NCBI RefSeq assembly: GCF_002113885.1
Contig: NW_018408421.1
Coordinates: 6,694 to 70,693 of the forward strand
Direction: 5' to 3'
Origin: Mizuhopecten yessoensis
Lineage: Eukaryota
DNA length: 64,000 nucleotides
Part shown: positions 1 to 64,000 of the stretch, one piece after another
How the letters are laid out: each line of letters begins with the position of its first letter
How positions within the stretch are numbered: position 1 is the stretch's first letter
Translations under genes and position numbers: made by a program
Notes under the pieces: model-generated
What the model was told of the DNA's origin: nothing
The model's database searches: none
The model's input: the letters and a program-made list of their open reading frames with translations, nothing else

Positions 1-1310
1 TGTGATTTGTGACCCATTCACTGTCCCTTTAAGTAATCTACATTGATCAGACGTGACGTCAAACAGGAAACTGTCGCATTCCGGTTGTCTGTAACACTTT
101 AATCCACACAGTCCTTGGTTCGATGCGTCCGTGTCCAGGAGAATAAAAAGTACGTCACCAGTGGATCCAAGTTTGGCTCCCCAGCGGTGGCTTGTACATG
201 TACCTGTTTAAATACATATTGTTCCATTATACAAAGCATGACATTCTATTATTCTACACATAAAACCAACAACATCAGTTTTATTCACCCTACCACTGTA
301 GGTTCGGGGAGAGAACAATCCTGCTGCATCCCACTACATGTTATAAACGGCGACTAATCTGGTCATTGAACACAGAACTAAATCGATCCGCTGCTTGGAC
401 ATACCCAATCCTGATCAATGATACTTTATAGTTCCTTTCCTGACTAACTTCCAGCGCTAAGGGTAATGACAATAACAAGGCTACACGTTGTCAGTTTAAT
501 GTGATCGGGTGGAATACTGTGCTGGTTGCCTTTGATATGGTATTTCAGAGAGGAAGAACTCTAAAGTTGGCATCAGATCTGCTATTCGAATAAGGCTTAT
601 ACACCAACATATCCGGCCTCAAGCACGCTTACATTACACACAGGAGACACAGGACCTTAAACAATATCAAACAAAACGTATGCACCAGTATTACATACTT
701 AACTACTAACCCACTTAACTACGCTACGACAAAACCTTCGCTTGAAGTTGGGGCTTCCACTAAAATTAATAACATTTACTGACTTTTTTCATTTGTGAAA
801 AACTACAATAGTGAGGTAAACTGATCTTCTAATTATAACTGCGTTCCCGAAGCTTACTTCAAATCTTCATTTTAATGAAATATGTATTTATTATGTCAAA
901 ATGGAAAATAGAAACATTTTAATTTGGTAAGTTCATTTCGTGCACATTAGAAAACAAATAATTTTTGTTTTAATCTCCTTTGACAAATGAATGAGTTCGT
1001 ATATTAATAAACATATATATGGCTTATGTTCAGCTTATGCATGAGATTAAACAACCATTGACCTTATAATACAATTAAATACACGATTGAAAGAGTGCAA
1101 AACATTCCAAATTAAACGTTAGTAATTTCATTATGTCAACACTGATGACAGAATACATACTGCTTATTTCTGAGTACGGACAGCCCTGAACCCCCAGTCT
1201 CATTGATCCATGGGTATGGATAGAGACGGATATAACCCGGATGTACTTGGCCACGACAGTCCCTTCTAGTTGGTTACGGCTGTATTGCTGTCGAAGTTTC
1301 CGGAAAACAC
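1..1310 (-). pseudogene. Copy A: inverted 3' fragment (exons 4 and 5) of the discoidin-PAN gene family, frameshifted
   Basis: Reverse complement of 1161-1310 is exon 4 (VFSGNFDSNTAVT...) but 150 nt instead of 154 nt: a 4-nt deletion gives an immediate TAG. Exon 5 runs from 203 off the window edge (TCTSHRWGAKLGSTGD...CGLKCYRQPECDSF). Intron similarity to copy B stops at about 1588; I found no exons 1-3 upstream. Confidence 0.85.
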
Positions 1311-2437
1311 CTTTATAAAGAAGGGAGGATACTTAATCATATATTATTAATATTAATAATGTAAGCCCATGATTACGCATAATTCTACCACATCCTCGAT
1401 GTTACGGAACTTTTCATTGGTTAATAGTAATGTTTTGTTGGACGATAGACCATGCGATTGCCTATGTTATTTTCCAACAGACCAACACTCTTCAAAAAAT
1501 TCCCCTCGCAAATCTAAACAAATGGGCAACTGAAATGGTTTCCTTTTTTCGAATGAAGGTACCCACATTTAATTTTACATGTAATTAATTTGTTAACTAT
1601 TTTTAAATTCTGAGATCTTATTATTTTATTTGAGAACAACCCAGCATATTTCAGTGCTAGAAGATTGGATCAAATGCACTGTTATTTTTATTTTCTATAT
1701 ATCATTATTAGTTCAGTGGGCCTCCTGTTAAGACAGAAGCAGATCAATAACATGACATCGCAAAATAGAGATCAATGTACTTGCCAATACCCTTTATGCA
1801 CGTCGCTGATACAATATAATCCTACACAATTAGTGAAAAATGAATAAAATACAACAGAAAACCAAGACTATATACTACACCGCTTCAACTTTACCGCGAT
1901 AGGAAGTTAAAGTTTTTCCGAGCATGCGCAGAAATAGGTACGAAACTGTTCATAAAATGATATTACAGAGGTGCAATGTGCCACATTCCAATATTCTATG
2001 TTTTTTACTTCCAGTCAAACAGCGGTACTTCCGGCCAGACCAGTTTTTTTTTTATGTTAAATGCTTGATTCAAACAGAATAAAATTATTGTACAATATAG
2101 GCCTAACGGTCTTTGGTTTTTGCTCACACAAACGGTGAAAAGTACACAAAAACGACGACATGATTAAATATCATGAAGAGAAATATATTTATATTTGCAA
2201 TCTAAAAAAATAAAATAAAAAAATAAGTCATTTTTATTCATCAATTGTTACCAGGGACAGACTACGTCTCTGTCGTTACCGATCTCCGCTCCATCATTAT
2301 CTTTTTTTATTTCAAAAAGGAGATTCAGTAGGCAGTCGTTAAATTACAAAATTGGGTGAAAATATGATTCTCTTTCAATTAAATTAAAAAATAAGGCAGG
2401 AGAAACCTAAGTTGCTTTTCTGACATATATATAATTA

Positions 2438-3450
2438 TATCCTCGGGTTACCGGTTTCCGCGCACTTAAGAAGCATCCGTGATTTCGTACTCATATCGGC
2501 AGAAAACTGTTGAAATTACGGAAGACTGTCATAAACATTATATACAATCTACTAAAGGAAACAAAAAAAATAGCAACGTAAAACTGTATTTAAAAAAAAT
2601 CAGAACAAACAATTTTTAGCAAATTTCTCCCATCGGAAGTAACCGTTATATGTTTCCGTGTGTCTACTTTGATTTAGTGTTCAAAGAAAGATAACTCGAA
2701 TACACTAAAAAGAAATTCTCTACAGTGACCTGCAAGAACAAAAGCTTCGTTTGGAATAAAAAATATATCTTTGATTGTCAAATTAATTATCAAAAAATCT
2801 TTTTTTAAATTTCACATTTTTAATTGATTTTTTCAAGATGTCAAATTGAACGAATTCATGTAATTTTATAAATTTATTTATTATATTTATTTAGATATAA
2901 TATAGAATCTGTTATTATTATTTTTTCTGCAGTTTTATATCGGTTTTGGTTGATGGTAAGTTATTTCTCATTTTGTTCTGTTTAAAATTTGGTTAAAATT
3001 GTAAGTTCATTGCATTACAAGGTTTACGTTTTATTGAAAACACTGTTTATCGATATAAGAATGTCTCCTTGGCTCTTCGGAAGTGGAAAAAAATCGGCGA
3101 GGAGATGTGGCCTCATTTGCATACGACATTTTCGTGCGTTTGTCAGACTACAAAAAAGACCGGTTCATGAATGAAATATATCACCGTTTTTTCAGGTATG
3201 AGTTCATTTTGAGCAAGATAAAAAGTGCATTAAGCAAAACTGCATATTTATGCGTGTTTTTTTAATCGGTGATTATTTCTCATGTTTTCTGGACTAACTT
3301 CCGGTAATTTTTAAGTCAGTTTACAGACGATTGCCAAACGTCTAAAATATCCTTGTGTTGTGTCCAGCAGGTCACGTAGTTACGAGATATAGCTTGATAA
3401 AATGGCTGCGCGGAAATACATAACGCGCGGAAACTGGTGACTAGACGATA
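2438..3450. mobile_element. Decayed non-autonomous TIR DNA transposon (~1 kb)
   Basis: TATCCTCGGGTTACCGGTTTCCGCGC at 2438 is an imperfect inverted repeat of GCGCGGAAACTGGTGACTAGACGATA ending at 3450; no ORF. Confidence 0.5.
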
Positions 3451-3461
3451 TATTATAGTTA

Positions 3462-3869
3462 GGCTACATTCGCGTATCCCGGTTGAAACGGTACGTGTGG
3501 CGCAGAAATTTTCCACGATAAACGAACACACTTGGACCGTTCTATAAGCAGAGCTAAAAATCCACAGTTTCGGAGAATAAAAAACAATGTATCAAGAATA
3601 GTATATCCTTCTCTCACGCGTCCGCTAAATTACATAACGTATCTTAAAAATTACATGTGACTTGACATTGTTTAAGAAATAAATAACGCAAATTGGCAAT
3701 AGTCAGCATTTTGGTTTCGGTCAGGTACGTCTGGACAGAGACGTATATAACTTTATATGGCTTTATACGTCTCTGGTCTGGACCCCTCAATCTACACGTA
3801 CTAAATTTTCCTGAGGTCAGCCTCAGTCCAACCGGTTCAACCGTTTCAACCGGATACGCGAATTTAGCC
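3462..3869. mobile_element. PIF/Harbinger (Tourist-like) MITE
   Basis: ~30-bp TIRs GGCTACATTCGCGTATCCCGGTTGAAACGGT / ACCGTTTCAACCGGATACGCGAATTTAGCC, flanked by TTA on both sides (3459-3461, 3870-3872). Confidence 0.8.
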
Positions 3870-4494
3870 TTATAGTCTAAGTAATTCGGACTATTGGTCC
3901 GGGATCCCGTTTGTCATTTACGTACAGCAACTCAACATCCGGTCAAATTCGTACCGGTGCCCTCAACTTAAGGCTCAAGAATGATAAGGCCAGGATTTTT
4001 GCAGTTTGACATGTGAAGTGAGTAGTAGCTACAGTTGATATATCGAACACAGATTTTCCTGTTAGAGTTTAGAGCAACATGATTTATTTAAAACAATGGT
4101 TGAGTTACAGTAACTATTTCGCCGACTTCACTTAGCACGAAAATCATCTCGACAGAACATTCCTCTATCTGTCTATTGTGAATCGCTTTAACGTGTCGTT
4201 AATTTACTAACAAGCAACTCACAAGATGTGGCTGTAGTGGATGCTGTTGTCAGTTCCTTTTTTATTTATTATGGCCGCGAATTAGGGTCCAACACGCGTA
4301 CGGACATCAATATGAATATATATATCAGTTTACTCATTAAAATGTTACATATCAATCATGTTCTTTTTATAATATATATCCTGAGGGCACACAAGTGTTG
4401 TGAAAGCGTAAAAAAGTTCTTCTTTTAGCGTAATTGTCAGCAGGTAACTAACTTTTGTTGTTTAACAGGACTGTGCGTTTTTTTATTTTTCAAA

Positions 4495-4853
4495 TATCAA
4501 GCTGAAATTTGGAATATATATCAATAAAAGTCTAACTAATAACATATCTTCTGATGTAGCTAACTTTAGCGAGTAATTGTAACGATATTATCTGGCGACG
4601 CTTTCTTCGCTTTACATGCGAATACACACATGAGCCACGCCGCGATCGTAAAAATTCCTCGTGGAATTGGGTCATTTTATCGAATATCGAGCTGAAATTT
4701 GTTACAGAGGTGTATTATAGTCATATTAACAACATATCTTCTGATGTCGCTTACTTTATTCGGTATTTTAAAAGATTTTGTCTGGCGACGCTTGTTGTCA
4801 CTTGAAGACGCTTGTTGTCGGTTGAAGACGCTTGTTGTCGGTTGAAGACGCTT
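4495..4853. repeat. Local ~190-bp duplication ending in three 20-bp units (GACGCTTGTTGTCGGTTGAA)
   Basis: AATATC.AGCTGAAATTTG...AACATATCTTCTGATGT...TCTGGCGACGCT occurs twice; 20-mer repeats at about 4787-4853. Confidence 0.55.
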
Positions 4854-5474
4854 TTAAGAAGGACCCGAAAAATTCAAATAAATAAATTCAACATAAATTT
4901 GCTTACCCTGCATGTAGTGATGAGGACATACAACAATGCAATAATGACGATCCAAAGAGATCAATCTGACGCCTTCAAATTATAGAGCTGGAGTGAAGTA
5001 AAGATAGACAGACATGTTAGCGAAGAAAAGCTTTGCACATATGTCTTACGTCAGTATCCAGTTGTCATTGCATTTCATACACTGAAAACGAAAGTAAAAA
5101 ACATATGTATGAAAACCAACTGGATACAGATTTTCCAGAATCTGCACACAATAGATAAGTAGACACAAATATTCTATTTACAATTCTTGTATTTTGTTTT
5201 ATATACTTTATGTATCACAAATTACATGGCTTCTATAACTGGATGGACAAAGTTGTAGTATGTATTGGCCCTCACAATACTCAATAGCATTAGTAATCAT
5301 TGTCAAATGATATGGGTATGACATTGCTTTATTGGAAATTTTACTGTGACACTTATATGATGTGATTTTGACATTTTACTGTATTACATATATTTGCAGA
5401 AAATCCCATGGAAATATCAGGTGTACAATGTCATTATCTGCGAATGTGATGAACAGTTGACAAACTGAGGAAAA

Positions 5475-8400
5475 ATGGCAGCGGCACCGGTCAGTCTGAT
5501 GACCAGGATCGGTAGGAGGGTGTTCACTCTGGTCAAGTTTGGCTGTATTCTACACTGCATGACAGAATATGTGGGAACATTTGCAGTGGTAAGTAGTGCT
5601 GAGTATTTCCAGCTAGCTTACGATACCATAAATATCATTATATGAAGGCCACAATTTACATTGATACATTCACGATTTGTCGAGCAGTGGGAGCCATTTT
5701 GGCAACATGTGTACAGAAAGTACGGGAGAAGGAGTGTGAATTGATTCTATGCTAGATGAAGGCTTCAAAAACTTCAGGGTCAGGGTTGCATAAAAGGGCA
5801 ACATGCGTTGCTCCGTGATTGCATTGATGTTCTGTTTTTGCACAAACAATTAATTTGACATTTTCAATAAATACCTGGTATTTTTTGTCCTATCTCCGGC
5901 AGATTTTTATGTCCAGTAACAACCGTAAAACCTTTTACAAGTCAATGTTTCTGATGAAACACTTTGATGTCCTGCATATTATTTTGATATTTGTCCTTAG
6001 CTTAGTATGTTTATATATAAACCAGTCATACATATTTTGTTTTTGGTGAAAAGAAGAAATATCGCATATTGAACAATGCCGAAATGACGCTCACAACATG
6101 TTGTGACACGACTGTGACATCACTGTTATCACGCATCATGCTAGTGTTGACAATACATTCACTGAAGCCAACATAAATTTTTTGCAGCTATACAACATTA
6201 TTTAGAATATTTTGGTTTTGTTTAATCTTATCCCTACAGTTCAGTGCATGTTTTTGCTTTGTAACTACATTTTAGGCATCGACACATAATTGATATCTTT
6301 GCTGTAGTGTATGTATTTCATACATTTATGCTATTTTTTAAAAAGTTCTTTCCACTCATTTTTATATCGTGGGGTTTTGGTACCCCCAATGTTTGCAAAA
6401 TGGGGGCACACCAGCAGATTTTGGGGGTACAGGTATACATTATCTGGGGGGTACAACAATTTGTTGTCTTAAATTATGTACTCATGAAATAAAAACAATG
6501 AGAATTATCATATTCAGCATTTGTTTTCATTTTGTGATCGATATTTAAAAAAAAGAATTCATTATTTATTGATAATGAAACATTGCAGAGATGACTGCAT
6601 GCATATCAAGATCCATTCTGTATAATGTCACCTATGTTGATCGTTAACGTATTTCTCGTTTTGCTTACAGAGTAAGCGGTTTTAATACACTGATGACGTA
6701 ACAGCGCTGATGTTTGTTAATTTGTCTATTAAGTGATGAGATGACGCTATAAATTTCTTTGTGATAACTGTATTCCGACTGATTATCTAGCCTCAAACAA
6801 TCAAATTCCTCATGCCATTTGGTTTAAAATCTTTTAATATTTTTACGTTTTGCATTGGCAAGTTTCCAGAGTGACGATTCCTCCAGGCTTACATTTATTA
6901 GCGCCGTCCGTTTTCTTTACCATGGCGTCGGAGTTAGGGCAGACTAAAAAAAAACCAATTGGAGAACCCCACAACTTTCATTTTTGACTTCGACTAGTTT
7001 ATCGCCTTTTGTAAATAACATTTTGTCGAGGTGGAATATAAAATTATTTTGGGAATATTTTGAATGCGATACACACAACTCCGTACAACCACTGATTTGA
7101 AACCTTCTTCTGATTTCTTGAGACAATTGAGCAGATCAATAAAAATGTTTCTGACATTGCTTTTAACAAGTGTTGCTAGATCAATTAAATTCTGAGATGT
7201 CCATCATACATGACTCTAGTAATTGAAAACCATTCATTTTGTTTTCCAATTCCTATAAGAAAAGAAACAGATAAGCTATATCTAATATGGGTCTCAAAAT
7301 CCTCCTCAGACTGTCTTCATTGAAATTGTTATGATTGCCCAGCATGAAAAGTCATTATCACTTTTAAACAGACTGATTTTCATATCAATAAAGGAATGAC
7401 CATTGAAAGAACGGAATGGAGTAATTACAGAAACAAAAAAATGTATGAACTTTGTTTGTTAGAGTTTTGAATCATCTCAAAAGCTAAGTAAAGAAAGATG
7501 AAGGAAAAAATAGAGAGCGGTCCAAAATATCCCAATATGGTCAGAAGATAGGATTTGGTTAATCATCCCATCATGCAGATGATATTATGATGAGTGATAT
7601 ATTATCGCCAATATTTAATTTGCAAGAGTTTCTAAGAACCAGGGCAGATCCAGTGCAGGAGGGTTCAATATGGGGTTAGGGACAAGGGGCCAGGGCAGAT
7701 CCAGTGCAGGAGGATTCAATATGGGGTTAGGGACAAGGAGCCAGGGTAGATCCAGTGTGGGAGGATTCAATATAGGATTAGGGACAAGGAGCCAGTGCAG
7801 ATTCAGTGCGGGAGGGTTCAATAAGGGGTTAGGGACAAGGAGCCAGGGCAGATCCAGTGCGGGAGGGTTCAATATGAGGTTAGGGACAAGGAGCCAGGGC
7901 AGATCCAGTGCAGGAGGGTTCAATATGGGGTTAGGGACAAGGAGCAAATATTTATAATTGTGAGGATCTTAGCAGTAAACATAAAAGCTAAGTATTGACT
8001 TCCCTATTGCTATAGTATAAAATATTTTTGATATATCAATTTGGGGCAGGTTCGGCCCATGACACTGGTGCAGGTACAGCCTGTGAGATACATGGGAAGC
8101 TGTGAAATGTGACGTTGAATGCATTATGACGTCATTATTATGCTGATTCCAACATGGGCTGAACTTACCCGAGGGCCGGGCACATTCGGCCATCCAATAA
8201 TCCCACATAAAAAATCTTCAAATACTGACGCTTTTACCCTTATATTATTATATCTTGAAAAGCATGGAATTACTCTTTCAAATACAGAATAATTTAAACA
8301 AATGACATATTGTCCAGAGCTACTTAAATAAAAATGATCCTAACTTGCTCCTGTCCCAATATGGGGACATATATTTTGAAATAAAATCCCAGGGGAGGAA

Positions 8401-11400
8401 TGGGGGGTCCTTAGCTTCAAACCAACCCCCACCCCATGCGAATAAAATGGCACATCCGTTGAATTATGTGAGGATTGGATATTTATTACTCTACTGATCA
8501 GTACATAAAATGTAACGGTTAAATTATGTAGGAAACAGTAATTTAATGTGTATGTGTGCCCGTGTCTCACCTATTTCATATTATCATTATATGTATCGCA
8601 AAGCTCTAATAGAATAATTAAAAGAGTCTTGGTTAGGGGATGTAACTCTTCCGAGTCAAAATTTTAGGCAACGGACCACCAATGTTATATAGTACCACAA
8701 TACAGGAGTTGTGATACATTTACAATGCATGTATTGTCATGTAAGTTATTGATGGTATCAATAGTATTGATGTATCGTTACAGCTCTAGTGGTAAGTAAA
8801 GTATTGAAGTACAAGTAGATGTGAACCAACTCATATGCATACATACTTGCCAACCTTTTGAACTTTCCAAGGGGAAATTCCACATGCTTAAAATTAAATA
8901 CGTAAACAAAATATTTGTATATACCCCTAGGTAAAAATTGGCAATTTCTTTCCATACTTAATGAGGCTGTTGCATTGGCTGATTGGTGTCCGTGTGATGT
9001 CTTCTCAAGGAATCCTCTAATTTCGATCAAACTTTTGTTTGGTATACTATTTATCCTGGATTTTTACTTGCATTCGATGTTGGATAAAATTCGCACATAT
9101 TTGATGAGGCTGCTGCAATCTGATTGGCTAAATATTTTCGATGAAGGAATGATTGGATGTTGATCAAACATGACTAGTATACTAGTTACCCAAGCTTTTG
9201 CTTAAGTTATCAAGTTGGCAAATGATTTTGATCAGACTTGCTTGATGTAACTAACCAAAGTCTGTCACTTAGGTTCAATGCTTAGCAAATTCTGTACTTA
9301 TTTAATGAGGCTAAAATTCTGCACTTATTTAATGAGGCTTTTAAATTCTGACTGGCTGATGGTGCGATATCTTGTAACAGAATGATCAGAATTTTATTGA
9401 ACCTGAAAAAGAATTGAAATATTGTTGACCTTCTCATCAATTTATTTGTGGTGCTAAACCGGATAGGATGGCGCTATTCGTGGGGTAATAAAACATCTCA
9501 CTGTTGGTTTTTGTACCCAGTTCAAGAACTTCAGACTGGTTAACTTAATTGACCACACTAAAAATATCAAAAAAATATCTACTATAACAACAATATATCA
9601 AGCAAAACATAAAAATAAATTTGTTTGGTCAACTCACTTTTATCTTCTACAAAGTGACACGTACAAAACCTTTGATTTTATCATGACACATTCAAAGTGT
9701 GTAGAGAACAAATGTATTTCAGAAACAGAACCCTTGAAGTTTGAAGATATACCATGCAGGTTATAACTTATTTACGTCATATGTATGTATATTCCAGTGT
9801 CATGGGATTTCTATGCAGCCGACCTTACATTCTGGGGATATCATCCTTGGTGATCGTTTAGCCATTACAAGACGAAAGTTAGAAAAGTAAGTATAAATTT
9901 CGGAGGTAAAATATTTAGTCTATAATGTAGTATACAAGCCTAGGGCTTTGATGATGATAGTACAATGTACAAGAACTTAACTCAGTGTCTCTGGTGTAAT
10001 TAAAAACATTGAATTCATATCGCAAAGAAAACCTCGAACTTATTTCCCAATGTGATCATGCTCAGCATTACTTGGGACTATAAAGCTTGTCAATACCTTT
10101 TATTAACCTGTGTCTCTAGAAACCTTGTATGTAAGTTTACCTGTAAGCAGTCAACATCTATTACGAAAATGGTGAAATTCATATCAAGTTTTTGAAAACC
10201 TAATCAACGGCAATGTAGAAAACATAAATTTGGGAAAGCAGGGATGCTACTATCAAGAAATGGAAAGTTCACAATAAGGGATCTGATACTATTACTAGTA
10301 CTATAATCAAGCTTTATGTGACATCATCACAGGTCAGAGTCGTAGTATAACTATTTTCTGCCCTATATAGGTTATATGACAGTGATCTACCATATTTTGT
10401 GTATTACAGTGGTGAGATTGTGCTGTGTAAGTCACCAGAGGATCCATTCATGTACGTCTGTAAGCGTGTAGTAGCTATGGAGGGTGAAAGAGTCTTTAAC
10501 AAGGGATGGTACACGAAAGTAAGTTACATATGTGCAGTCCTGAACATACATAGAAGAAAGGAAGGTGGTGGGGAAATAGACTGAACATTTCTGATTTATA
10601 GCTCCTATGTAGGAGTATGTGGCCAGGCTTAGTTATGTGCTAAAAGTGTTTTATGCATTGTAATTAAAGAACTCTTCATACACTGCACAAGGAAATATTT
10701 GTGTCACTTGGAAAACTAAATAGCATGATGTGTATACTTATTATTGTTGTAAGTTTTAATAAATTTTTTTTTATGAATTTTTGTTCATATAACTCAATAG
10801 TTTGTTTGAGGAATTTTGAGATATCTTAACTTAAAGGGAATTTAATTTTGACCTTTGTTCCTTTGACTTGGCCATGTGAAGAAGAAATAAGAAATATACA
10901 GAGATATTAGATAAATTAAGCTGTATGTTTTTGTGCAGTTATTGCTGATAAATGAACGCTTATTTCAGATTCCAAAGGGTCATGTGTGGCTTGAAGGAGA
11001 CAACAGAGATTTTTCCCATGACTCTCGCAGCTTTGGTCCTGTTCCCTATGCCTTAGTGTATACAAAGGTATTTTACAGGGTAAGTAATTATACCCTGTTA
11101 GTGAAGTGGAAGGTATAACGTGTCTGTCCTCTTCTGTCTGTCTGTCTGTCACACTCCTTATGATCACTATTACAGCCATATTTCTTCACATACTTTGGTG
11201 TAACTTCAAAGAGATGTCTATCCTGGACATTAGTTTTATGATGATTGAATATGCGAGTGATAGGTCAAAGGTCAAGGTCACTTACTCAAGTACTGAAACA
11301 GAAAATTACAAAATCACATTCATTATGTGTCCTAAAAGATAAACTTCACACTTATATATAGAAACCTTGGGTATACCTTGGATAAGTTTAAAATAGTGAT

Positions 11401-12971
11401 AAGTTACAGGTCAAGGTCACTTTTTCAAAAGATAAAATTTCACAATACTATGAATCCAGTGTAGGTGTGGGCGAGTACAAAAATTATTTCAGAGGCCCAA
11501 AATGAATATTGGTAGCCCAATCATTTTACTAAGATTTTTTTCAGTCTTGAGCAATAAAAAATGGCAATAAAGCAATATAAATAGATGTTCTTTATTCTTC
11601 AATCAAACCCTCCCGACACATAACCCTAAAAACCCTCCCCTCATTCCCATAGTCTTCATTGTCACTGAATTCACCTGGTAGGAATTTACAACTGCAGACG
11701 ACTTTGTTATATTTAGATAAAAAAAGTCACGTGACCCCCCCTGACGATCAGCTGGCGATTTTGGGGCGACTTAGAGTTCATTACCTGATATATCCAGCGT
11801 ACAGGACAGCTAAGTCTTGAAATTTTGCTTATATGGTTAAAAATACAGCTTCTTTGGATTGTGTGTGAAAAAAACACGATAATTTGTGTGACATCGCACG
11901 ATACACGGTCTTTGGCAAGAATTGGTACTTGGCGAGAATTGGTCGGCAACCAGAACTGGTGATACGGCAGACCAACAACATACAATAGTAACTTGCAGCG
12001 AAGAAAACTTACGACTTATAAATATACATAAGTTAACTTACTTAAATCCTCAGCCCTTGTTTGTATCTGCCATGTTGACTGTCTGTGTCAATTCTGATGC
12101 ACTTGCACGTTTTAACTGCTTGACCCAGAGTACATGATTTCCGTAAATGGGTGTTCCGAAGTTGGGGTGGTTAATTTATGGGAATAAACTACGATTTTGA
12201 GAATAATAATGTACTCGCCCAATGATTTATTTTTGGGCCAGTAACTATCCATCTTTTGACAATTTCTAGTCGCCCAATCAAGGTTTTGGTCGCCATTGGC
12301 GACCAGGCGACTGGCTGTGTCCTACGTTGTGAACCAAGCAAGGGCAGAAGGTATCATGAGTCTTGCTCGCTTTTCTTGTTCCAAGTGTGATAGGGTTCTC
12401 AGAAAATGAAGTACAAATCACTGTCAAACTTTCTTAAATATCTCCTAGTTCTTTCTTCTGTTGTTTTGCATATTTCAATTTTAGCCTGTAAAAAAAAAGA
12501 AATGCCAGGAATCAAAATTGTTTATATATTTGAGATTTTGATTCTAGTCAACATCACAAAAGATGGCCTCATATTTAAAGGTTATTGTCAAAGAGTGATG
12601 TATGAAATGTTGATCAAAAGGTACCACACAATCCAGTTATTGTTGTCATAATAACCAATCAACAGAGAAGACAAGAGAAAATATCAAAATTACATAAAAC
12701 TAATGGATATTTGTCTATAACCTACTTCAGGTATCATAGATGTACTATGTTTGCCAACAGTATTGCATAACATGTCAACAGTACAGGCCTATGGGACCTC
12801 TTGTGGAAGTTTTATTTTTCTCTTTTATAAAGAAATTTTCAAATGTACTTCATTCAAAATTGAAAATCACAAAGTATTTGTAAATATTTGACCATCACAG
12901 TGTTCTTCTGTTGTCAGATTTGGCCTCCAAACCAGGTTGGTTCTCTATCCGACAAATCAAGACACATATGA
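5475..12971 (+). CDS. IMMP1L: Mitochondrial inner membrane protease subunit 1 (peptidase S26), 158 aa, 5 coding exons
   Basis: Exons 5475-5588, 9798-9886, 10410-10518, 10969-11079, 12918-12971; all GT-AG and phase-compatible (0,2,0,0). Motifs [12 protein letters not shown], catalytic Ser in GISMQPT, catalytic Lys in [35 protein letters not shown] match IMMP1L/Imp1 as I know it. Confidence 0.96.
7638..7945. repeat. 51-bp G-rich minisatellite, ~6 copies, in an IMMP1L intron
   Basis: Unit CCAGGGCAGATCCAGTGCAGGAGGGTTCAATATGGGGTTAGGGACAAGGAG; 17-aa periodicity in both ORF-track translations. Confidence 0.95.
11089..12380 (+). mobile_element. Decayed non-autonomous Helitron-like element with a nested ~870-bp TIR insertion (about 11457-12329)
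   Basis: TTATACC...GGTATAA start, (GTCT)n tract, GGTCAAGGTCAC core repeats, end ...TTCTTGTT; inner element bounded by CAGTGTAGG / CCTACGTTG. Confidence 0.45.
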
Positions 12972-13274
12972 TTACCACTGCAGCCAGATCAGTCTGACTA
13001 CCTCTAATGTATACCCTTCAAGAGCTGAATATTGATAACACTAGCTGATGACCAAACAGGGCTGATTACCTCCACTGCCTTTTGAAAGACAATTACTCAT
13101 TGATACCATATATATAACATATATATTGGTGGGTAATAGAGAGAAAAAAATATCATCAATGTACATTTGAAGACATCTGAATATTCCTGTTGTTTCTTCA
13201 ATTAAACCTGCAACAAATCCACAGAAATGACAATGAGCATACTCTAGAGAAGTCACCTACAGGCAGTTTCTTTA

Positions 13275-14225
13275 TCGTGGCATCGTGTTGTCTGGGAATC
13301 ACCTTGGTGACATCATGTTGTCTGCAGGTCACTATAGTGACACAATATTGTCTGGGATTCACCCATCTTCGCTAGCCAAGTGTTCGCTTCGTATAACCTT
13401 TTGATTACCCTTGGCTGAAAAAGCTGTGTTTTCCGAGCCTTTAAATTATCGCGCGGCGCCAATCGCTTGCATCCAATGAAATTACATCTTACATATAGCG
13501 CTGTTGACCTTTGTCAACAGTAATGGCGACGCCCTGTATGGAATCACATTGTTTATTTCAGAGTGTTTTGCCCCAAAAAAGTAGGCGCACAATCTTTGGG
13601 GACATTTTTGGAGTGTTAAATCAGTTGGTGGAAATACTTGACTACGAAGTGCCACATGTAAATGATGACCTGGGAAAATATGTGTGCTGCCATTGTTGGA
13701 ACAAACTCAACAAGCTTTCTGAAATGAAGCATGACATTTTGGCCAAACTTGAGGCATTAAAAACAGAATGGCAAACCTTGATTGGAAATTTAAAGTAAGC
13801 TCACAGATCAGGACTATCAGGTGGACAAAGTGTGAACGTAGCGGTAACACCAAAATAAAAAAAGCATGCTATGATTCAATCCCAACTCCCCAGAAAATTA
13901 CACATACACGTGCTTATGTCAACACCACCGATGGAGTGAGCGTGTATGTAACAGTCATTGTGATTGGTTAAAAGGTTTTTGATAGAAGAGCAATAACTCG
14001 GTATATCCGCTAGGTAGCAGTGGAGGGAGTTACGAAAACACGCCTATATCTGCCAAGGGTAACTGGAGTGTATACGAAGCAAACACTTGGCTAGCGAAGA
14101 TGGGATTCACCATGGTGACATCATGTTGTCTGGGATTCACCATGGTGACATCATGTTGTCTGGGAGTCATCATGGTGACATCATGTTGTCTGGGAGTCAC
14201 CATGGTGACATCATGTTGTCTGAGG
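13275..14225. repeat. 30-bp tandem units (TGGGATTCACCATGGTGACATCATGTTGTC) split by a TIR insertion
   Basis: About 3 degenerate units at 13275-13363 and 4 units at 14103-14225. Confidence 0.85.
13364..14102 (+). mobile_element. 739-bp non-autonomous DNA transposon, 32-bp TIRs, probable 9-bp TSD (AcademH-like, inferred)
   Basis: CATCTTCGCTAGCCAAGTGTTCGCTTCGTATA ... TATACGAAGCAAACACTTGGCTAGCGAAGATG; GGATTCACC at 13355-13363 and 14103-14111; internal ORF 13511-13798 with Cys motif KYVCCHCWNKL. Confidence 0.85.
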
Positions 14226-14540
14226 ATCATCCATCTTTGATACTCCAGTGGTTATGCTCACATTCACTCTCTGCACCAAGGCAAATATCTAGCAAGCTGA
14301 TTGGTCTCAGGTTAAATAACCTGACTAATCGCTAGGCTGACACCTGTCTTTTGAAGATTACAGACGAGTGGCACCCAACTTCAAAGCCAGCCAATTTTTT
14401 TATGGGTATCAAAGGAACAAACTAGTCTTCTCGTCTCATCCAGAAGGTGGGGCACACTGAGCCTTCACTTTTTTCGTTACATATTCCAGGCATGTAGAGA
14501 AGGTAGGTGAGTGTTACCTCCGGTATATCAAGGATGGCGA

Positions 14541-15740
14541 TCACCATTTGTGACATCATTTTGTCTGGGAATCCCTATGGTGATGACATGTTGTCCAGGA
14601 ATCACCATAGTGAACTAATGTCTGGGAATCACCATTGTGACATGTTGTCCGGGAAACACCATTGTGTCATGTTGTCTGGGAACCACCATTGTGTCATATT
14701 GTCCGGGAACCACCATTGTGTCATGTGGTCCGGGAACCACCATTGTGTCATGTTGTCCGGGAAACACCATTGTGTCATGTTGTCCGGGAACCACCATTGT
14801 GTCATGTTGTCCAGGAATCACCATAGTGAACTAATGTCTGGGAATCACCATTGTGACATGTTGTCCGGGAACCACCATTGTGACATGTTGTGCGGGAACC
14901 ACCATTGTGACATGTTGTGCGGGAACCACCATTGTGTCATGTTGTCCAGGAATCACCATAGTGAACTAATGTCTGGGAATCACCATTGTGACATGTTGTC
15001 CGGGAACCACCATTGTGACATGTTGTGCGGTGAACCACCATTGTGACATGTTGTCCGGTGAACCACCATTGTGACATGTTGTCTGGTGAACCAGCATTGT
15101 GACATGTTGTCCGGGAACCACCATTGTGACATCTTGTCCGGGAACCACCATTGTGTCATGTTGTCCGGGGAACCACCATTGTGACATGTTGTGCGGGAAC
15201 CACCATTGTGACATGTTGTCCGGGAACCACCATTGTGACATCTTGTCCGGGAACCACCATTGTGTCATGTTGTCCGGTGAACCACCATTGTGACATGTTG
15301 TGCGGGAACCACCATTTTGACATGTTGTCCGGGAACCACCATTGTGACATGTTGTCCGGGAACCACCATTGTGACATGTTGTGCGGGAACCACCATTGTG
15401 ACATGTTGTCCGGGAACCACCATTGTGACATGTTGTGCTGGAACCACCATTGTGACATGTTGTGGGGGAACCACCATTGTGACATGTTGTCCGGTGAACC
15501 ACCATTGTGGCATGTTGTCCGGGAACCACCATTGTGACATGTTGTCCGGGAACCACCATTTTGACATGTTGACTGGGAACCACCATTGTGACATGTTGTC
15601 CGGTGAACCACCATTGTGAAATGTTGTGCGGGAACCTCCATTGTGACATGTTGACCGGTGAACCACCATGGTGACATGTTGTCCGGTGAACCACCATTGT
15701 GACATGTTGTCCGGGAACCACCATTGTGACATGTTGCCTT
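14541..15740. repeat. 27/28-bp minisatellite, roughly 42 copies
   Basis: Unit GGGAACCACCATTGTGACATGTTGTCC; 28-bp variant GGTGAACC; a recurring AGGAATCACCATAGTGAACTAATGTCT variant near 14597, 14812 and 14948. Confidence 0.95.
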
Positions 15741-16444
15741 GGAATGACCATGTATGTTGACATAATTTTGTTTGGCAATCATTATAGTGACAGCATTAAC
15801 TACATGCCCCTGGATCATAAAACAAGCTTAATTCTAAAACTGTCTCAAGTTTTGACTTAACCAATCACAAATACTGTTATGAAAAATGATGTCATACGTG
15901 ATTGGCTAAGCAAAAAAATAAGTCCAAGATTTCATGATCCTGGGGCCTGGTTTATAAAATAGATTGATTGTAATGTTGAGTGTGCGGAAATGTTTGGTAT
16001 GCATGATTTTGACTTATTAAACAATTAAGATAAACATTTCATATATACCTTTTGTTTTTAGAAATAAATGTTTTTGACTATCTATGCTTTTATTTAGTGA
16101 TCTATGGTTATCACAGTCATTTGTCATCAACCTAATATTTCTTTAAACTTCAGATAATCTTCAAAGATCCAAACGCACCAGATATGGTATATCAGTTGCT
16201 TTCTTGTAAAATAGTTATTATTGACATTTGTGACCATATTATATGTGTGGCACGATGAATCAATGTTACATATCAGTAATTATAGCATGTAAATATGTTA
16301 TTCAACACTACATACTCATCATGTAAAATTATATGTGGTATTTTATTGATTTGCCTATTGAGAACAAATGAATATTTATCTTTAAGAAATTTAAACCGAT
16401 TATTGTGTAGGCATATAACATATCTGTTCTGTGATATAAGAAGT

Positions 16445-16755
16445 TATGAGGAACTAGACAAAGTTGATCACTGGCGATCATGTGTCCGTCTAGAGTCTGA
16501 GGGTTCTGGGTTTGAATCCCAGTCTGGCATGGCTGTGCATTTCTCTCCTGCTACTTTTGGCACCCAACAAAGTTTACCAACATAAGACGGTATAAAATCT
16601 GGTGTATCTTCAGCATCAAAGACTTTGTATTAGGAGGAAGGGATGTAGCGGAACTAGACTCGGTTTTTCGCCGACGACCAGATAGTTCAATTGGTTTGAG
16701 CGTCTGTTTAATAGTTCAAATCCTGGTCTGGCTGTGCAATCTTTCTTTTGTCACA
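16445..16755 (+). mobile_element. TRIM (terminal-repeat retrotransposon in miniature) with tRNA-like terminal repeats
   Basis: Direct repeats about 16445-16555 and 16644-16755 (GGAACTAGAC...GGCTGTGCA), PBS TGGCACCCAAC 16558-16568 (tRNA-Lys-like, one mismatch), PPT AGGAGGAAGGGA 16632-16643, TSD GAAGT at 16440-16444 and 16756-16760. Confidence 0.75.
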
Positions 16756-17054
16756 GAAGTAAAATATCAAGAATTCAGGTATCTAAGATGGCTTTAAGGT
16801 GTACATAAGGTTTTTAAGTTATTACAAATATCTTCATATTGTAATTGTTTTTTAAATTTCCAAAAATAAACATTTTCATGTAGAGCCGTTTGCATTCATT
16901 ATGTTTGGTATAGTTTATAAATTTATGTTGGTGTTGCTAAATTATATGAAATGAATCGGATGTAAAGGTACAGGTCTGATGCGTTTCTTCCTTATCAACA
17001 AAGATGGCTCCTGCGAAAAAGATGACTTACACAAACATAATATCATATCTAATT

Positions 17055-17480
17055 GGTTTAATTTTGTTTAACATCTATTAACAGCTAAGGTCAATTAGGG
17101 ACGTGCCTCCATGTGTGTAGTGTATGCGTGCTTGGGTGTGTGTATGCAGGAGACGGGGAATGTTAGTGTGCTTGCCTCCTTGTGATAGCGCGGATCTGAT
17201 GCCGACTTTATAGTGCTATCTCACTGAGATGCCATGCCGAAGGCACCAAGCACAGCATTCCGCCCGGTCACCTTATACTGACAACGAGTGAACCAGTTGT
17301 TGCCATTCCCCTTAATGCTGAACGTTAAGCAGGGAATAACAACTACCATTTTTTAAGGACTTCGGTATGTCCCGACCTGGGAATAGAACCTATTGCCTTC
17401 CTCACCTGGGCAAACACTCAACATTAATGCCAAAAGAGAGGTGTTGGCAAGCAAGGCGCTAGGAAATAAAGGTTGAAGTA
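17055..17480 (-). mobile_element. tRNA-derived SINE (Meta-SINE-like)
   Basis: Minus strand shows B-box-like GGTTCTATTCCC, central ...GCTTAACGTTCAGCATTAAGG, GCACTATAAAGTCGGC, and tail ACGTCC.TAA.TGACCTTAGCTGTTAATAG; near-identical copy at 24793-25190. Confidence 0.75.
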
Positions 17481-17519
17481 AAATAACAATAATAATAATA
17501 ATTTTTGAGGAATTCGCAG

Positions 17520-17858
17520 GAGCTGCCTTATCAGGCGCTAACTACTAGTCCTATGCCACCTGGCTAATATCTCCCTATGTATGCATGCCTGCATATGTGC
17601 TGGAGATGTATTGTGTTCTGTTTGTAGTGGGACCGTGCTTCTAACGGCATCTTTTATAGTGCCATCTCACTTGAATGCTACATCACAGATACCGCAACAT
17701 CCACCCCAGACCATTTTACACTCCACCTGGGTTGTTGGAGTTGTGTGGGCAGGAGAAACACACTTTCTCTTATATTCCATGCGTGCGACGACTTCGGAGA
17801 TCGAACCCCGGCCGCCTGCGTGGAAGGCCGAAGTGTTAACCACTCGACTAATCCGCCC
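17520..17858 (-). mobile_element. SINE with tRNA-Gly-like head
   Basis: Minus strand GGGCGGATTAGTCGAGTGGTTAACACTTCGGCCTTCCACGCAGGCGGCCGGGGTTCGATCTCCG has A and B boxes but no acceptor stem; body shares GCACTATAAAA with the neighbouring SINE. Confidence 0.65.
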
Positions 17859-18013
17859 ACAGTTTGCATACCAAATTGTGTGCAAGATATGTCAGAAATC
17901 AGTCTAGAAACTGGGAGAAAATTTGTAACTCGGCGCAAAGAACATTAAAAGTTTGTAGAATGCTAGAATTTGCTTTTGTGACCTCTTCTTTGAGAGATGA
18001 AAAAAACACTATA

Positions 18014-19227
18014 TTTTTAGCTCACCTGCCCGAAGGGCAAGTGAGCTTATGCCTTACCCCGGCGTCCGGCGTCAATTTTTCCCTTTAAAAGCCTTTATCT
18101 CCTAAACAACTGATTGGATTTTAACTAAATTTGATATGAATCATCCTTGGGACCAGGGGCTCAATGGATTTATGAAATAAGGGTGTGGCCCCCTAGGGGG
18201 TTTAGGTAGAGGCCAAAAAGGGGAGAAATTAGAAAAAAATAAAAAATCTTCTTCTCCATATCCAGAAATGCTAAAACAAAATAATACTCATAGTTGTAAA
18301 TGTCTTTGGATGGTTAATAAAAATTGTGATTTTCATGTCTACCAATTCAAGCCCCCCGTTTGCCCCTGGTGAGGGGGTGAAATTTAGTATAGTTTATATA
18401 GGAAATACACATAATAGGCCATATCTTCCAATGTTTGGAGCATTGCTGGTATAATATTTATGAGTCTGATCCCCTAGGGGGCTGAGTTAGGGGCCAAAAA
18501 GGGGAGAAATTTGGGAAAATTTAAAAAGTCTTCTTCCTAGTTACAAAAATGCCAGGATCAAATACTACCCATAGCTGTAAAAGCATTTGAGTGGTTTATA
18601 AAAAATGTGATTTTCATGTCTACCAGGCCCCTCCATTTGCCCCTGGTGAGGGGGTGAAATTAAGTATAGTTTATATAGAAAATATACATAATAGGCCATA
18701 TCTTCCAATGTTTGGAACGGAGTTTGCTCATATTTGACAGAAATACTTGTAAGGGGAGGAAGGTATGCTGGTATTAATTTTGTGACCCTGACCCCCTAGG
18801 GGACTGGGTTTGGGGTGAAAAAGGAGGCATGTTTCAAAAATCTTCTCTTGCAGATCCAGAAATGCTAGTATCAAATACTACTCATAGTTGTAAAGGCCTT
18901 CGAGTGGTTTATATACTTTGTGATTTTCATGTGCCCAATGTCCCTTGTTTGGCTTTGGAGAGGGGGTAAAGTTTGGTATTTTTTATATAGACAATTTGAC
19001 AAATGAACAGCCATCACATACTTTTTATCTCCAACCCAACTAATGTGCTAGTAATAGTAACAACCTTAATTCTTAATGAATTATAAAGTCTCCATAGTAA
19101 CGCTTCCAAGTTCTTACCCTGCATGTCTGAAGTGGTTACAAATTGGCATTACAGAGCAAATGTAAATATTGTGCCATGATTGCTTAAATAACCAGGTGAG
19201 CGATACAGGCCCCCTGGGCCTCTTGTT
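18014..19227 (+). mobile_element. Non-autonomous Helitron/Helentron (HINE-type) with ~300-bp core repeats
   Basis: TTTTTAGCTCACCTG...GTGAGC 5' end, CAGGTGAGC subterminal inverted repeat, AGGCCC/GGGCCT hairpin and CTTGTT 3' end; CCCCTAGGGG cores near 18190, 18471, 18792. Confidence 0.85.
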
Positions 19228-19378
19228 CATAAACACGATGGTTAGTCTTTATATCAGAATACAATATTTTTGAAATAATAAAGTTTAGGAACTTCTCGCT
19301 TTGCGTAAATGAAATAAGACGTCACCTGACATGATAAGTACCCATGGAGTTAACCATTTTTATCAGAATGAAGACGTG

Positions 19379-20442
19379 CTTTTAGATCACCTGGCCCGAA
19401 GGGCCAAGTGAGCTTATGCCGTGGTGCCGGCGTCCATCGTCAATATTTAAACAACTTCTTCTTAATAACCAAAATGTCCAGGGTGATGATATTTTGCCAG
19501 TAGCATGCTGGGATAAAGGGCTACTAAGTTTGTTCAAATGAATGACCTTCGTCCATTTTCAAGGTCACAGGGGTCAATTGTCTTAAAAAGTTTTTTAACA
19601 ACTTCTTCTGAATAATCAAGAGGCCTAGGATAATGATATTTGGCCAGTAACATGTTGGGTTAAAGGGCTACCAAGTTTGTTCTATTGAATGACCTTTGCT
19701 TATATTGAAGGTCACAGAGCTCAAATATGGTTAAAACCTTTGAACAACTTCTTCTCAATAACCAGAAGGCCTAGGATGATGCTATTTGGCCAGTAGCATG
19801 CTGTGATGAAGGGCTACCAAATTTGTTCTATTGAATGACCTTTGCTTATATTGAAGGTCACAGGGGTCAAATATGATTAAAACCTTTGAACATCTTCTCA
19901 ATAACCCAAAGTCCTAGGATGATGATATTTGGCCAGTAGCATGCTGGGATAAAGGGCAACCAGGTTTGTTCAAATGAATGAACTTTACATATATTCAAGG
20001 TCACAGGGGTCAAATATGTTTAAAATCTTTAAACGACTTCTTCTCAATAAGCAAAAGGCCAAGAGTGAAGATATTTGGTCATTTACATGCTAGGATGAAG
20101 GGCTACCAAGTTTGTTAAAATGAATGACCTTCGCCCATATTCAAGGTAAGAGTGGTCAATATATGTTTAAATCTTTAAATGACTTGTTCTGTATAACCAA
20201 AAGGTCCAGGATAATGATATTTTGCCAAAAGCATGCTGGGTTGGAAGATTATAAACTCTGTTCACCCTAATGTTCTTGTTAGACATTCAAAGTCACAGGC
20301 GTCATATGTTTAAATCTTTTAATAGGTTCTTATGAATCAAACACTGATATTGTGTCTGCAGCTGTATTTTGGTCCATTTTTAAGATTACAAGTGCGAGAT
20401 TAATACCAGGTGAGCGGTTCAGGCCCATTGGGCCTCTTGTTT
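19379..20442 (+). mobile_element. Non-autonomous Helitron/Helentron (HINE-type) with ~6 core repeats of ~147 bp
   Basis: Same terminal architecture; cores AAC(A/G)ACTTCTTCTC...CAAGGTCACAGGGGTCAA. Confidence 0.88.
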
Positions 20443-21859
20443 TAAAAATGAACTGCGTGTCTTGCAGTTCGCAGCTGTTTAAAAAATATTTCACTTGACA
20501 AAATGACCATTGTTGTTTTCCATGAAATAGGTAAATTAAAATTATTTGGACAATATGGGTGCTTGGTGACCAAACTGTATGATTGACTATTGGATGATAA
20601 CTAAGCAAGATGGGGTTATCTCAGTCGAGGGCTAAGATTCTGTAACATAACCCCTACCGAGGTGTCAGGTAAGTGATTTTTTTTCTCGTACCTTTCAGTT
20701 AGAAAAACAATTCAATTTCTCTATTGTCTACAAGTATCGCGCCAGTGACCTCGAATAAACACGGTGTCTTCACTACTAAAGTTACATTTGAACGCTTCCG
20801 CTAAAATATTGTAGTGCTTCCTTACAAATACGGAAACGTATTTTTCAGTGTAGATTATATTTTATTTACAACATCAGGAATCGAACAACATCAAAGCATA
20901 TTACGACAAAACAGATTATTTACATTGTCAAAATCGAGCGGGGAGGCTTACATCGCTCTTACACTTGATAAATGTTACACCCTGATCTTTCTTTATCCCA
21001 CTGCTTGTTATCCTAAGAGGCAACTCATGTGTCCCTTCACGCAGAACTGTTATCTTTCCTCGTTGTCTTCTGCTTTACATTGAAAATCTAAAATGTTCTT
21101 TTCTGTCGTGCCCACTCCTTTATCGGCCCCTAAAGCAACCGTCTCCATATGAACTCAATTGTTGCATGAGCGTTAATTGTACCGTTTAGAAAACAAAGCA
21201 AAATTAACAAAATATTTGAAGAACGTAGTGCTCGGTAGATGTAACAAGAAATGCAATGAAACATCTTAGACAAGGAGGTGATAACGTTTCAATATCATAA
21301 AATCTGAAAACTGAGTTTGTAAAGTAATTTTATCTTATTTTATCAGATCATGGAGTGCTGAACAAAGGCGTATTGCAAGTGTGTCAAGAAATATACTGTA
21401 ATGGTAAATAAATAGTGAAAATGGAAAACTAAAAATGTATGCGGTAATTCAATTTGTCCTTTTCTAAGTGTTCAATAAGGTTCCCTATAGTACGGTAAAA
21501 ACTGCAGCTACGCATTCGAAAAGGTTTTCTATACATAACATAATTGTAATAAATGATTTCAGAAAAGAAGAACGCGAATCGTTCTTTCGGGAGTGCATTT
21601 CGAAGTTCCCTGCTCATTCACAGCAAATATTGTATCTCAAATAAATGCAAAATTACTTTTCTATGGATCTCGAGCAACGTTGGAATGAACGGAGCAGCTA
21701 AAATGCATTAAACGCGGCACATCGATATCAAACATTTACAGATTTTAAACCCATTTTACGATTGGCTATTCAAAGCGATTGACAGCAACGATAGTCTCTC
21801 GATATTGGCAACAACCTTTTTAAAGTGCAACCAAAACTTAAAATTTGTTTGCCCAGTCT

Positions 21860-22005
21860 AAGACCCCGCTGAGGGGAGGTTGCCCTCTCTTGGATCCGTA
21901 CTGGTCATACTAAGCTCACACATGCTTCTCTGCTTAATGGGAGAGATCCACCAACATGCCACGCCTGTGACTCCATTTACAGTGGAGCACATTTTAATAG
22001 AATGT
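21860..22005 (+). mobile_element. Relic of I-group (Nimb/Ingi-like) LINE ORF2 C-terminal zinc knuckle
   Basis: Translates R*GEVALSWIRTGHTKLTHASLLNGRDPPTCHACD / PFTVEHILIEC with one stop and one frameshift. Confidence 0.75.
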
Positions 22006-22132
22006 TGTTTTTTATGTCACGAACATGTAAACCCTTTACACTTCGGTAGACTTGGAGCTATTACTAAAATATGTAAAAGAAATTTGACTGTTTTACAAAC
22101 CTATTAACCAACATGACTCTATTTACTGCATT

Positions 22133-22322
22133 TATTCCGTCTTTGCGTATTGCAGAGTTATCTTCTCTTGGGAGGAGGGATTGATTGTTACGTCACTTGT
22201 TTGTGAGAGTAACGTCATCAATTTTTGAGAAAACGACGTAATTTTCTCGCACAAATCAATGACGCAACAATCAATACCTGTTCCCAAGAGAAGATAACTC
22301 TGTAATACGCAAAGACGGAATA
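22133..22322. mobile_element. Foldback MITE (~190-bp near-complete palindrome), TA-flanked
   Basis: TATTCCGTCTTTGCGTATTGCAGAGTTATCTTCTCTTGGGA pairs with TCCCAAGAGAAGATAACTCTGTAATACGCAAAGACGGAATA; inner arms also complementary. Confidence 0.85.
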
Positions 22323-22571
22323 CATAAACTTTTCTCATTTCAATCTTTACATGAAACTACTAACTGAATTTTGGAATTTTACTCATTCAGTTTCTTACCC
22401 GTTTCTTAGCTGATCATGTTGCTTATTTTATAAGATGTATGAGTTTTATATTTTGTTTTCTCAAATGGTCATTTTAAAAGATAATTCGTTCCCTATATGA
22501 CTATACTTTAAACACAAACAAACAAACGAAAGAAACATATCTGACGGGGTATCCTCTGATGCAATACTGTA

Positions 22572-23179
22572 AGGTGACAATACCCAAATCGGATCACCAA
22601 ACCATCATTTTATTAAATCATTGAAAAATCTGTGAAGGAATTATATTCATTTATGGTTGTATCAAAAATAGAATATCGATGGATGTTCTCACAAACGAAA
22701 TTAGCACCCGGGGCTCACTTGAGATATTTATAGAACGCTGAAGTCACCAATCAGCGTCTCCGGTTTTTGCGAATGTCGGGACCCAAATCAGATCACGGCT
22801 TGAATTTTGCAGTATCTTACGCTTCAAATGAATTTTTTTTGTCAGCATCTTAACATTTTATGATGACCTTTAGATTTTATATGGCAAAAAGTATTTCTAT
22901 TGTGTGAATTTATTCCTATTGTCCAAAACAGTGCATAGTCGTCGCACGCGCCATTTTTTAAAAACGTAATCAAAACATTGACATTTGAGTTTAAATTACG
23001 TTTTCTTGTGCTATTTGAACTTAAATACTAATTATCTGAAGTCAAAAAATAGTGCATGGCTATCTATTCTACGACTACATCATTGTTATAACTGATTTGT
23101 TGACGCATTATTTATTTATAAGTATTTTTGCAAAAAGTGATCCGATTTGGGTACCGATCCGATTTGGGTACTGCCACCT
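22572..23179. mobile_element. 608-bp MITE with TA TSD
   Basis: TA-AGGTGACAATACCCAAATCGGATC ... GATCCGATTTGGGTACTGCCACCT-TA. Confidence 0.8.
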
Positions 23180-23679
23180 TATATCGAGAAAAGTAAGACT
23201 TTCACCCCTCGCCCACGAAATTAATTTTCGTCCGGTGTAAATTTCGGCTTTCACATTAAATAACCATAAATGCTATGTTGTTTACTGATATTGACTGTAA
23301 TGATAAATGAGTCCTCACAACGGAGGGCAAAAAGGAAGAAAATAAACTGCAACGAACATTTCTGGTGTACAGTGAATAAAATAGAAATAAAAATATATCC
23401 GATAATATGTAACATAGGAGAACAGATGTAACATGACCACACAAGGATTCGAACCCTGGAACTACAAACCAAGTAACGGTCACTCTCACCATAACCACTG
23501 AGCCAACTAGTCACTGGTTAATTCCTGATCCAATTCCACTACAGTTGTATCCGTGACGAAATGTAGGCGAGATGAGTCAATATGAGGAAAATAACAACTA
23601 CACCCGATTTCTGTATCGTTAAAAACGGCCTTTCTATATTTGATTTGGTTTGGTTTAATTTTGTTTAACGTCCTATTAA

Positions 23680-24792
23680 AGGGACATCACGCGAAAAGCC
23701 ATTTTTTTTTTAATGAATGTATGTATTGTATGCACTTCCACTTATGTTACCTCGCTATCCCCATATTCATAGTCCGTTCCAAATGTCCAGTTTGACCACT
23801 TGAATTGTTCGGGAAAGCCCTGCTAAAAATAGCGCCGGCGTCAGGCAACTGCAACTTTCTACCGCACTATGAAACCAAGTAATATGATTTCTAAGTCCGT
23901 ATTAAAACTTATTGAACAGTAGTTATTCATCATTATAAGTTAATTGCACACTTGCCAATATTCAGAATTTAAATTTATTTAGCTTTAAACATATTTCTTG
24001 ACAATAAAATTGAACAAGGGATGGGGCACACGTTTTTACAATTTATCACGGGCTTCTCCCGTCATACATTTACAATTAAATGTCAACAATGATAATAGGC
24101 ATAAACATAAAGTATATATATATAAATATGTATTGAATTTAGTACCGGAATGTGACATCTGTACGGGGCTAAACACCTTTCTTCAACCATGGGACAAACC
24201 TTTCTGTAAAAAGGATTATTCACGAGACGAATATTCCTTTTCAAATGTTTTCATAAAGTGCATATATCCAATGACAAACTACACGCGTATAAAAAAANNN
24301 NNNNNNNNNNNNNNNNNNNNNNNNNNNNNNNNNNNNNNNNNNNNNNNNNNNNNNNNNNNNNNNNNNNNNNNNNNNNNNNNNNNNNNNNNNNNNNNNNNNN
24401 NNNNNNNNNNNNNNNNNNNNNNNNNNNNNNNNNNNNNNNNNNNNNNNNNNNNNNNNNNNNNNNNNNNNNNNNNNNNNNNNNNNNNNNNNNNNNNNNNNNN
24501 NNNNNNNNNNNNNNNNNNNNNNNNNNNNNNNNNNNNNNNGCTTACTTCACACGGCCAGTCATTTTGTTTACAAAGAAATGGTGTGCTATGCGCATGCGCT
24601 AGTAGAGGGAAATCCCTGAACAAAACGTTGGTCAGACAGGTAGAAATACCGATGATTATCTTAGATTTAATCATTTTTATGAATCTATTTCAGCCAAATC
24701 CGATCGTTATTTTCCATAAGGAGTCTCACTTGATATGTTTATGTAGTATTTGAAAAAAAGACCAAAAAAATAGTTACTTCACCGTGATGCCC
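23680..24792. mobile_element. Kolobok-like non-autonomous DNA transposon (contains assembly gap)
   Basis: TTAA-AGGGACATCACG ... CGTGATGCCC; second copy 26232-27967 ends CGTGATGTCCCT-TTAA. Confidence 0.7.
24298..24539. other. Assembly gap (242 N)
   Basis: Run of N. Confidence 1.
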
Positions 24793-25844
24793 CAGCTAAG
24801 GTCATTTAAGGACGTGCCTCCATGTGTGCAGTGTATGCGTGCTTGCGTGTGTGTATGCAGGAGACAGGATATGTTGGTGTGCTTGCCTCCTTTTGAAAGC
24901 GCGGATCTGATGCTGACTTTATAGTGCTATCTCACTGAAATACCATGCCGACGGCACCCAGCACAGCATTCCGCCCGGACTTATTATACTGACAACTGGT
25001 GAACCAGTTGTTGCCATTTCTCCTTAATGCTGAACGTTAAGCAGGGAATAACAACTAACATTTTAAGGACTTTGGTATGTCCCGTCCTGGGGAGAGAACC
25101 CATTGCCTTCCTAACCTGGGCGAACGCTCAACATTAAGGCAAATAGTGAGGTGTTGCAAAGTAAGGCGTTAGGAAATAAAAGGTAGTTAGAAGTGTTCCC
25201 AAATAGAGGGTACCGAATTAGTCGCCTCCTACGATACATGCAGTGGATAACAGCAGGTGTATTCTTTTCCCGATCCCCCACCTGCCTTCCTTTATATGGG
25301 ACCAACATGAACAGTATCATAATCTCACGTGATGGGAAAACAGCTCACCTATTGTGCTTTACTGAACCTGTCCATGTCTTATACAATACCGCATGGCAGT
25401 TTCTAAGTAGGTTTAGAAAACAATACGACAAAGTCAACAAATCAATAAGCGCAACATTGTATGTAAGTAACTTTTCTTGATTACATGTGGTTTTCAACTT
25501 TCTAAATGGTCAATATATTGAAAACATGTAGGTGGAACATTAAATATTGGAATGTTTTACAATATAAATTCCTATTTAGAGCGATTTAAAAGTGATAACT
25601 CAAACTAGGAAAATGGAAATCAAAAATAAATAATTCAAATTAACTGAATAGCATACAGGTATAAAATCAATCAAAACACATGCATGTTTGCGACTCGCTA
25701 ATGGAGTACAATTTGTACGTCCACGCGAATCCATCTTAACTTGTATTGACTTTGTATAGCGTTACCTACTGTACTATTGGATATCGTATTCAATATAAAT
25801 TCTCATATACACTTACAAATCCCTTAATCGTCTCACACCTGCAG

Positions 25845-26000
25845 GTTGGTGAGATAGCACTATAAAGTCGGAGTTAGATCCACGCTATCACAAGGTGCCA
25901 ATTACACCAACACACCCTGCCTCCAGCACACACACACACGTGCACGCATACACAACACACATGGAGGCACGTCCTTAAATCATCTTAGCTGTTGATAGAA
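25845..26000 (+). mobile_element. 3' fragment of the same SINE family
   Basis: GAGATAGCACTATAAAGTCGG...(CA)n...GGAGGCACGTCCTTAAAT..CTTAGCTGTTGATAG. Confidence 0.7.
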
Positions 26001-26012
26001 CCCTATGTAATC

Positions 26013-26233
26013 AGCCTCAATGGTCTGGCCCAGTGTTACCTTCACGAATTGATGAACACTTACAGCCCATTTCGATTTTTACGTTCGGAAACAGGGACAT
26101 TACTTAATGTTCCACGGACGGGCACCTTTAACTACGGCGGGGCACACTTTGACAAATTAGCCGCTTAAGTGTGGAACAGCTTCCGGTGAATTTGAGACTC
26201 TCAAAGTTTCTTGAAGCTTTCAGGAAAAGTCTG
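26013..26233 (+). mobile_element. L2/Crack-like LINE ORF2 C-terminal relic (probable 3' tail at 27972-28095)
   Basis: LNGLAQCYLHELMNTYSPFRFLRSETGTLLNVPRTGTFNYGGAHFDKLAA*VWNS / PVNLRLSKFLEAFRKSL; tail AAAGCGCTTTATAAAT...(ATT/ATC)n lies after the interposed transposon. Confidence 0.7.
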
Positions 26234-27967
26234 GCAACTGCAACACTTACTACACTATGAAACCGAGGAATATGATTTCTAAGTCTGTGTTGAAACTTAT
26301 TGAATCAGTAATTATTAAAAGTTAATTGCACACATGCCAATATTCAGAATTTAAATGAAGAAATATTTGTTGGCATCTCGGCATTATTTATAGACACCAG
26401 GAAATATCTAATACCGGAACGTGACCGTTACAAATGTGTACGGGGCTAAGCACCTTCCCTCAACAATGGGATAAACCTTTCTGTAAAAAGACGAATATCC
26501 CTTTTCAAATGTTTTCACAAAGTGTATATATGCATTGATAAGTAAAGAAAGAGAAACGATTGTGATTTTTTATTACATTGTACAACTCAATGTCTTTGGC
26601 AACTTGTTGTATAAGCCATGCATTATATATATTCATGTATACTATCTTTCCCACTTTCACTCTCTTCACATACGCTAACACTTAGTTTGCCATATTAGCC
26701 ATCACACACACTAGACATTTCTGGCAAAACCACTACGTGTACATGTAGAATATGTGTCAGATATGGAACGTGTTGAGATACTTGATACACTTTTAAATCT
26801 TTTCAATACTTTACATAGATTAAAGCATACTTGTAAATATACCTTTTATGTTGAGACAACTGTTCTTTAATCAGTTCTTTTTGTCCGAAACAGGAGCCGT
26901 AGTTATCGCCAGCACGCGTCATTTTTACAACGTAAACAAATGACTTTTCCCCCTTTTTCAATGTGTATTCCGATTCTACCCGAAGTCGAAAATAAATCAT
27001 TCATAGATAAAAAGTTGTTGCTTGATCAAATCATGAACTATTGAAACATTACGATTTAAAACAAAATTTTGTTATGCATCCTTAGTAGGTTTTCCTTCCT
27101 CAGTTATTCATCCTGAACTGTCATTTTGATATTTAAATCTTGCATGTAAATAAAAATGAAATCGTTTACTTCAGCAATATAATAAAATCATATCATTTTA
27201 CTGAACCCGGGAATATCATAAATCATGTAAATCTAATAGCGCACGTATTTCATTTGACCCCGAGTACCGACAGAGGAGAGATAGAACAGAATACGCCGTG
27301 GCCATCACAAGTTATCGCTTGGAGGGCCTCATAGCAAAATCAAACTAACCAGTCACTTATCCCTTCCTTTCGCCTAAACTACTGTATATAGAAACACAAA
27401 GTAAATTATCTCGGATACATGCCCATTAACATAACAAAATAAGTTCATCTGTGTTCAAACTTAGACAAAGATACGAGCGAGGTTAATAGTTTTAGGTATT
27501 TATTCACAACATAAACAGCATTTCTGTCGATTCTTTTTCAGCTTTTAACAGGTTATCCGGAAGAATACATGCACTGTTCTAACTGCTAGGGCAGTTATTT
27601 TCTACTTTGGATACTTCCCATCTGCAAAAATGATTCCGTAACGTAATCCTTGCACTATCTTTTGACAGTTTGGCAACTTTTCGCTTCGTAGCTGACGCGG
27701 TACAACGACTTTCTTTCGCTTACTTCCCAAGGCCAGTAATTTTGTTTGTAAAGAAATGGTGTGCTATGCGCATGCGCTAGTAGAGGGAAATTTCTGAACA
27801 AAACGTTAATCAGCAGGTAGAAATCCCGATGATTATCTTAATATTATTTTTATGAATATATATCGGCCAAATCCGATCGTTATTTTCCACAAGGAGACTC
27901 ACTTAATATGTTTATGTAGTATTTGAAAAAAAAACAAAAAAAATATACACTTCACCGTGATGTCCCT
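26232..27967. mobile_element. Second, left-truncated copy of the Kolobok-like element
   Basis: 26232-26530 matches 23844-24265; 27720-27967 matches 24541-24792; ends GATGTCCCT-TTAA. Confidence 0.7.
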
Positions 27968-28429
27968 TTAATTGTATAACTGTATTATTTTTGTTCTATA
28001 CATTTTTTTTTTGTATATTATAAACAGCTCTACAGCTGCTAGGTTCAGCAGGATAAAGCGCTTTATAAATGGCTAATATCATTATTACTATCATCATCTT
28101 TTCACCCAAAGGATCTGTCTGGCTTTCAGTACCAACCTTGTACTGTAAATCAAGGGCGGAGAATACCGATTTATAGAATATAATGTAAATACATACTCAG
28201 TATATAAAGAAACGTTGATATGTCTCCTTATTAAAAGAACAATGAAATAGAATAAAGTAAAATAAGACATTGTAAAATGACGCTTTAGTTGTTGGTAGTT
28301 CAACTGGGCGAGAAATATTGATTGGAAAGATTTCCTGTTGTTTAAATATTTCATACTTGACATTTGCTACATCGGGTTTCATTTCCATGATAGGAAGAGG
28401 ACAGAGGAGAAGCTATTAGAATGTTCCAT

Positions 28430-28810
28430 TTCGTCAAATAAAAGTTGCGCAATGTTTGGGTTACTCTGTTGGTCGACTCATAATCAATTGCACCAGTTTA
28501 ACCACACTGGGTCGACAACTGATGACCATCCCAGATCGGGCAGATTACATGTCAATACCTCTCATGAGGACTGTCACATGAGGCCACGTCCGTCGACAAA
28601 AAGGGTTTCTGTAAGCCATTGTCATTGAAAGAATAATTATTTGGTTACTGTTTAAGTGGCCTAACCATACACATCCGTTTCAAGTCGATTGATTTACACG
28701 TGCGAAGGCAACAAACAACTTCCCAAGGCATCAAAATATAAACCTAACTTGGCACATTGCAAATAGTTGTTACGGCAATAGAATCACTTTCTTTTCTGTG
28801 ATGAGTCGTT
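28430..28810 (+). mobile_element. Tc1/mariner transposase relic (paralogous relic at about 46790-46990)
   Basis: QFNHTGSTTDDHPRSGRLHVNTSHEDCHMR resembles the Tc1 TGSxxDRPRSGRPR motif; FCDES-like motif near 28800. Confidence 0.6.
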
Positions 28811-29617
28811 GTGTAAGCCAACGTGATTAGAGTTAAATAAAGAACAACTAAATCGAAGAAAACGTTTTGCAGACTGTTGCGTCCGCGACCAAGTTTTGTA
28901 GAAGTAACATCTGCAGTGGTAATCGCAATTTACATCTTTTAGCATTAGTGTCATGAAGCCAGGATTTTTTTTCTAAGACAGCCAAACTCTGCACATAGTG
29001 TGCTATGGCATATTGGAATTCTTCTATTAAGTACCCAACCAACAATCATAGACCCGTAAAAGCAATCAGGTATGACCGGTTACTATCCTACTGCTTAGTA
29101 ATATATGGGGTATACCACGATCTTAAACAATGCATAGTGTTATATTCAAAGGGAAAACAAGTAACGTTTCAGTATTGTTGAGTATCAAATGAAATACAAT
29201 ATTTCACTTGAAAACTATTTTAGTCTAATTTTCCATAGGCGACAGTACACATTTAGTGCATTTGTTCCTGAAGATGATTTTGAAGTGAGAGTATATCACA
29301 CTACAAATATCTATTGTGTAGTGTCAGGATATGATATTACGATGGCGTAAGATAGTTTACAGAATATTGATATCTGCGTATGGATTTTATCTATAGTTAT
29401 ACATCATACCCTAACAATTAGAAGGAAGGGAAGGGGAGAAAATCACAGGTAACAAACATCTACAATTTCCAAACAAATGCCATTAGGACTGATATAATTG
29501 CCCATTTATCATAAAGTTTAGATAAACATTGATAATTTTGCTATTATCATGCAATTTCCACGGTAAACGTTATTAACCTATAGTTGGTTGCTCAAGACAA
29601 ACACTCCTAATTGACAC

Positions 29618-29625
29618 TGACGTCA
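29618..29625. promoter_or_regulatory. CRE/ATF palindrome TGACGTCA upstream of exon 1 (also 49194-49201 and 51302-51309)
   Basis: Perfect octamer at the homologous position in all three exon-1 copies. Confidence 0.4.
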
Positions 29626-29705
29626 TAAAATCATTTTGCCATAGCTGGTCTCCACCACCGACTGCTATATGGAAGGCTACAGTACATTGGTTTAGGATTC
29701 ATAAG

Positions 29706-32700
29706 ATGGAGGCCGTGCTGCAGATTTTTGTTCTTCTTTCCATGGCGACTTTGTCCTTTGGTAAGTTGTTAAGATACATACTTGAATTTAATGTTTTTAA
29801 CATGTTCATCAGTTGGATACATTGGTTACTTTTGTAGAATATATTTTCGACTTTTACCTCGTTGATGATCCACTTCATGACATTCATCTATAACAGCACA
29901 GCGATCGTCTCATAATTATGTATATGCGGTTATGGTTGACCTAGAAGTTCGATTTAATTATTTTCTCTGGGACTTAAAAATGTGTAAAGATACTTGAGAC
30001 AGCTTGTGAACGTAAAAGTTAAGATATATAAAGTTAACCTACCACTCAAACGTCATATAATGTAGGTACTATTTGTATGTTGGGAACTTTTCTCAGATAT
30101 TTGAGCGGATCCCAATCAGTTTGTGGTATTCCTGTTCATTGCATTACTTTTATTAGTAGATATTGTGTAACAGAAGTATAATATCATTTATGTATATATT
30201 TCACCCTGGTAAATTATTAGCAGCCTCCTGCCTACTGGGCTAGAGTGTAAAATTTTGTCACGCGCATTCGGTAGAGCGTAAGACTAGCAATCAAGAGGTC
30301 CAGGATTCGATTACTGGTGAAGGATGAACAAATAATGACCTCCGTTATATATATATTCCTACAAAAAATAGCGTCGTACCTGAAAATGAGTGGCATCCAC
30401 CTGCCACGTGAGCTTTTTATCCTACAACTTTCTGCCATTCATTTGTTGAGTGAACCGATGTGTAATACATTTGCTGAGTGAACCGATGTGTAATACATTT
30501 GTTGAGTGAACCGATGTGTTATACATTTGTTGAGTGAACCGATGTGTTATACATTTGTTGAGTGAACCGATGTGTTATACATTTGTTGAGTGAACCGATG
30601 TGTAACACATTCGTTGAGTGAACCGATGTGTAATACATTTGTTCAGTGAACCGATGTGTAATACATTTGTTTAGTGAACCGATGTGTAATACATTTGTTG
30701 AGTGAACCGATGTGTAATACATTTGTTGAGTGAACCGATGAGTAATACATTTGTTGAGTGAACCGATGTGTAACACATTTGTTGAGTGAACCGATGTGTA
30801 ATACATTTGTTGAGTGAACCGATGTGTAATACATTTACTAGGTATTTATTTGTCTAGAGAACTGGTTTGTACACGCGGGTGTCTAGTGAAAACATGGCCG
30901 TTCAACTGTGTCCAGAGGGTCAGTAGTCGTATATCTGTGTAGAAAACTGTCCACTTTTATTTAAGAGAATGTTCCACACATTGTCCACTTTCTTAGTTGA
31001 CCCACAATATTTAAACAATCAAAACGTATATTTAGTTAACACAACTCCGGGAAACATAGGAGATTTTACCCTGGTGTTTCGTGTAAACAGTAACCTATAT
31101 TTTATTTTGGTTTGGAAGTAAATGAAGCGCCTTGATCAGGGCGTCTTCAATGACAAGGTAGCTCATATAAAATCGAGTTACAGGGTCGATTCCTAGTCTA
31201 GTTCCGTTATTTGTTTTCACTCAGAAGAGTGTCGTTAATTTTAATTATTTTCGTCTTTGTCATTTTGCGATCAAAAGTCCTGCAAAATATTGTGTTCTTT
31301 GTGGAAAAGAATGATCAGACCTGAAAACGTGTCGAACGGTTTCCGAGTTATATTCAATATTTTGGCAGTGGTATGGGGATCCTTTAAAGAAAGTTACACA
31401 TGGAAGAAATTTAATCCTTTCAGCAGGATGTGGTCCTTGTGAATACGACCTGGTGACCGGACCCTACGGTGTGTCCGACGAGGCAATCACAGCGTCATCT
31501 ACCCACAGTCACTGCTCTTTAGTAAAAGCCAGATTCAGCAGTTCCAACAGCTGGTGTCCCCTTCATACTGGAGTTGGACATTATTTACAGGTAATGCTGG
31601 ACATGAATAGATTATGATGAAACACTATTTACAGGTAATACTGGGCAATTTTTCAAGTGATGATGAACACTTTTACAGATAATATGAGACATTATTGACA
31701 TGTAACTCTCCTCTTGGTTTTAATAATATTCTAGTAAAAAAATCGAAAGTTTTTAAACATACAGAGCAAAATATTGTATTCAAGAAAATTTCTTTTTATA
31801 CATATTTAACAATATTTACTATCGCATAAGGCATAATGTACTTGTAACTTCCCTCTTGGTTTCACTATTTCTTTTAGTAACACAATACGTAACATAATAA
31901 TTACATTCTAGAGTATATAGATCCATTACAATCACTACTAAAATACGGATGCAGTAGGAAAACACGTCTTCGAAAAACTAATAAGTGGAATTAGAAAGCC
32001 ATATCATGTAAATATTGACAATGCATCATAAAGTTATTTCGTCATCGATTTAAGTCTAATGAAATTCATGTTCAATGTGAAACAAATTTTAAAAAAGGAA
32101 AATGTATTTAAATCCCCGTTTACCATAACAAATAAAGAACATATGCTTAAAACAACTAATTTCTATTTAAACTAGTATTTAATGGTAACCGCAACAGAAT
32201 CAATTACAACTACAAGGCTACGACTTTTTAAGTTCATGGTGTATCATCATAAATGCATTTTAATGTACTAAGAATGGTTACCTGTTTTTCCCATACACAG
32301 GTGGAGTTTCGATCCGTCTCATTGCTGAAGGCAATACAGACTAAGGGACGGGGAGACACTAGTCAGTGGGTGACGTTGTACAATGTCAATATCAGTATGG
32401 ACGGACTCACCTGGACGTCCTTATCGAACTCTTCAGGCGACGTAAAGGTAACAATGTTCTTTTGAGGTCATGCGCAGCTATGCAAATCAAAAGATGGTCG
32501 AATTGTCTTGTGCCTCTTTAATGTAGATATTTAGAGGAAAACATATTTTGATATCTTGAACTACTTTCCTTGAGACTATATGAATTGAGAATGAAAAACT
32601 ATACGAAACTTAAACACCAAAGTCATATTTTCAAAATAATGACAGTCTAGAAAAATTGACAACCAGATGTGTGTCAGTTTGTTCCATATTCTAGTTGACA

Positions 32701-35700
32701 TTCATTTTTATTTTAAATATGCTATTTAACTAATCTAAAGCAGAGTCAGTGAAACTAGCACCAGTGTTGAACGTTCTCGCTATGATAAGATCACATGAAG
32801 ACGGTTGTCTGGGGAGACAGCGTCAAAAAATGGCACGTAGGGGAGTCTCCGACGTAACCACAAGATTCTATAGAAAGTCCAACATTGGTGGCAATTTATT
32901 TTAAAAACGCCCCCTAATCCTCATGAAAACCAGAATCCAGGTAACTACTGCCGGGTATACCAGGGGTTTGTTTCCTAGCTCAATACTTTGTAAATTTGTC
33001 TTTTAATAACATAACATAGATGAAGCAGTAGACAATAAACTGATTTGGAAATTGTCCAGTTTTCGACCGTTTTCCAGAAGGAAATGATACGAAATACACA
33101 GGGAAAAATTGAAGGGTCGTTGGGAGTAACTTAAAAGAGGTTTGTATTGGGAAATCCATTTGATTCGAGGCTGTCACGCAAGGCTGTCGTCAACTGCATG
33201 CATATCCAAAAAATGTAGTTTGACCGCGGAACACGATTTTTTGAGGAAAAGGAGATCATGTCTGCAGAAAGAGAATATATTCTACTTGGAGATAGGAGGT
33301 TTATAAAAGAAAAAAAATCCATATTTGAAAGCAGTCTTTTTGTATATCAACTTATATTGTTCATGCAAAGTTCGGTTGGTCTGATCTGTCTTCATTGAGG
33401 GCTATCCTCCCTGTTCGTTTATACCATCAATTGTTACGGTGTTTTAACCAACCAAAAGTTAAATTAAACCGCTAAAACCTTTAATTTCTTTCTGAACACA
33501 TTAGTTTAGGTCCAAACATAGCTAATCTGTAACAAATTCTTAGGTCCCTCTTCTTAGAAACACAAATGCTACCAAATGCTGTATCCATTTCAGCATCTGG
33601 ATCATTTGGGATCGTTAAGTTCCTCTGTTTTGTTTCCGTTTTGTTTTCATTTCCAAGCGCATATTTGACTTTGCCTCAGTGTTCCACTTGAGGTTAAAGC
33701 GTTGACCAAACCGGGGAAGGCTGTGGGCTCTGTTCCATGACAGAGACAAAACAAAAGTCCTTAAAATTGTTACATGCTCATCTTTTGATAAGTAGCAGTA
33801 AGAACAGGTTTACATATTGTCAATATAATTTAACCAGGTGGAATATTGTGCAGGGCGCATTCGGCATGCAATTTCAGTAAGGTGGATACTCTGAAGGTGT
33901 AATTTGATCCACGCTGTCGCAAAGAGTAAAATACACCAACATATTAACTCCAGCACCATACCAACGTAGCCCACACAGACTGACTGGCCACAGCTGTTAG
34001 TAAGATGCTGAATTCGAAAACAAGAGGCTCAATGGTATTAATCTCACACTTGTAACCTTAACAGTAGACCAAAATAAAGCGCTAATACTAATAAAAATTT
34101 GCTCCCAAATTCAATATGGCCGCCTACCGGCTATTTTGGTTTTCCAATCATCCCCAAAATTCACAATACATGACAAGAGACCATAGGAAACCTTGATGTG
34201 AAATTTGAGAAAGATCCTTCCTGTACCTTCTGAGAAATAGCGCTAGCAAACTAAACCAAACCTTTCTTTCATATAATGCTGAGATATATATTCCACCATA
34301 ATATTCAAATATATGTCGATCTTATTCGTTCTACAAATGAAAGTTTTTTTCGTGTCTACGTTATGTCCATAATATATCAGGTGACCTGGATGATACTTTT
34401 TTTCCTTTTTTTCATGTCCGACTTCATGGGCAGTTGTCTTTTTTTTTTTTTTTTTTTCAACCGATTAGGGAAGACCAACATTTGACAGATTTACGAACAC
34501 TTTTTTAAGTCACCTTCCAGGTTGGTTCAACGGAACATTCTGACAATGAGCCTGACATGTTTAAAGAAGATTTAGAAGTTAAATAAAAAGCATGCTTATT
34601 TGTCTTCAAGCCAGTCTTTAATTACATGTAAAATTAAATGTGAGTACTTTCATTCGAAAAAAGGTAACCATTTCAGTTGCCCACTTGTTTAGATTTGCGA
34701 CGGGAATTCTTTGAAGAGTGTTGATCTGTTGGAAAATAACATAGGCAAGCGCATGGTCTATCCTCCAACAAAACATTACGATTAACCAATGAAAAGCTTC
34801 GTAACATTGAGGACTGTGGTATCTGTCTATTGTATATATTCAGTCAGGTAAAGGGACATAACTCGTCCATACTCGCCATCTGTTATATGTGGAACTCTCC
34901 AATGTGAAGTTAATAAATTATGTTGAGTGGAATGGAACACATGTGTTGACTGGATCTAATATGTACAAGAACGAATCAGGTTCAATCCGGGGATGGGCAA
35001 GTCATCCAAACATATGAAGCACGTTAGATGCTACAATTGGCGACGAGGATAAAAACTGTATACATTTAATTGGTTAAAATGGCGACATACATGGAAATTG
35101 GAGGTATTCCAAATTTTGATTGCCACGGAGATTCGTCCGCCATTTCTCAACGATGGAGAAAGTGGAAAAGGGCATTCGAACTGTTTGTTGTGGGCAAGGG
35201 TATAACAGATCTTACACAGAAAAGGGCGTTGTTACTCCATTGTGCCGGGATGAGAGTGCAGGAAATATTTGACACACTCGCGGACACAGGAGAAGATACA
35301 GATTACGACAAGGCTGTACAGAAGCTGGGAGAGTACTTCGCGCCACAAGGAAACATTTCATTCGAGAGACACCAGTTTCGGCAACTCAAACAGGAGTCTA
35401 GTGAGTCAGTTGAACAATTTATAACGAGGTTACGCGATAAAGCCATGACATGTGAATTCGGAGATGGTAAAGACGACCAGATCCGTGATCAGGTTATCGA
35501 CAAGTGTAAGTCGACACATCTACGGAAGAAATTTCTGGAAAAGGGAGGAACATTGACCCTCACAAAAATGCTGGAAATGGGTAGAGCGCATGAAGCAGCA
35601 GAGAGACAGGCAGCAGTAATGCAGGAAGAAACTGTACACGCAGTTTATGAGAAAAGGAAAGGACACAAACCAGGTTACCAGGGGGCTGACCGTTTCAATA

Positions 35701-38700
35701 CAAGTAGTCAAGGTAACAAATCTCAAGCATGCTTCCGGTGTGGGAGACAGGGACACTATTCAAAAGATAAGGAATGTCCAGCCAGGAATAAGAAATGCAA
35801 TAAATGTCATAAAATGGGACATTTCCAGAAGTGTTGTAAGACAAAGGGAGGTAATCCAGGGAATGGCCGATCACAGGAACGTACGGTGAAATATGTACAA
35901 GATCAGGATTCGGTTGAGTTAACTGACTACGTTTTTAGTGTTGTTAAAGAACCAGTTGGAGAACAGGTTAGTGTGATAGTTGGAGGTGTGCCGATATCAT
36001 TTACTGTTGATTCAGGGGCAGGTGTTAATATGATAGACCGAGAACTCTGGGAAAGTCTGAAAAAGTCAAAGATAAACTGTGTAAGTAACAATACTGACAA
36101 GAAATTGTTTGCTTATGGAAGTACCAAGCCACTGCCTTTAGCAGGATGTTTTGAGGCTGATGTCATACTTGGAAACAAGATGGTACCTAGGGTGATGTTT
36201 TATGTTTTGGAGGGAACAGGCCAACCACTACTAGGCAAGATGACTGCTATAGAATTAGGAGTTCTACATGTGGGTACTGGGCACATTAATTCCGTTGAAC
36301 ATGATATCAGTAAGGCTGAACTTATGAAGAAATACCCTGAATGTTTCACAGGAATTGGGAAATTGAAAGACTATCAAATGACTATAGCACTGGACGACAC
36401 AGTTACGCCAGTTATTCAACCATTGCGGCGTATACCCTACCATTTACGTGACCGACTTGAGAGCAAAATACACGAGCTGGAGTCATTAGACATTATTGAG
36501 AAAGTCGAGGAACCCAGTGCATGGGTAAGTCCAGTTGTTATTATTCCCAAGTCAAACGGGGATATTAGACTTTGTGTTGACATGCGAAGGGCCAATGAAG
36601 CTGTAATTCGTGAACGGTATCCGATACCAACTGTAGATGAAATACTACAGGACCTGAATCAGAGCAAGGTTTTTTCAAAACTTGATATTCGCTGGGCGTA
36701 TCACCAGATTGAGCTAGCCCCAGAGTCACGTGGTATTACAACATTCCAAACTCACTTAGGCATGTATCGGTATAAACGACTAATGTTCGGGATCAGCTGT
36801 GCCCCTGAGCTCTACAACAAAATCATACAACAGGTTCTGAGAGAGTGTCCAGGTGTCAACAGTATATTTGACGACATTGTTGTTCACGGAGAAACACAGG
36901 GTGAGCACAACAAAAACTTGGACAAACTGTTACAAACCTTACGTGAGAAGGGCTTGACATTGAATTTGGACAAATGTCAATTTAATATGTCACAGATTAC
37001 ATTCATGGGACATGTACTTTCAGAGCATGGAATCAGTCTCGACGAGGACAAAGTCAAAGCGGTCGTGAACGCGAGACAACCTTCAAATGCTGGAGAAGTA
37101 AGAAGTTTCCTAGGCCTAGTCAATTTTAGCTCCAGATTCTTACCCAACCTGGCAACTGTATCTGAACCCTTACGACAGTTAACCCGAAAGGATGCACCAT
37201 TTAATTGGGGTCCAACTCAGGAACAGTCTTTTAAGAAACTTAAGGCGATGTTGTCAAATGCATGTGTTTTGGGATATTTTGACCCAAAAGCCAAGACGCA
37301 GGTTATCGCTGACGCGTCACCTGTGGGATTAGGAGGAGTGCTAGTACAGGAGCAGGACAATCACACACGTGTAATTTGTTACGCGAGCCGTAGTTTGACA
37401 GACATTGAGCGGAAATATTCACAAACCGAGAAGGAGGCCTTAGGACTGGTCTGGGCATGCGAAAGGTTCCATATGTACCTATATGGACAGGAATTTGAAC
37501 TTGTTACAGATCACAAACCTCTACAGTTCATTTTCTCACAGAAATCCAAACCCTGTGCTCGTGTAGAACGCTGGATTTTGCGGCTACAGTCCTATACCTA
37601 TACTGTCAAGTATATACCTGGATCTCAAAACATCGCAGATTGTTTGTCTAGATTGATTTCAAAGTCTTCTGATGGACCATCACATCATGATACTGAGACC
37701 TACATCAAGCAAATTGCAGAGTACTCAACTCCAGTTGCTATGACAACACGCGAAATCGAACGCGCCTCGGATAATGACCCGGAACTAGAAGCTGTTAGAA
37801 ACTGTATTGTAAACGGCAAGTGGTCAGAGATTCCCTACAAAGAGTATCTACCTGTAAGGTCTGAACTGTGTGCTATAGGAAAACTTGTGTTACGTGGGAC
37901 GCGGATTGTGATTCCCAAGTCGCTGCGTGAAAGTGTACTGAACGTAGGTCATGAAGGACACCCGGGCATAGTTGCCATGAAACAACGAATACGATCAAAG
38001 GTATGGTGGCCTAAAATGGACATACACATTGAAAAACATTGTCAGTCATGTTATGGATGTCAGTTGATGGCTAAACCATCAAACCCTGAACCTATGGTTA
38101 GGACCGAGCTACCCTCAGGTCCTTGGCAGGATTTGGCTGTGGATTTTTTGGGACCTCTCCCAAGTGGTGACAGTTTATTTACCTTAGTTGATTACTACTC
38201 AAGGTGGGTCGAGGTCACTGTGATGAAGTCGACTACTACTGACAAAGTCATCGCAAGTCTGAAAACTACATTTGCCACTCATGGGATTCCAACTTCAATC
38301 CGTACAGACAACGGTCCACAATTTATCAGTGAAGAATTCAAGCAATTTTTACAAGAATATGGTATAATTCATAAACGTACCACACCACTATGGCCTCAAG
38401 CCAATGGTGAAATTGAAAGACAAAATCGATCCCTGTTGAAGAGACTCAAAATTGCACAACAGGAACAGAAGGATTGGAAAACAGAGTTACAAACCTATTT
38501 GATCATGTACAGGTCTANATATGAAGCACGTTAGATGCTACAAGGACGTGGTGGAATTTTGCGTGATCATGGGCTTACATTATTAATAATATATGATTAA
38601 ATATCCTCCCTTCTTTATAATATATAGGTGTTTTCCGGAAACTACGACAGCAATACAGTCGTAACCAATGTCGTAGAAGGAACTGTCGTCGCCAAGTACA

Positions 38701-39958
38701 TCCGGGTTATATCCGTCTCTATGTTTACCCACGGATCAATGAGACTGGAGGTTCAGGGCTGTCCGTACTCAGAAATAAGCAGTATGTATTCTGTCATCAG
38801 TGTTGACATAATGCAATTACTAATGTTTAATTATATTATGTTTTGCACTCTTTCAATCGTGTATTTAATTGTATTTATAAAGTCAATAGTTGTTTAATCT
38901 CATGCATAAGCCATATATGTATATTAATTTACGAACTCATTCAAGTTCATTTTATATATTTTCTGCAAAACGTATTCATTCTTAATGATGTTGATCAGTT
39001 TTTGTGATCTGGAAGTTTCTAATGTGCTTGAAATGAACTTACCAAATTAAAATGTTTCTATTTTCCATTTTGACATAATAAATACATATTCCATTAAAAT
39101 AAAGAATTGAGGTAAGCTTCAGGAACGCAGTTAATTAGTAATTAAGTTTACCTCACTATTGTATTTTTTTCACAAATTAAAAAAAAAAGTAAATGTTATT
39201 AATTTTAGTGGAAGCCCTAACTTCAAGCGAAGGTTTTGTCGTAGCGTAGTTAAGTGGGTTAGTAGGTAAGTATGTAATACTGGTGCATACGTTTTGTTTG
39301 CTATTGTTTAAAGTCCTGTGTCTCCTGTGTGTAATGTATGCGTGCTTTGAGGCCGGATATGTTGGTGTATAAGCCTTATTCGAATAGCAGATCTGATGCC
39401 CACTTAGAGTTCTTCCTCTCTGAAATACCATATCAAAGGCAACCAGCACAGTATTCCTCCCGATCACATTAAACTGACAACGGGTAGCCTTGTTGTTGTC
39501 ATTACCCTTAGCGCTGGAAGTTAGTCAGGAAGGGAACTATGAACTACTATTCGTTTTCAATGACCAGTTTAGGCGCCGTTTATTACATGTAGTGGGATGT
39601 AGCAGGATTATTCTAACCCCAAACCTACAGTGGTAGGGTGAAAAAAATTGATGTTATTGTTTTTATGTGTAGAATAATAGAATGCCATGCTTTGTATGAT
39701 GGAACAATATGTATTTAAACAGGTACATGTCATCGCTGGGGAGCCAAACTTGGAATTACTGGTGACGTACTTTCTATTCTCCTAGACACGGACGCATCGA
39801 ACCAAGGACTGTGTGGATTAAAGTGTTACAGACAAAGGGAATGTGACAGTTTCCTATTTGACGTCACTTCCACTCAATGTAGATTACTAAAAGGGACAGT
39901 GAATGGGTCACAAATCACGGTTGATCTGGACGGGATTTGGTATTTTGTGAAAATATGA
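29706..39958 (+). CDS. Copy B: secreted F5/8 type C (discoidin) + PAN/Apple-like protein, 252 aa, 5 exons
   Basis: Exons 29706-29760, 31424-31590, 32301-32447, 38628-38781, 39723-39958; GT-AG, phases 1,0,0,1, open throughout. Signal-like MEAVLQIFVLLSMATLSFA; discoidin motifs ITASS, ARF, SWCP, YLQVEF, AIQTKGR, QWVT, SMDGLTW, VFSGNYDSN, AKYIRV, SMRLEVQGC; PAN-like CGLKC-x5-CDSFLF-x6-CRL. Confidence 0.9.
30440..30835. repeat. 28-bp minisatellite, 14 copies, intron 1 of copy B
   Basis: Unit CATTTGTTGAGTGAACCGATGTGTAATA. Confidence 0.97.
34815..38542 (+). mobile_element. Gypsy/Ty3 LTR retrotransposon (Mag-like) in intron 3 of copy B
   Basis: 5' LTR 34815-35035 (TG...CA, 221 bp); PBS TGGCGACGAGGAT 35038-35050 complementary to tRNA-Ser(GCU) 3' end; last 24 nt of the 3' LTR at 38519-38542 identical to the 5' LTR; TSD AGGAC at 34810-34814 and 38543-38547. 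Confidence 0.95.
35079..38517 (+). CDS. Single-ORF Gag-Pol polyprotein (Gag zinc knuckles, protease, RT, RNase H, integrase), cut by an N at 38518
   Basis: CFRCGRQGH...C / CNKCHKMGH...C, VDSGA, SIFDDIVV, ADAS...TDHKPL, HEGH...CYGC, AVDF / TDNGPQF / NGEIER; no stops or frameshifts. Confidence 0.95.
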
Positions 39959-42875
39959 ATGTCAACACTTCCTATGTGACGTCATATCCGCCTGTACCAC
40001 ATCTCACAATGGGCATGTCTATCTTGTGAATTTCATGGTCTTTCTTTTGTCAGTATGACTGCGGGTTTAAGATGATGTCCAAGTTAACATGGATATTGAT
40101 AATTGTTAACTTTTGAATGTGCGTAATTTATGTCGATTTGTCTATTTCATTTTTATGGAAACCATGCATTCAAGGTATTCGAGTTTGGTCCTTGTATTTG
40201 TATGTGACCTTAGTTTTTGTAACAGTGTTTACCTACGTGAAGAAAACCAATGGTTACTATGCGATAAGTTGTGATATTGACTTTACTTTACCTTACTGTG
40301 ACCAAATTCATGTATCATATTATTATTATTGGGTCATTACTACCTACCGTATGTCACCGAACTTTACTCACATATCTGGTCATGGAAGATAGAATTGCCT
40401 TATAATGGAAAGCCGTGTCAGTAACAAAATATTATGTTGCATGAGCATGACGTCAAAGTGAAAAACATTGAAACGTTGCGGGACGGTTTAAATCTTTATA
40501 ATTGATCGGTTCAATTGCTCATTAATTATAATCTACAGTTATATCCGTATTATGAATAATTATATGTGTTCATACTGGAAGTATGTATTGAACTTTTGTT
40601 TACTTTTTCCAATAGTAAATTCATTTATTATCGGTTAAATATGACAGAAGGCAATATTCTGCCACAATATGGCGTCTAAACACAACTCAATGAAATAAAA
40701 GCTATATATGAGGACAACTCCGTTGTATTCGTTTACGACTAACAGGTGTTTCCTCCATTTTGTGATGGTTGGAAAATATGACCTTTCTTTAACAACCTTA
40801 GGAAAGACGGCTCACACGCGCTATTGTTCTGACGTCACAAACACGTCATTCTTTATGATGTGTTGTCGGGTATAGTTATTTAAAATCACTGATGAAATGT
40901 ATGCTTATGTTTGCTTTTTAAATAAACGTAGTAGAACATGAGATATAATATTCGTTTTTTCATCCTGAATTTCGTGTGAAAACAAGATGTTTCTACAATA
41001 TCTTATTCATGGGTTTGTACCTTCAACTTTACAACAAGAGAAAAACAGTGTACTCGATTTCATCAAAAGCAAGAAGGAAAATAAGAGAGCTAGCTTAGAG
41101 AAAGAAAAAATATATAAGCAATTATATTACCAACCTCCGTCGATGCGAGAAGATAATGATATTCCCACTCAGCTCCTCGAACACGATACAACACTCTAGA
41201 AAAGTAATTTGAGCAAAGTAATAGCATTGTAAATAGTGAGGATATTAAAACTTTAGAATTGAATGCGATATTTAAGGATTACAATACAAAGCATTCTTGG
41301 ATTTCGTGATATTATTAATTTATCTGGATTTGAGACTACAATAAAACATCAATTTATATACAAAATAGGTAAAATTCGGTGAATTCTATAGAACACTCTT
41401 TACTTGTTTGTATCTGTGACGATATATTTATTTCCTGTTAACATACTTCACTCATTTGACAACCTCAAAAAACAACGAAGAGATGGCGGTATACACAAGA
41501 ACGAATATGTTAAAAAAGAGCTTTGGAAGTTAATGTTTCCACCAAAGAAAGTCTTGTCAGACGTTAAAGGGAGACTGGGAGCGTTACCGACCGACCGCCA
41601 TTGGTACATCCACGCATGACGTCTCGACGCTAAGGTAGGACCATTGTCTCGCTCGTTAGCGACGCAAGTGTTAGCGAGAGGGCTGGGTATTGGGCGTGAA
41701 TCAGTTATGGTTTACGGAGTTTTGATTGTATTGCAGGGCAACCGATTTCACTTACCTGGTGCTGATGTGTCAGTAGATTATTCTTTTTTAAATTGGAGGT
41801 ACCTTTCTAGGAACTGCAATATCTAAACAAGTTTGGTTCAATAAGTTATGATTTTTGTAATTTGTTAATCAACGATGATAATTTACAGCAGTATAAAATA
41901 TTAAACACAATACCTTATACCATTCTGCAAATTATAACAAACATTTACCCCACGTTTCGTTTTCCCTTCAGCATAAATTTGTTTTGTCCAAACTGAATAA
42001 AATTAATAACAGCTATTTTTGCATGTTAAGTATTTGTTTGCGTTTCAATTGTCTTAATCAAAATTACAAGGACAGTAAAGATTTGGTTCCTGTTATAACG
42101 CATGCGTGCATTTGTTTTGCCGTAAACACATTGGACAATGTCAATACTAAAAGCATTGGTCTTCAAACAGTCAAAAAAAGTATGAAAGTCTTCACCTAAC
42201 ATGATTCGACTCATGGACAATTTTACTTGTGTTAAAATATGTTTATTGATTAAAACGGGAAAAGATTTTTAATCTCTAGCAGTTCACTGCTGTTATTTTC
42301 AAAGCAACAAAACTATGTATTTTGTTTTTGGAAAAGCAACCATAATTGTTCATCTTATTTCATAAGATAAATAACTTGTTGTATCTAGGACAATTTTGTT
42401 GTTTGTTGACACAAAGAACGAATTTGTAAGCTTTTATTTTTTGTATATATTTTTGTAGTATTCACGTCCCCAGTAACCCATGCAGATTTTTTCTTAATTG
42501 TGTATGAAGAATCCCGGTACTATGGCCAAGAATTTCAATTATGCATTTAATTGTTCTAAGGCATAAATCTACTTTTGATAAAAAAAGATCTGAAAAGAAA
42601 CATTTACCCTGTGGAATTTCTCCTAATGAGATAAATAACAAACAACAATGTTTGACGTCATATTACTGTGGAGAACAATTGTAACGTAGTCAAGATTTGA
42701 CCCCTAACGGTAAATCTTACCAAGTGAGCTTCCTTGATCACTGGTATTTCAGGTGAAAGCCCACAACAGTTATATTCAAAACGGTACTAGAACAATGACA
42801 GGTCAGCAAGCGCCCGCCAGGTGATTGACCGTACATATCGCCCATGTTCGCTGAGCAGAACTTTAGCAGTCATTT

Positions 42876-43784
42876 TATTAGCTCACCTGGCCCGAAGAGC
42901 CAAGTGAGCTTATGCCGTGGTGCGGCTTCCGTCGTTCGTCGTCCGTCCGTCGTTCGGCGTCAATATTTGGTCAAGGTAATTCATTTGAACAAACTTATTA
43001 GCCCTTTATCCTAGCATGCTAAAGGCCCAATATCAGTAACCTGGGACTTTTGGGTATTGAGAAGAAGTCGTTTGAAGATTTTAACACATTTTACCCCTGT
43101 GACCTTGAAAGCATGTCAAGGTCATTCATTTGAACAAACTTTGCAGCCTTTCATCCCAGCATGCTACAGGCCCAAATATCAGTACCCTGGGCCTTTTGGT
43201 TATTGAGAAGAAGTCGTTTGAAGATTTTTACGACATGTGACCCCAGTGACCTTGAAAGTGGGTCAAGGTCATTCATTTCAACAAACTTGGTAGTGCTTCA
43301 TCCCAGCATGCTACAGGCCCAATATCATTACCCTGGGCCTTTCGGTTATTGAGAAGAAGTTTGTCACAGGGGTCAAATATGTAATAAACCTTTAAACGAC
43401 TTCTTAATAAGCAAAAGGTCAAGGGTGATGATATTTGGCCATTAACATGCTGGGATGAAGGATTACCAAGTGAATGACCTTCGTCCATATTCAAGGTCAC
43501 AGTGGTCAATAAATGTTTAAATCTTTAAATGATTTGTTCTGTAACCAAAAGGTCCTGGGTAATGATATTTTGCCAGAAGCAATGTTGGGTTGAAAGACTA
43601 TAAACTCTGTTCAACCTAATGTCCTTGTTCGATATTCAAGGTCACAGGCGTGTTTAAATCTTTCAATAGGTTCTTATGAATAAAACACTGGTATTCTGCC
43701 TGTAGCTGTATTTTAGTCCACTTTTAAGAGTACAAGCGTGAAATTAGTACCAGGTGAGCGATGCAGGCCCATTGGGCCTCTTGT
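42876..43784 (+). mobile_element. HINE-type Helitron of the 19379 family with internally inverted core repeats
   Basis: TTAGCTCACCTGGCCCGAAG...GTGAGC, CGTC-type tract, CAGGTGAGCG..CAGGCCCATTGGGCCTCTTGT end; cores at 42969-43361 are reverse-complemented. Confidence 0.88.
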
Positions 43785-44496
43785 ATTGTGAAGTATAGGT
43801 AATGAAAGCGCTATGCTTAATGTGACAACCGAGGGTTGAGATTCCCTTATCGCACCCTCAAGGGGATGAGTGATTATTTTTCTCTTACCATGTTCTCCCA
43901 TTGTGTATCATATACACAGTGGGATGATAACGTTACATGCTAAATTCATGGCTGACGTGACGTTGATGGATTGTTGACGTGACGTCATTGTATTGTTGAA
44001 GTGACGCCATTCCAAAGAAAGATTCTTAAGTGTCCAGACATTCTATTAATCTCACACAGGTAAAAGAGCGGATACACCTTTCCAGGGTAAGAGAATGCAC
44101 TATGTTCACTCTCTACTAAGGAACAATTTGTAACTTATTCAGAACAAAATCATATGAATAAACAATAGTAAAAGCCATATATGTATATTTACATTCTGTG
44201 TTGCATTTGCCTGTATGTCGTTAGTAAACCAAATTGCAGTATATGAGACTGTATACTACAATTTACAGTTATACGGCCAGTGTAGGAATACAGCTGGTAC
44301 AAGGTAAACAAACATGGCCGCCAGTCACATCCGATATCAATAGGTTCGTTAACATTTAGCAATGTAGGTCATCGCAAAAACTAAAGCAACTTGACAAATT
44401 ATAACAATATAAATTTATTATGAAATGTGTAGGTACCACAAACCTATTGTAAGCGCCATTCTAAATACGATATTACCAAGTGTGTCAACGTCATCA

Positions 44497-44695
44497 CACA
44501 GGGGCTCGTTTTCGAGATTTTGAGTTATGCATAACAGCAGTGAATAACCACAACACTAAAATTCAGCATTTATAAAACCTTGTGAAAGTCGAGGGTATCG
44601 ACAAGGTTTTAGAATGTGTATAAATACCTATTTAAGTGTTGTGGTTTTTCAGTGATGTCATCCATTACTCAAAATCACGAAACCGAGCTCCTGTG
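44497..44695. mobile_element. ~200-bp MITE
   Basis: CACAGGGGCTCGTTTTCGAGATTTTGAGTTATG ... CATTACTCAAAATCACGAAACCGAGCTCCTGTG; AACGTC occurs in both flanks. Confidence 0.7.
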
Positions 44696-47600
44696 AACGT
44701 CGTCTGCAAGCGATACTAATCTGAACGATTAGACATCGAATCTGTTTCAAACGAAATGTCCTTGGAATCGTTATCACCTACTGAAAGGACCACTAAAGTT
44801 AAAAAATTCCGAGTATGTATGCTTCTGAAAATGACGTAATATTCTAGTCGATGGAAACATAAGCGTTTCCGAGGAAACAATCAAGTCCGTTCAGCACCGC
44901 ATCACTTCAAAATGCATGTAATCTATCAATGCGCGAAAAACAGCTTTAAAATTAAACAAGCAGAAGTTATGCAATTATTAACAATTTTTTTTAACATATA
45001 CACTGATATGAAATAAATAATAAATTTAAGTTTGTATTCAAACCATTTTATGTGCGTGTGGTTTTTCAATGACACGAGGGACTATATTATTTCTTCTGGA
45101 AATTTCGGCTGTTCTGGGTTTGAACTTACTGACGTCACTGATATGATAAGCGGGAAATTCAAACGTATTTTTGCTTCAGTTACTATACAAGACAAACTAT
45201 ATACAAACGGGCGACATTCTATTTATCTGTCATCCAAATTGCATTCATATCGACTGTATACTGCATCTGGTAACAGTTCAATGCCTAAGTCAACCAATTA
45301 AGAGCCACATATCAGGTGTCACCTTCAACTTGAGGGTCTAGGAAATGTGGTGATGGTGACTAGTAAGCGCATCTTTGGTGACTTGTTGCAACTAAACGGG
45401 GACTAGTTGTCGATCGATTACCGATGAAAACATAATGCATACAACAAATGGTGATTTTCTGAATCAAATCATAAGTCTGATCAAAATCCATAGATTCTGT
45501 AGAAAGATGTTGCATAGAAAGCAAAATACAAAAAAGAATGCATCTAGAACCCTCATTTAATATGTGTAAGGAATTTGCCAAACATTGAATCTGGGCCAAA
45601 AGTATACCCGGCAAGTTTTATCAATATCCAATCATTCACTTATAAGACACTGAACAGAAAGTAATCAACAAGCAGGATGAAGCATTTTATTACAAACTTG
45701 TGCAATTACACGGAATATTTTAAAAGTAGAACACCAACAAATATTGATAACAATTTAAACCATTGTTAACAAAAGATATTTAAATATGCAAGGTATGCGC
45801 CAAAATTAAATTCCAAGAGAGAAAATTGAGTAAGTGGAATACCAGGCAAGTTTAATCGAAATCCAAACATTCTGTCATAAACGAATGGGCAGAAAGTAAA
45901 CAACCAATGAGAATGCAGAAGTATCATAAAATATGTGCGGAAGATGTCGAACAACAAACCCCAGTAAGAATATTAGAACACTATAGTATATCTTGCAAGT
46001 TTAAAACAAAATCCGACCATTCTGTCATAAGTATTGTATGTAAAGTAATTACTAACCAGAATTAAATATTTCTGGAATGTCTTAAACCCCAGTGAAAATT
46101 TCGAATTATAGTATACCAAGCACGTTGTATCAAAATAGATGATTCTTTCTAAAGACATCATGTTTTAGCAATACTAATTCAGCAGCTTTAGCAATCAGCA
46201 AATCAGAAGTCAGCTGCCTCATTAATTATGTGTAGAAATTGCCGGTCATCAAACCTGAGAGAGGAACTTGGGTAAGCAGTTCATCAGCCGGGTTTAATAA
46301 AATCCGACATTTCCTTCATATGATATGTCGGAGGTAACAAGGGAAAGACGGACGGATCGTCCCTAAGACGCTTATTGAGGAGAGATCAGTCAATGTAAAA
46401 AACCCAAAAAACAAACGGATTTCTGTAGCGTTTTGCCTGCAATGGGAAAGACATCCCGTAGTAGGTGATAACGAAACAACAGAATCACAAGAATCTAAAT
46501 CGGACCAACATTAGACGTATCATACGCTCATGTAAAGCAGTGCATCTGTTGCGTTGTACTGATCATTTATGGAATACCTCATGACAGTTTATAAATAGAT
46601 AGGAAACCATTATCTCAATGTATACATAGAGATGAAATCCTACCCTTTGTGTTAAAACAGAGGCCGGAATAACGATTTTATAGAACAGAATATACATACA
46701 TACTCAGTAAAAAGATTCATTGATATGACCTCATGTAGAAACAAAACCATCACAAATAGCAAGATGACCTTGGTGAATTAAAAAGTCATGTTGCGCAATG
46801 TATCAAGTGCTCTGTGATGACGACCCATCCGTTTTGACGCACTGGGTCGACAACTGACAATCCCAGGTGTGTCAGACCACATCTCAATACCTCTAAAGAG
46901 GACTGTCATATGCGGCTACGCTGTCGATGAAACAGGCTTTTATTAGCCATGATCATTAAAAGATTGTTCAACTAGTCGCCTGTAAGTGGCTAAACCATAT
47001 ACAGTCACGCATAAAACATATAAAAGCAAATCATTTGCACAAAACGCTGTGCCGAAATTGTTTATTTCATATAGATATTGATATATTGATGGGCGAAACG
47101 CCTCGGGTCGAGTGACATAAACTATACAATTCCATCACCATTGAACAGGTACACAGTACAAATCGCTCACTCAGTCATAGCTTAACAAAGCGACCAGTTG
47201 GTCTTGAAACGTTGCAACACGTTTGATACGTACACTGTTTGTGTATAAAACAAACCATTGATATAACAGGTAACGTTTCTTTTTTTCTTGTGGAGTAGAT
47301 AATGAAATGCAACATTGAACTTCAAGACTTAATTGGTAAGACTCTTTTTTCATAGGCGAACGTACAAACTTAAGGCGAAAACCTGCATGAAAGAATGTCA
47401 ATTAATAGTAATATCAATGTGTAGTGTCAGTATATGATATTACGTTGTTCAATAAAGGAGAAAACCCCGTAGTGCTTCACAATATATAATACTACAATGA
47501 CGTGTAATTGGTAAAACAGGTGAGTCAATAACCGACTCTAAATGATTTATATGGCGGTTGTGGTTGATCTAGAAGTCATTTTTTTGAAATTTTCCTGGGC

Positions 47601-47734
47601 GTAGGAAATTTGTAAAAGTACTTGAGACCGCTTGTGAACTTATTAGTCAAAATATTACGTTGTTCAAACAAAGGAGACAATCCCGTAGTGCTTCACAATT
47701 AAAGCAATATATAATACTACAATGACGTTTAATT

Positions 47735-47937
47735 GGTGAAAACAATAGCCGTACAACTGTATGGTACAGGTGAGTGTCTCGTAAAAGATTAACCATACAA
47801 GTGCATGTTACAGTTGAGTGTCTAGAAAAACAATGGCCATTAAACTGTGTGGTAAAGGCGGGTGTCTTGTGAAATTAATAGGCGTACAAATGTATGGTAC
47901 AGGTGGGTGTCTAGTAAAACAACAACTTACAACTGTC
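47735..47937. repeat. Degenerate 44-bp tandem repeat, ~4-5 copies, intron-1 remnant of copy C
   Basis: GTGTCT anchors at about 47774, 47818, 47862, 47906. Confidence 0.7.
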
Positions 47938-48112
47938 CGATAACATATGTCAAGTGGGTCAGTTGTCGTATATATGTATAGAAATTTGTCTAGTTGCCTT
48001 GTAAAGAAGTTCAACACAACGCATGGGTGGTCTTAGTCACAGTTTTGGCAGTAGTACGGACCACGACCACACCGAATCTTAGTTACCCATCAAAGAAATG
48101 AAAACCTTTCAG

Positions 48113-48269
48113 CAGGATGTGGTCCTTGTGAAAACGATCTGGTCACGGTATGTCCGACGATGTTTTCTCAGCGTCAATTACTCACAGCCATTGTCCTATA
48201 GACAGAGCCAGATTCAGCAGTTCCAGTCACTGGTATCTCCTTCACTCTGGAGTCGGAGACGTTTTACAG
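48113..48269 (+). pseudogene. Copy C: orphan exon 2 of the discoidin-PAN family with a 10-nt frameshifting deletion
   Basis: 157 nt versus 167 nt; GCGPCENDLV then loss of the TGPY codons; SWC changed to HWY; flanked by intron 1 and intron 2 remnants, no exon 1 upstream. Confidence 0.85.
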
Positions 48270-48510
48270 GTAATGCTGGCATTATTTACAGGTAATGCTG
48301 GATGTTATTTAAGTGATGATGAAATACTATTTACAGGTAAAGCTGGACATTATTCAAGCTATAATGAAACACTATTTATAGATTATATCAGACCTTATTG
48401 ACATTAAACTCCCCTTTTTGGTTCAATATGTCCTGTAGTAAAAATAAACCCAAAGTTTTAAAACATACGGAGCGATATATATAGTTATATTTTATGTATT
48501 TAAAACTATT

Positions 48511-51500
48511 TCCCGATTGTATAATTACGTGTAACCTCTCTTTGGGTTTCACTATACTAAAAGACTGAGTGATATATAATATTTATATTACTGAGTTATT
48601 CCAGAATAGTTTTTGCTAAGTGGCCATTGATTTACAAAAAAGAACAAATTGAACCACGACAACCGATACTAATATACGGACGCAGTATGAATAAAACGTT
48701 TTCGTTAAACCGCAAAGTCGATTTAAAAGGCCATTTCATGTAAATATTTACATATATATGGCAATTTGTCGTCGACTTAGATCTAATGAAATTCATGTCC
48801 AATGTGCTCTGAAATATATTTAGAAAAACAGATACAGGGAAAGTGTCTATAAATCCCCGTTTACCATAACAAATAAGCAAAGTATGTATGATTACACCAT
48901 ATACTATATCTATAAACTATTATGAAATGGGAACCACGGCAACGAAAATGTCCAGGTACACAGTAATAATTGCTATTTTAGAACACGGTTGTTTACAGAA
49001 TATTAATTTCTGCGTATGAATTTTATCACTCCCTTAAAATTAAAGGAAAGGGGAGGGAATCCCAGGTAAATAAACAACTTCCATTGTTAAACAAATGCCA
49101 TTAGGAAGATGATACCGCAGCCCATTAAGCTTACCAGTTGGATGAACATTGCCATTATAATGCGGTTTTTTATTGTTGACACAGACTCGGAAATGACGTC
49201 ACAAAATCATTTTCTCCATAACTGTCTGCATAACCGACTGCTAAATCGAACTCTACAAGACATTGGCCTAGGATCCATACGACGGAGAGCATGCTACAAA
49301 TTGTTATTCTCCTATCCATGGTGATTTGGTCCTTTGGTAAGTTGTTTATATACATTCTTTAATTTGATGTTTTAGCAATTGTTTCATTAATTTCGTACAT
49401 TGGTAACCTCTGTAGAATATATTTACCATTTTAATCTCGTTGACCACTCTCTTCATGGTATTCATCTGTAACGGCTCAATAACCGACTCATAATGTTTTA
49501 TATGGCGGTTGTGGTTGACCTAGAAGTCAAAATAAAAAATAAAATCCTGAGGCGTAGGAAATTTGTAAAAATACTTGAGACAGCTTGTGAACTTATTAGT
49601 GAAAATATCAAGTAAACCTAACACGCAAACGATATACAATGTAGGTACTACTCCTGGTAGGATAGTTTTGTTTTTAGATATTTGGAGCGGATCTCCATCG
49701 ACAGATACTGGTATTTCTAATTCCTGCATTCATTTTATTAATATGTATCTTATAATTGAATTATCTTATTATTTATGTATATATGTCACATTGGTAAAAT
49801 AATAGCTGTCTCCTGCCGACTGGGCTATAGCGAAAAAAAGGTCCGGCGCATTCGGTAGAGCGTCAGGCTATTAAACCAGATATATCAGATTCGATTCCTA
49901 GTGGAGGCATTGAACACATATAGTGTCCTCAATTGCATAAACATACATATATTTAAATTCCTACTCAAGTTGGAATCATTGCAACTACCAAATGTAACCT
50001 GTTCATTTGCCGATGATTTTGACCGGGTTAACATTGCCTGTGTGTTGGATTTTGCGAAGGGAGATAACTAAGTTGACATGTTTAAACAAAGAAGATACAA
50101 CTTGATGAGATTTTACATTTTAATTGAAGCTACACAAGAAATTGATCAAACAACCAAAAACGATCAACCAGCAAAATATTATCAGCTTACGATTGCTAGC
50201 GGTAGTGACAAGTCATCTACTACCCTAGAAATACTCTCTCCAGCTACCCATTATGCCTTTTGTGTCGGTATCAACCCCCGGTACAAATATAAAACAACGT
50301 AAATCCATTTCCCGGTTGTATAATGACGTGTAACCTCTCTTTGGATTTCACTGTATTAAAAGACTGAGTGATATATAATATTTATATTACTGAGTTATTC
50401 CAGAATAGTTTTAAACTTTTGCTAAGTGGCCATTATTTTACAAAAAAAGAAAAAGAACAAATTGAACCACTACAACCAATACTAATATACGGACGCAGTA
50501 TGCATAAAACGTTTTCAATAAACCACAGAGTCGATTTAAAAGGCCATTTCATGTAAATATTGACATATATATGGCTTTTTGTCGTCGACTTAGATCTAAT
50601 GAAATTCATGTCCAATGTGCTCTGAAATATGTTTAGAAAAACAGATAAAGGGAAAGTGACTATAAATCCCCGTTTACCATAACAAATAAGCAAAGTATGA
50701 TTACACCATATACTATATCTATAAACTATTATGAAATGGGAACCGCGGCAACGAAAATGTCCAGGTACACAGTAATAATTGCAACATATATAAATCTGTT
50801 CCCCCAAAACAATTCTTACAATTTATTTGATAATAAAATTTTAATAAGTAGTGATAAATATTATGTTCGGGTCATAAAACTAACATTCTCTCTTTTTTAC
50901 AAGAGGCTTTATCTAAAGTGTGATTAAGACAAACGTGACACGTAAAGGAAATATTGACAGACAGTATCGATACATCCTAGCTGTGGCGTTCATTTATTCA
51001 TGTCAGGCGACGACCTCAAGATTGGACAAGAAGATTTTACAACACGGTTGTTTACAGAATATTGATTTCTGCGTATGAATTTTATCTATAGTTATCAATC
51101 ACTCCCTGAGAATTAAAGGAAAGGGAAGGGAAACACAGGTAAATAAACAACTTCCATTGTTAAACAAATGCCATTAGGAAGATGATACAGCTGCCCATAA
51201 GCTTACAAGTTAGATAAACATTGCCATTATCATGCGTTTTTCATTGTTATTATCGCTTCGCTACTAAAGCCAAACACTCCTAATTGGCACCGACTCGGAA
51301 ATGACGTCACAAAATCATTTTCTCCATAACTGTTCTGCACAACCGACTGCTAAATCGAACTCTACAGGACATTGGCCTAGGATCCATACGACGGAGAGCA
51401 TGCTACACATTGTTATTCTCCTATCAATGGTGATTTTGTCCTTTGGTAAGTTGTTTATATACATTCTTGAATTTTATGTTTTAGCAATTGTTTTATCAAT

Positions 51501-52362
51501 TTCGTACATTGGTAACCTCTGTACAATATATACGATTTTAATCTCGTTGACGATTCTCTCCGTGGAATGCATCTGTAACGGCTCAATAACCGACTCATAA
51601 TGATTTATTTGGCGGTTGTAAAAATACTTGAGACCGCTTGTGAACTTATGAGTGAAAATATTAAGTAAACCTAACACGCAAACGATATACAATGTAGGTA
51701 CTATTCCTGGTAGGATAGGATTTTGTTTTTAGATATTTGGAGCGGATCTCCATCGACAGGTAATGGTATTTCTAATTCCTGCATTCATCTTATTTATATG
51801 TATCTTATACTTGAATTCTCTTATTGTTTATGTTTATATGTCACACTGGTAAAGTACTAGCTGTCTCCTGCCTACTGGGCTAGAGCGAGATAAATGTCAG
51901 GCGCATTCTGTAGATCGTCAGACTAGTAAACCAGAGATATCAGATTCGATTCCTAGTGGAGGCATTGAACACATATAGTGTCCTCAATTGCATATACATA
52001 CAAATATTTCAATTCCTACTCAAGTTGGAATCACTGCAACTACCAAATGTAACCTGTTCATTTGCCGATGAATTTGACCGGGTTAACATTGCCTGTGCGT
52101 AGGATTTTGCGAAGGGAGATAACTAAGTTGACATGTTTAAACAAAGAAGATACAACTTGATGAGATTTTACATTTTTATTGAAGCTTCACAAGGAATTGA
52201 TCAAACAACCAAAAACGATCAACCAGCAAAATATTATCAGCTTACGATTGCTAGCGGTAGTGGCAAGTCATCTACTACCCTAGAAATACTCTCTCCAGCT
52301 ACCCATTCTGCCTTTTGTGTCAGTATCAACCCCAGGTACAAATAAAAAACAACGTAAATCCA
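48511..52362. repeat. Tandem segmental duplication (~1.8 and ~2.05 kb units) containing promoter + exon 1
   Basis: Units about 48511-50307 and 50310-52362 both start TCCCG.TTGTATAAT.ACGTGTAACCTCTC and end AAAACAACGTAAATCCAT. Confidence 0.9.
49291..49336 (+). CDS. Duplicated (possibly alternative) signal-peptide exon 1 for copy D
   Basis: MLQIVILLSMVIWSF + G|GTAAGT donor, same phase as 51400-51445. Confidence 0.6.
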
Positions 52363-55300
52363 TATGGTCCCGTCTTATAAGAAATGCAGTCGAACATCCA
52401 AATGCCATATCAAATTGTTTTCATCCTTTCAAGCCACGTCTGGTTTTCTGTCACTTAGAGCTATTAGAAAGATGGCTGCCGTAGACACGCAGCTGAGGTT
52501 GCGCACCGCATCTAGACATTATTCTCCCGCGATGGCTCGTCAGAAGATATGAAATTAATACCTAGACTTGCACAAGCTCCAGAAAATATCTGAATGGAAA
52601 TTATTGAAAAAAACCACACACGTTGATTGAAATATAAGGTTTGAATCTTGGCTTGGTCAATTTCATTGGGTGATGTTTTGAGCTGGTCTTGAAACAAATC
52701 CGACATGAACTGCTTAATTAAGCGTCATACTTTCAAGTGAGTGGCATATACGTGACTAGTGCGCTTTATATCATAAAACGTTTTGCCATACATGTGTTAA
52801 GTGGACCAGTATTTAAAAAAATATTTCGTATTAATGTGCTGATTGGACCAATGTTGTAATTAATTTACCAACTCGATGGTACATACGGGTGTCTAGTGAA
52901 ATCGATAGCCGTACAACTGTCGGATAACATGTGTCAATTGTGTCAGTACAGTCATTATAGAGAAGTTCAACACAATGCACAATTTCTTAGTTGACTCAAA
53001 ATATTAATAAAAAAACATATCCGGAATTAACCCAATTGTAAGGAATCAATGAAGGACCTCATTTTCCTTCGAGGTAAACATAAGGGGTTCTACTGTGTTG
53101 TTTCGTATATAAAGTAACCTTTCTCATATTTCGTTATGGAAGTAAATATAGCGCAACTTGACCAGGGCGCCTTCATTGACAAGGAGGCTCAGTTGGTTAC
53201 ATCGACAGTAGACTTATATCGATGTGAGTTACTGGCTCCTAGTCTCAGTGGATAACATTGACAGTTAACTTATATAGATGTGACCTACAGGCTTCGACTC
53301 CTAGTCTCAGTTGGTTACATCGACAGTAGACTTATATCGATGTGAGTTACAGGCTCCTAGTCTCAGTTGGTTACATCGACAGCAGATTTATATCGATGTG
53401 AGTTACAGGCTTCGACTCCTAGTCACAGTTGGTTACATCGACAGGCTCATAGTCTCAGTTGGTAATATCAACAGTTAACTTATATAGATGTGAGCTACAG
53501 GCTTCGACTCCTAGTCTCAGTTGGTAACATCGACAGTAGACTTATATCGATGTGAATTACATGCTCCTAGTCTCAGTTGGCAACATCGACAGTAGACTTA
53601 TATCGATGTGAGTTACAGGCTCCTAGTCTCAATTCGTGACATCGACAGTAGACTTATAGCGATGTGAGTTACAGGCTCCTAGTCTCAGTTGGTAACATCG
53701 ACATTAAACTTATATAGATGTGACTTATAGGCTTCGACTCCTAGTCTCAGTTGGTTACATCGACAGTAGACTTATATCGAATTGAGTTACAGGCTTCGAC
53801 TCCTAGTCTCCATTTGTCACATCGACAGTAGACTTATATCGATGTGAGTTACAGGCTCCTAGTCTCAGTTGGTTACATCGACAGTAGATTTATATTGATG
53901 TGAGTTACAGGCTTCGACTCTTAATCTCAGTTGGTTACATCGACAGTAGACTTATATCGATTTGAGTTACAGGCTTCGACTCCGAGTCTAGCTGCGTTAT
54001 TTGTTTTTCACTCAGAACAGTGTTGTTAATTTCAATTAATTTCGTCTTTGTCATTTTTTCGATCAGAAGTCCCGCAAGGTACGATTTTCTTTGCAGAAAT
54101 GAAGATGTAGTCATGAAGACAGGTTTCCAAGGTATATTCAGTTTTGGTAGCTGTACGGGGATCTTTAAAAAAATGTTTCCCATATAAAAGTAATTTAAAC
54201 GTTTCAGCTGGATGTGGTCCTTGTCAATACGACCTGGTGACCGGACCCTACGGCGTGTCGGACGATGCAATTACAGCGTCAACTACTCACCGTGATTGTC
54301 CTATAGTGAAAGCCAGATTCAGCAGTTCCAGAAGCTGGTGTCCACTTTATTCTGGGGTCGGACACTTTTTACAGGTAATGCTGGACAGTATTTACAGGTA
54401 ATGCTGGATATTATTCAAGTGATGATGAATATTATTTACAAATGACATCTATATTTCTTCTAGTAAAACACCGAACTTTTAAATCATACGGAGCGATATA
54501 TATTTTTTTCAAGAATATTTTAAATATATATTTAGTACTATTTCCTAGTCTTATAAGGCATTATTTACGTATAACTTCCCTCTTAGTTTCACTATTTCTT
54601 TTAGTAAAACACTACGTTATATATGATATTTACATTCTTGAGTTATTCCAGAATAGTTTTAAACTTTTGCTTAGTGTCAATCAATTTAGAACAAAAGATG
54701 GAAAAACCCCCACTACAATCACTATTAAAATACGGATACAGTAAGAAAACACATTTTCAATAAACCAATAGATGGATTCAGAAAGCCGTATTAGCATTAG
54801 GTAAATATTGACAATGTATCAAATGTCTATTTCGTCGGCGATTTAGGTATAATGAAATTCATCAAAAAATAGATAAAGAGAAGATCTTTTTAAATCCCCA
54901 TTAACCAAATAAACAACATGTGATTACAACAGCTACTTTATATTTAAACTAGCATTTAATGGGAACCGCGGCAGAATCAATTCCAACTATATGTACCAGG
55001 CTACGGCCATTTTAGTTCATGGTGCATTATCATAAATGCATTTGTTTTTACTTATAATAGTCTCTTGTCGTGCACAAACACAGGTGGAGTTTCGATCAGT
55101 CTCAATGCTGAAGGCAATACAGACTAAGGGAAGGGAAGACTATAGTCAGTGGGTGTCTTTGTACAGTGTCAACATCAGTATGGACGGAATCACCTGGACA
55201 TCCTTATCGAACTCTACAGGCGATGTACAGGTAACAATGCCCATTTAAGGTCATGCGCAGCTATGCAAATCTACAGATGGTTGAGTTGTTCTGTTTTTCT

Positions 55301-58300
55301 AAAATATGGATTTTTTAGAGGAAAATAATTTCATATCTTGAAAACTATACGAAACTTATAAACCTAAGTTACAATTTCAAAATGATGATAAACTAAAAAA
55401 CTTGACAACCAAAGATGTGTGTCAGTTTGTTCCATATTTGTGTATGTTGACAATTATTTGTATTTTATTTATGCTAGTTAACTAATCAAAAGCAGAGCCA
55501 ATGAAATTAGTCTCAGTGTTAAACGTTCTTGCATATGATAAGGTCACATGGAGGCGGTTGTCAGGGGAGACAGTGCCAAAGATGAAAGGGCACGTAGGAC
55601 AGTCTCCGAGAAACAACAATATTTTGCAGAAAGTAGGGGGCCGCGGTGGCCAACTGGTTAAGGCGTCTGACATTCTGCTACCGCTAGCCCTCAACCACTG
55701 GGTCGCGGGTTCGAGGCCTACGTGTGGCAGTCGCCAGGTACTGGCCGTAGACCAATGGCCTTCTCCGGGGTAGTTCGGCCTTGCTCCACCACCAAAACCT
55801 GGCACGTCCTTAAATGACCATAGCAGTCAATAGGACGTAAAACACAAACAAACCAAACCTGCAGAAAGTCCCCAATTAGTCGCCACCTATGATAACGTAC
55901 ATTTGGATGCAGCAGGCCTTTTCTTTCTCCGAATCTAAGGGTTTTGGAAATAGATACAGAAACGCCCTCGAAACCTCATGATCCGGGTAACTACTGCCGG
56001 TATACCAGGGGTTTCTCCTCTAGCTCAAGGCTATGTACATTTGGCTTTTATCAACATAAAGGAAGTAGATCAAGCAGTAGCCAATGTACTGATTTGGAAA
56101 TGTTCCAGGATTCCAACGTTTTCCAAAAGGAAATGATAAGATATACCACAGGGACAAATTGAGTGGTCGTTAGGGATATTTGTCCAGTAAAATCGCCTGA
56201 CAAGGCCTCTATGTTCGCCTTGGTGTTGAAGCGTTCGCCGAAGCGAGGAAGACTATGGGCTCTGCCCCTGACCGAGACACAACATAAGTCCGTAAAAAGT
56301 AATTGTAAGGAGAGATTTATCCAGGGTGCATTCGGAAAGCCATGAGTTAGGTACTCCGAAGGAGGCATTCAACCTGCGCTATCGCACAGAGTCAAATACA
56401 CAAACTTACTGCCTCCAGCACCCATGTAAACGTTGCACCCATTACAGAACGACTGACCGTTCCTGTTAATAGGATGCTGATTATTCATTAACAGTCGCCA
56501 TTTGGTCGACAGACGATAAACAATAATCACTGTCGTCATGCTTTATACGAGATGTTTATTTCAATGAATATAATCCTCTAATCTATCGACATCGCTGGTC
56601 AACAAATTCAATCAGCAATTGACAGATTTACAAACGCCATTTTAAGTCACCTTCCAGAGTAGTTCAACGGAACAATCTGACTATGCGCCTGACAGGTTTT
56701 AAGTAGATTTAGAAATTGAATAAATCATGTTTGTTTGTCTGCTAGCAACTCATTTATTAAATTTAAAATTAAAGTTTTGTACCCTTCATTCGACAAATGA
56801 AATCATTGCGTTGACCACTTGTTTAGATTTGCATTGGAGGTTTTTGGAAGTGTTGGTCTGTTGGAAAATAATATATGCAAGCGCATGATATATCGCCAAA
56901 CAAAGCATGGCTATTAACCGATGGAAAGCTTCGTAACCTCGAGGATGTGGTAGATTTAAGAGTAATCATGGGCTCACTATAATAATGATATATGATTAAG
57001 TATCCTCCCTTCTTTATAAAGGTGTTTCCCGGAAACTCCGACAGAAATACAGTCGTGACCAATGAACTAGAAGGAACTGTGATCGCCAAGTACATCCGGG
57101 TTATATCCGTCTCTATGCATTCCCACGGATCAATGAGACTGGAGGTTCAGGGCTGTCCGTACTCAGAAATAAGCAGTATGTATTCTGTCATTAGTATTGA
57201 CATAATGCGATTACTAATGTTTAATTATATAATGTTTTGCACTTTTTCATTCGTTTATTGTTGTTGAATTTATAAAATCAATCAAAGTTTAATCTCCTGC
57301 ACAAGCTGAACATATGCAATACATGTATATTGATTTTCGAACTCAACTTCATTTTCTGATTTTTTTTCCTGCGAAACTGATTCATTCTAAATTGTACTGT
57401 TTTTGTGATTTTGAAGTTCTTTATCAAATTAGATGAAAAAAATAATTGTTTTCTTTTATTAATGTGCTTGCCAGGTACTTACCTAATGTAAATGTTTCTA
57501 TTTTCCATTTTGACATCATACATACGTATTCCATTTGAAAAAAAAGGAGAAAATTTACCTTGCTTTTGTACTTTTTAACAAATTTTGAAAAAGAAACCAA
57601 ATTTAATATGTTGACAATAATATTGAATTATGTGTAAATTAAGAAAAGATGTAACAATTTTTCAACAGGAGAATTTGATGATAAGAATATGAAGGAAAGC
57701 TGATGTATGTGACTTTCACCGGTATTTGAATTAATTAGAATTATTTTCCAAATTTGGTATACCTGAAGTATACCTCTCTGAAATACCATGCCGAAAGCAT
57801 CCAGCACGATATTCTACCCGATCACATTAAACTGACAACGGGTAGCCTAGTTGTTGCCATTACCCTTAGTGCTGAAAATTAAGTAACATTTATTTGTTAT
57901 TTCATCATATTTTATTGAGTAAACAATAGGATTGAACAGCAGGCTAGGCCTATATAAGTTCTCTCCTTAGGTTGACATGACAAAGACAAAGATGAATGAA
58001 ATGGTTTGTAAGAAAATATTGATGCAAATCATATATAATAGGTAGCATAGACATATATATATATATAGCAGATGGTATAGGGGAGATAATTCCATGTATG
58101 TTTCAATTACATATAAATATTTAATTGATATTTTTAGCTATACAATGCTCATATTAAAAAGTCAATCATAATTAATTAGTAATAGGAAAGCAATGCCCTA
58201 ATGATATATTAAACAGAGAAATTGCTACATTTTTTTTTTTGTTTTTTGTTTTGCAAGTCATTAGTGCCCCCTGTTCATACCCTGCTGCTGTTGCATGAAG

Positions 58301-59049
58301 TAGTTAGAAGTATAGAACCATTTAGTATCAATATATATATCATTGGTAGGAGTGATAAAAAGTAAGGGATACAACAACATCAAAATATGAAAAAATAAAA
58401 TGAGGCAATTCAGCTAGAAGATTTTGATAATGTAGTATATGTGTAAGATGTATTGCCAGTGTTCTATGTGTAAATCTTTCATCCCATCGAGTTTCAGACA
58501 AAAAGTCTCTAACGGCCTCTACCGTTCACATATCATCCACTCGAGAAGAATCCAGATTAAACCACAGAACACTAAGCATTCAAACTTAGCACATTTAAAA
58601 GTAACATTTATTATTGATAAGGACTGGTATATCCCAGCAGCGGATCAAGTTTGGCTTTTTCACTGTGTTCTTTTACGACAAATAGTGAGATGTAGCAGGA
58701 CCCCCCGCCCCCCCCCCTCCCCTGTTGGGGTGGGTTGCACACTATTATTGATTTTACGTGAAGAATAATAGAATTCCATGCTTTGTATGATGGGACAATA
58801 TGTATTTGAACAGGTACATGTCATCGCTGGGGAGCCAAGCTTGGATCCACTGGTGACGTACTTTCTATTCTCCTGGACACGGACGCATCGAACCAAGGAC
58901 TGTGTGGCTTAAAGTGTTACAGACAACCGGAATGCGACAGTTTCCTGTTGGACGTCAAGTCTGATCAATGTAGATTACTTAAGGGGTCAGTGAATGGGTC
59001 ACAAATCACTGTTGACCTGGACGGGGTTTGGTATTTTGTGAAAATATGA
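51400..59049 (+). CDS. Copy D: secreted F5/8 type C (discoidin) + PAN/Apple-like protein, 249 aa, 5 exons
   Basis: Exons 51400-51445, 54208-54374, 55084-55230, 57022-57175, 58814-59049; exons 2-5 have the same lengths and phases as copy B; open reading frame with all 10 Cys conserved. Confidence 0.9.
53188..53988. repeat. 56/62-bp tandem array of tRNA-like units, 14 units, intron 1 of copy D
   Basis: Unit CTCAGTTGGTTACATCGACAGTAGACTTATATCGATGTGAGTTACAGGCT(TCGACT)CCTAGT; one unit truncated to 30 bp. Confidence 0.95.
55635..55859 (+). mobile_element. Full-length tRNA-derived SINE (V-domain-like) with 10-bp TSD, intron 3 of copy D
   Basis: A box TGGCCAACTGG, B box GGTTCGAGGCC, CTCCGGG...CTCCACCA core, (AAAC/AAACC)n tail; TGCAGAAAGT at 55625-55634 and 55860-55869; absent at the homologous site in copy B (about 32870). 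Confidence 0.9.
57895..58598 (-). mobile_element. 5'-truncated CR1-like LINE end with 14-bp TSD, intron 4 of copy D
   Basis: AAGTAACATTTATT at 57881-57894 and 58599-58612; minus strand VEAVRDFLSETRW..RF remnant and GGAGAGAACTTATATAG...CAATCC...AATAAA tail; absent from copies A and B. Confidence 0.7.
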
Positions 59050-62000
59050 TTGTCAATACTTACTATTTGACGTCATATCTGCCTGTACAATAGTTGGCTA
59101 CTTTAGGCAACTCTAAACGTACATGCCATCCTGGTGAATTTGCTGTTATCTATTATAGATAATGATTAGGCTTTTTGTCATGGTTACGAGGTTCGTTTGC
59201 GCATTTGTGTATAGCCTTACATCTCACAATGGTTGTCAACCTTGTGAATTGTTTTTCCTTTTGTCAGTTGCGGGTTTAAGATGATATCCCAGTTAACTTG
59301 GATATTAGTGCGTTGCTATTTTTCGAATGTGCGTAATTTATTTCGATTTGACTATTTTATTGTCATGGAAACCCTGTATTCAAAGCATTCGAGTTTGTTT
59401 CTTGTATTTGTACGTTGCATTAGTCTTTGAAACGTTAGATGAAGAAAAGAAATACTTACCGTGTAATATCACATATGATATCCCAGTAAGTTGTTATATT
59501 GACTTTGCCTTACTGTAACACAATTCATGTCATTTTTCATTATTGTATCACAGCTACGTACTGTATGGAATCGTGTTTATTTCACATAGCTGGCCATGGA
59601 TGATAGAATTTCCTCTGAATGGGAAGCTGTGTCAAAAATAAATTATGTTACATGGACATGATGTGACAATGCGAATAATTTAAATACACGGGGAGTTTGA
59701 CGACTTTTTTAATGATCATTTTATTTAAAATAGAAATAATTATTATACAGTTATTTTTGAAGTTGATACTGAACCTTTTTTAATTTTTACCAATGGTATA
59801 AAGTATTTATTATCGGTAAAGTATTGAAGAACGCAATATTCTGCCACAATATGACGTCTAAACACACACCGATAAAATAAATTCGTAAGGTATATAATTA
59901 TGAAAACAACTCCGTTGTATTCGTTTACAACTAATATATGTTTTCCGTTTTGTTGTTGTTGAAAGTAAGAACTCTCGTTAACACCTAACCACATTGGGAG
60001 AGACGGCTCACATGCGCTATTGTTCTGACAACGGCCCAGTCCCATCATCATTTTTTGTAGCGTTGCCAGTTATAGATGTTGAAAATCACTGATGAAATTA
60101 TTTTTGCTAATGTTCATTTTTTAAATAAAAGAGGTTGGAAATTGTTTAATGATATTTGTTTTTCATCCCGAAATCTGTGTGTGAACGAAAATGTATCTTT
60201 GACAGTATCTTCAAAATGAATCGCTAGTTTGGAAATATATATGTATCAAAGTTAAACTTTATACCCAATGTAGGTTCCAAACGTGTTGCACGTATGATGG
60301 ACGATCTGATCATCTTCGCATTATATGACTGCTTTATGCACGTCGTCGCATCATAGAATACAATTAAATGTTCTCATGAATAGAAGGGAACGTTTAGGAC
60401 CACAATGAAATAGCATCAAACAACCTGATAATTGAAGCGTTTACCGAGGAATGGGCAAATATGCATACAATTGTAATAAGAAAAGCTTTGAAGTCAACGT
60501 TTTTTTTTATTATAGCTGATCTGGTTTATCGTAGCGATTAAAATGCAAATGTCTCTACGGAATTTGAAAAAAACGCATTTTGATGGCAACGGACACTTTA
60601 CTTGGAAACAGTAAAAAACAGGAAAATCATTGTACTCGATTTCAACAATGCTAAAGAAGAAAAATAAGAGAGCTCGCTTTGTGAAGGAATACAAATGTGT
60701 AAGCAATGATAGGTATCAACCTCCTTCGAAGCGAGAAGATGAGGACTTGTCCACTCAGCCCTTCGAACAAAGAGCATAACGCCGAGGCAGTTAACTATAA
60801 AACTAATTCGAGCAAACCAATAACAATTACGTAAATAGTGAGAATATTACAACTTCAGTATTGAACGTGATATCTGAAGATACCAATACAAAGCATTCGT
60901 GGATTTCGTGATTTTGTTTATATCTTTGTTTAAATGAGTCGGAGAAAAATGGAAGAAATTGATGTTACTATTTTACTGCATTATTTAGTGTTTTTACCTA
61001 TTAAGTGACAACCTAAAAATCAACAAAGCAATGACAGCATACACAACAAGAATATGTTCATAAATCTATAAAGGTAGCAGTATACAGTAGAGGGTTGTGG
61101 CCATGGGTGATATTTTTGTTAAATGGCTAACCCCTGTATAATGGTATGTAAAAAAATATAAAAATAAAACTGTACTGAAATCGGTATAAGCATGATGAAG
61201 TGGGCTATGTGAGCTTCACATTTGTAAAAAAGAAAGAAGATTTCTTTGGTTCGAGGATAAGAATTTGGCCATAATCCGAAAGGGTGCGTACACATGAAAA
61301 GCTAGCTTTACAGGAAGTAAAACTTTGACACAACTTTACCGGGACCCAGATAATTCTGCAACCAGGTAGGTAATCTTTAATTTCAGACAGAGCTTAGGAA
61401 AAAAAATACTAGTTGCGGTGGTCAAATTTTGGGTTAAAAATAGCATTTGTTGGCCTTTTTTGGTAATTTATGATGTGGTAACCATGGTTTTCACACAAGT
61501 GACATACATATAAAAAAGAGGTTTATACACTTCTCAGTACTTTATATGTATTGTAAATGTAATGCAGTTTACAAATATATATACATGTATACATGTGTTG
61601 TGTAGGGTAAATCCGCTGTGTTTACATTTCCTCGACATGTGCCTTGTTTATCAGAGTCGGGCCATTTCTACTGTACACTGCTACCATCTATAAAGATATA
61701 TACCCACAGATATGTAATTTGTTGTAACAATAAGTGTATTTATGTTAGTTAGTAATGCCATAAATATTATATAATTATTTCAATATTTGTATCTTCATGG
61801 ATATGTACAGGCTCTTAGCTTTCAATGTTCTAATTATTATAAGGAGCTAAAGCTTTTACGTCTGGTATGCAGCCCAACAGTAAGATTATGAGTGACCATC
61901 GCGTCATTGCTATTTGATTGATTTTTATACTATGCCTGGGGCCTTTAGTGGATTCGTGATCCACATGTGGCATGTGGGTTAGTAATCTGCTGGACCAATC

Positions 62001-63450
62001 AGCGTCACGCATTACTCCCTTCTGTACCAATCAGCGCGGCGCGCACTACTGGGGTTTATACACTGACGCGGCCCCTTCATCACTTGTAGATTTCACTGTG
62101 GTAGCCTTCTCGGGATAATTTTGTGTGATGATGGTCTAGCTTGGAACCTTTGCAGTTATATATCATTGTATGCCAGTTTATGTACCCCACCTTCGTTGCT
62201 ACATTACTAATAGTAGTCATTGTACTTCATATTGGTTTATTATTCATCTAATCTTCAAAAATTGTGAACTTAAATTGTCACAATTTCTATTTGTCATTAA
62301 TAAAATGACCTTTAACAACATTTTAATCTTAGTTGATTTTGTGATGTTAATTAGTGCAACAAAACAAGCTTCAGTCTTTGAAAATTAACTATCCCAGCTG
62401 ACATAACTATATATACATATACTGAAGTAAAGAGGAGCAACAGGTTGCTTGGCAGAGCGCCTTAGCAGACGTTTGAGGGAGACTGGGAGCGTTTCCGACC
62501 GACCGAGATCTGGTCGTCAGCTTCCGACGGCTCGACGTTAAGATACGATTGTCTTGCGAGTTTGCGACGCATGCGTTTTCGACAGGGCTAGGTTTTAGTG
62601 GATCAGTTATGGTTTGGGAAGTCATCTCTCAAGGTGTAAAATCACCTTTGATTGTATTACAGGGCAACTTAACGGCGGCTGCAAGTTGGCCGGTACTAAT
62701 GTGTCAGTAGATCCCAATTTCTAATATTGGGGTAACCTTCTTAACGACTGCAATATCTTAACAGTTTATTGGTTCAATAGCGAATGGAATTTTAGAATTT
62801 GTTTACAAAAAAAATGATTCCTTGCGGCCATATACAACTTTTATACACATCACCTTATTCCATTCTTCTAACTTAAGCAAACAAAAATTTAAATTGAATA
62901 AATATATAAATATTAAGAGCTAATTTTACATGTAAAAGTATTTACGTTTCAATTGTCTCAATTAAAATTATAACGATTTGTTTTCGCTATACCGTATACG
63001 TGCATTTGTTTTGTCGTTGACACGTTGGGCAATATTAATATTAATACGCATTGTTCTGCAACCAGTTGAGAAAAGTATGTAAGTCGTCACCAGACATGAT
63101 TAGACTCTTGGACGTTTCATTTTTTACCGGCGTGGAAAAAAAAAGATTAAAACAAAAACATTGTATCCTTTGCACTTCACTGCTGATCTTTCAAAACAAT
63201 AAAATATTTTGTTTGAAAAACACAACCATTATTGTTTATCTTATTCCATAAGATAATAATTTGGTGTATTTAGGAAAATATGGTTGTTTGGTGACCCAAA
63301 TGAACGAATTTGTTAAGTATTATTTTACTTTATATTTGATGTGGTATTCACGCCCCCAATAACCCATTAAGATTCTTCTTGGTTGTTCAAGGATCACGGT
63401 ACTATAGCCAAAAACTTCAAAAAAGCATTTAACATTGTTCCAGTCATAGA
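59050..63450. repeat. Paralogous 3' flank, colinear with 39960-42600
   Basis: Shared blocks e.g. CACAATATG.CGTCTAAACAC, GCGAGAAGAT, GGGAGACTGGGAGCGTT.CCGACCGACCG, CGGTACTAT.GCCAA. Confidence 0.8.
61078..62424. mobile_element. ~1.3-kb insertion in the copy D flank, probable decayed DNA transposon
   Basis: Absent from the colinear copy B flank (about 41510-41550); weak inverted ends CAGTATA...TATACTG. Confidence 0.4.
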
Positions 63451-64000
63451 TTAAGAAACATATAACTTGTAGAGTTCCCTCAAATGAGCGGAAATAACAA
63501 ACAACTACAGGTATATCAAAGACGAAAATAGAACACTGGCAGATCAGGAAGGCCCCGCCATGTGGTGACCATATATATACCAAATATTCGCAGAGCATAC
63601 GCTTCAGCAATCATGTTAAATTAGGAGTATTCATAATTCAACATCATGCATGTTTGTAGTCTGACAAATATCAGTTACAATCAAGTATGACCAGACCTGA
63701 AGACAAAGCTTGTGATCTTAAATGGTTTAGGAAAATCAGAAGCGATGGCAGCCATCTTGCTTTATGGATTTTTTTTAATAAGTTTTTTTTCAGCGTTTTG
63801 CACTACCCACAAAGTACCATTTATCACCTTTCATGAAAAATTTCATCAATCAAACAAAAGTACTAGCCCTATATGTGTCAACCGATCAGAAGCAACAGAT
63901 CGCCTTCAACCTAAGGATCTGGGAAATATTGCAATATCAATGTAGGGTATCAATAACGGAAACAAATAAATATCAAGCTCAAGCGAGAGAGTAATTGGAA

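What the first reader, a model, noticed from the sequence alone, without database searches (positions are those of the whole stretch)
29706..59049. Tandem family of small secreted discoidin (F5/8C) + PAN/Apple two-domain proteins in birth-and-death evolution
Seen: two intact 5-exon genes with identical exon lengths, plus two dead copies (A, C). The C-terminal exon is missing from the ORF track and only appears after splicing. Established: F5/8C domains bind glycans, phospholipids or collagen through tip loops, and PAN/Apple modules mediate protein or carbohydrate contacts. Inference: a compact bifunctional recognition or bridging protein (lectin/opsonin, mucosal or gamete recognition). I do not recognise a characterised protein with exactly this architecture.
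Basis: partly seen in the sequence, partly recalled or inferred. Interest (0 to 1): 0.8.

Follow-up and report, generated by a model that had tools for sequence, protein, structure and literature searches.

The report
Scallop discoidin–PAN secreted protein cluster
These are two copies from a real, expressed but unstudied scallop gene cluster that makes small secreted two-domain proteins whose binding tips change fast, probably to recognise varied targets; both domains are well known, so this is a modest lineage-specific variant, not a new kind of system.

Summary
Largely confirmed. The window is Yesso scallop (Mizuhopecten yessoensis; identical to scaffold NEDP02005094.1 over 24.9 kb). Genes B and D have five GT-AG exons and encode signal peptide + F5/8C (factor VIII C2/neuropilin type, not F-type lectin) + PAN/apple, about 250 aa. 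RNA contigs join D exons 2-3-4-5, and exon 5 folds as PAN. Corrections: B is intact only on paper (Gypsy element and an N in intron 3; RefSeq models exons 1-3 only), and exon 1 of 'dead' copy C is RefSeq's alternative first exon of D. The family has 24 or more members in four scallop genera, with species-specific clades, pseudogenes and exon exchange. About 12 copies lie on ~195 kb here. F5/8C tip loops evolve at dN/dS 0.5-1.5 versus 0.1-0.3 elsewhere; positive selection is not shown. Cysteine covariation suggests a new N-terminus-to-PAN disulfide. Best reading: a secreted adaptor with a variable tip and a more constant PAN end; ligand unknown. Databases hold only automatic names and no paper was found, but both domains co-occur in large cnidarian and mollusc clusters. 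The scan had already noted the loop/RGD pattern on this same stretch.

The parts
29706..29760 (+). Gene B exon 1 (signal peptide)
   Evidence: matches OWF43462.1 and XP_021367741.1
31424..31590 (+). Gene B exon 2 (CxxC, start of F5/8C, tip loops 1-2)
32301..32447 (+). Gene B exon 3 (F5/8C, tip loop 3 with RGD at residues 91-93)
34815..38542 (+). Gypsy-type LTR retrotransposon in B intron 3; 5-bp target duplication AGGAC, TG...CA ends, gag-pol ORF from 35070; N at 38518 left unfilled
38628..38781 (+). Gene B exon 4 (end of F5/8C, linker)
39723..39958 (+). Gene B exon 5 (PAN/apple domain, stop)
48113..48270 (+). Copy C: broken exon 2 (10-nt deletion, one loop cysteine lost)
48975..50308 (+). Copy C: duplicate of D's promoter/exon 1/intron 1 region (86.5% identical to 51034-52363)
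49291..49336 (+). Copy C exon 1, open and with a donor site; alternative first exon of D in RefSeq isoform XP_021367745.1
51400..51445 (+). Gene D coding exon 1 (signal peptide); RefSeq X1 starts at an upstream ATG at 51301
54208..54374 (+). Gene D exon 2
55084..55230 (+). Gene D exon 3 (F5/8C; RED where B has RGD)
57022..57175 (+). Gene D exon 4
58814..59049 (+). Gene D exon 5 (PAN/apple domain, stop); RNA contigs continue to at least 59300
1..1589 (-). Copy A: inverted 3' fragment (exon 4 with a 4-nt deletion; exon 5 runs off the window)
25660..25858 (-). Old relic of exon 3 with its acceptor site (ends approximate)
   Evidence: tblastn E 0.006; DNA score 109 against a maximum of 73 in 266 random windows

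Best explanation
A scallop-family tandem cluster of small (about 25 kDa) secreted two-domain proteins that work as recognition adaptors. Shown: signal-like N-terminus, no transmembrane segment, F5/8C beta-sandwich, PAN/apple module, splicing and expression of D, purifying selection on the cores, fast tip loops, exon exchange between copies, gain and loss of copies. Inferred: the tip loops of F5/8C are the specificity end, each copy binding a different surface glycan or protein. The tips are spread over exons 2, 3 and 4, so exon exchange recombines them. The more conserved PAN module binds a shared host partner or a common glycan, so the protein tags or bridges its target, most plausibly in innate defence in haemolymph or mucus. 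Also inferred: the clustered copies lost the last PAN cysteine and pair the first (C177) with a new N-terminal cysteine (C21), which fixes the two domains together or links subunits.
For: Models and domains. Expression and splicing. Tip loops fixed from the factor VIII C2 alignment: dN/dS 1.49 versus 0.27 in B-D (Fisher p 2e-5), and 0.5-1.5 versus 0.1-0.3 in six pairs. Column entropy is 1.93 at the tips, 1.54 at the base loops (p 0.03), 0.68 in the core and 1.24 in PAN (those boundaries were drawn after seeing the profile). Species-specific clades have support 99/96 and 98/99. Broken copies occur in three fetched loci. Exon 3 of D and XP_021367726.1 is 94% identical at DNA level against 77-78% for the other exons (p 2e-6). 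C21 present goes with one linker cysteine in 15 of 15; C21 absent goes with two in 4 of 6; the two distant paralogues keep both outer PAN cysteines. The nearest PAN folds include the apicomplexan apple lectins SML-2 and MIC4.
Against: No ligand, tissue or challenge data. Tip dN/dS is never significantly above 1 (p 0.27-0.86 where it is near or above 1), and surface loops drift fast anyway. PAN fold matches (Z up to 7.8) show no function. The full-length model was poor (pLDDT 59), so domain packing and the C21-C177 bond are not modelled. The cysteine test ignores relatedness. Contig depth cannot rank expression.
Confidence: 0.5

Rival explanations
1. Matrix or adhesion protein working like retinoschisin: subunits joined by intermolecular disulfides between the cysteines flanking the discoidin domain, with the tip RGD engaging cell integrins (mantle, shell, byssus, mucus or wound matrix).
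For: In retinoschisin Cys59 and Cys223 flank the Cys63-Cys219 bond and link subunits (PMC5978886); C21 and C177 flank C24-C168 in the same way. RGD sits in tip loop 3 in 7 of 24 members, in all four genera, plus one more copy. Oyster integrins and haemocytes bind RGD peptides (PMC7390872).
Against: RGD is absent from most copies, D included, and the arginine belongs to the conserved T-x-G-R motif, so RGD can arise by chance. Copies without C21 mostly gain a local partner for C177, which fits a bond that tidies up a free cysteine better than a required subunit link. Rapid turnover is less expected for a structural protein.
Confidence: 0.22
2. Gamete-recognition proteins diversified like oyster bindins.
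For: Secreted, polymorphic tips, recombination between copies; bindins use the related F-type fold (PMC5712786).
Against: No F-type motif. A multi-gene cluster rather than few genes with tandem domains. D's last exon is held by runs of 12 studies from 2015-2025, which fits broad low-level expression better; tissues are not disclosed.
Confidence: 0.1
3. Lactadherin-like opsonin that binds phosphatidylserine on dying cells through the C2-type tips.
For: The domain is closest to factor VIII/V C domains, neuropilin b, CASPR2 and lactadherin; some copies carry RGD.
Against: Against factor VIII C2, loop 1 is four residues shorter and loop 3 two residues shorter, and the hydrophobic tip residues are replaced by polar, variable ones. 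In lactadherin the RGD lies on a separate EGF domain (own knowledge).
Confidence: 0.08
4. The expansion is largely neutral: one conserved function, with redundant copies drifting and dying in a recombination-prone array.
For: Many broken copies; tip dN/dS is compatible with 1; the array is rich in repeats.
Against: Cores of several copies stay under purifying selection (0.1-0.3). Separate expansions occurred in at least two genera, and several intact copies persist in each of four.
Confidence: 0.1

Closest known systems
Scallop RefSeq/GenBank models with automatic names (XP_021367744.1/745.1 'contactin-associated protein-like 2', OWF43462.1 'Neurexin-4', XP_033727843.1 'discoidin-2-like', XP_069106631.1 'lactadherin-like', XP_021367762.1 'retinoschisin-like')
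   Same: The same proteins or family; D's five exons are letter-identical to XP_021367744.1 and B's to OWF43462.1.
   Different: The names come from best hits to the F5/8C domain alone; none of the other domains of CASPR2, neurexin or lactadherin is present, and no paper on these accessions was found.
Retinoschisin (RS1)
   Same: Small secreted protein with one discoidin domain, a second disulfide in the tip loops, and extra cysteines flanking the terminal disulfide.
   Different: RS1 has no PAN domain and is not an expanded, variable family (own knowledge); oligomers are untested here.
Lactadherin/EDIL3 and factor V/VIII C domains
   Same: Same domain type (profile E 1e-44 to 1e-18; Foldseek E about 1e-10).
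   Different: No EGF domains, one F5/8C only, hydrophobic membrane spikes missing, PAN added.
Molluscan 'fucolectin-like' F-type lectin + PAN proteins (Atlas cluster, 211 members, 253 aa)
   Same: Same size and same two folds.
   Different: That cluster is PF22633-dominated; the scallop proteins lack the fucose motif and score on PF00754. Domain order in the cluster was not checked.
Cnidarian 'lactadherin-like' F5/8C + PAN_1 proteins (Atlas cluster, 290 members, 283 aa)
   Same: The same two Pfam families in a small protein (99% and 92% of members).
   Different: No sequence-level relative surfaced; order and common origin are untested; uncharacterised as far as my searches reach.
Apicomplexan apple lectins SML-2 and TgMIC4; plasminogen and HGF N-domains
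   Same: Closest solved folds to exon 5 (Z 7.8, 6.8, 7.3, 6.2; rmsd 2.5-3.2).
   Different: 14-18% identity; the scallop module keeps four core cysteines and lacks the last one; sugar-binding residues were not tested.

Membership tests
F5/8 type C (discoidin) domain, coagulation-factor type | Pfam PF00754 above cut-off | tested here: met
   72.3 and 70.3 bits against 28.2 on database proteins P0052 and P0039; exon-wise hits
F5/8 type C (discoidin) domain, coagulation-factor type | Beta-sandwich fold with terminal cysteine pair | tested here: met
   Foldseek hits to neuropilin b1, CASPR2, DDR2, factor VIII C2; C24 and C168 invariant
PAN/apple domain | Pfam PAN_1 above cut-off | tested here: met
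   23.5 and 24.9 bits against 21.4 for exon 5; borderline in full-length D, 21.1
PAN/apple domain | PAN fold (helix on sheet, core C-x3-C-x5-C...C) | tested here: met
   Model pLDDT 88.7; 15 top-ranked VIA rows are PAN/apple-type, Z up to 7.8; Foldseek top rows likewise, though E above 0.001. The alignment included distant PAN repeats.
PAN/apple domain | Third, outer disulfide (C1-C6) of full apple domains | tested here: not met
   The last cysteine is absent in clustered copies and present in the distant paralogues P0050 and P0011; four-cysteine PAN modules are still PAN
F-type lectins | Fucose motif HX24RXDX4(R/K) (PMC5712786) | tested here: not met
   No match with spacing 22-28 in five members; PF22633 below cut-off
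F-type lectins | Fucose binding | not testable with these tools
   needs a glycan array
Lactadherin/EDIL3 | EGF domains with RGD, then two C domains | tested here: not met
   No EGF, one F5/8C
Lactadherin/EDIL3 | Hydrophobic membrane-inserting spikes | tested here: not met
   Loops shorter and polar against factor VIII C2
Retinoschisin | Single discoidin domain with a short tail, no further domain | tested here: not met
   PAN domain follows
Retinoschisin | Disulfide-linked octamer through flanking cysteines | not testable with these tools
   C21 and C177 are placed analogously; covariation does not tell intra- from intermolecular
CASPR2/neurexin IV (the automatic name) | Laminin G, EGF, fibrinogen-like and transmembrane parts | tested here: not met
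   250 aa, no such Pfam hits, no hydrophobic segment after the signal
Birth-and-death multigene family | Tandem copies, pseudogenes, species-specific clades | tested here: met
Birth-and-death multigene family | Positive selection on binding sites | tested here: inconclusive
   Tips faster than the rest (p 1e-3 to 5e-9) but not significantly above neutral

The most novel reading that the evidence does not exclude
An undescribed scallop repertoire of germline-diversified soluble recognition proteins. Variable discoidin tips on three separate exons are recombined between tandem copies, joined to a more constant PAN end and fixed by a new inter-domain disulfide; RGD-bearing copies would hand targets to haemocyte integrins.
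Probability: 0.2. Interest if true: 0.65.

Novelty: new variant of a known kind. Interest (0 to 1): 0.36.

Why it matters
Bivalves rely on expanded families of secreted recognition proteins. This cluster looks like an overlooked one, hidden under seven misleading automatic names in four scallop genomes, several of them farmed species. It offers cheap natural experiments: B versus D (RGD versus RED, 83% identical, differences piled in the tips) and copies with or without the C21-C177 pair. It does not change any general picture unless different ligands and an immune role are shown.

Tried and rejected
The word search with exon 5 alone found nothing; its length filter cannot reach 250-aa proteins, so the one big search was used. 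Following the operators' note, I searched the spliced model exon by exon by reference and left the joined search out; the join was only translated inside a script to check frames and compare B with D. Later full-length searches, trees and folds used database proteins returned by the tools. N stretches (24298-24539, 38518) were not filled or looked up; the loci fetched from this assembly do not span them. The retrotransposon was described, not reconstructed. Paper searches for the architecture or the accessions gave nothing relevant; the library lacks most subscription journals. The full-length structure model was too weak for domain packing. Rejected: F-type lectin, lactadherin, CASPR2 or neurexin identity; a second gene in the GC-rich block at 41558-41760 (no ORF support, not pursued); PAN-exon conversion between D and copy Y (exon 5 is more conserved in all distant pairs). 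Paralogue-like RNA contigs in run X1 (11 and 16 differences) do not match B (23 and 11 differences). Absence of the family outside scallops is not shown: word searches see only 0.55-1.75 times the query length, and the big search used only the PAN exon.

Full report
Observation. Self-comparison of the window shows two long homologous blocks (about 29.3-40.0 kb and 51.0-59.1 kb), partial copies at 47.5-50.8 kb and an inverted piece at 1-1589. Reading the splice sites gives two five-exon genes with GT-AG introns in phases 1-0-0-1 and no internal stop: B, 252 aa, and D, 249 aa. They are 83% identical with overall dN/dS 0.35, exons 2-5 have identical lengths, and both have ten cysteines at the same positions. 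Searched exon by exon, exons 3 and 4 match Pfam F5_F8_type_C and exon 5 matches PAN_1 above its cut-off. The N-termini are hydrophobic and nothing later looks like a membrane segment; SignalP was not available.

Expression. Twenty runs from twelve studies hold D's last exon. In the three runs on record or guessed as RNA, contigs carry the joint 57175->58814 with GT..AG ends; in two of them one contig covers exons 2, 3, 4 and 5 with 0-3 differences per exon. The fourth run covers the introns throughout and lacks the joint.

Identity. The big search with exon 5 returned scallop proteins. One of them led to 16, and a profile to 27, proteins, nearly all from Mizuhopecten, Pecten, Argopecten and Ylistrum. 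D's exons are letter-identical to XP_021367744.1, and the window matches scaffold NEDP02005094.1 without a difference over 24,903 bases. The names in the databases are automatic and vary from copy to copy. No paper on the family or its accessions was found.

Corrections. B's third intron holds a Gypsy element with a 5-bp target duplication and an N near its end. The duplication shows that the two halves of B belong together. However, RefSeq ends B after exon 3 (128 aa, no PAN) and only the GenBank model joins all five exons, so B may be truncated in life. Copy C has a frameshifted exon 2 followed by a duplicate of D's promoter and first exon; RefSeq isoform X2 splices that exon to D's exons 2-5, so part of C may be alive. 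Copy A has a frameshift in exon 4, and an older exon-3 relic lies near 25.8 kb.

The cluster. Beyond the window the same scaffold carries more copies up to about position 203 kb, some intact, one with a stop in the PAN exon, one with a frameshift. With two further RefSeq models this makes about twelve copies or fragments. A tree of 26 proteins has a five-member Mizuhopecten clade (99/96) and a five-member Argopecten clade (98/99), an unresolved base, and a distant pair from Pecten and Argopecten on other chromosomes. The Argopecten member of that pair has its introns at the same places, so the architecture is older than the expansion. Copies exchange exons: D and XP_021367726.1 are 94% identical in exon 3 but 77-78% elsewhere (p 2e-6), and B's exon 2 is closer to XP_021367755.1 (91% aa) than to D (80%) while its other exons are closer to D.

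Domains. The F5/8C domain is of the factor VIII, neuropilin and CASPR2 type. It lacks the F-type lectin motif given in PMC5712786 and the hydrophobic membrane spikes of factor VIII C2. Exon 5 gave a confident model (pLDDT 88.7) whose nearest solved folds are PAN/apple modules; these scores are middling and show fold, not function. The distant pair keeps all six PAN cysteines. Clustered copies lost the last one and kept the first (C177). Where a cysteine stands three residues before the first discoidin cysteine (C21), the linker has exactly one cysteine (15 of 15); where it is missing, 4 of 6 copies gained a second linker cysteine (Fisher p 0.003, relatedness ignored). I infer a C21-C177 bond. 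Retinoschisin uses similarly placed cysteines to link subunits (PMC5978886), so the bond could be within or between chains.

Evolution of the tips. With loop limits taken from the factor VIII alignment, the tips change about three to seven times faster than the rest of the domain in all six pairs tested: dN/dS 0.5-1.5 against 0.1-0.3. They are never significantly above 1. Tip columns are somewhat more variable than the loops at the opposite end (p 0.03). I confirm it: RGD lies in tip loop 3 of B and of six more of 24 members, in all four genera, but not in most. Oyster haemocyte integrins bind RGD (PMC7390872), but the motif is not conserved enough to carry the mechanism.

Mechanism. Most likely (0.5) these are secreted adaptors: a variable discoidin tip recognises a target and a steadier PAN end binds a shared partner, in defence at mucosal surfaces or in haemolymph. 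Structure, expression of D and the evolutionary pattern are shown; ligands, tissue and the bridging step are inferred. Rivals are a retinoschisin-like matrix or adhesion role (0.22), gamete recognition (0.1), neutral expansion (0.1) and a phosphatidylserine opsonin (0.08).

Novelty. Both domains are common, and the pair occurs in Atlas clusters of 211 mostly molluscan and 290 mostly cnidarian proteins of similar size, so the combination is not unique. What seems undescribed is this scallop cluster, its exon exchange and its rewired cysteines. Verdict: new variant of a known kind, interest 0.36.

Noticed in passing
window 5475-12960 (+): Multi-exon gene for a mitochondrial inner-membrane peptidase (IMMP1L-like); two exons match Peptidase_S26. 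Ordinary neighbour, usable as a synteny marker.
   Followed up: partly
window 34815-38542 (+): Gypsy LTR element with a long open gag-pol frame (protease, RT, RNase H, integrase) and an exact target duplication, so probably a young insertion; its 3' end is interrupted by an N.
   Followed up: partly
window 39999-42556 and 59219-63440: The block downstream of B is repeated downstream of D (about 70% identity), including a GC-rich, promoter-like patch at 41558-41760 and 62466-62700; no coding role found.
   Followed up: no
window 14087-15800: 27-30 bp minisatellite (42 copies) that produces several spurious long ORFs.
   Followed up: no
window 19442-20443 and 42969-43787: 146-bp tandem repeat arrays, also present in the Pecten locus L001; they resemble the bivalve Helitron-linked satellites (own knowledge).
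   Followed up: no
window 55637-55860: High-copy SINE-like repeat in D intron 3, absent from B.
   Followed up: no
window 53185-53989 and 30440-30836: Different tandem repeats (56/62 bp in D, 28 bp in B) have expanded in the first intron of each gene.
   Followed up: no
L003:24773-26880 (-): Two called 'genes' inside the cluster are translations of a 36-bp minisatellite, probably annotation artefacts.
   Followed up: partly
L002:1-25792: In Argopecten one family member is flanked on both sides by C-type lectin-domain genes, a weak hint of a recognition-gene neighbourhood.
   Followed up: no
window 48098-59049: GenBank model OWF43463.1 (317 aa) fuses copy C's broken exon 2, read in another frame, to D; it looks like a prediction artefact.
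   Followed up: partly
L001:20076-20297: A PAN exon with a stop codon next to the Pecten gene, whose own exons 4-5 are not within the fetched stretch.
   Followed up: no
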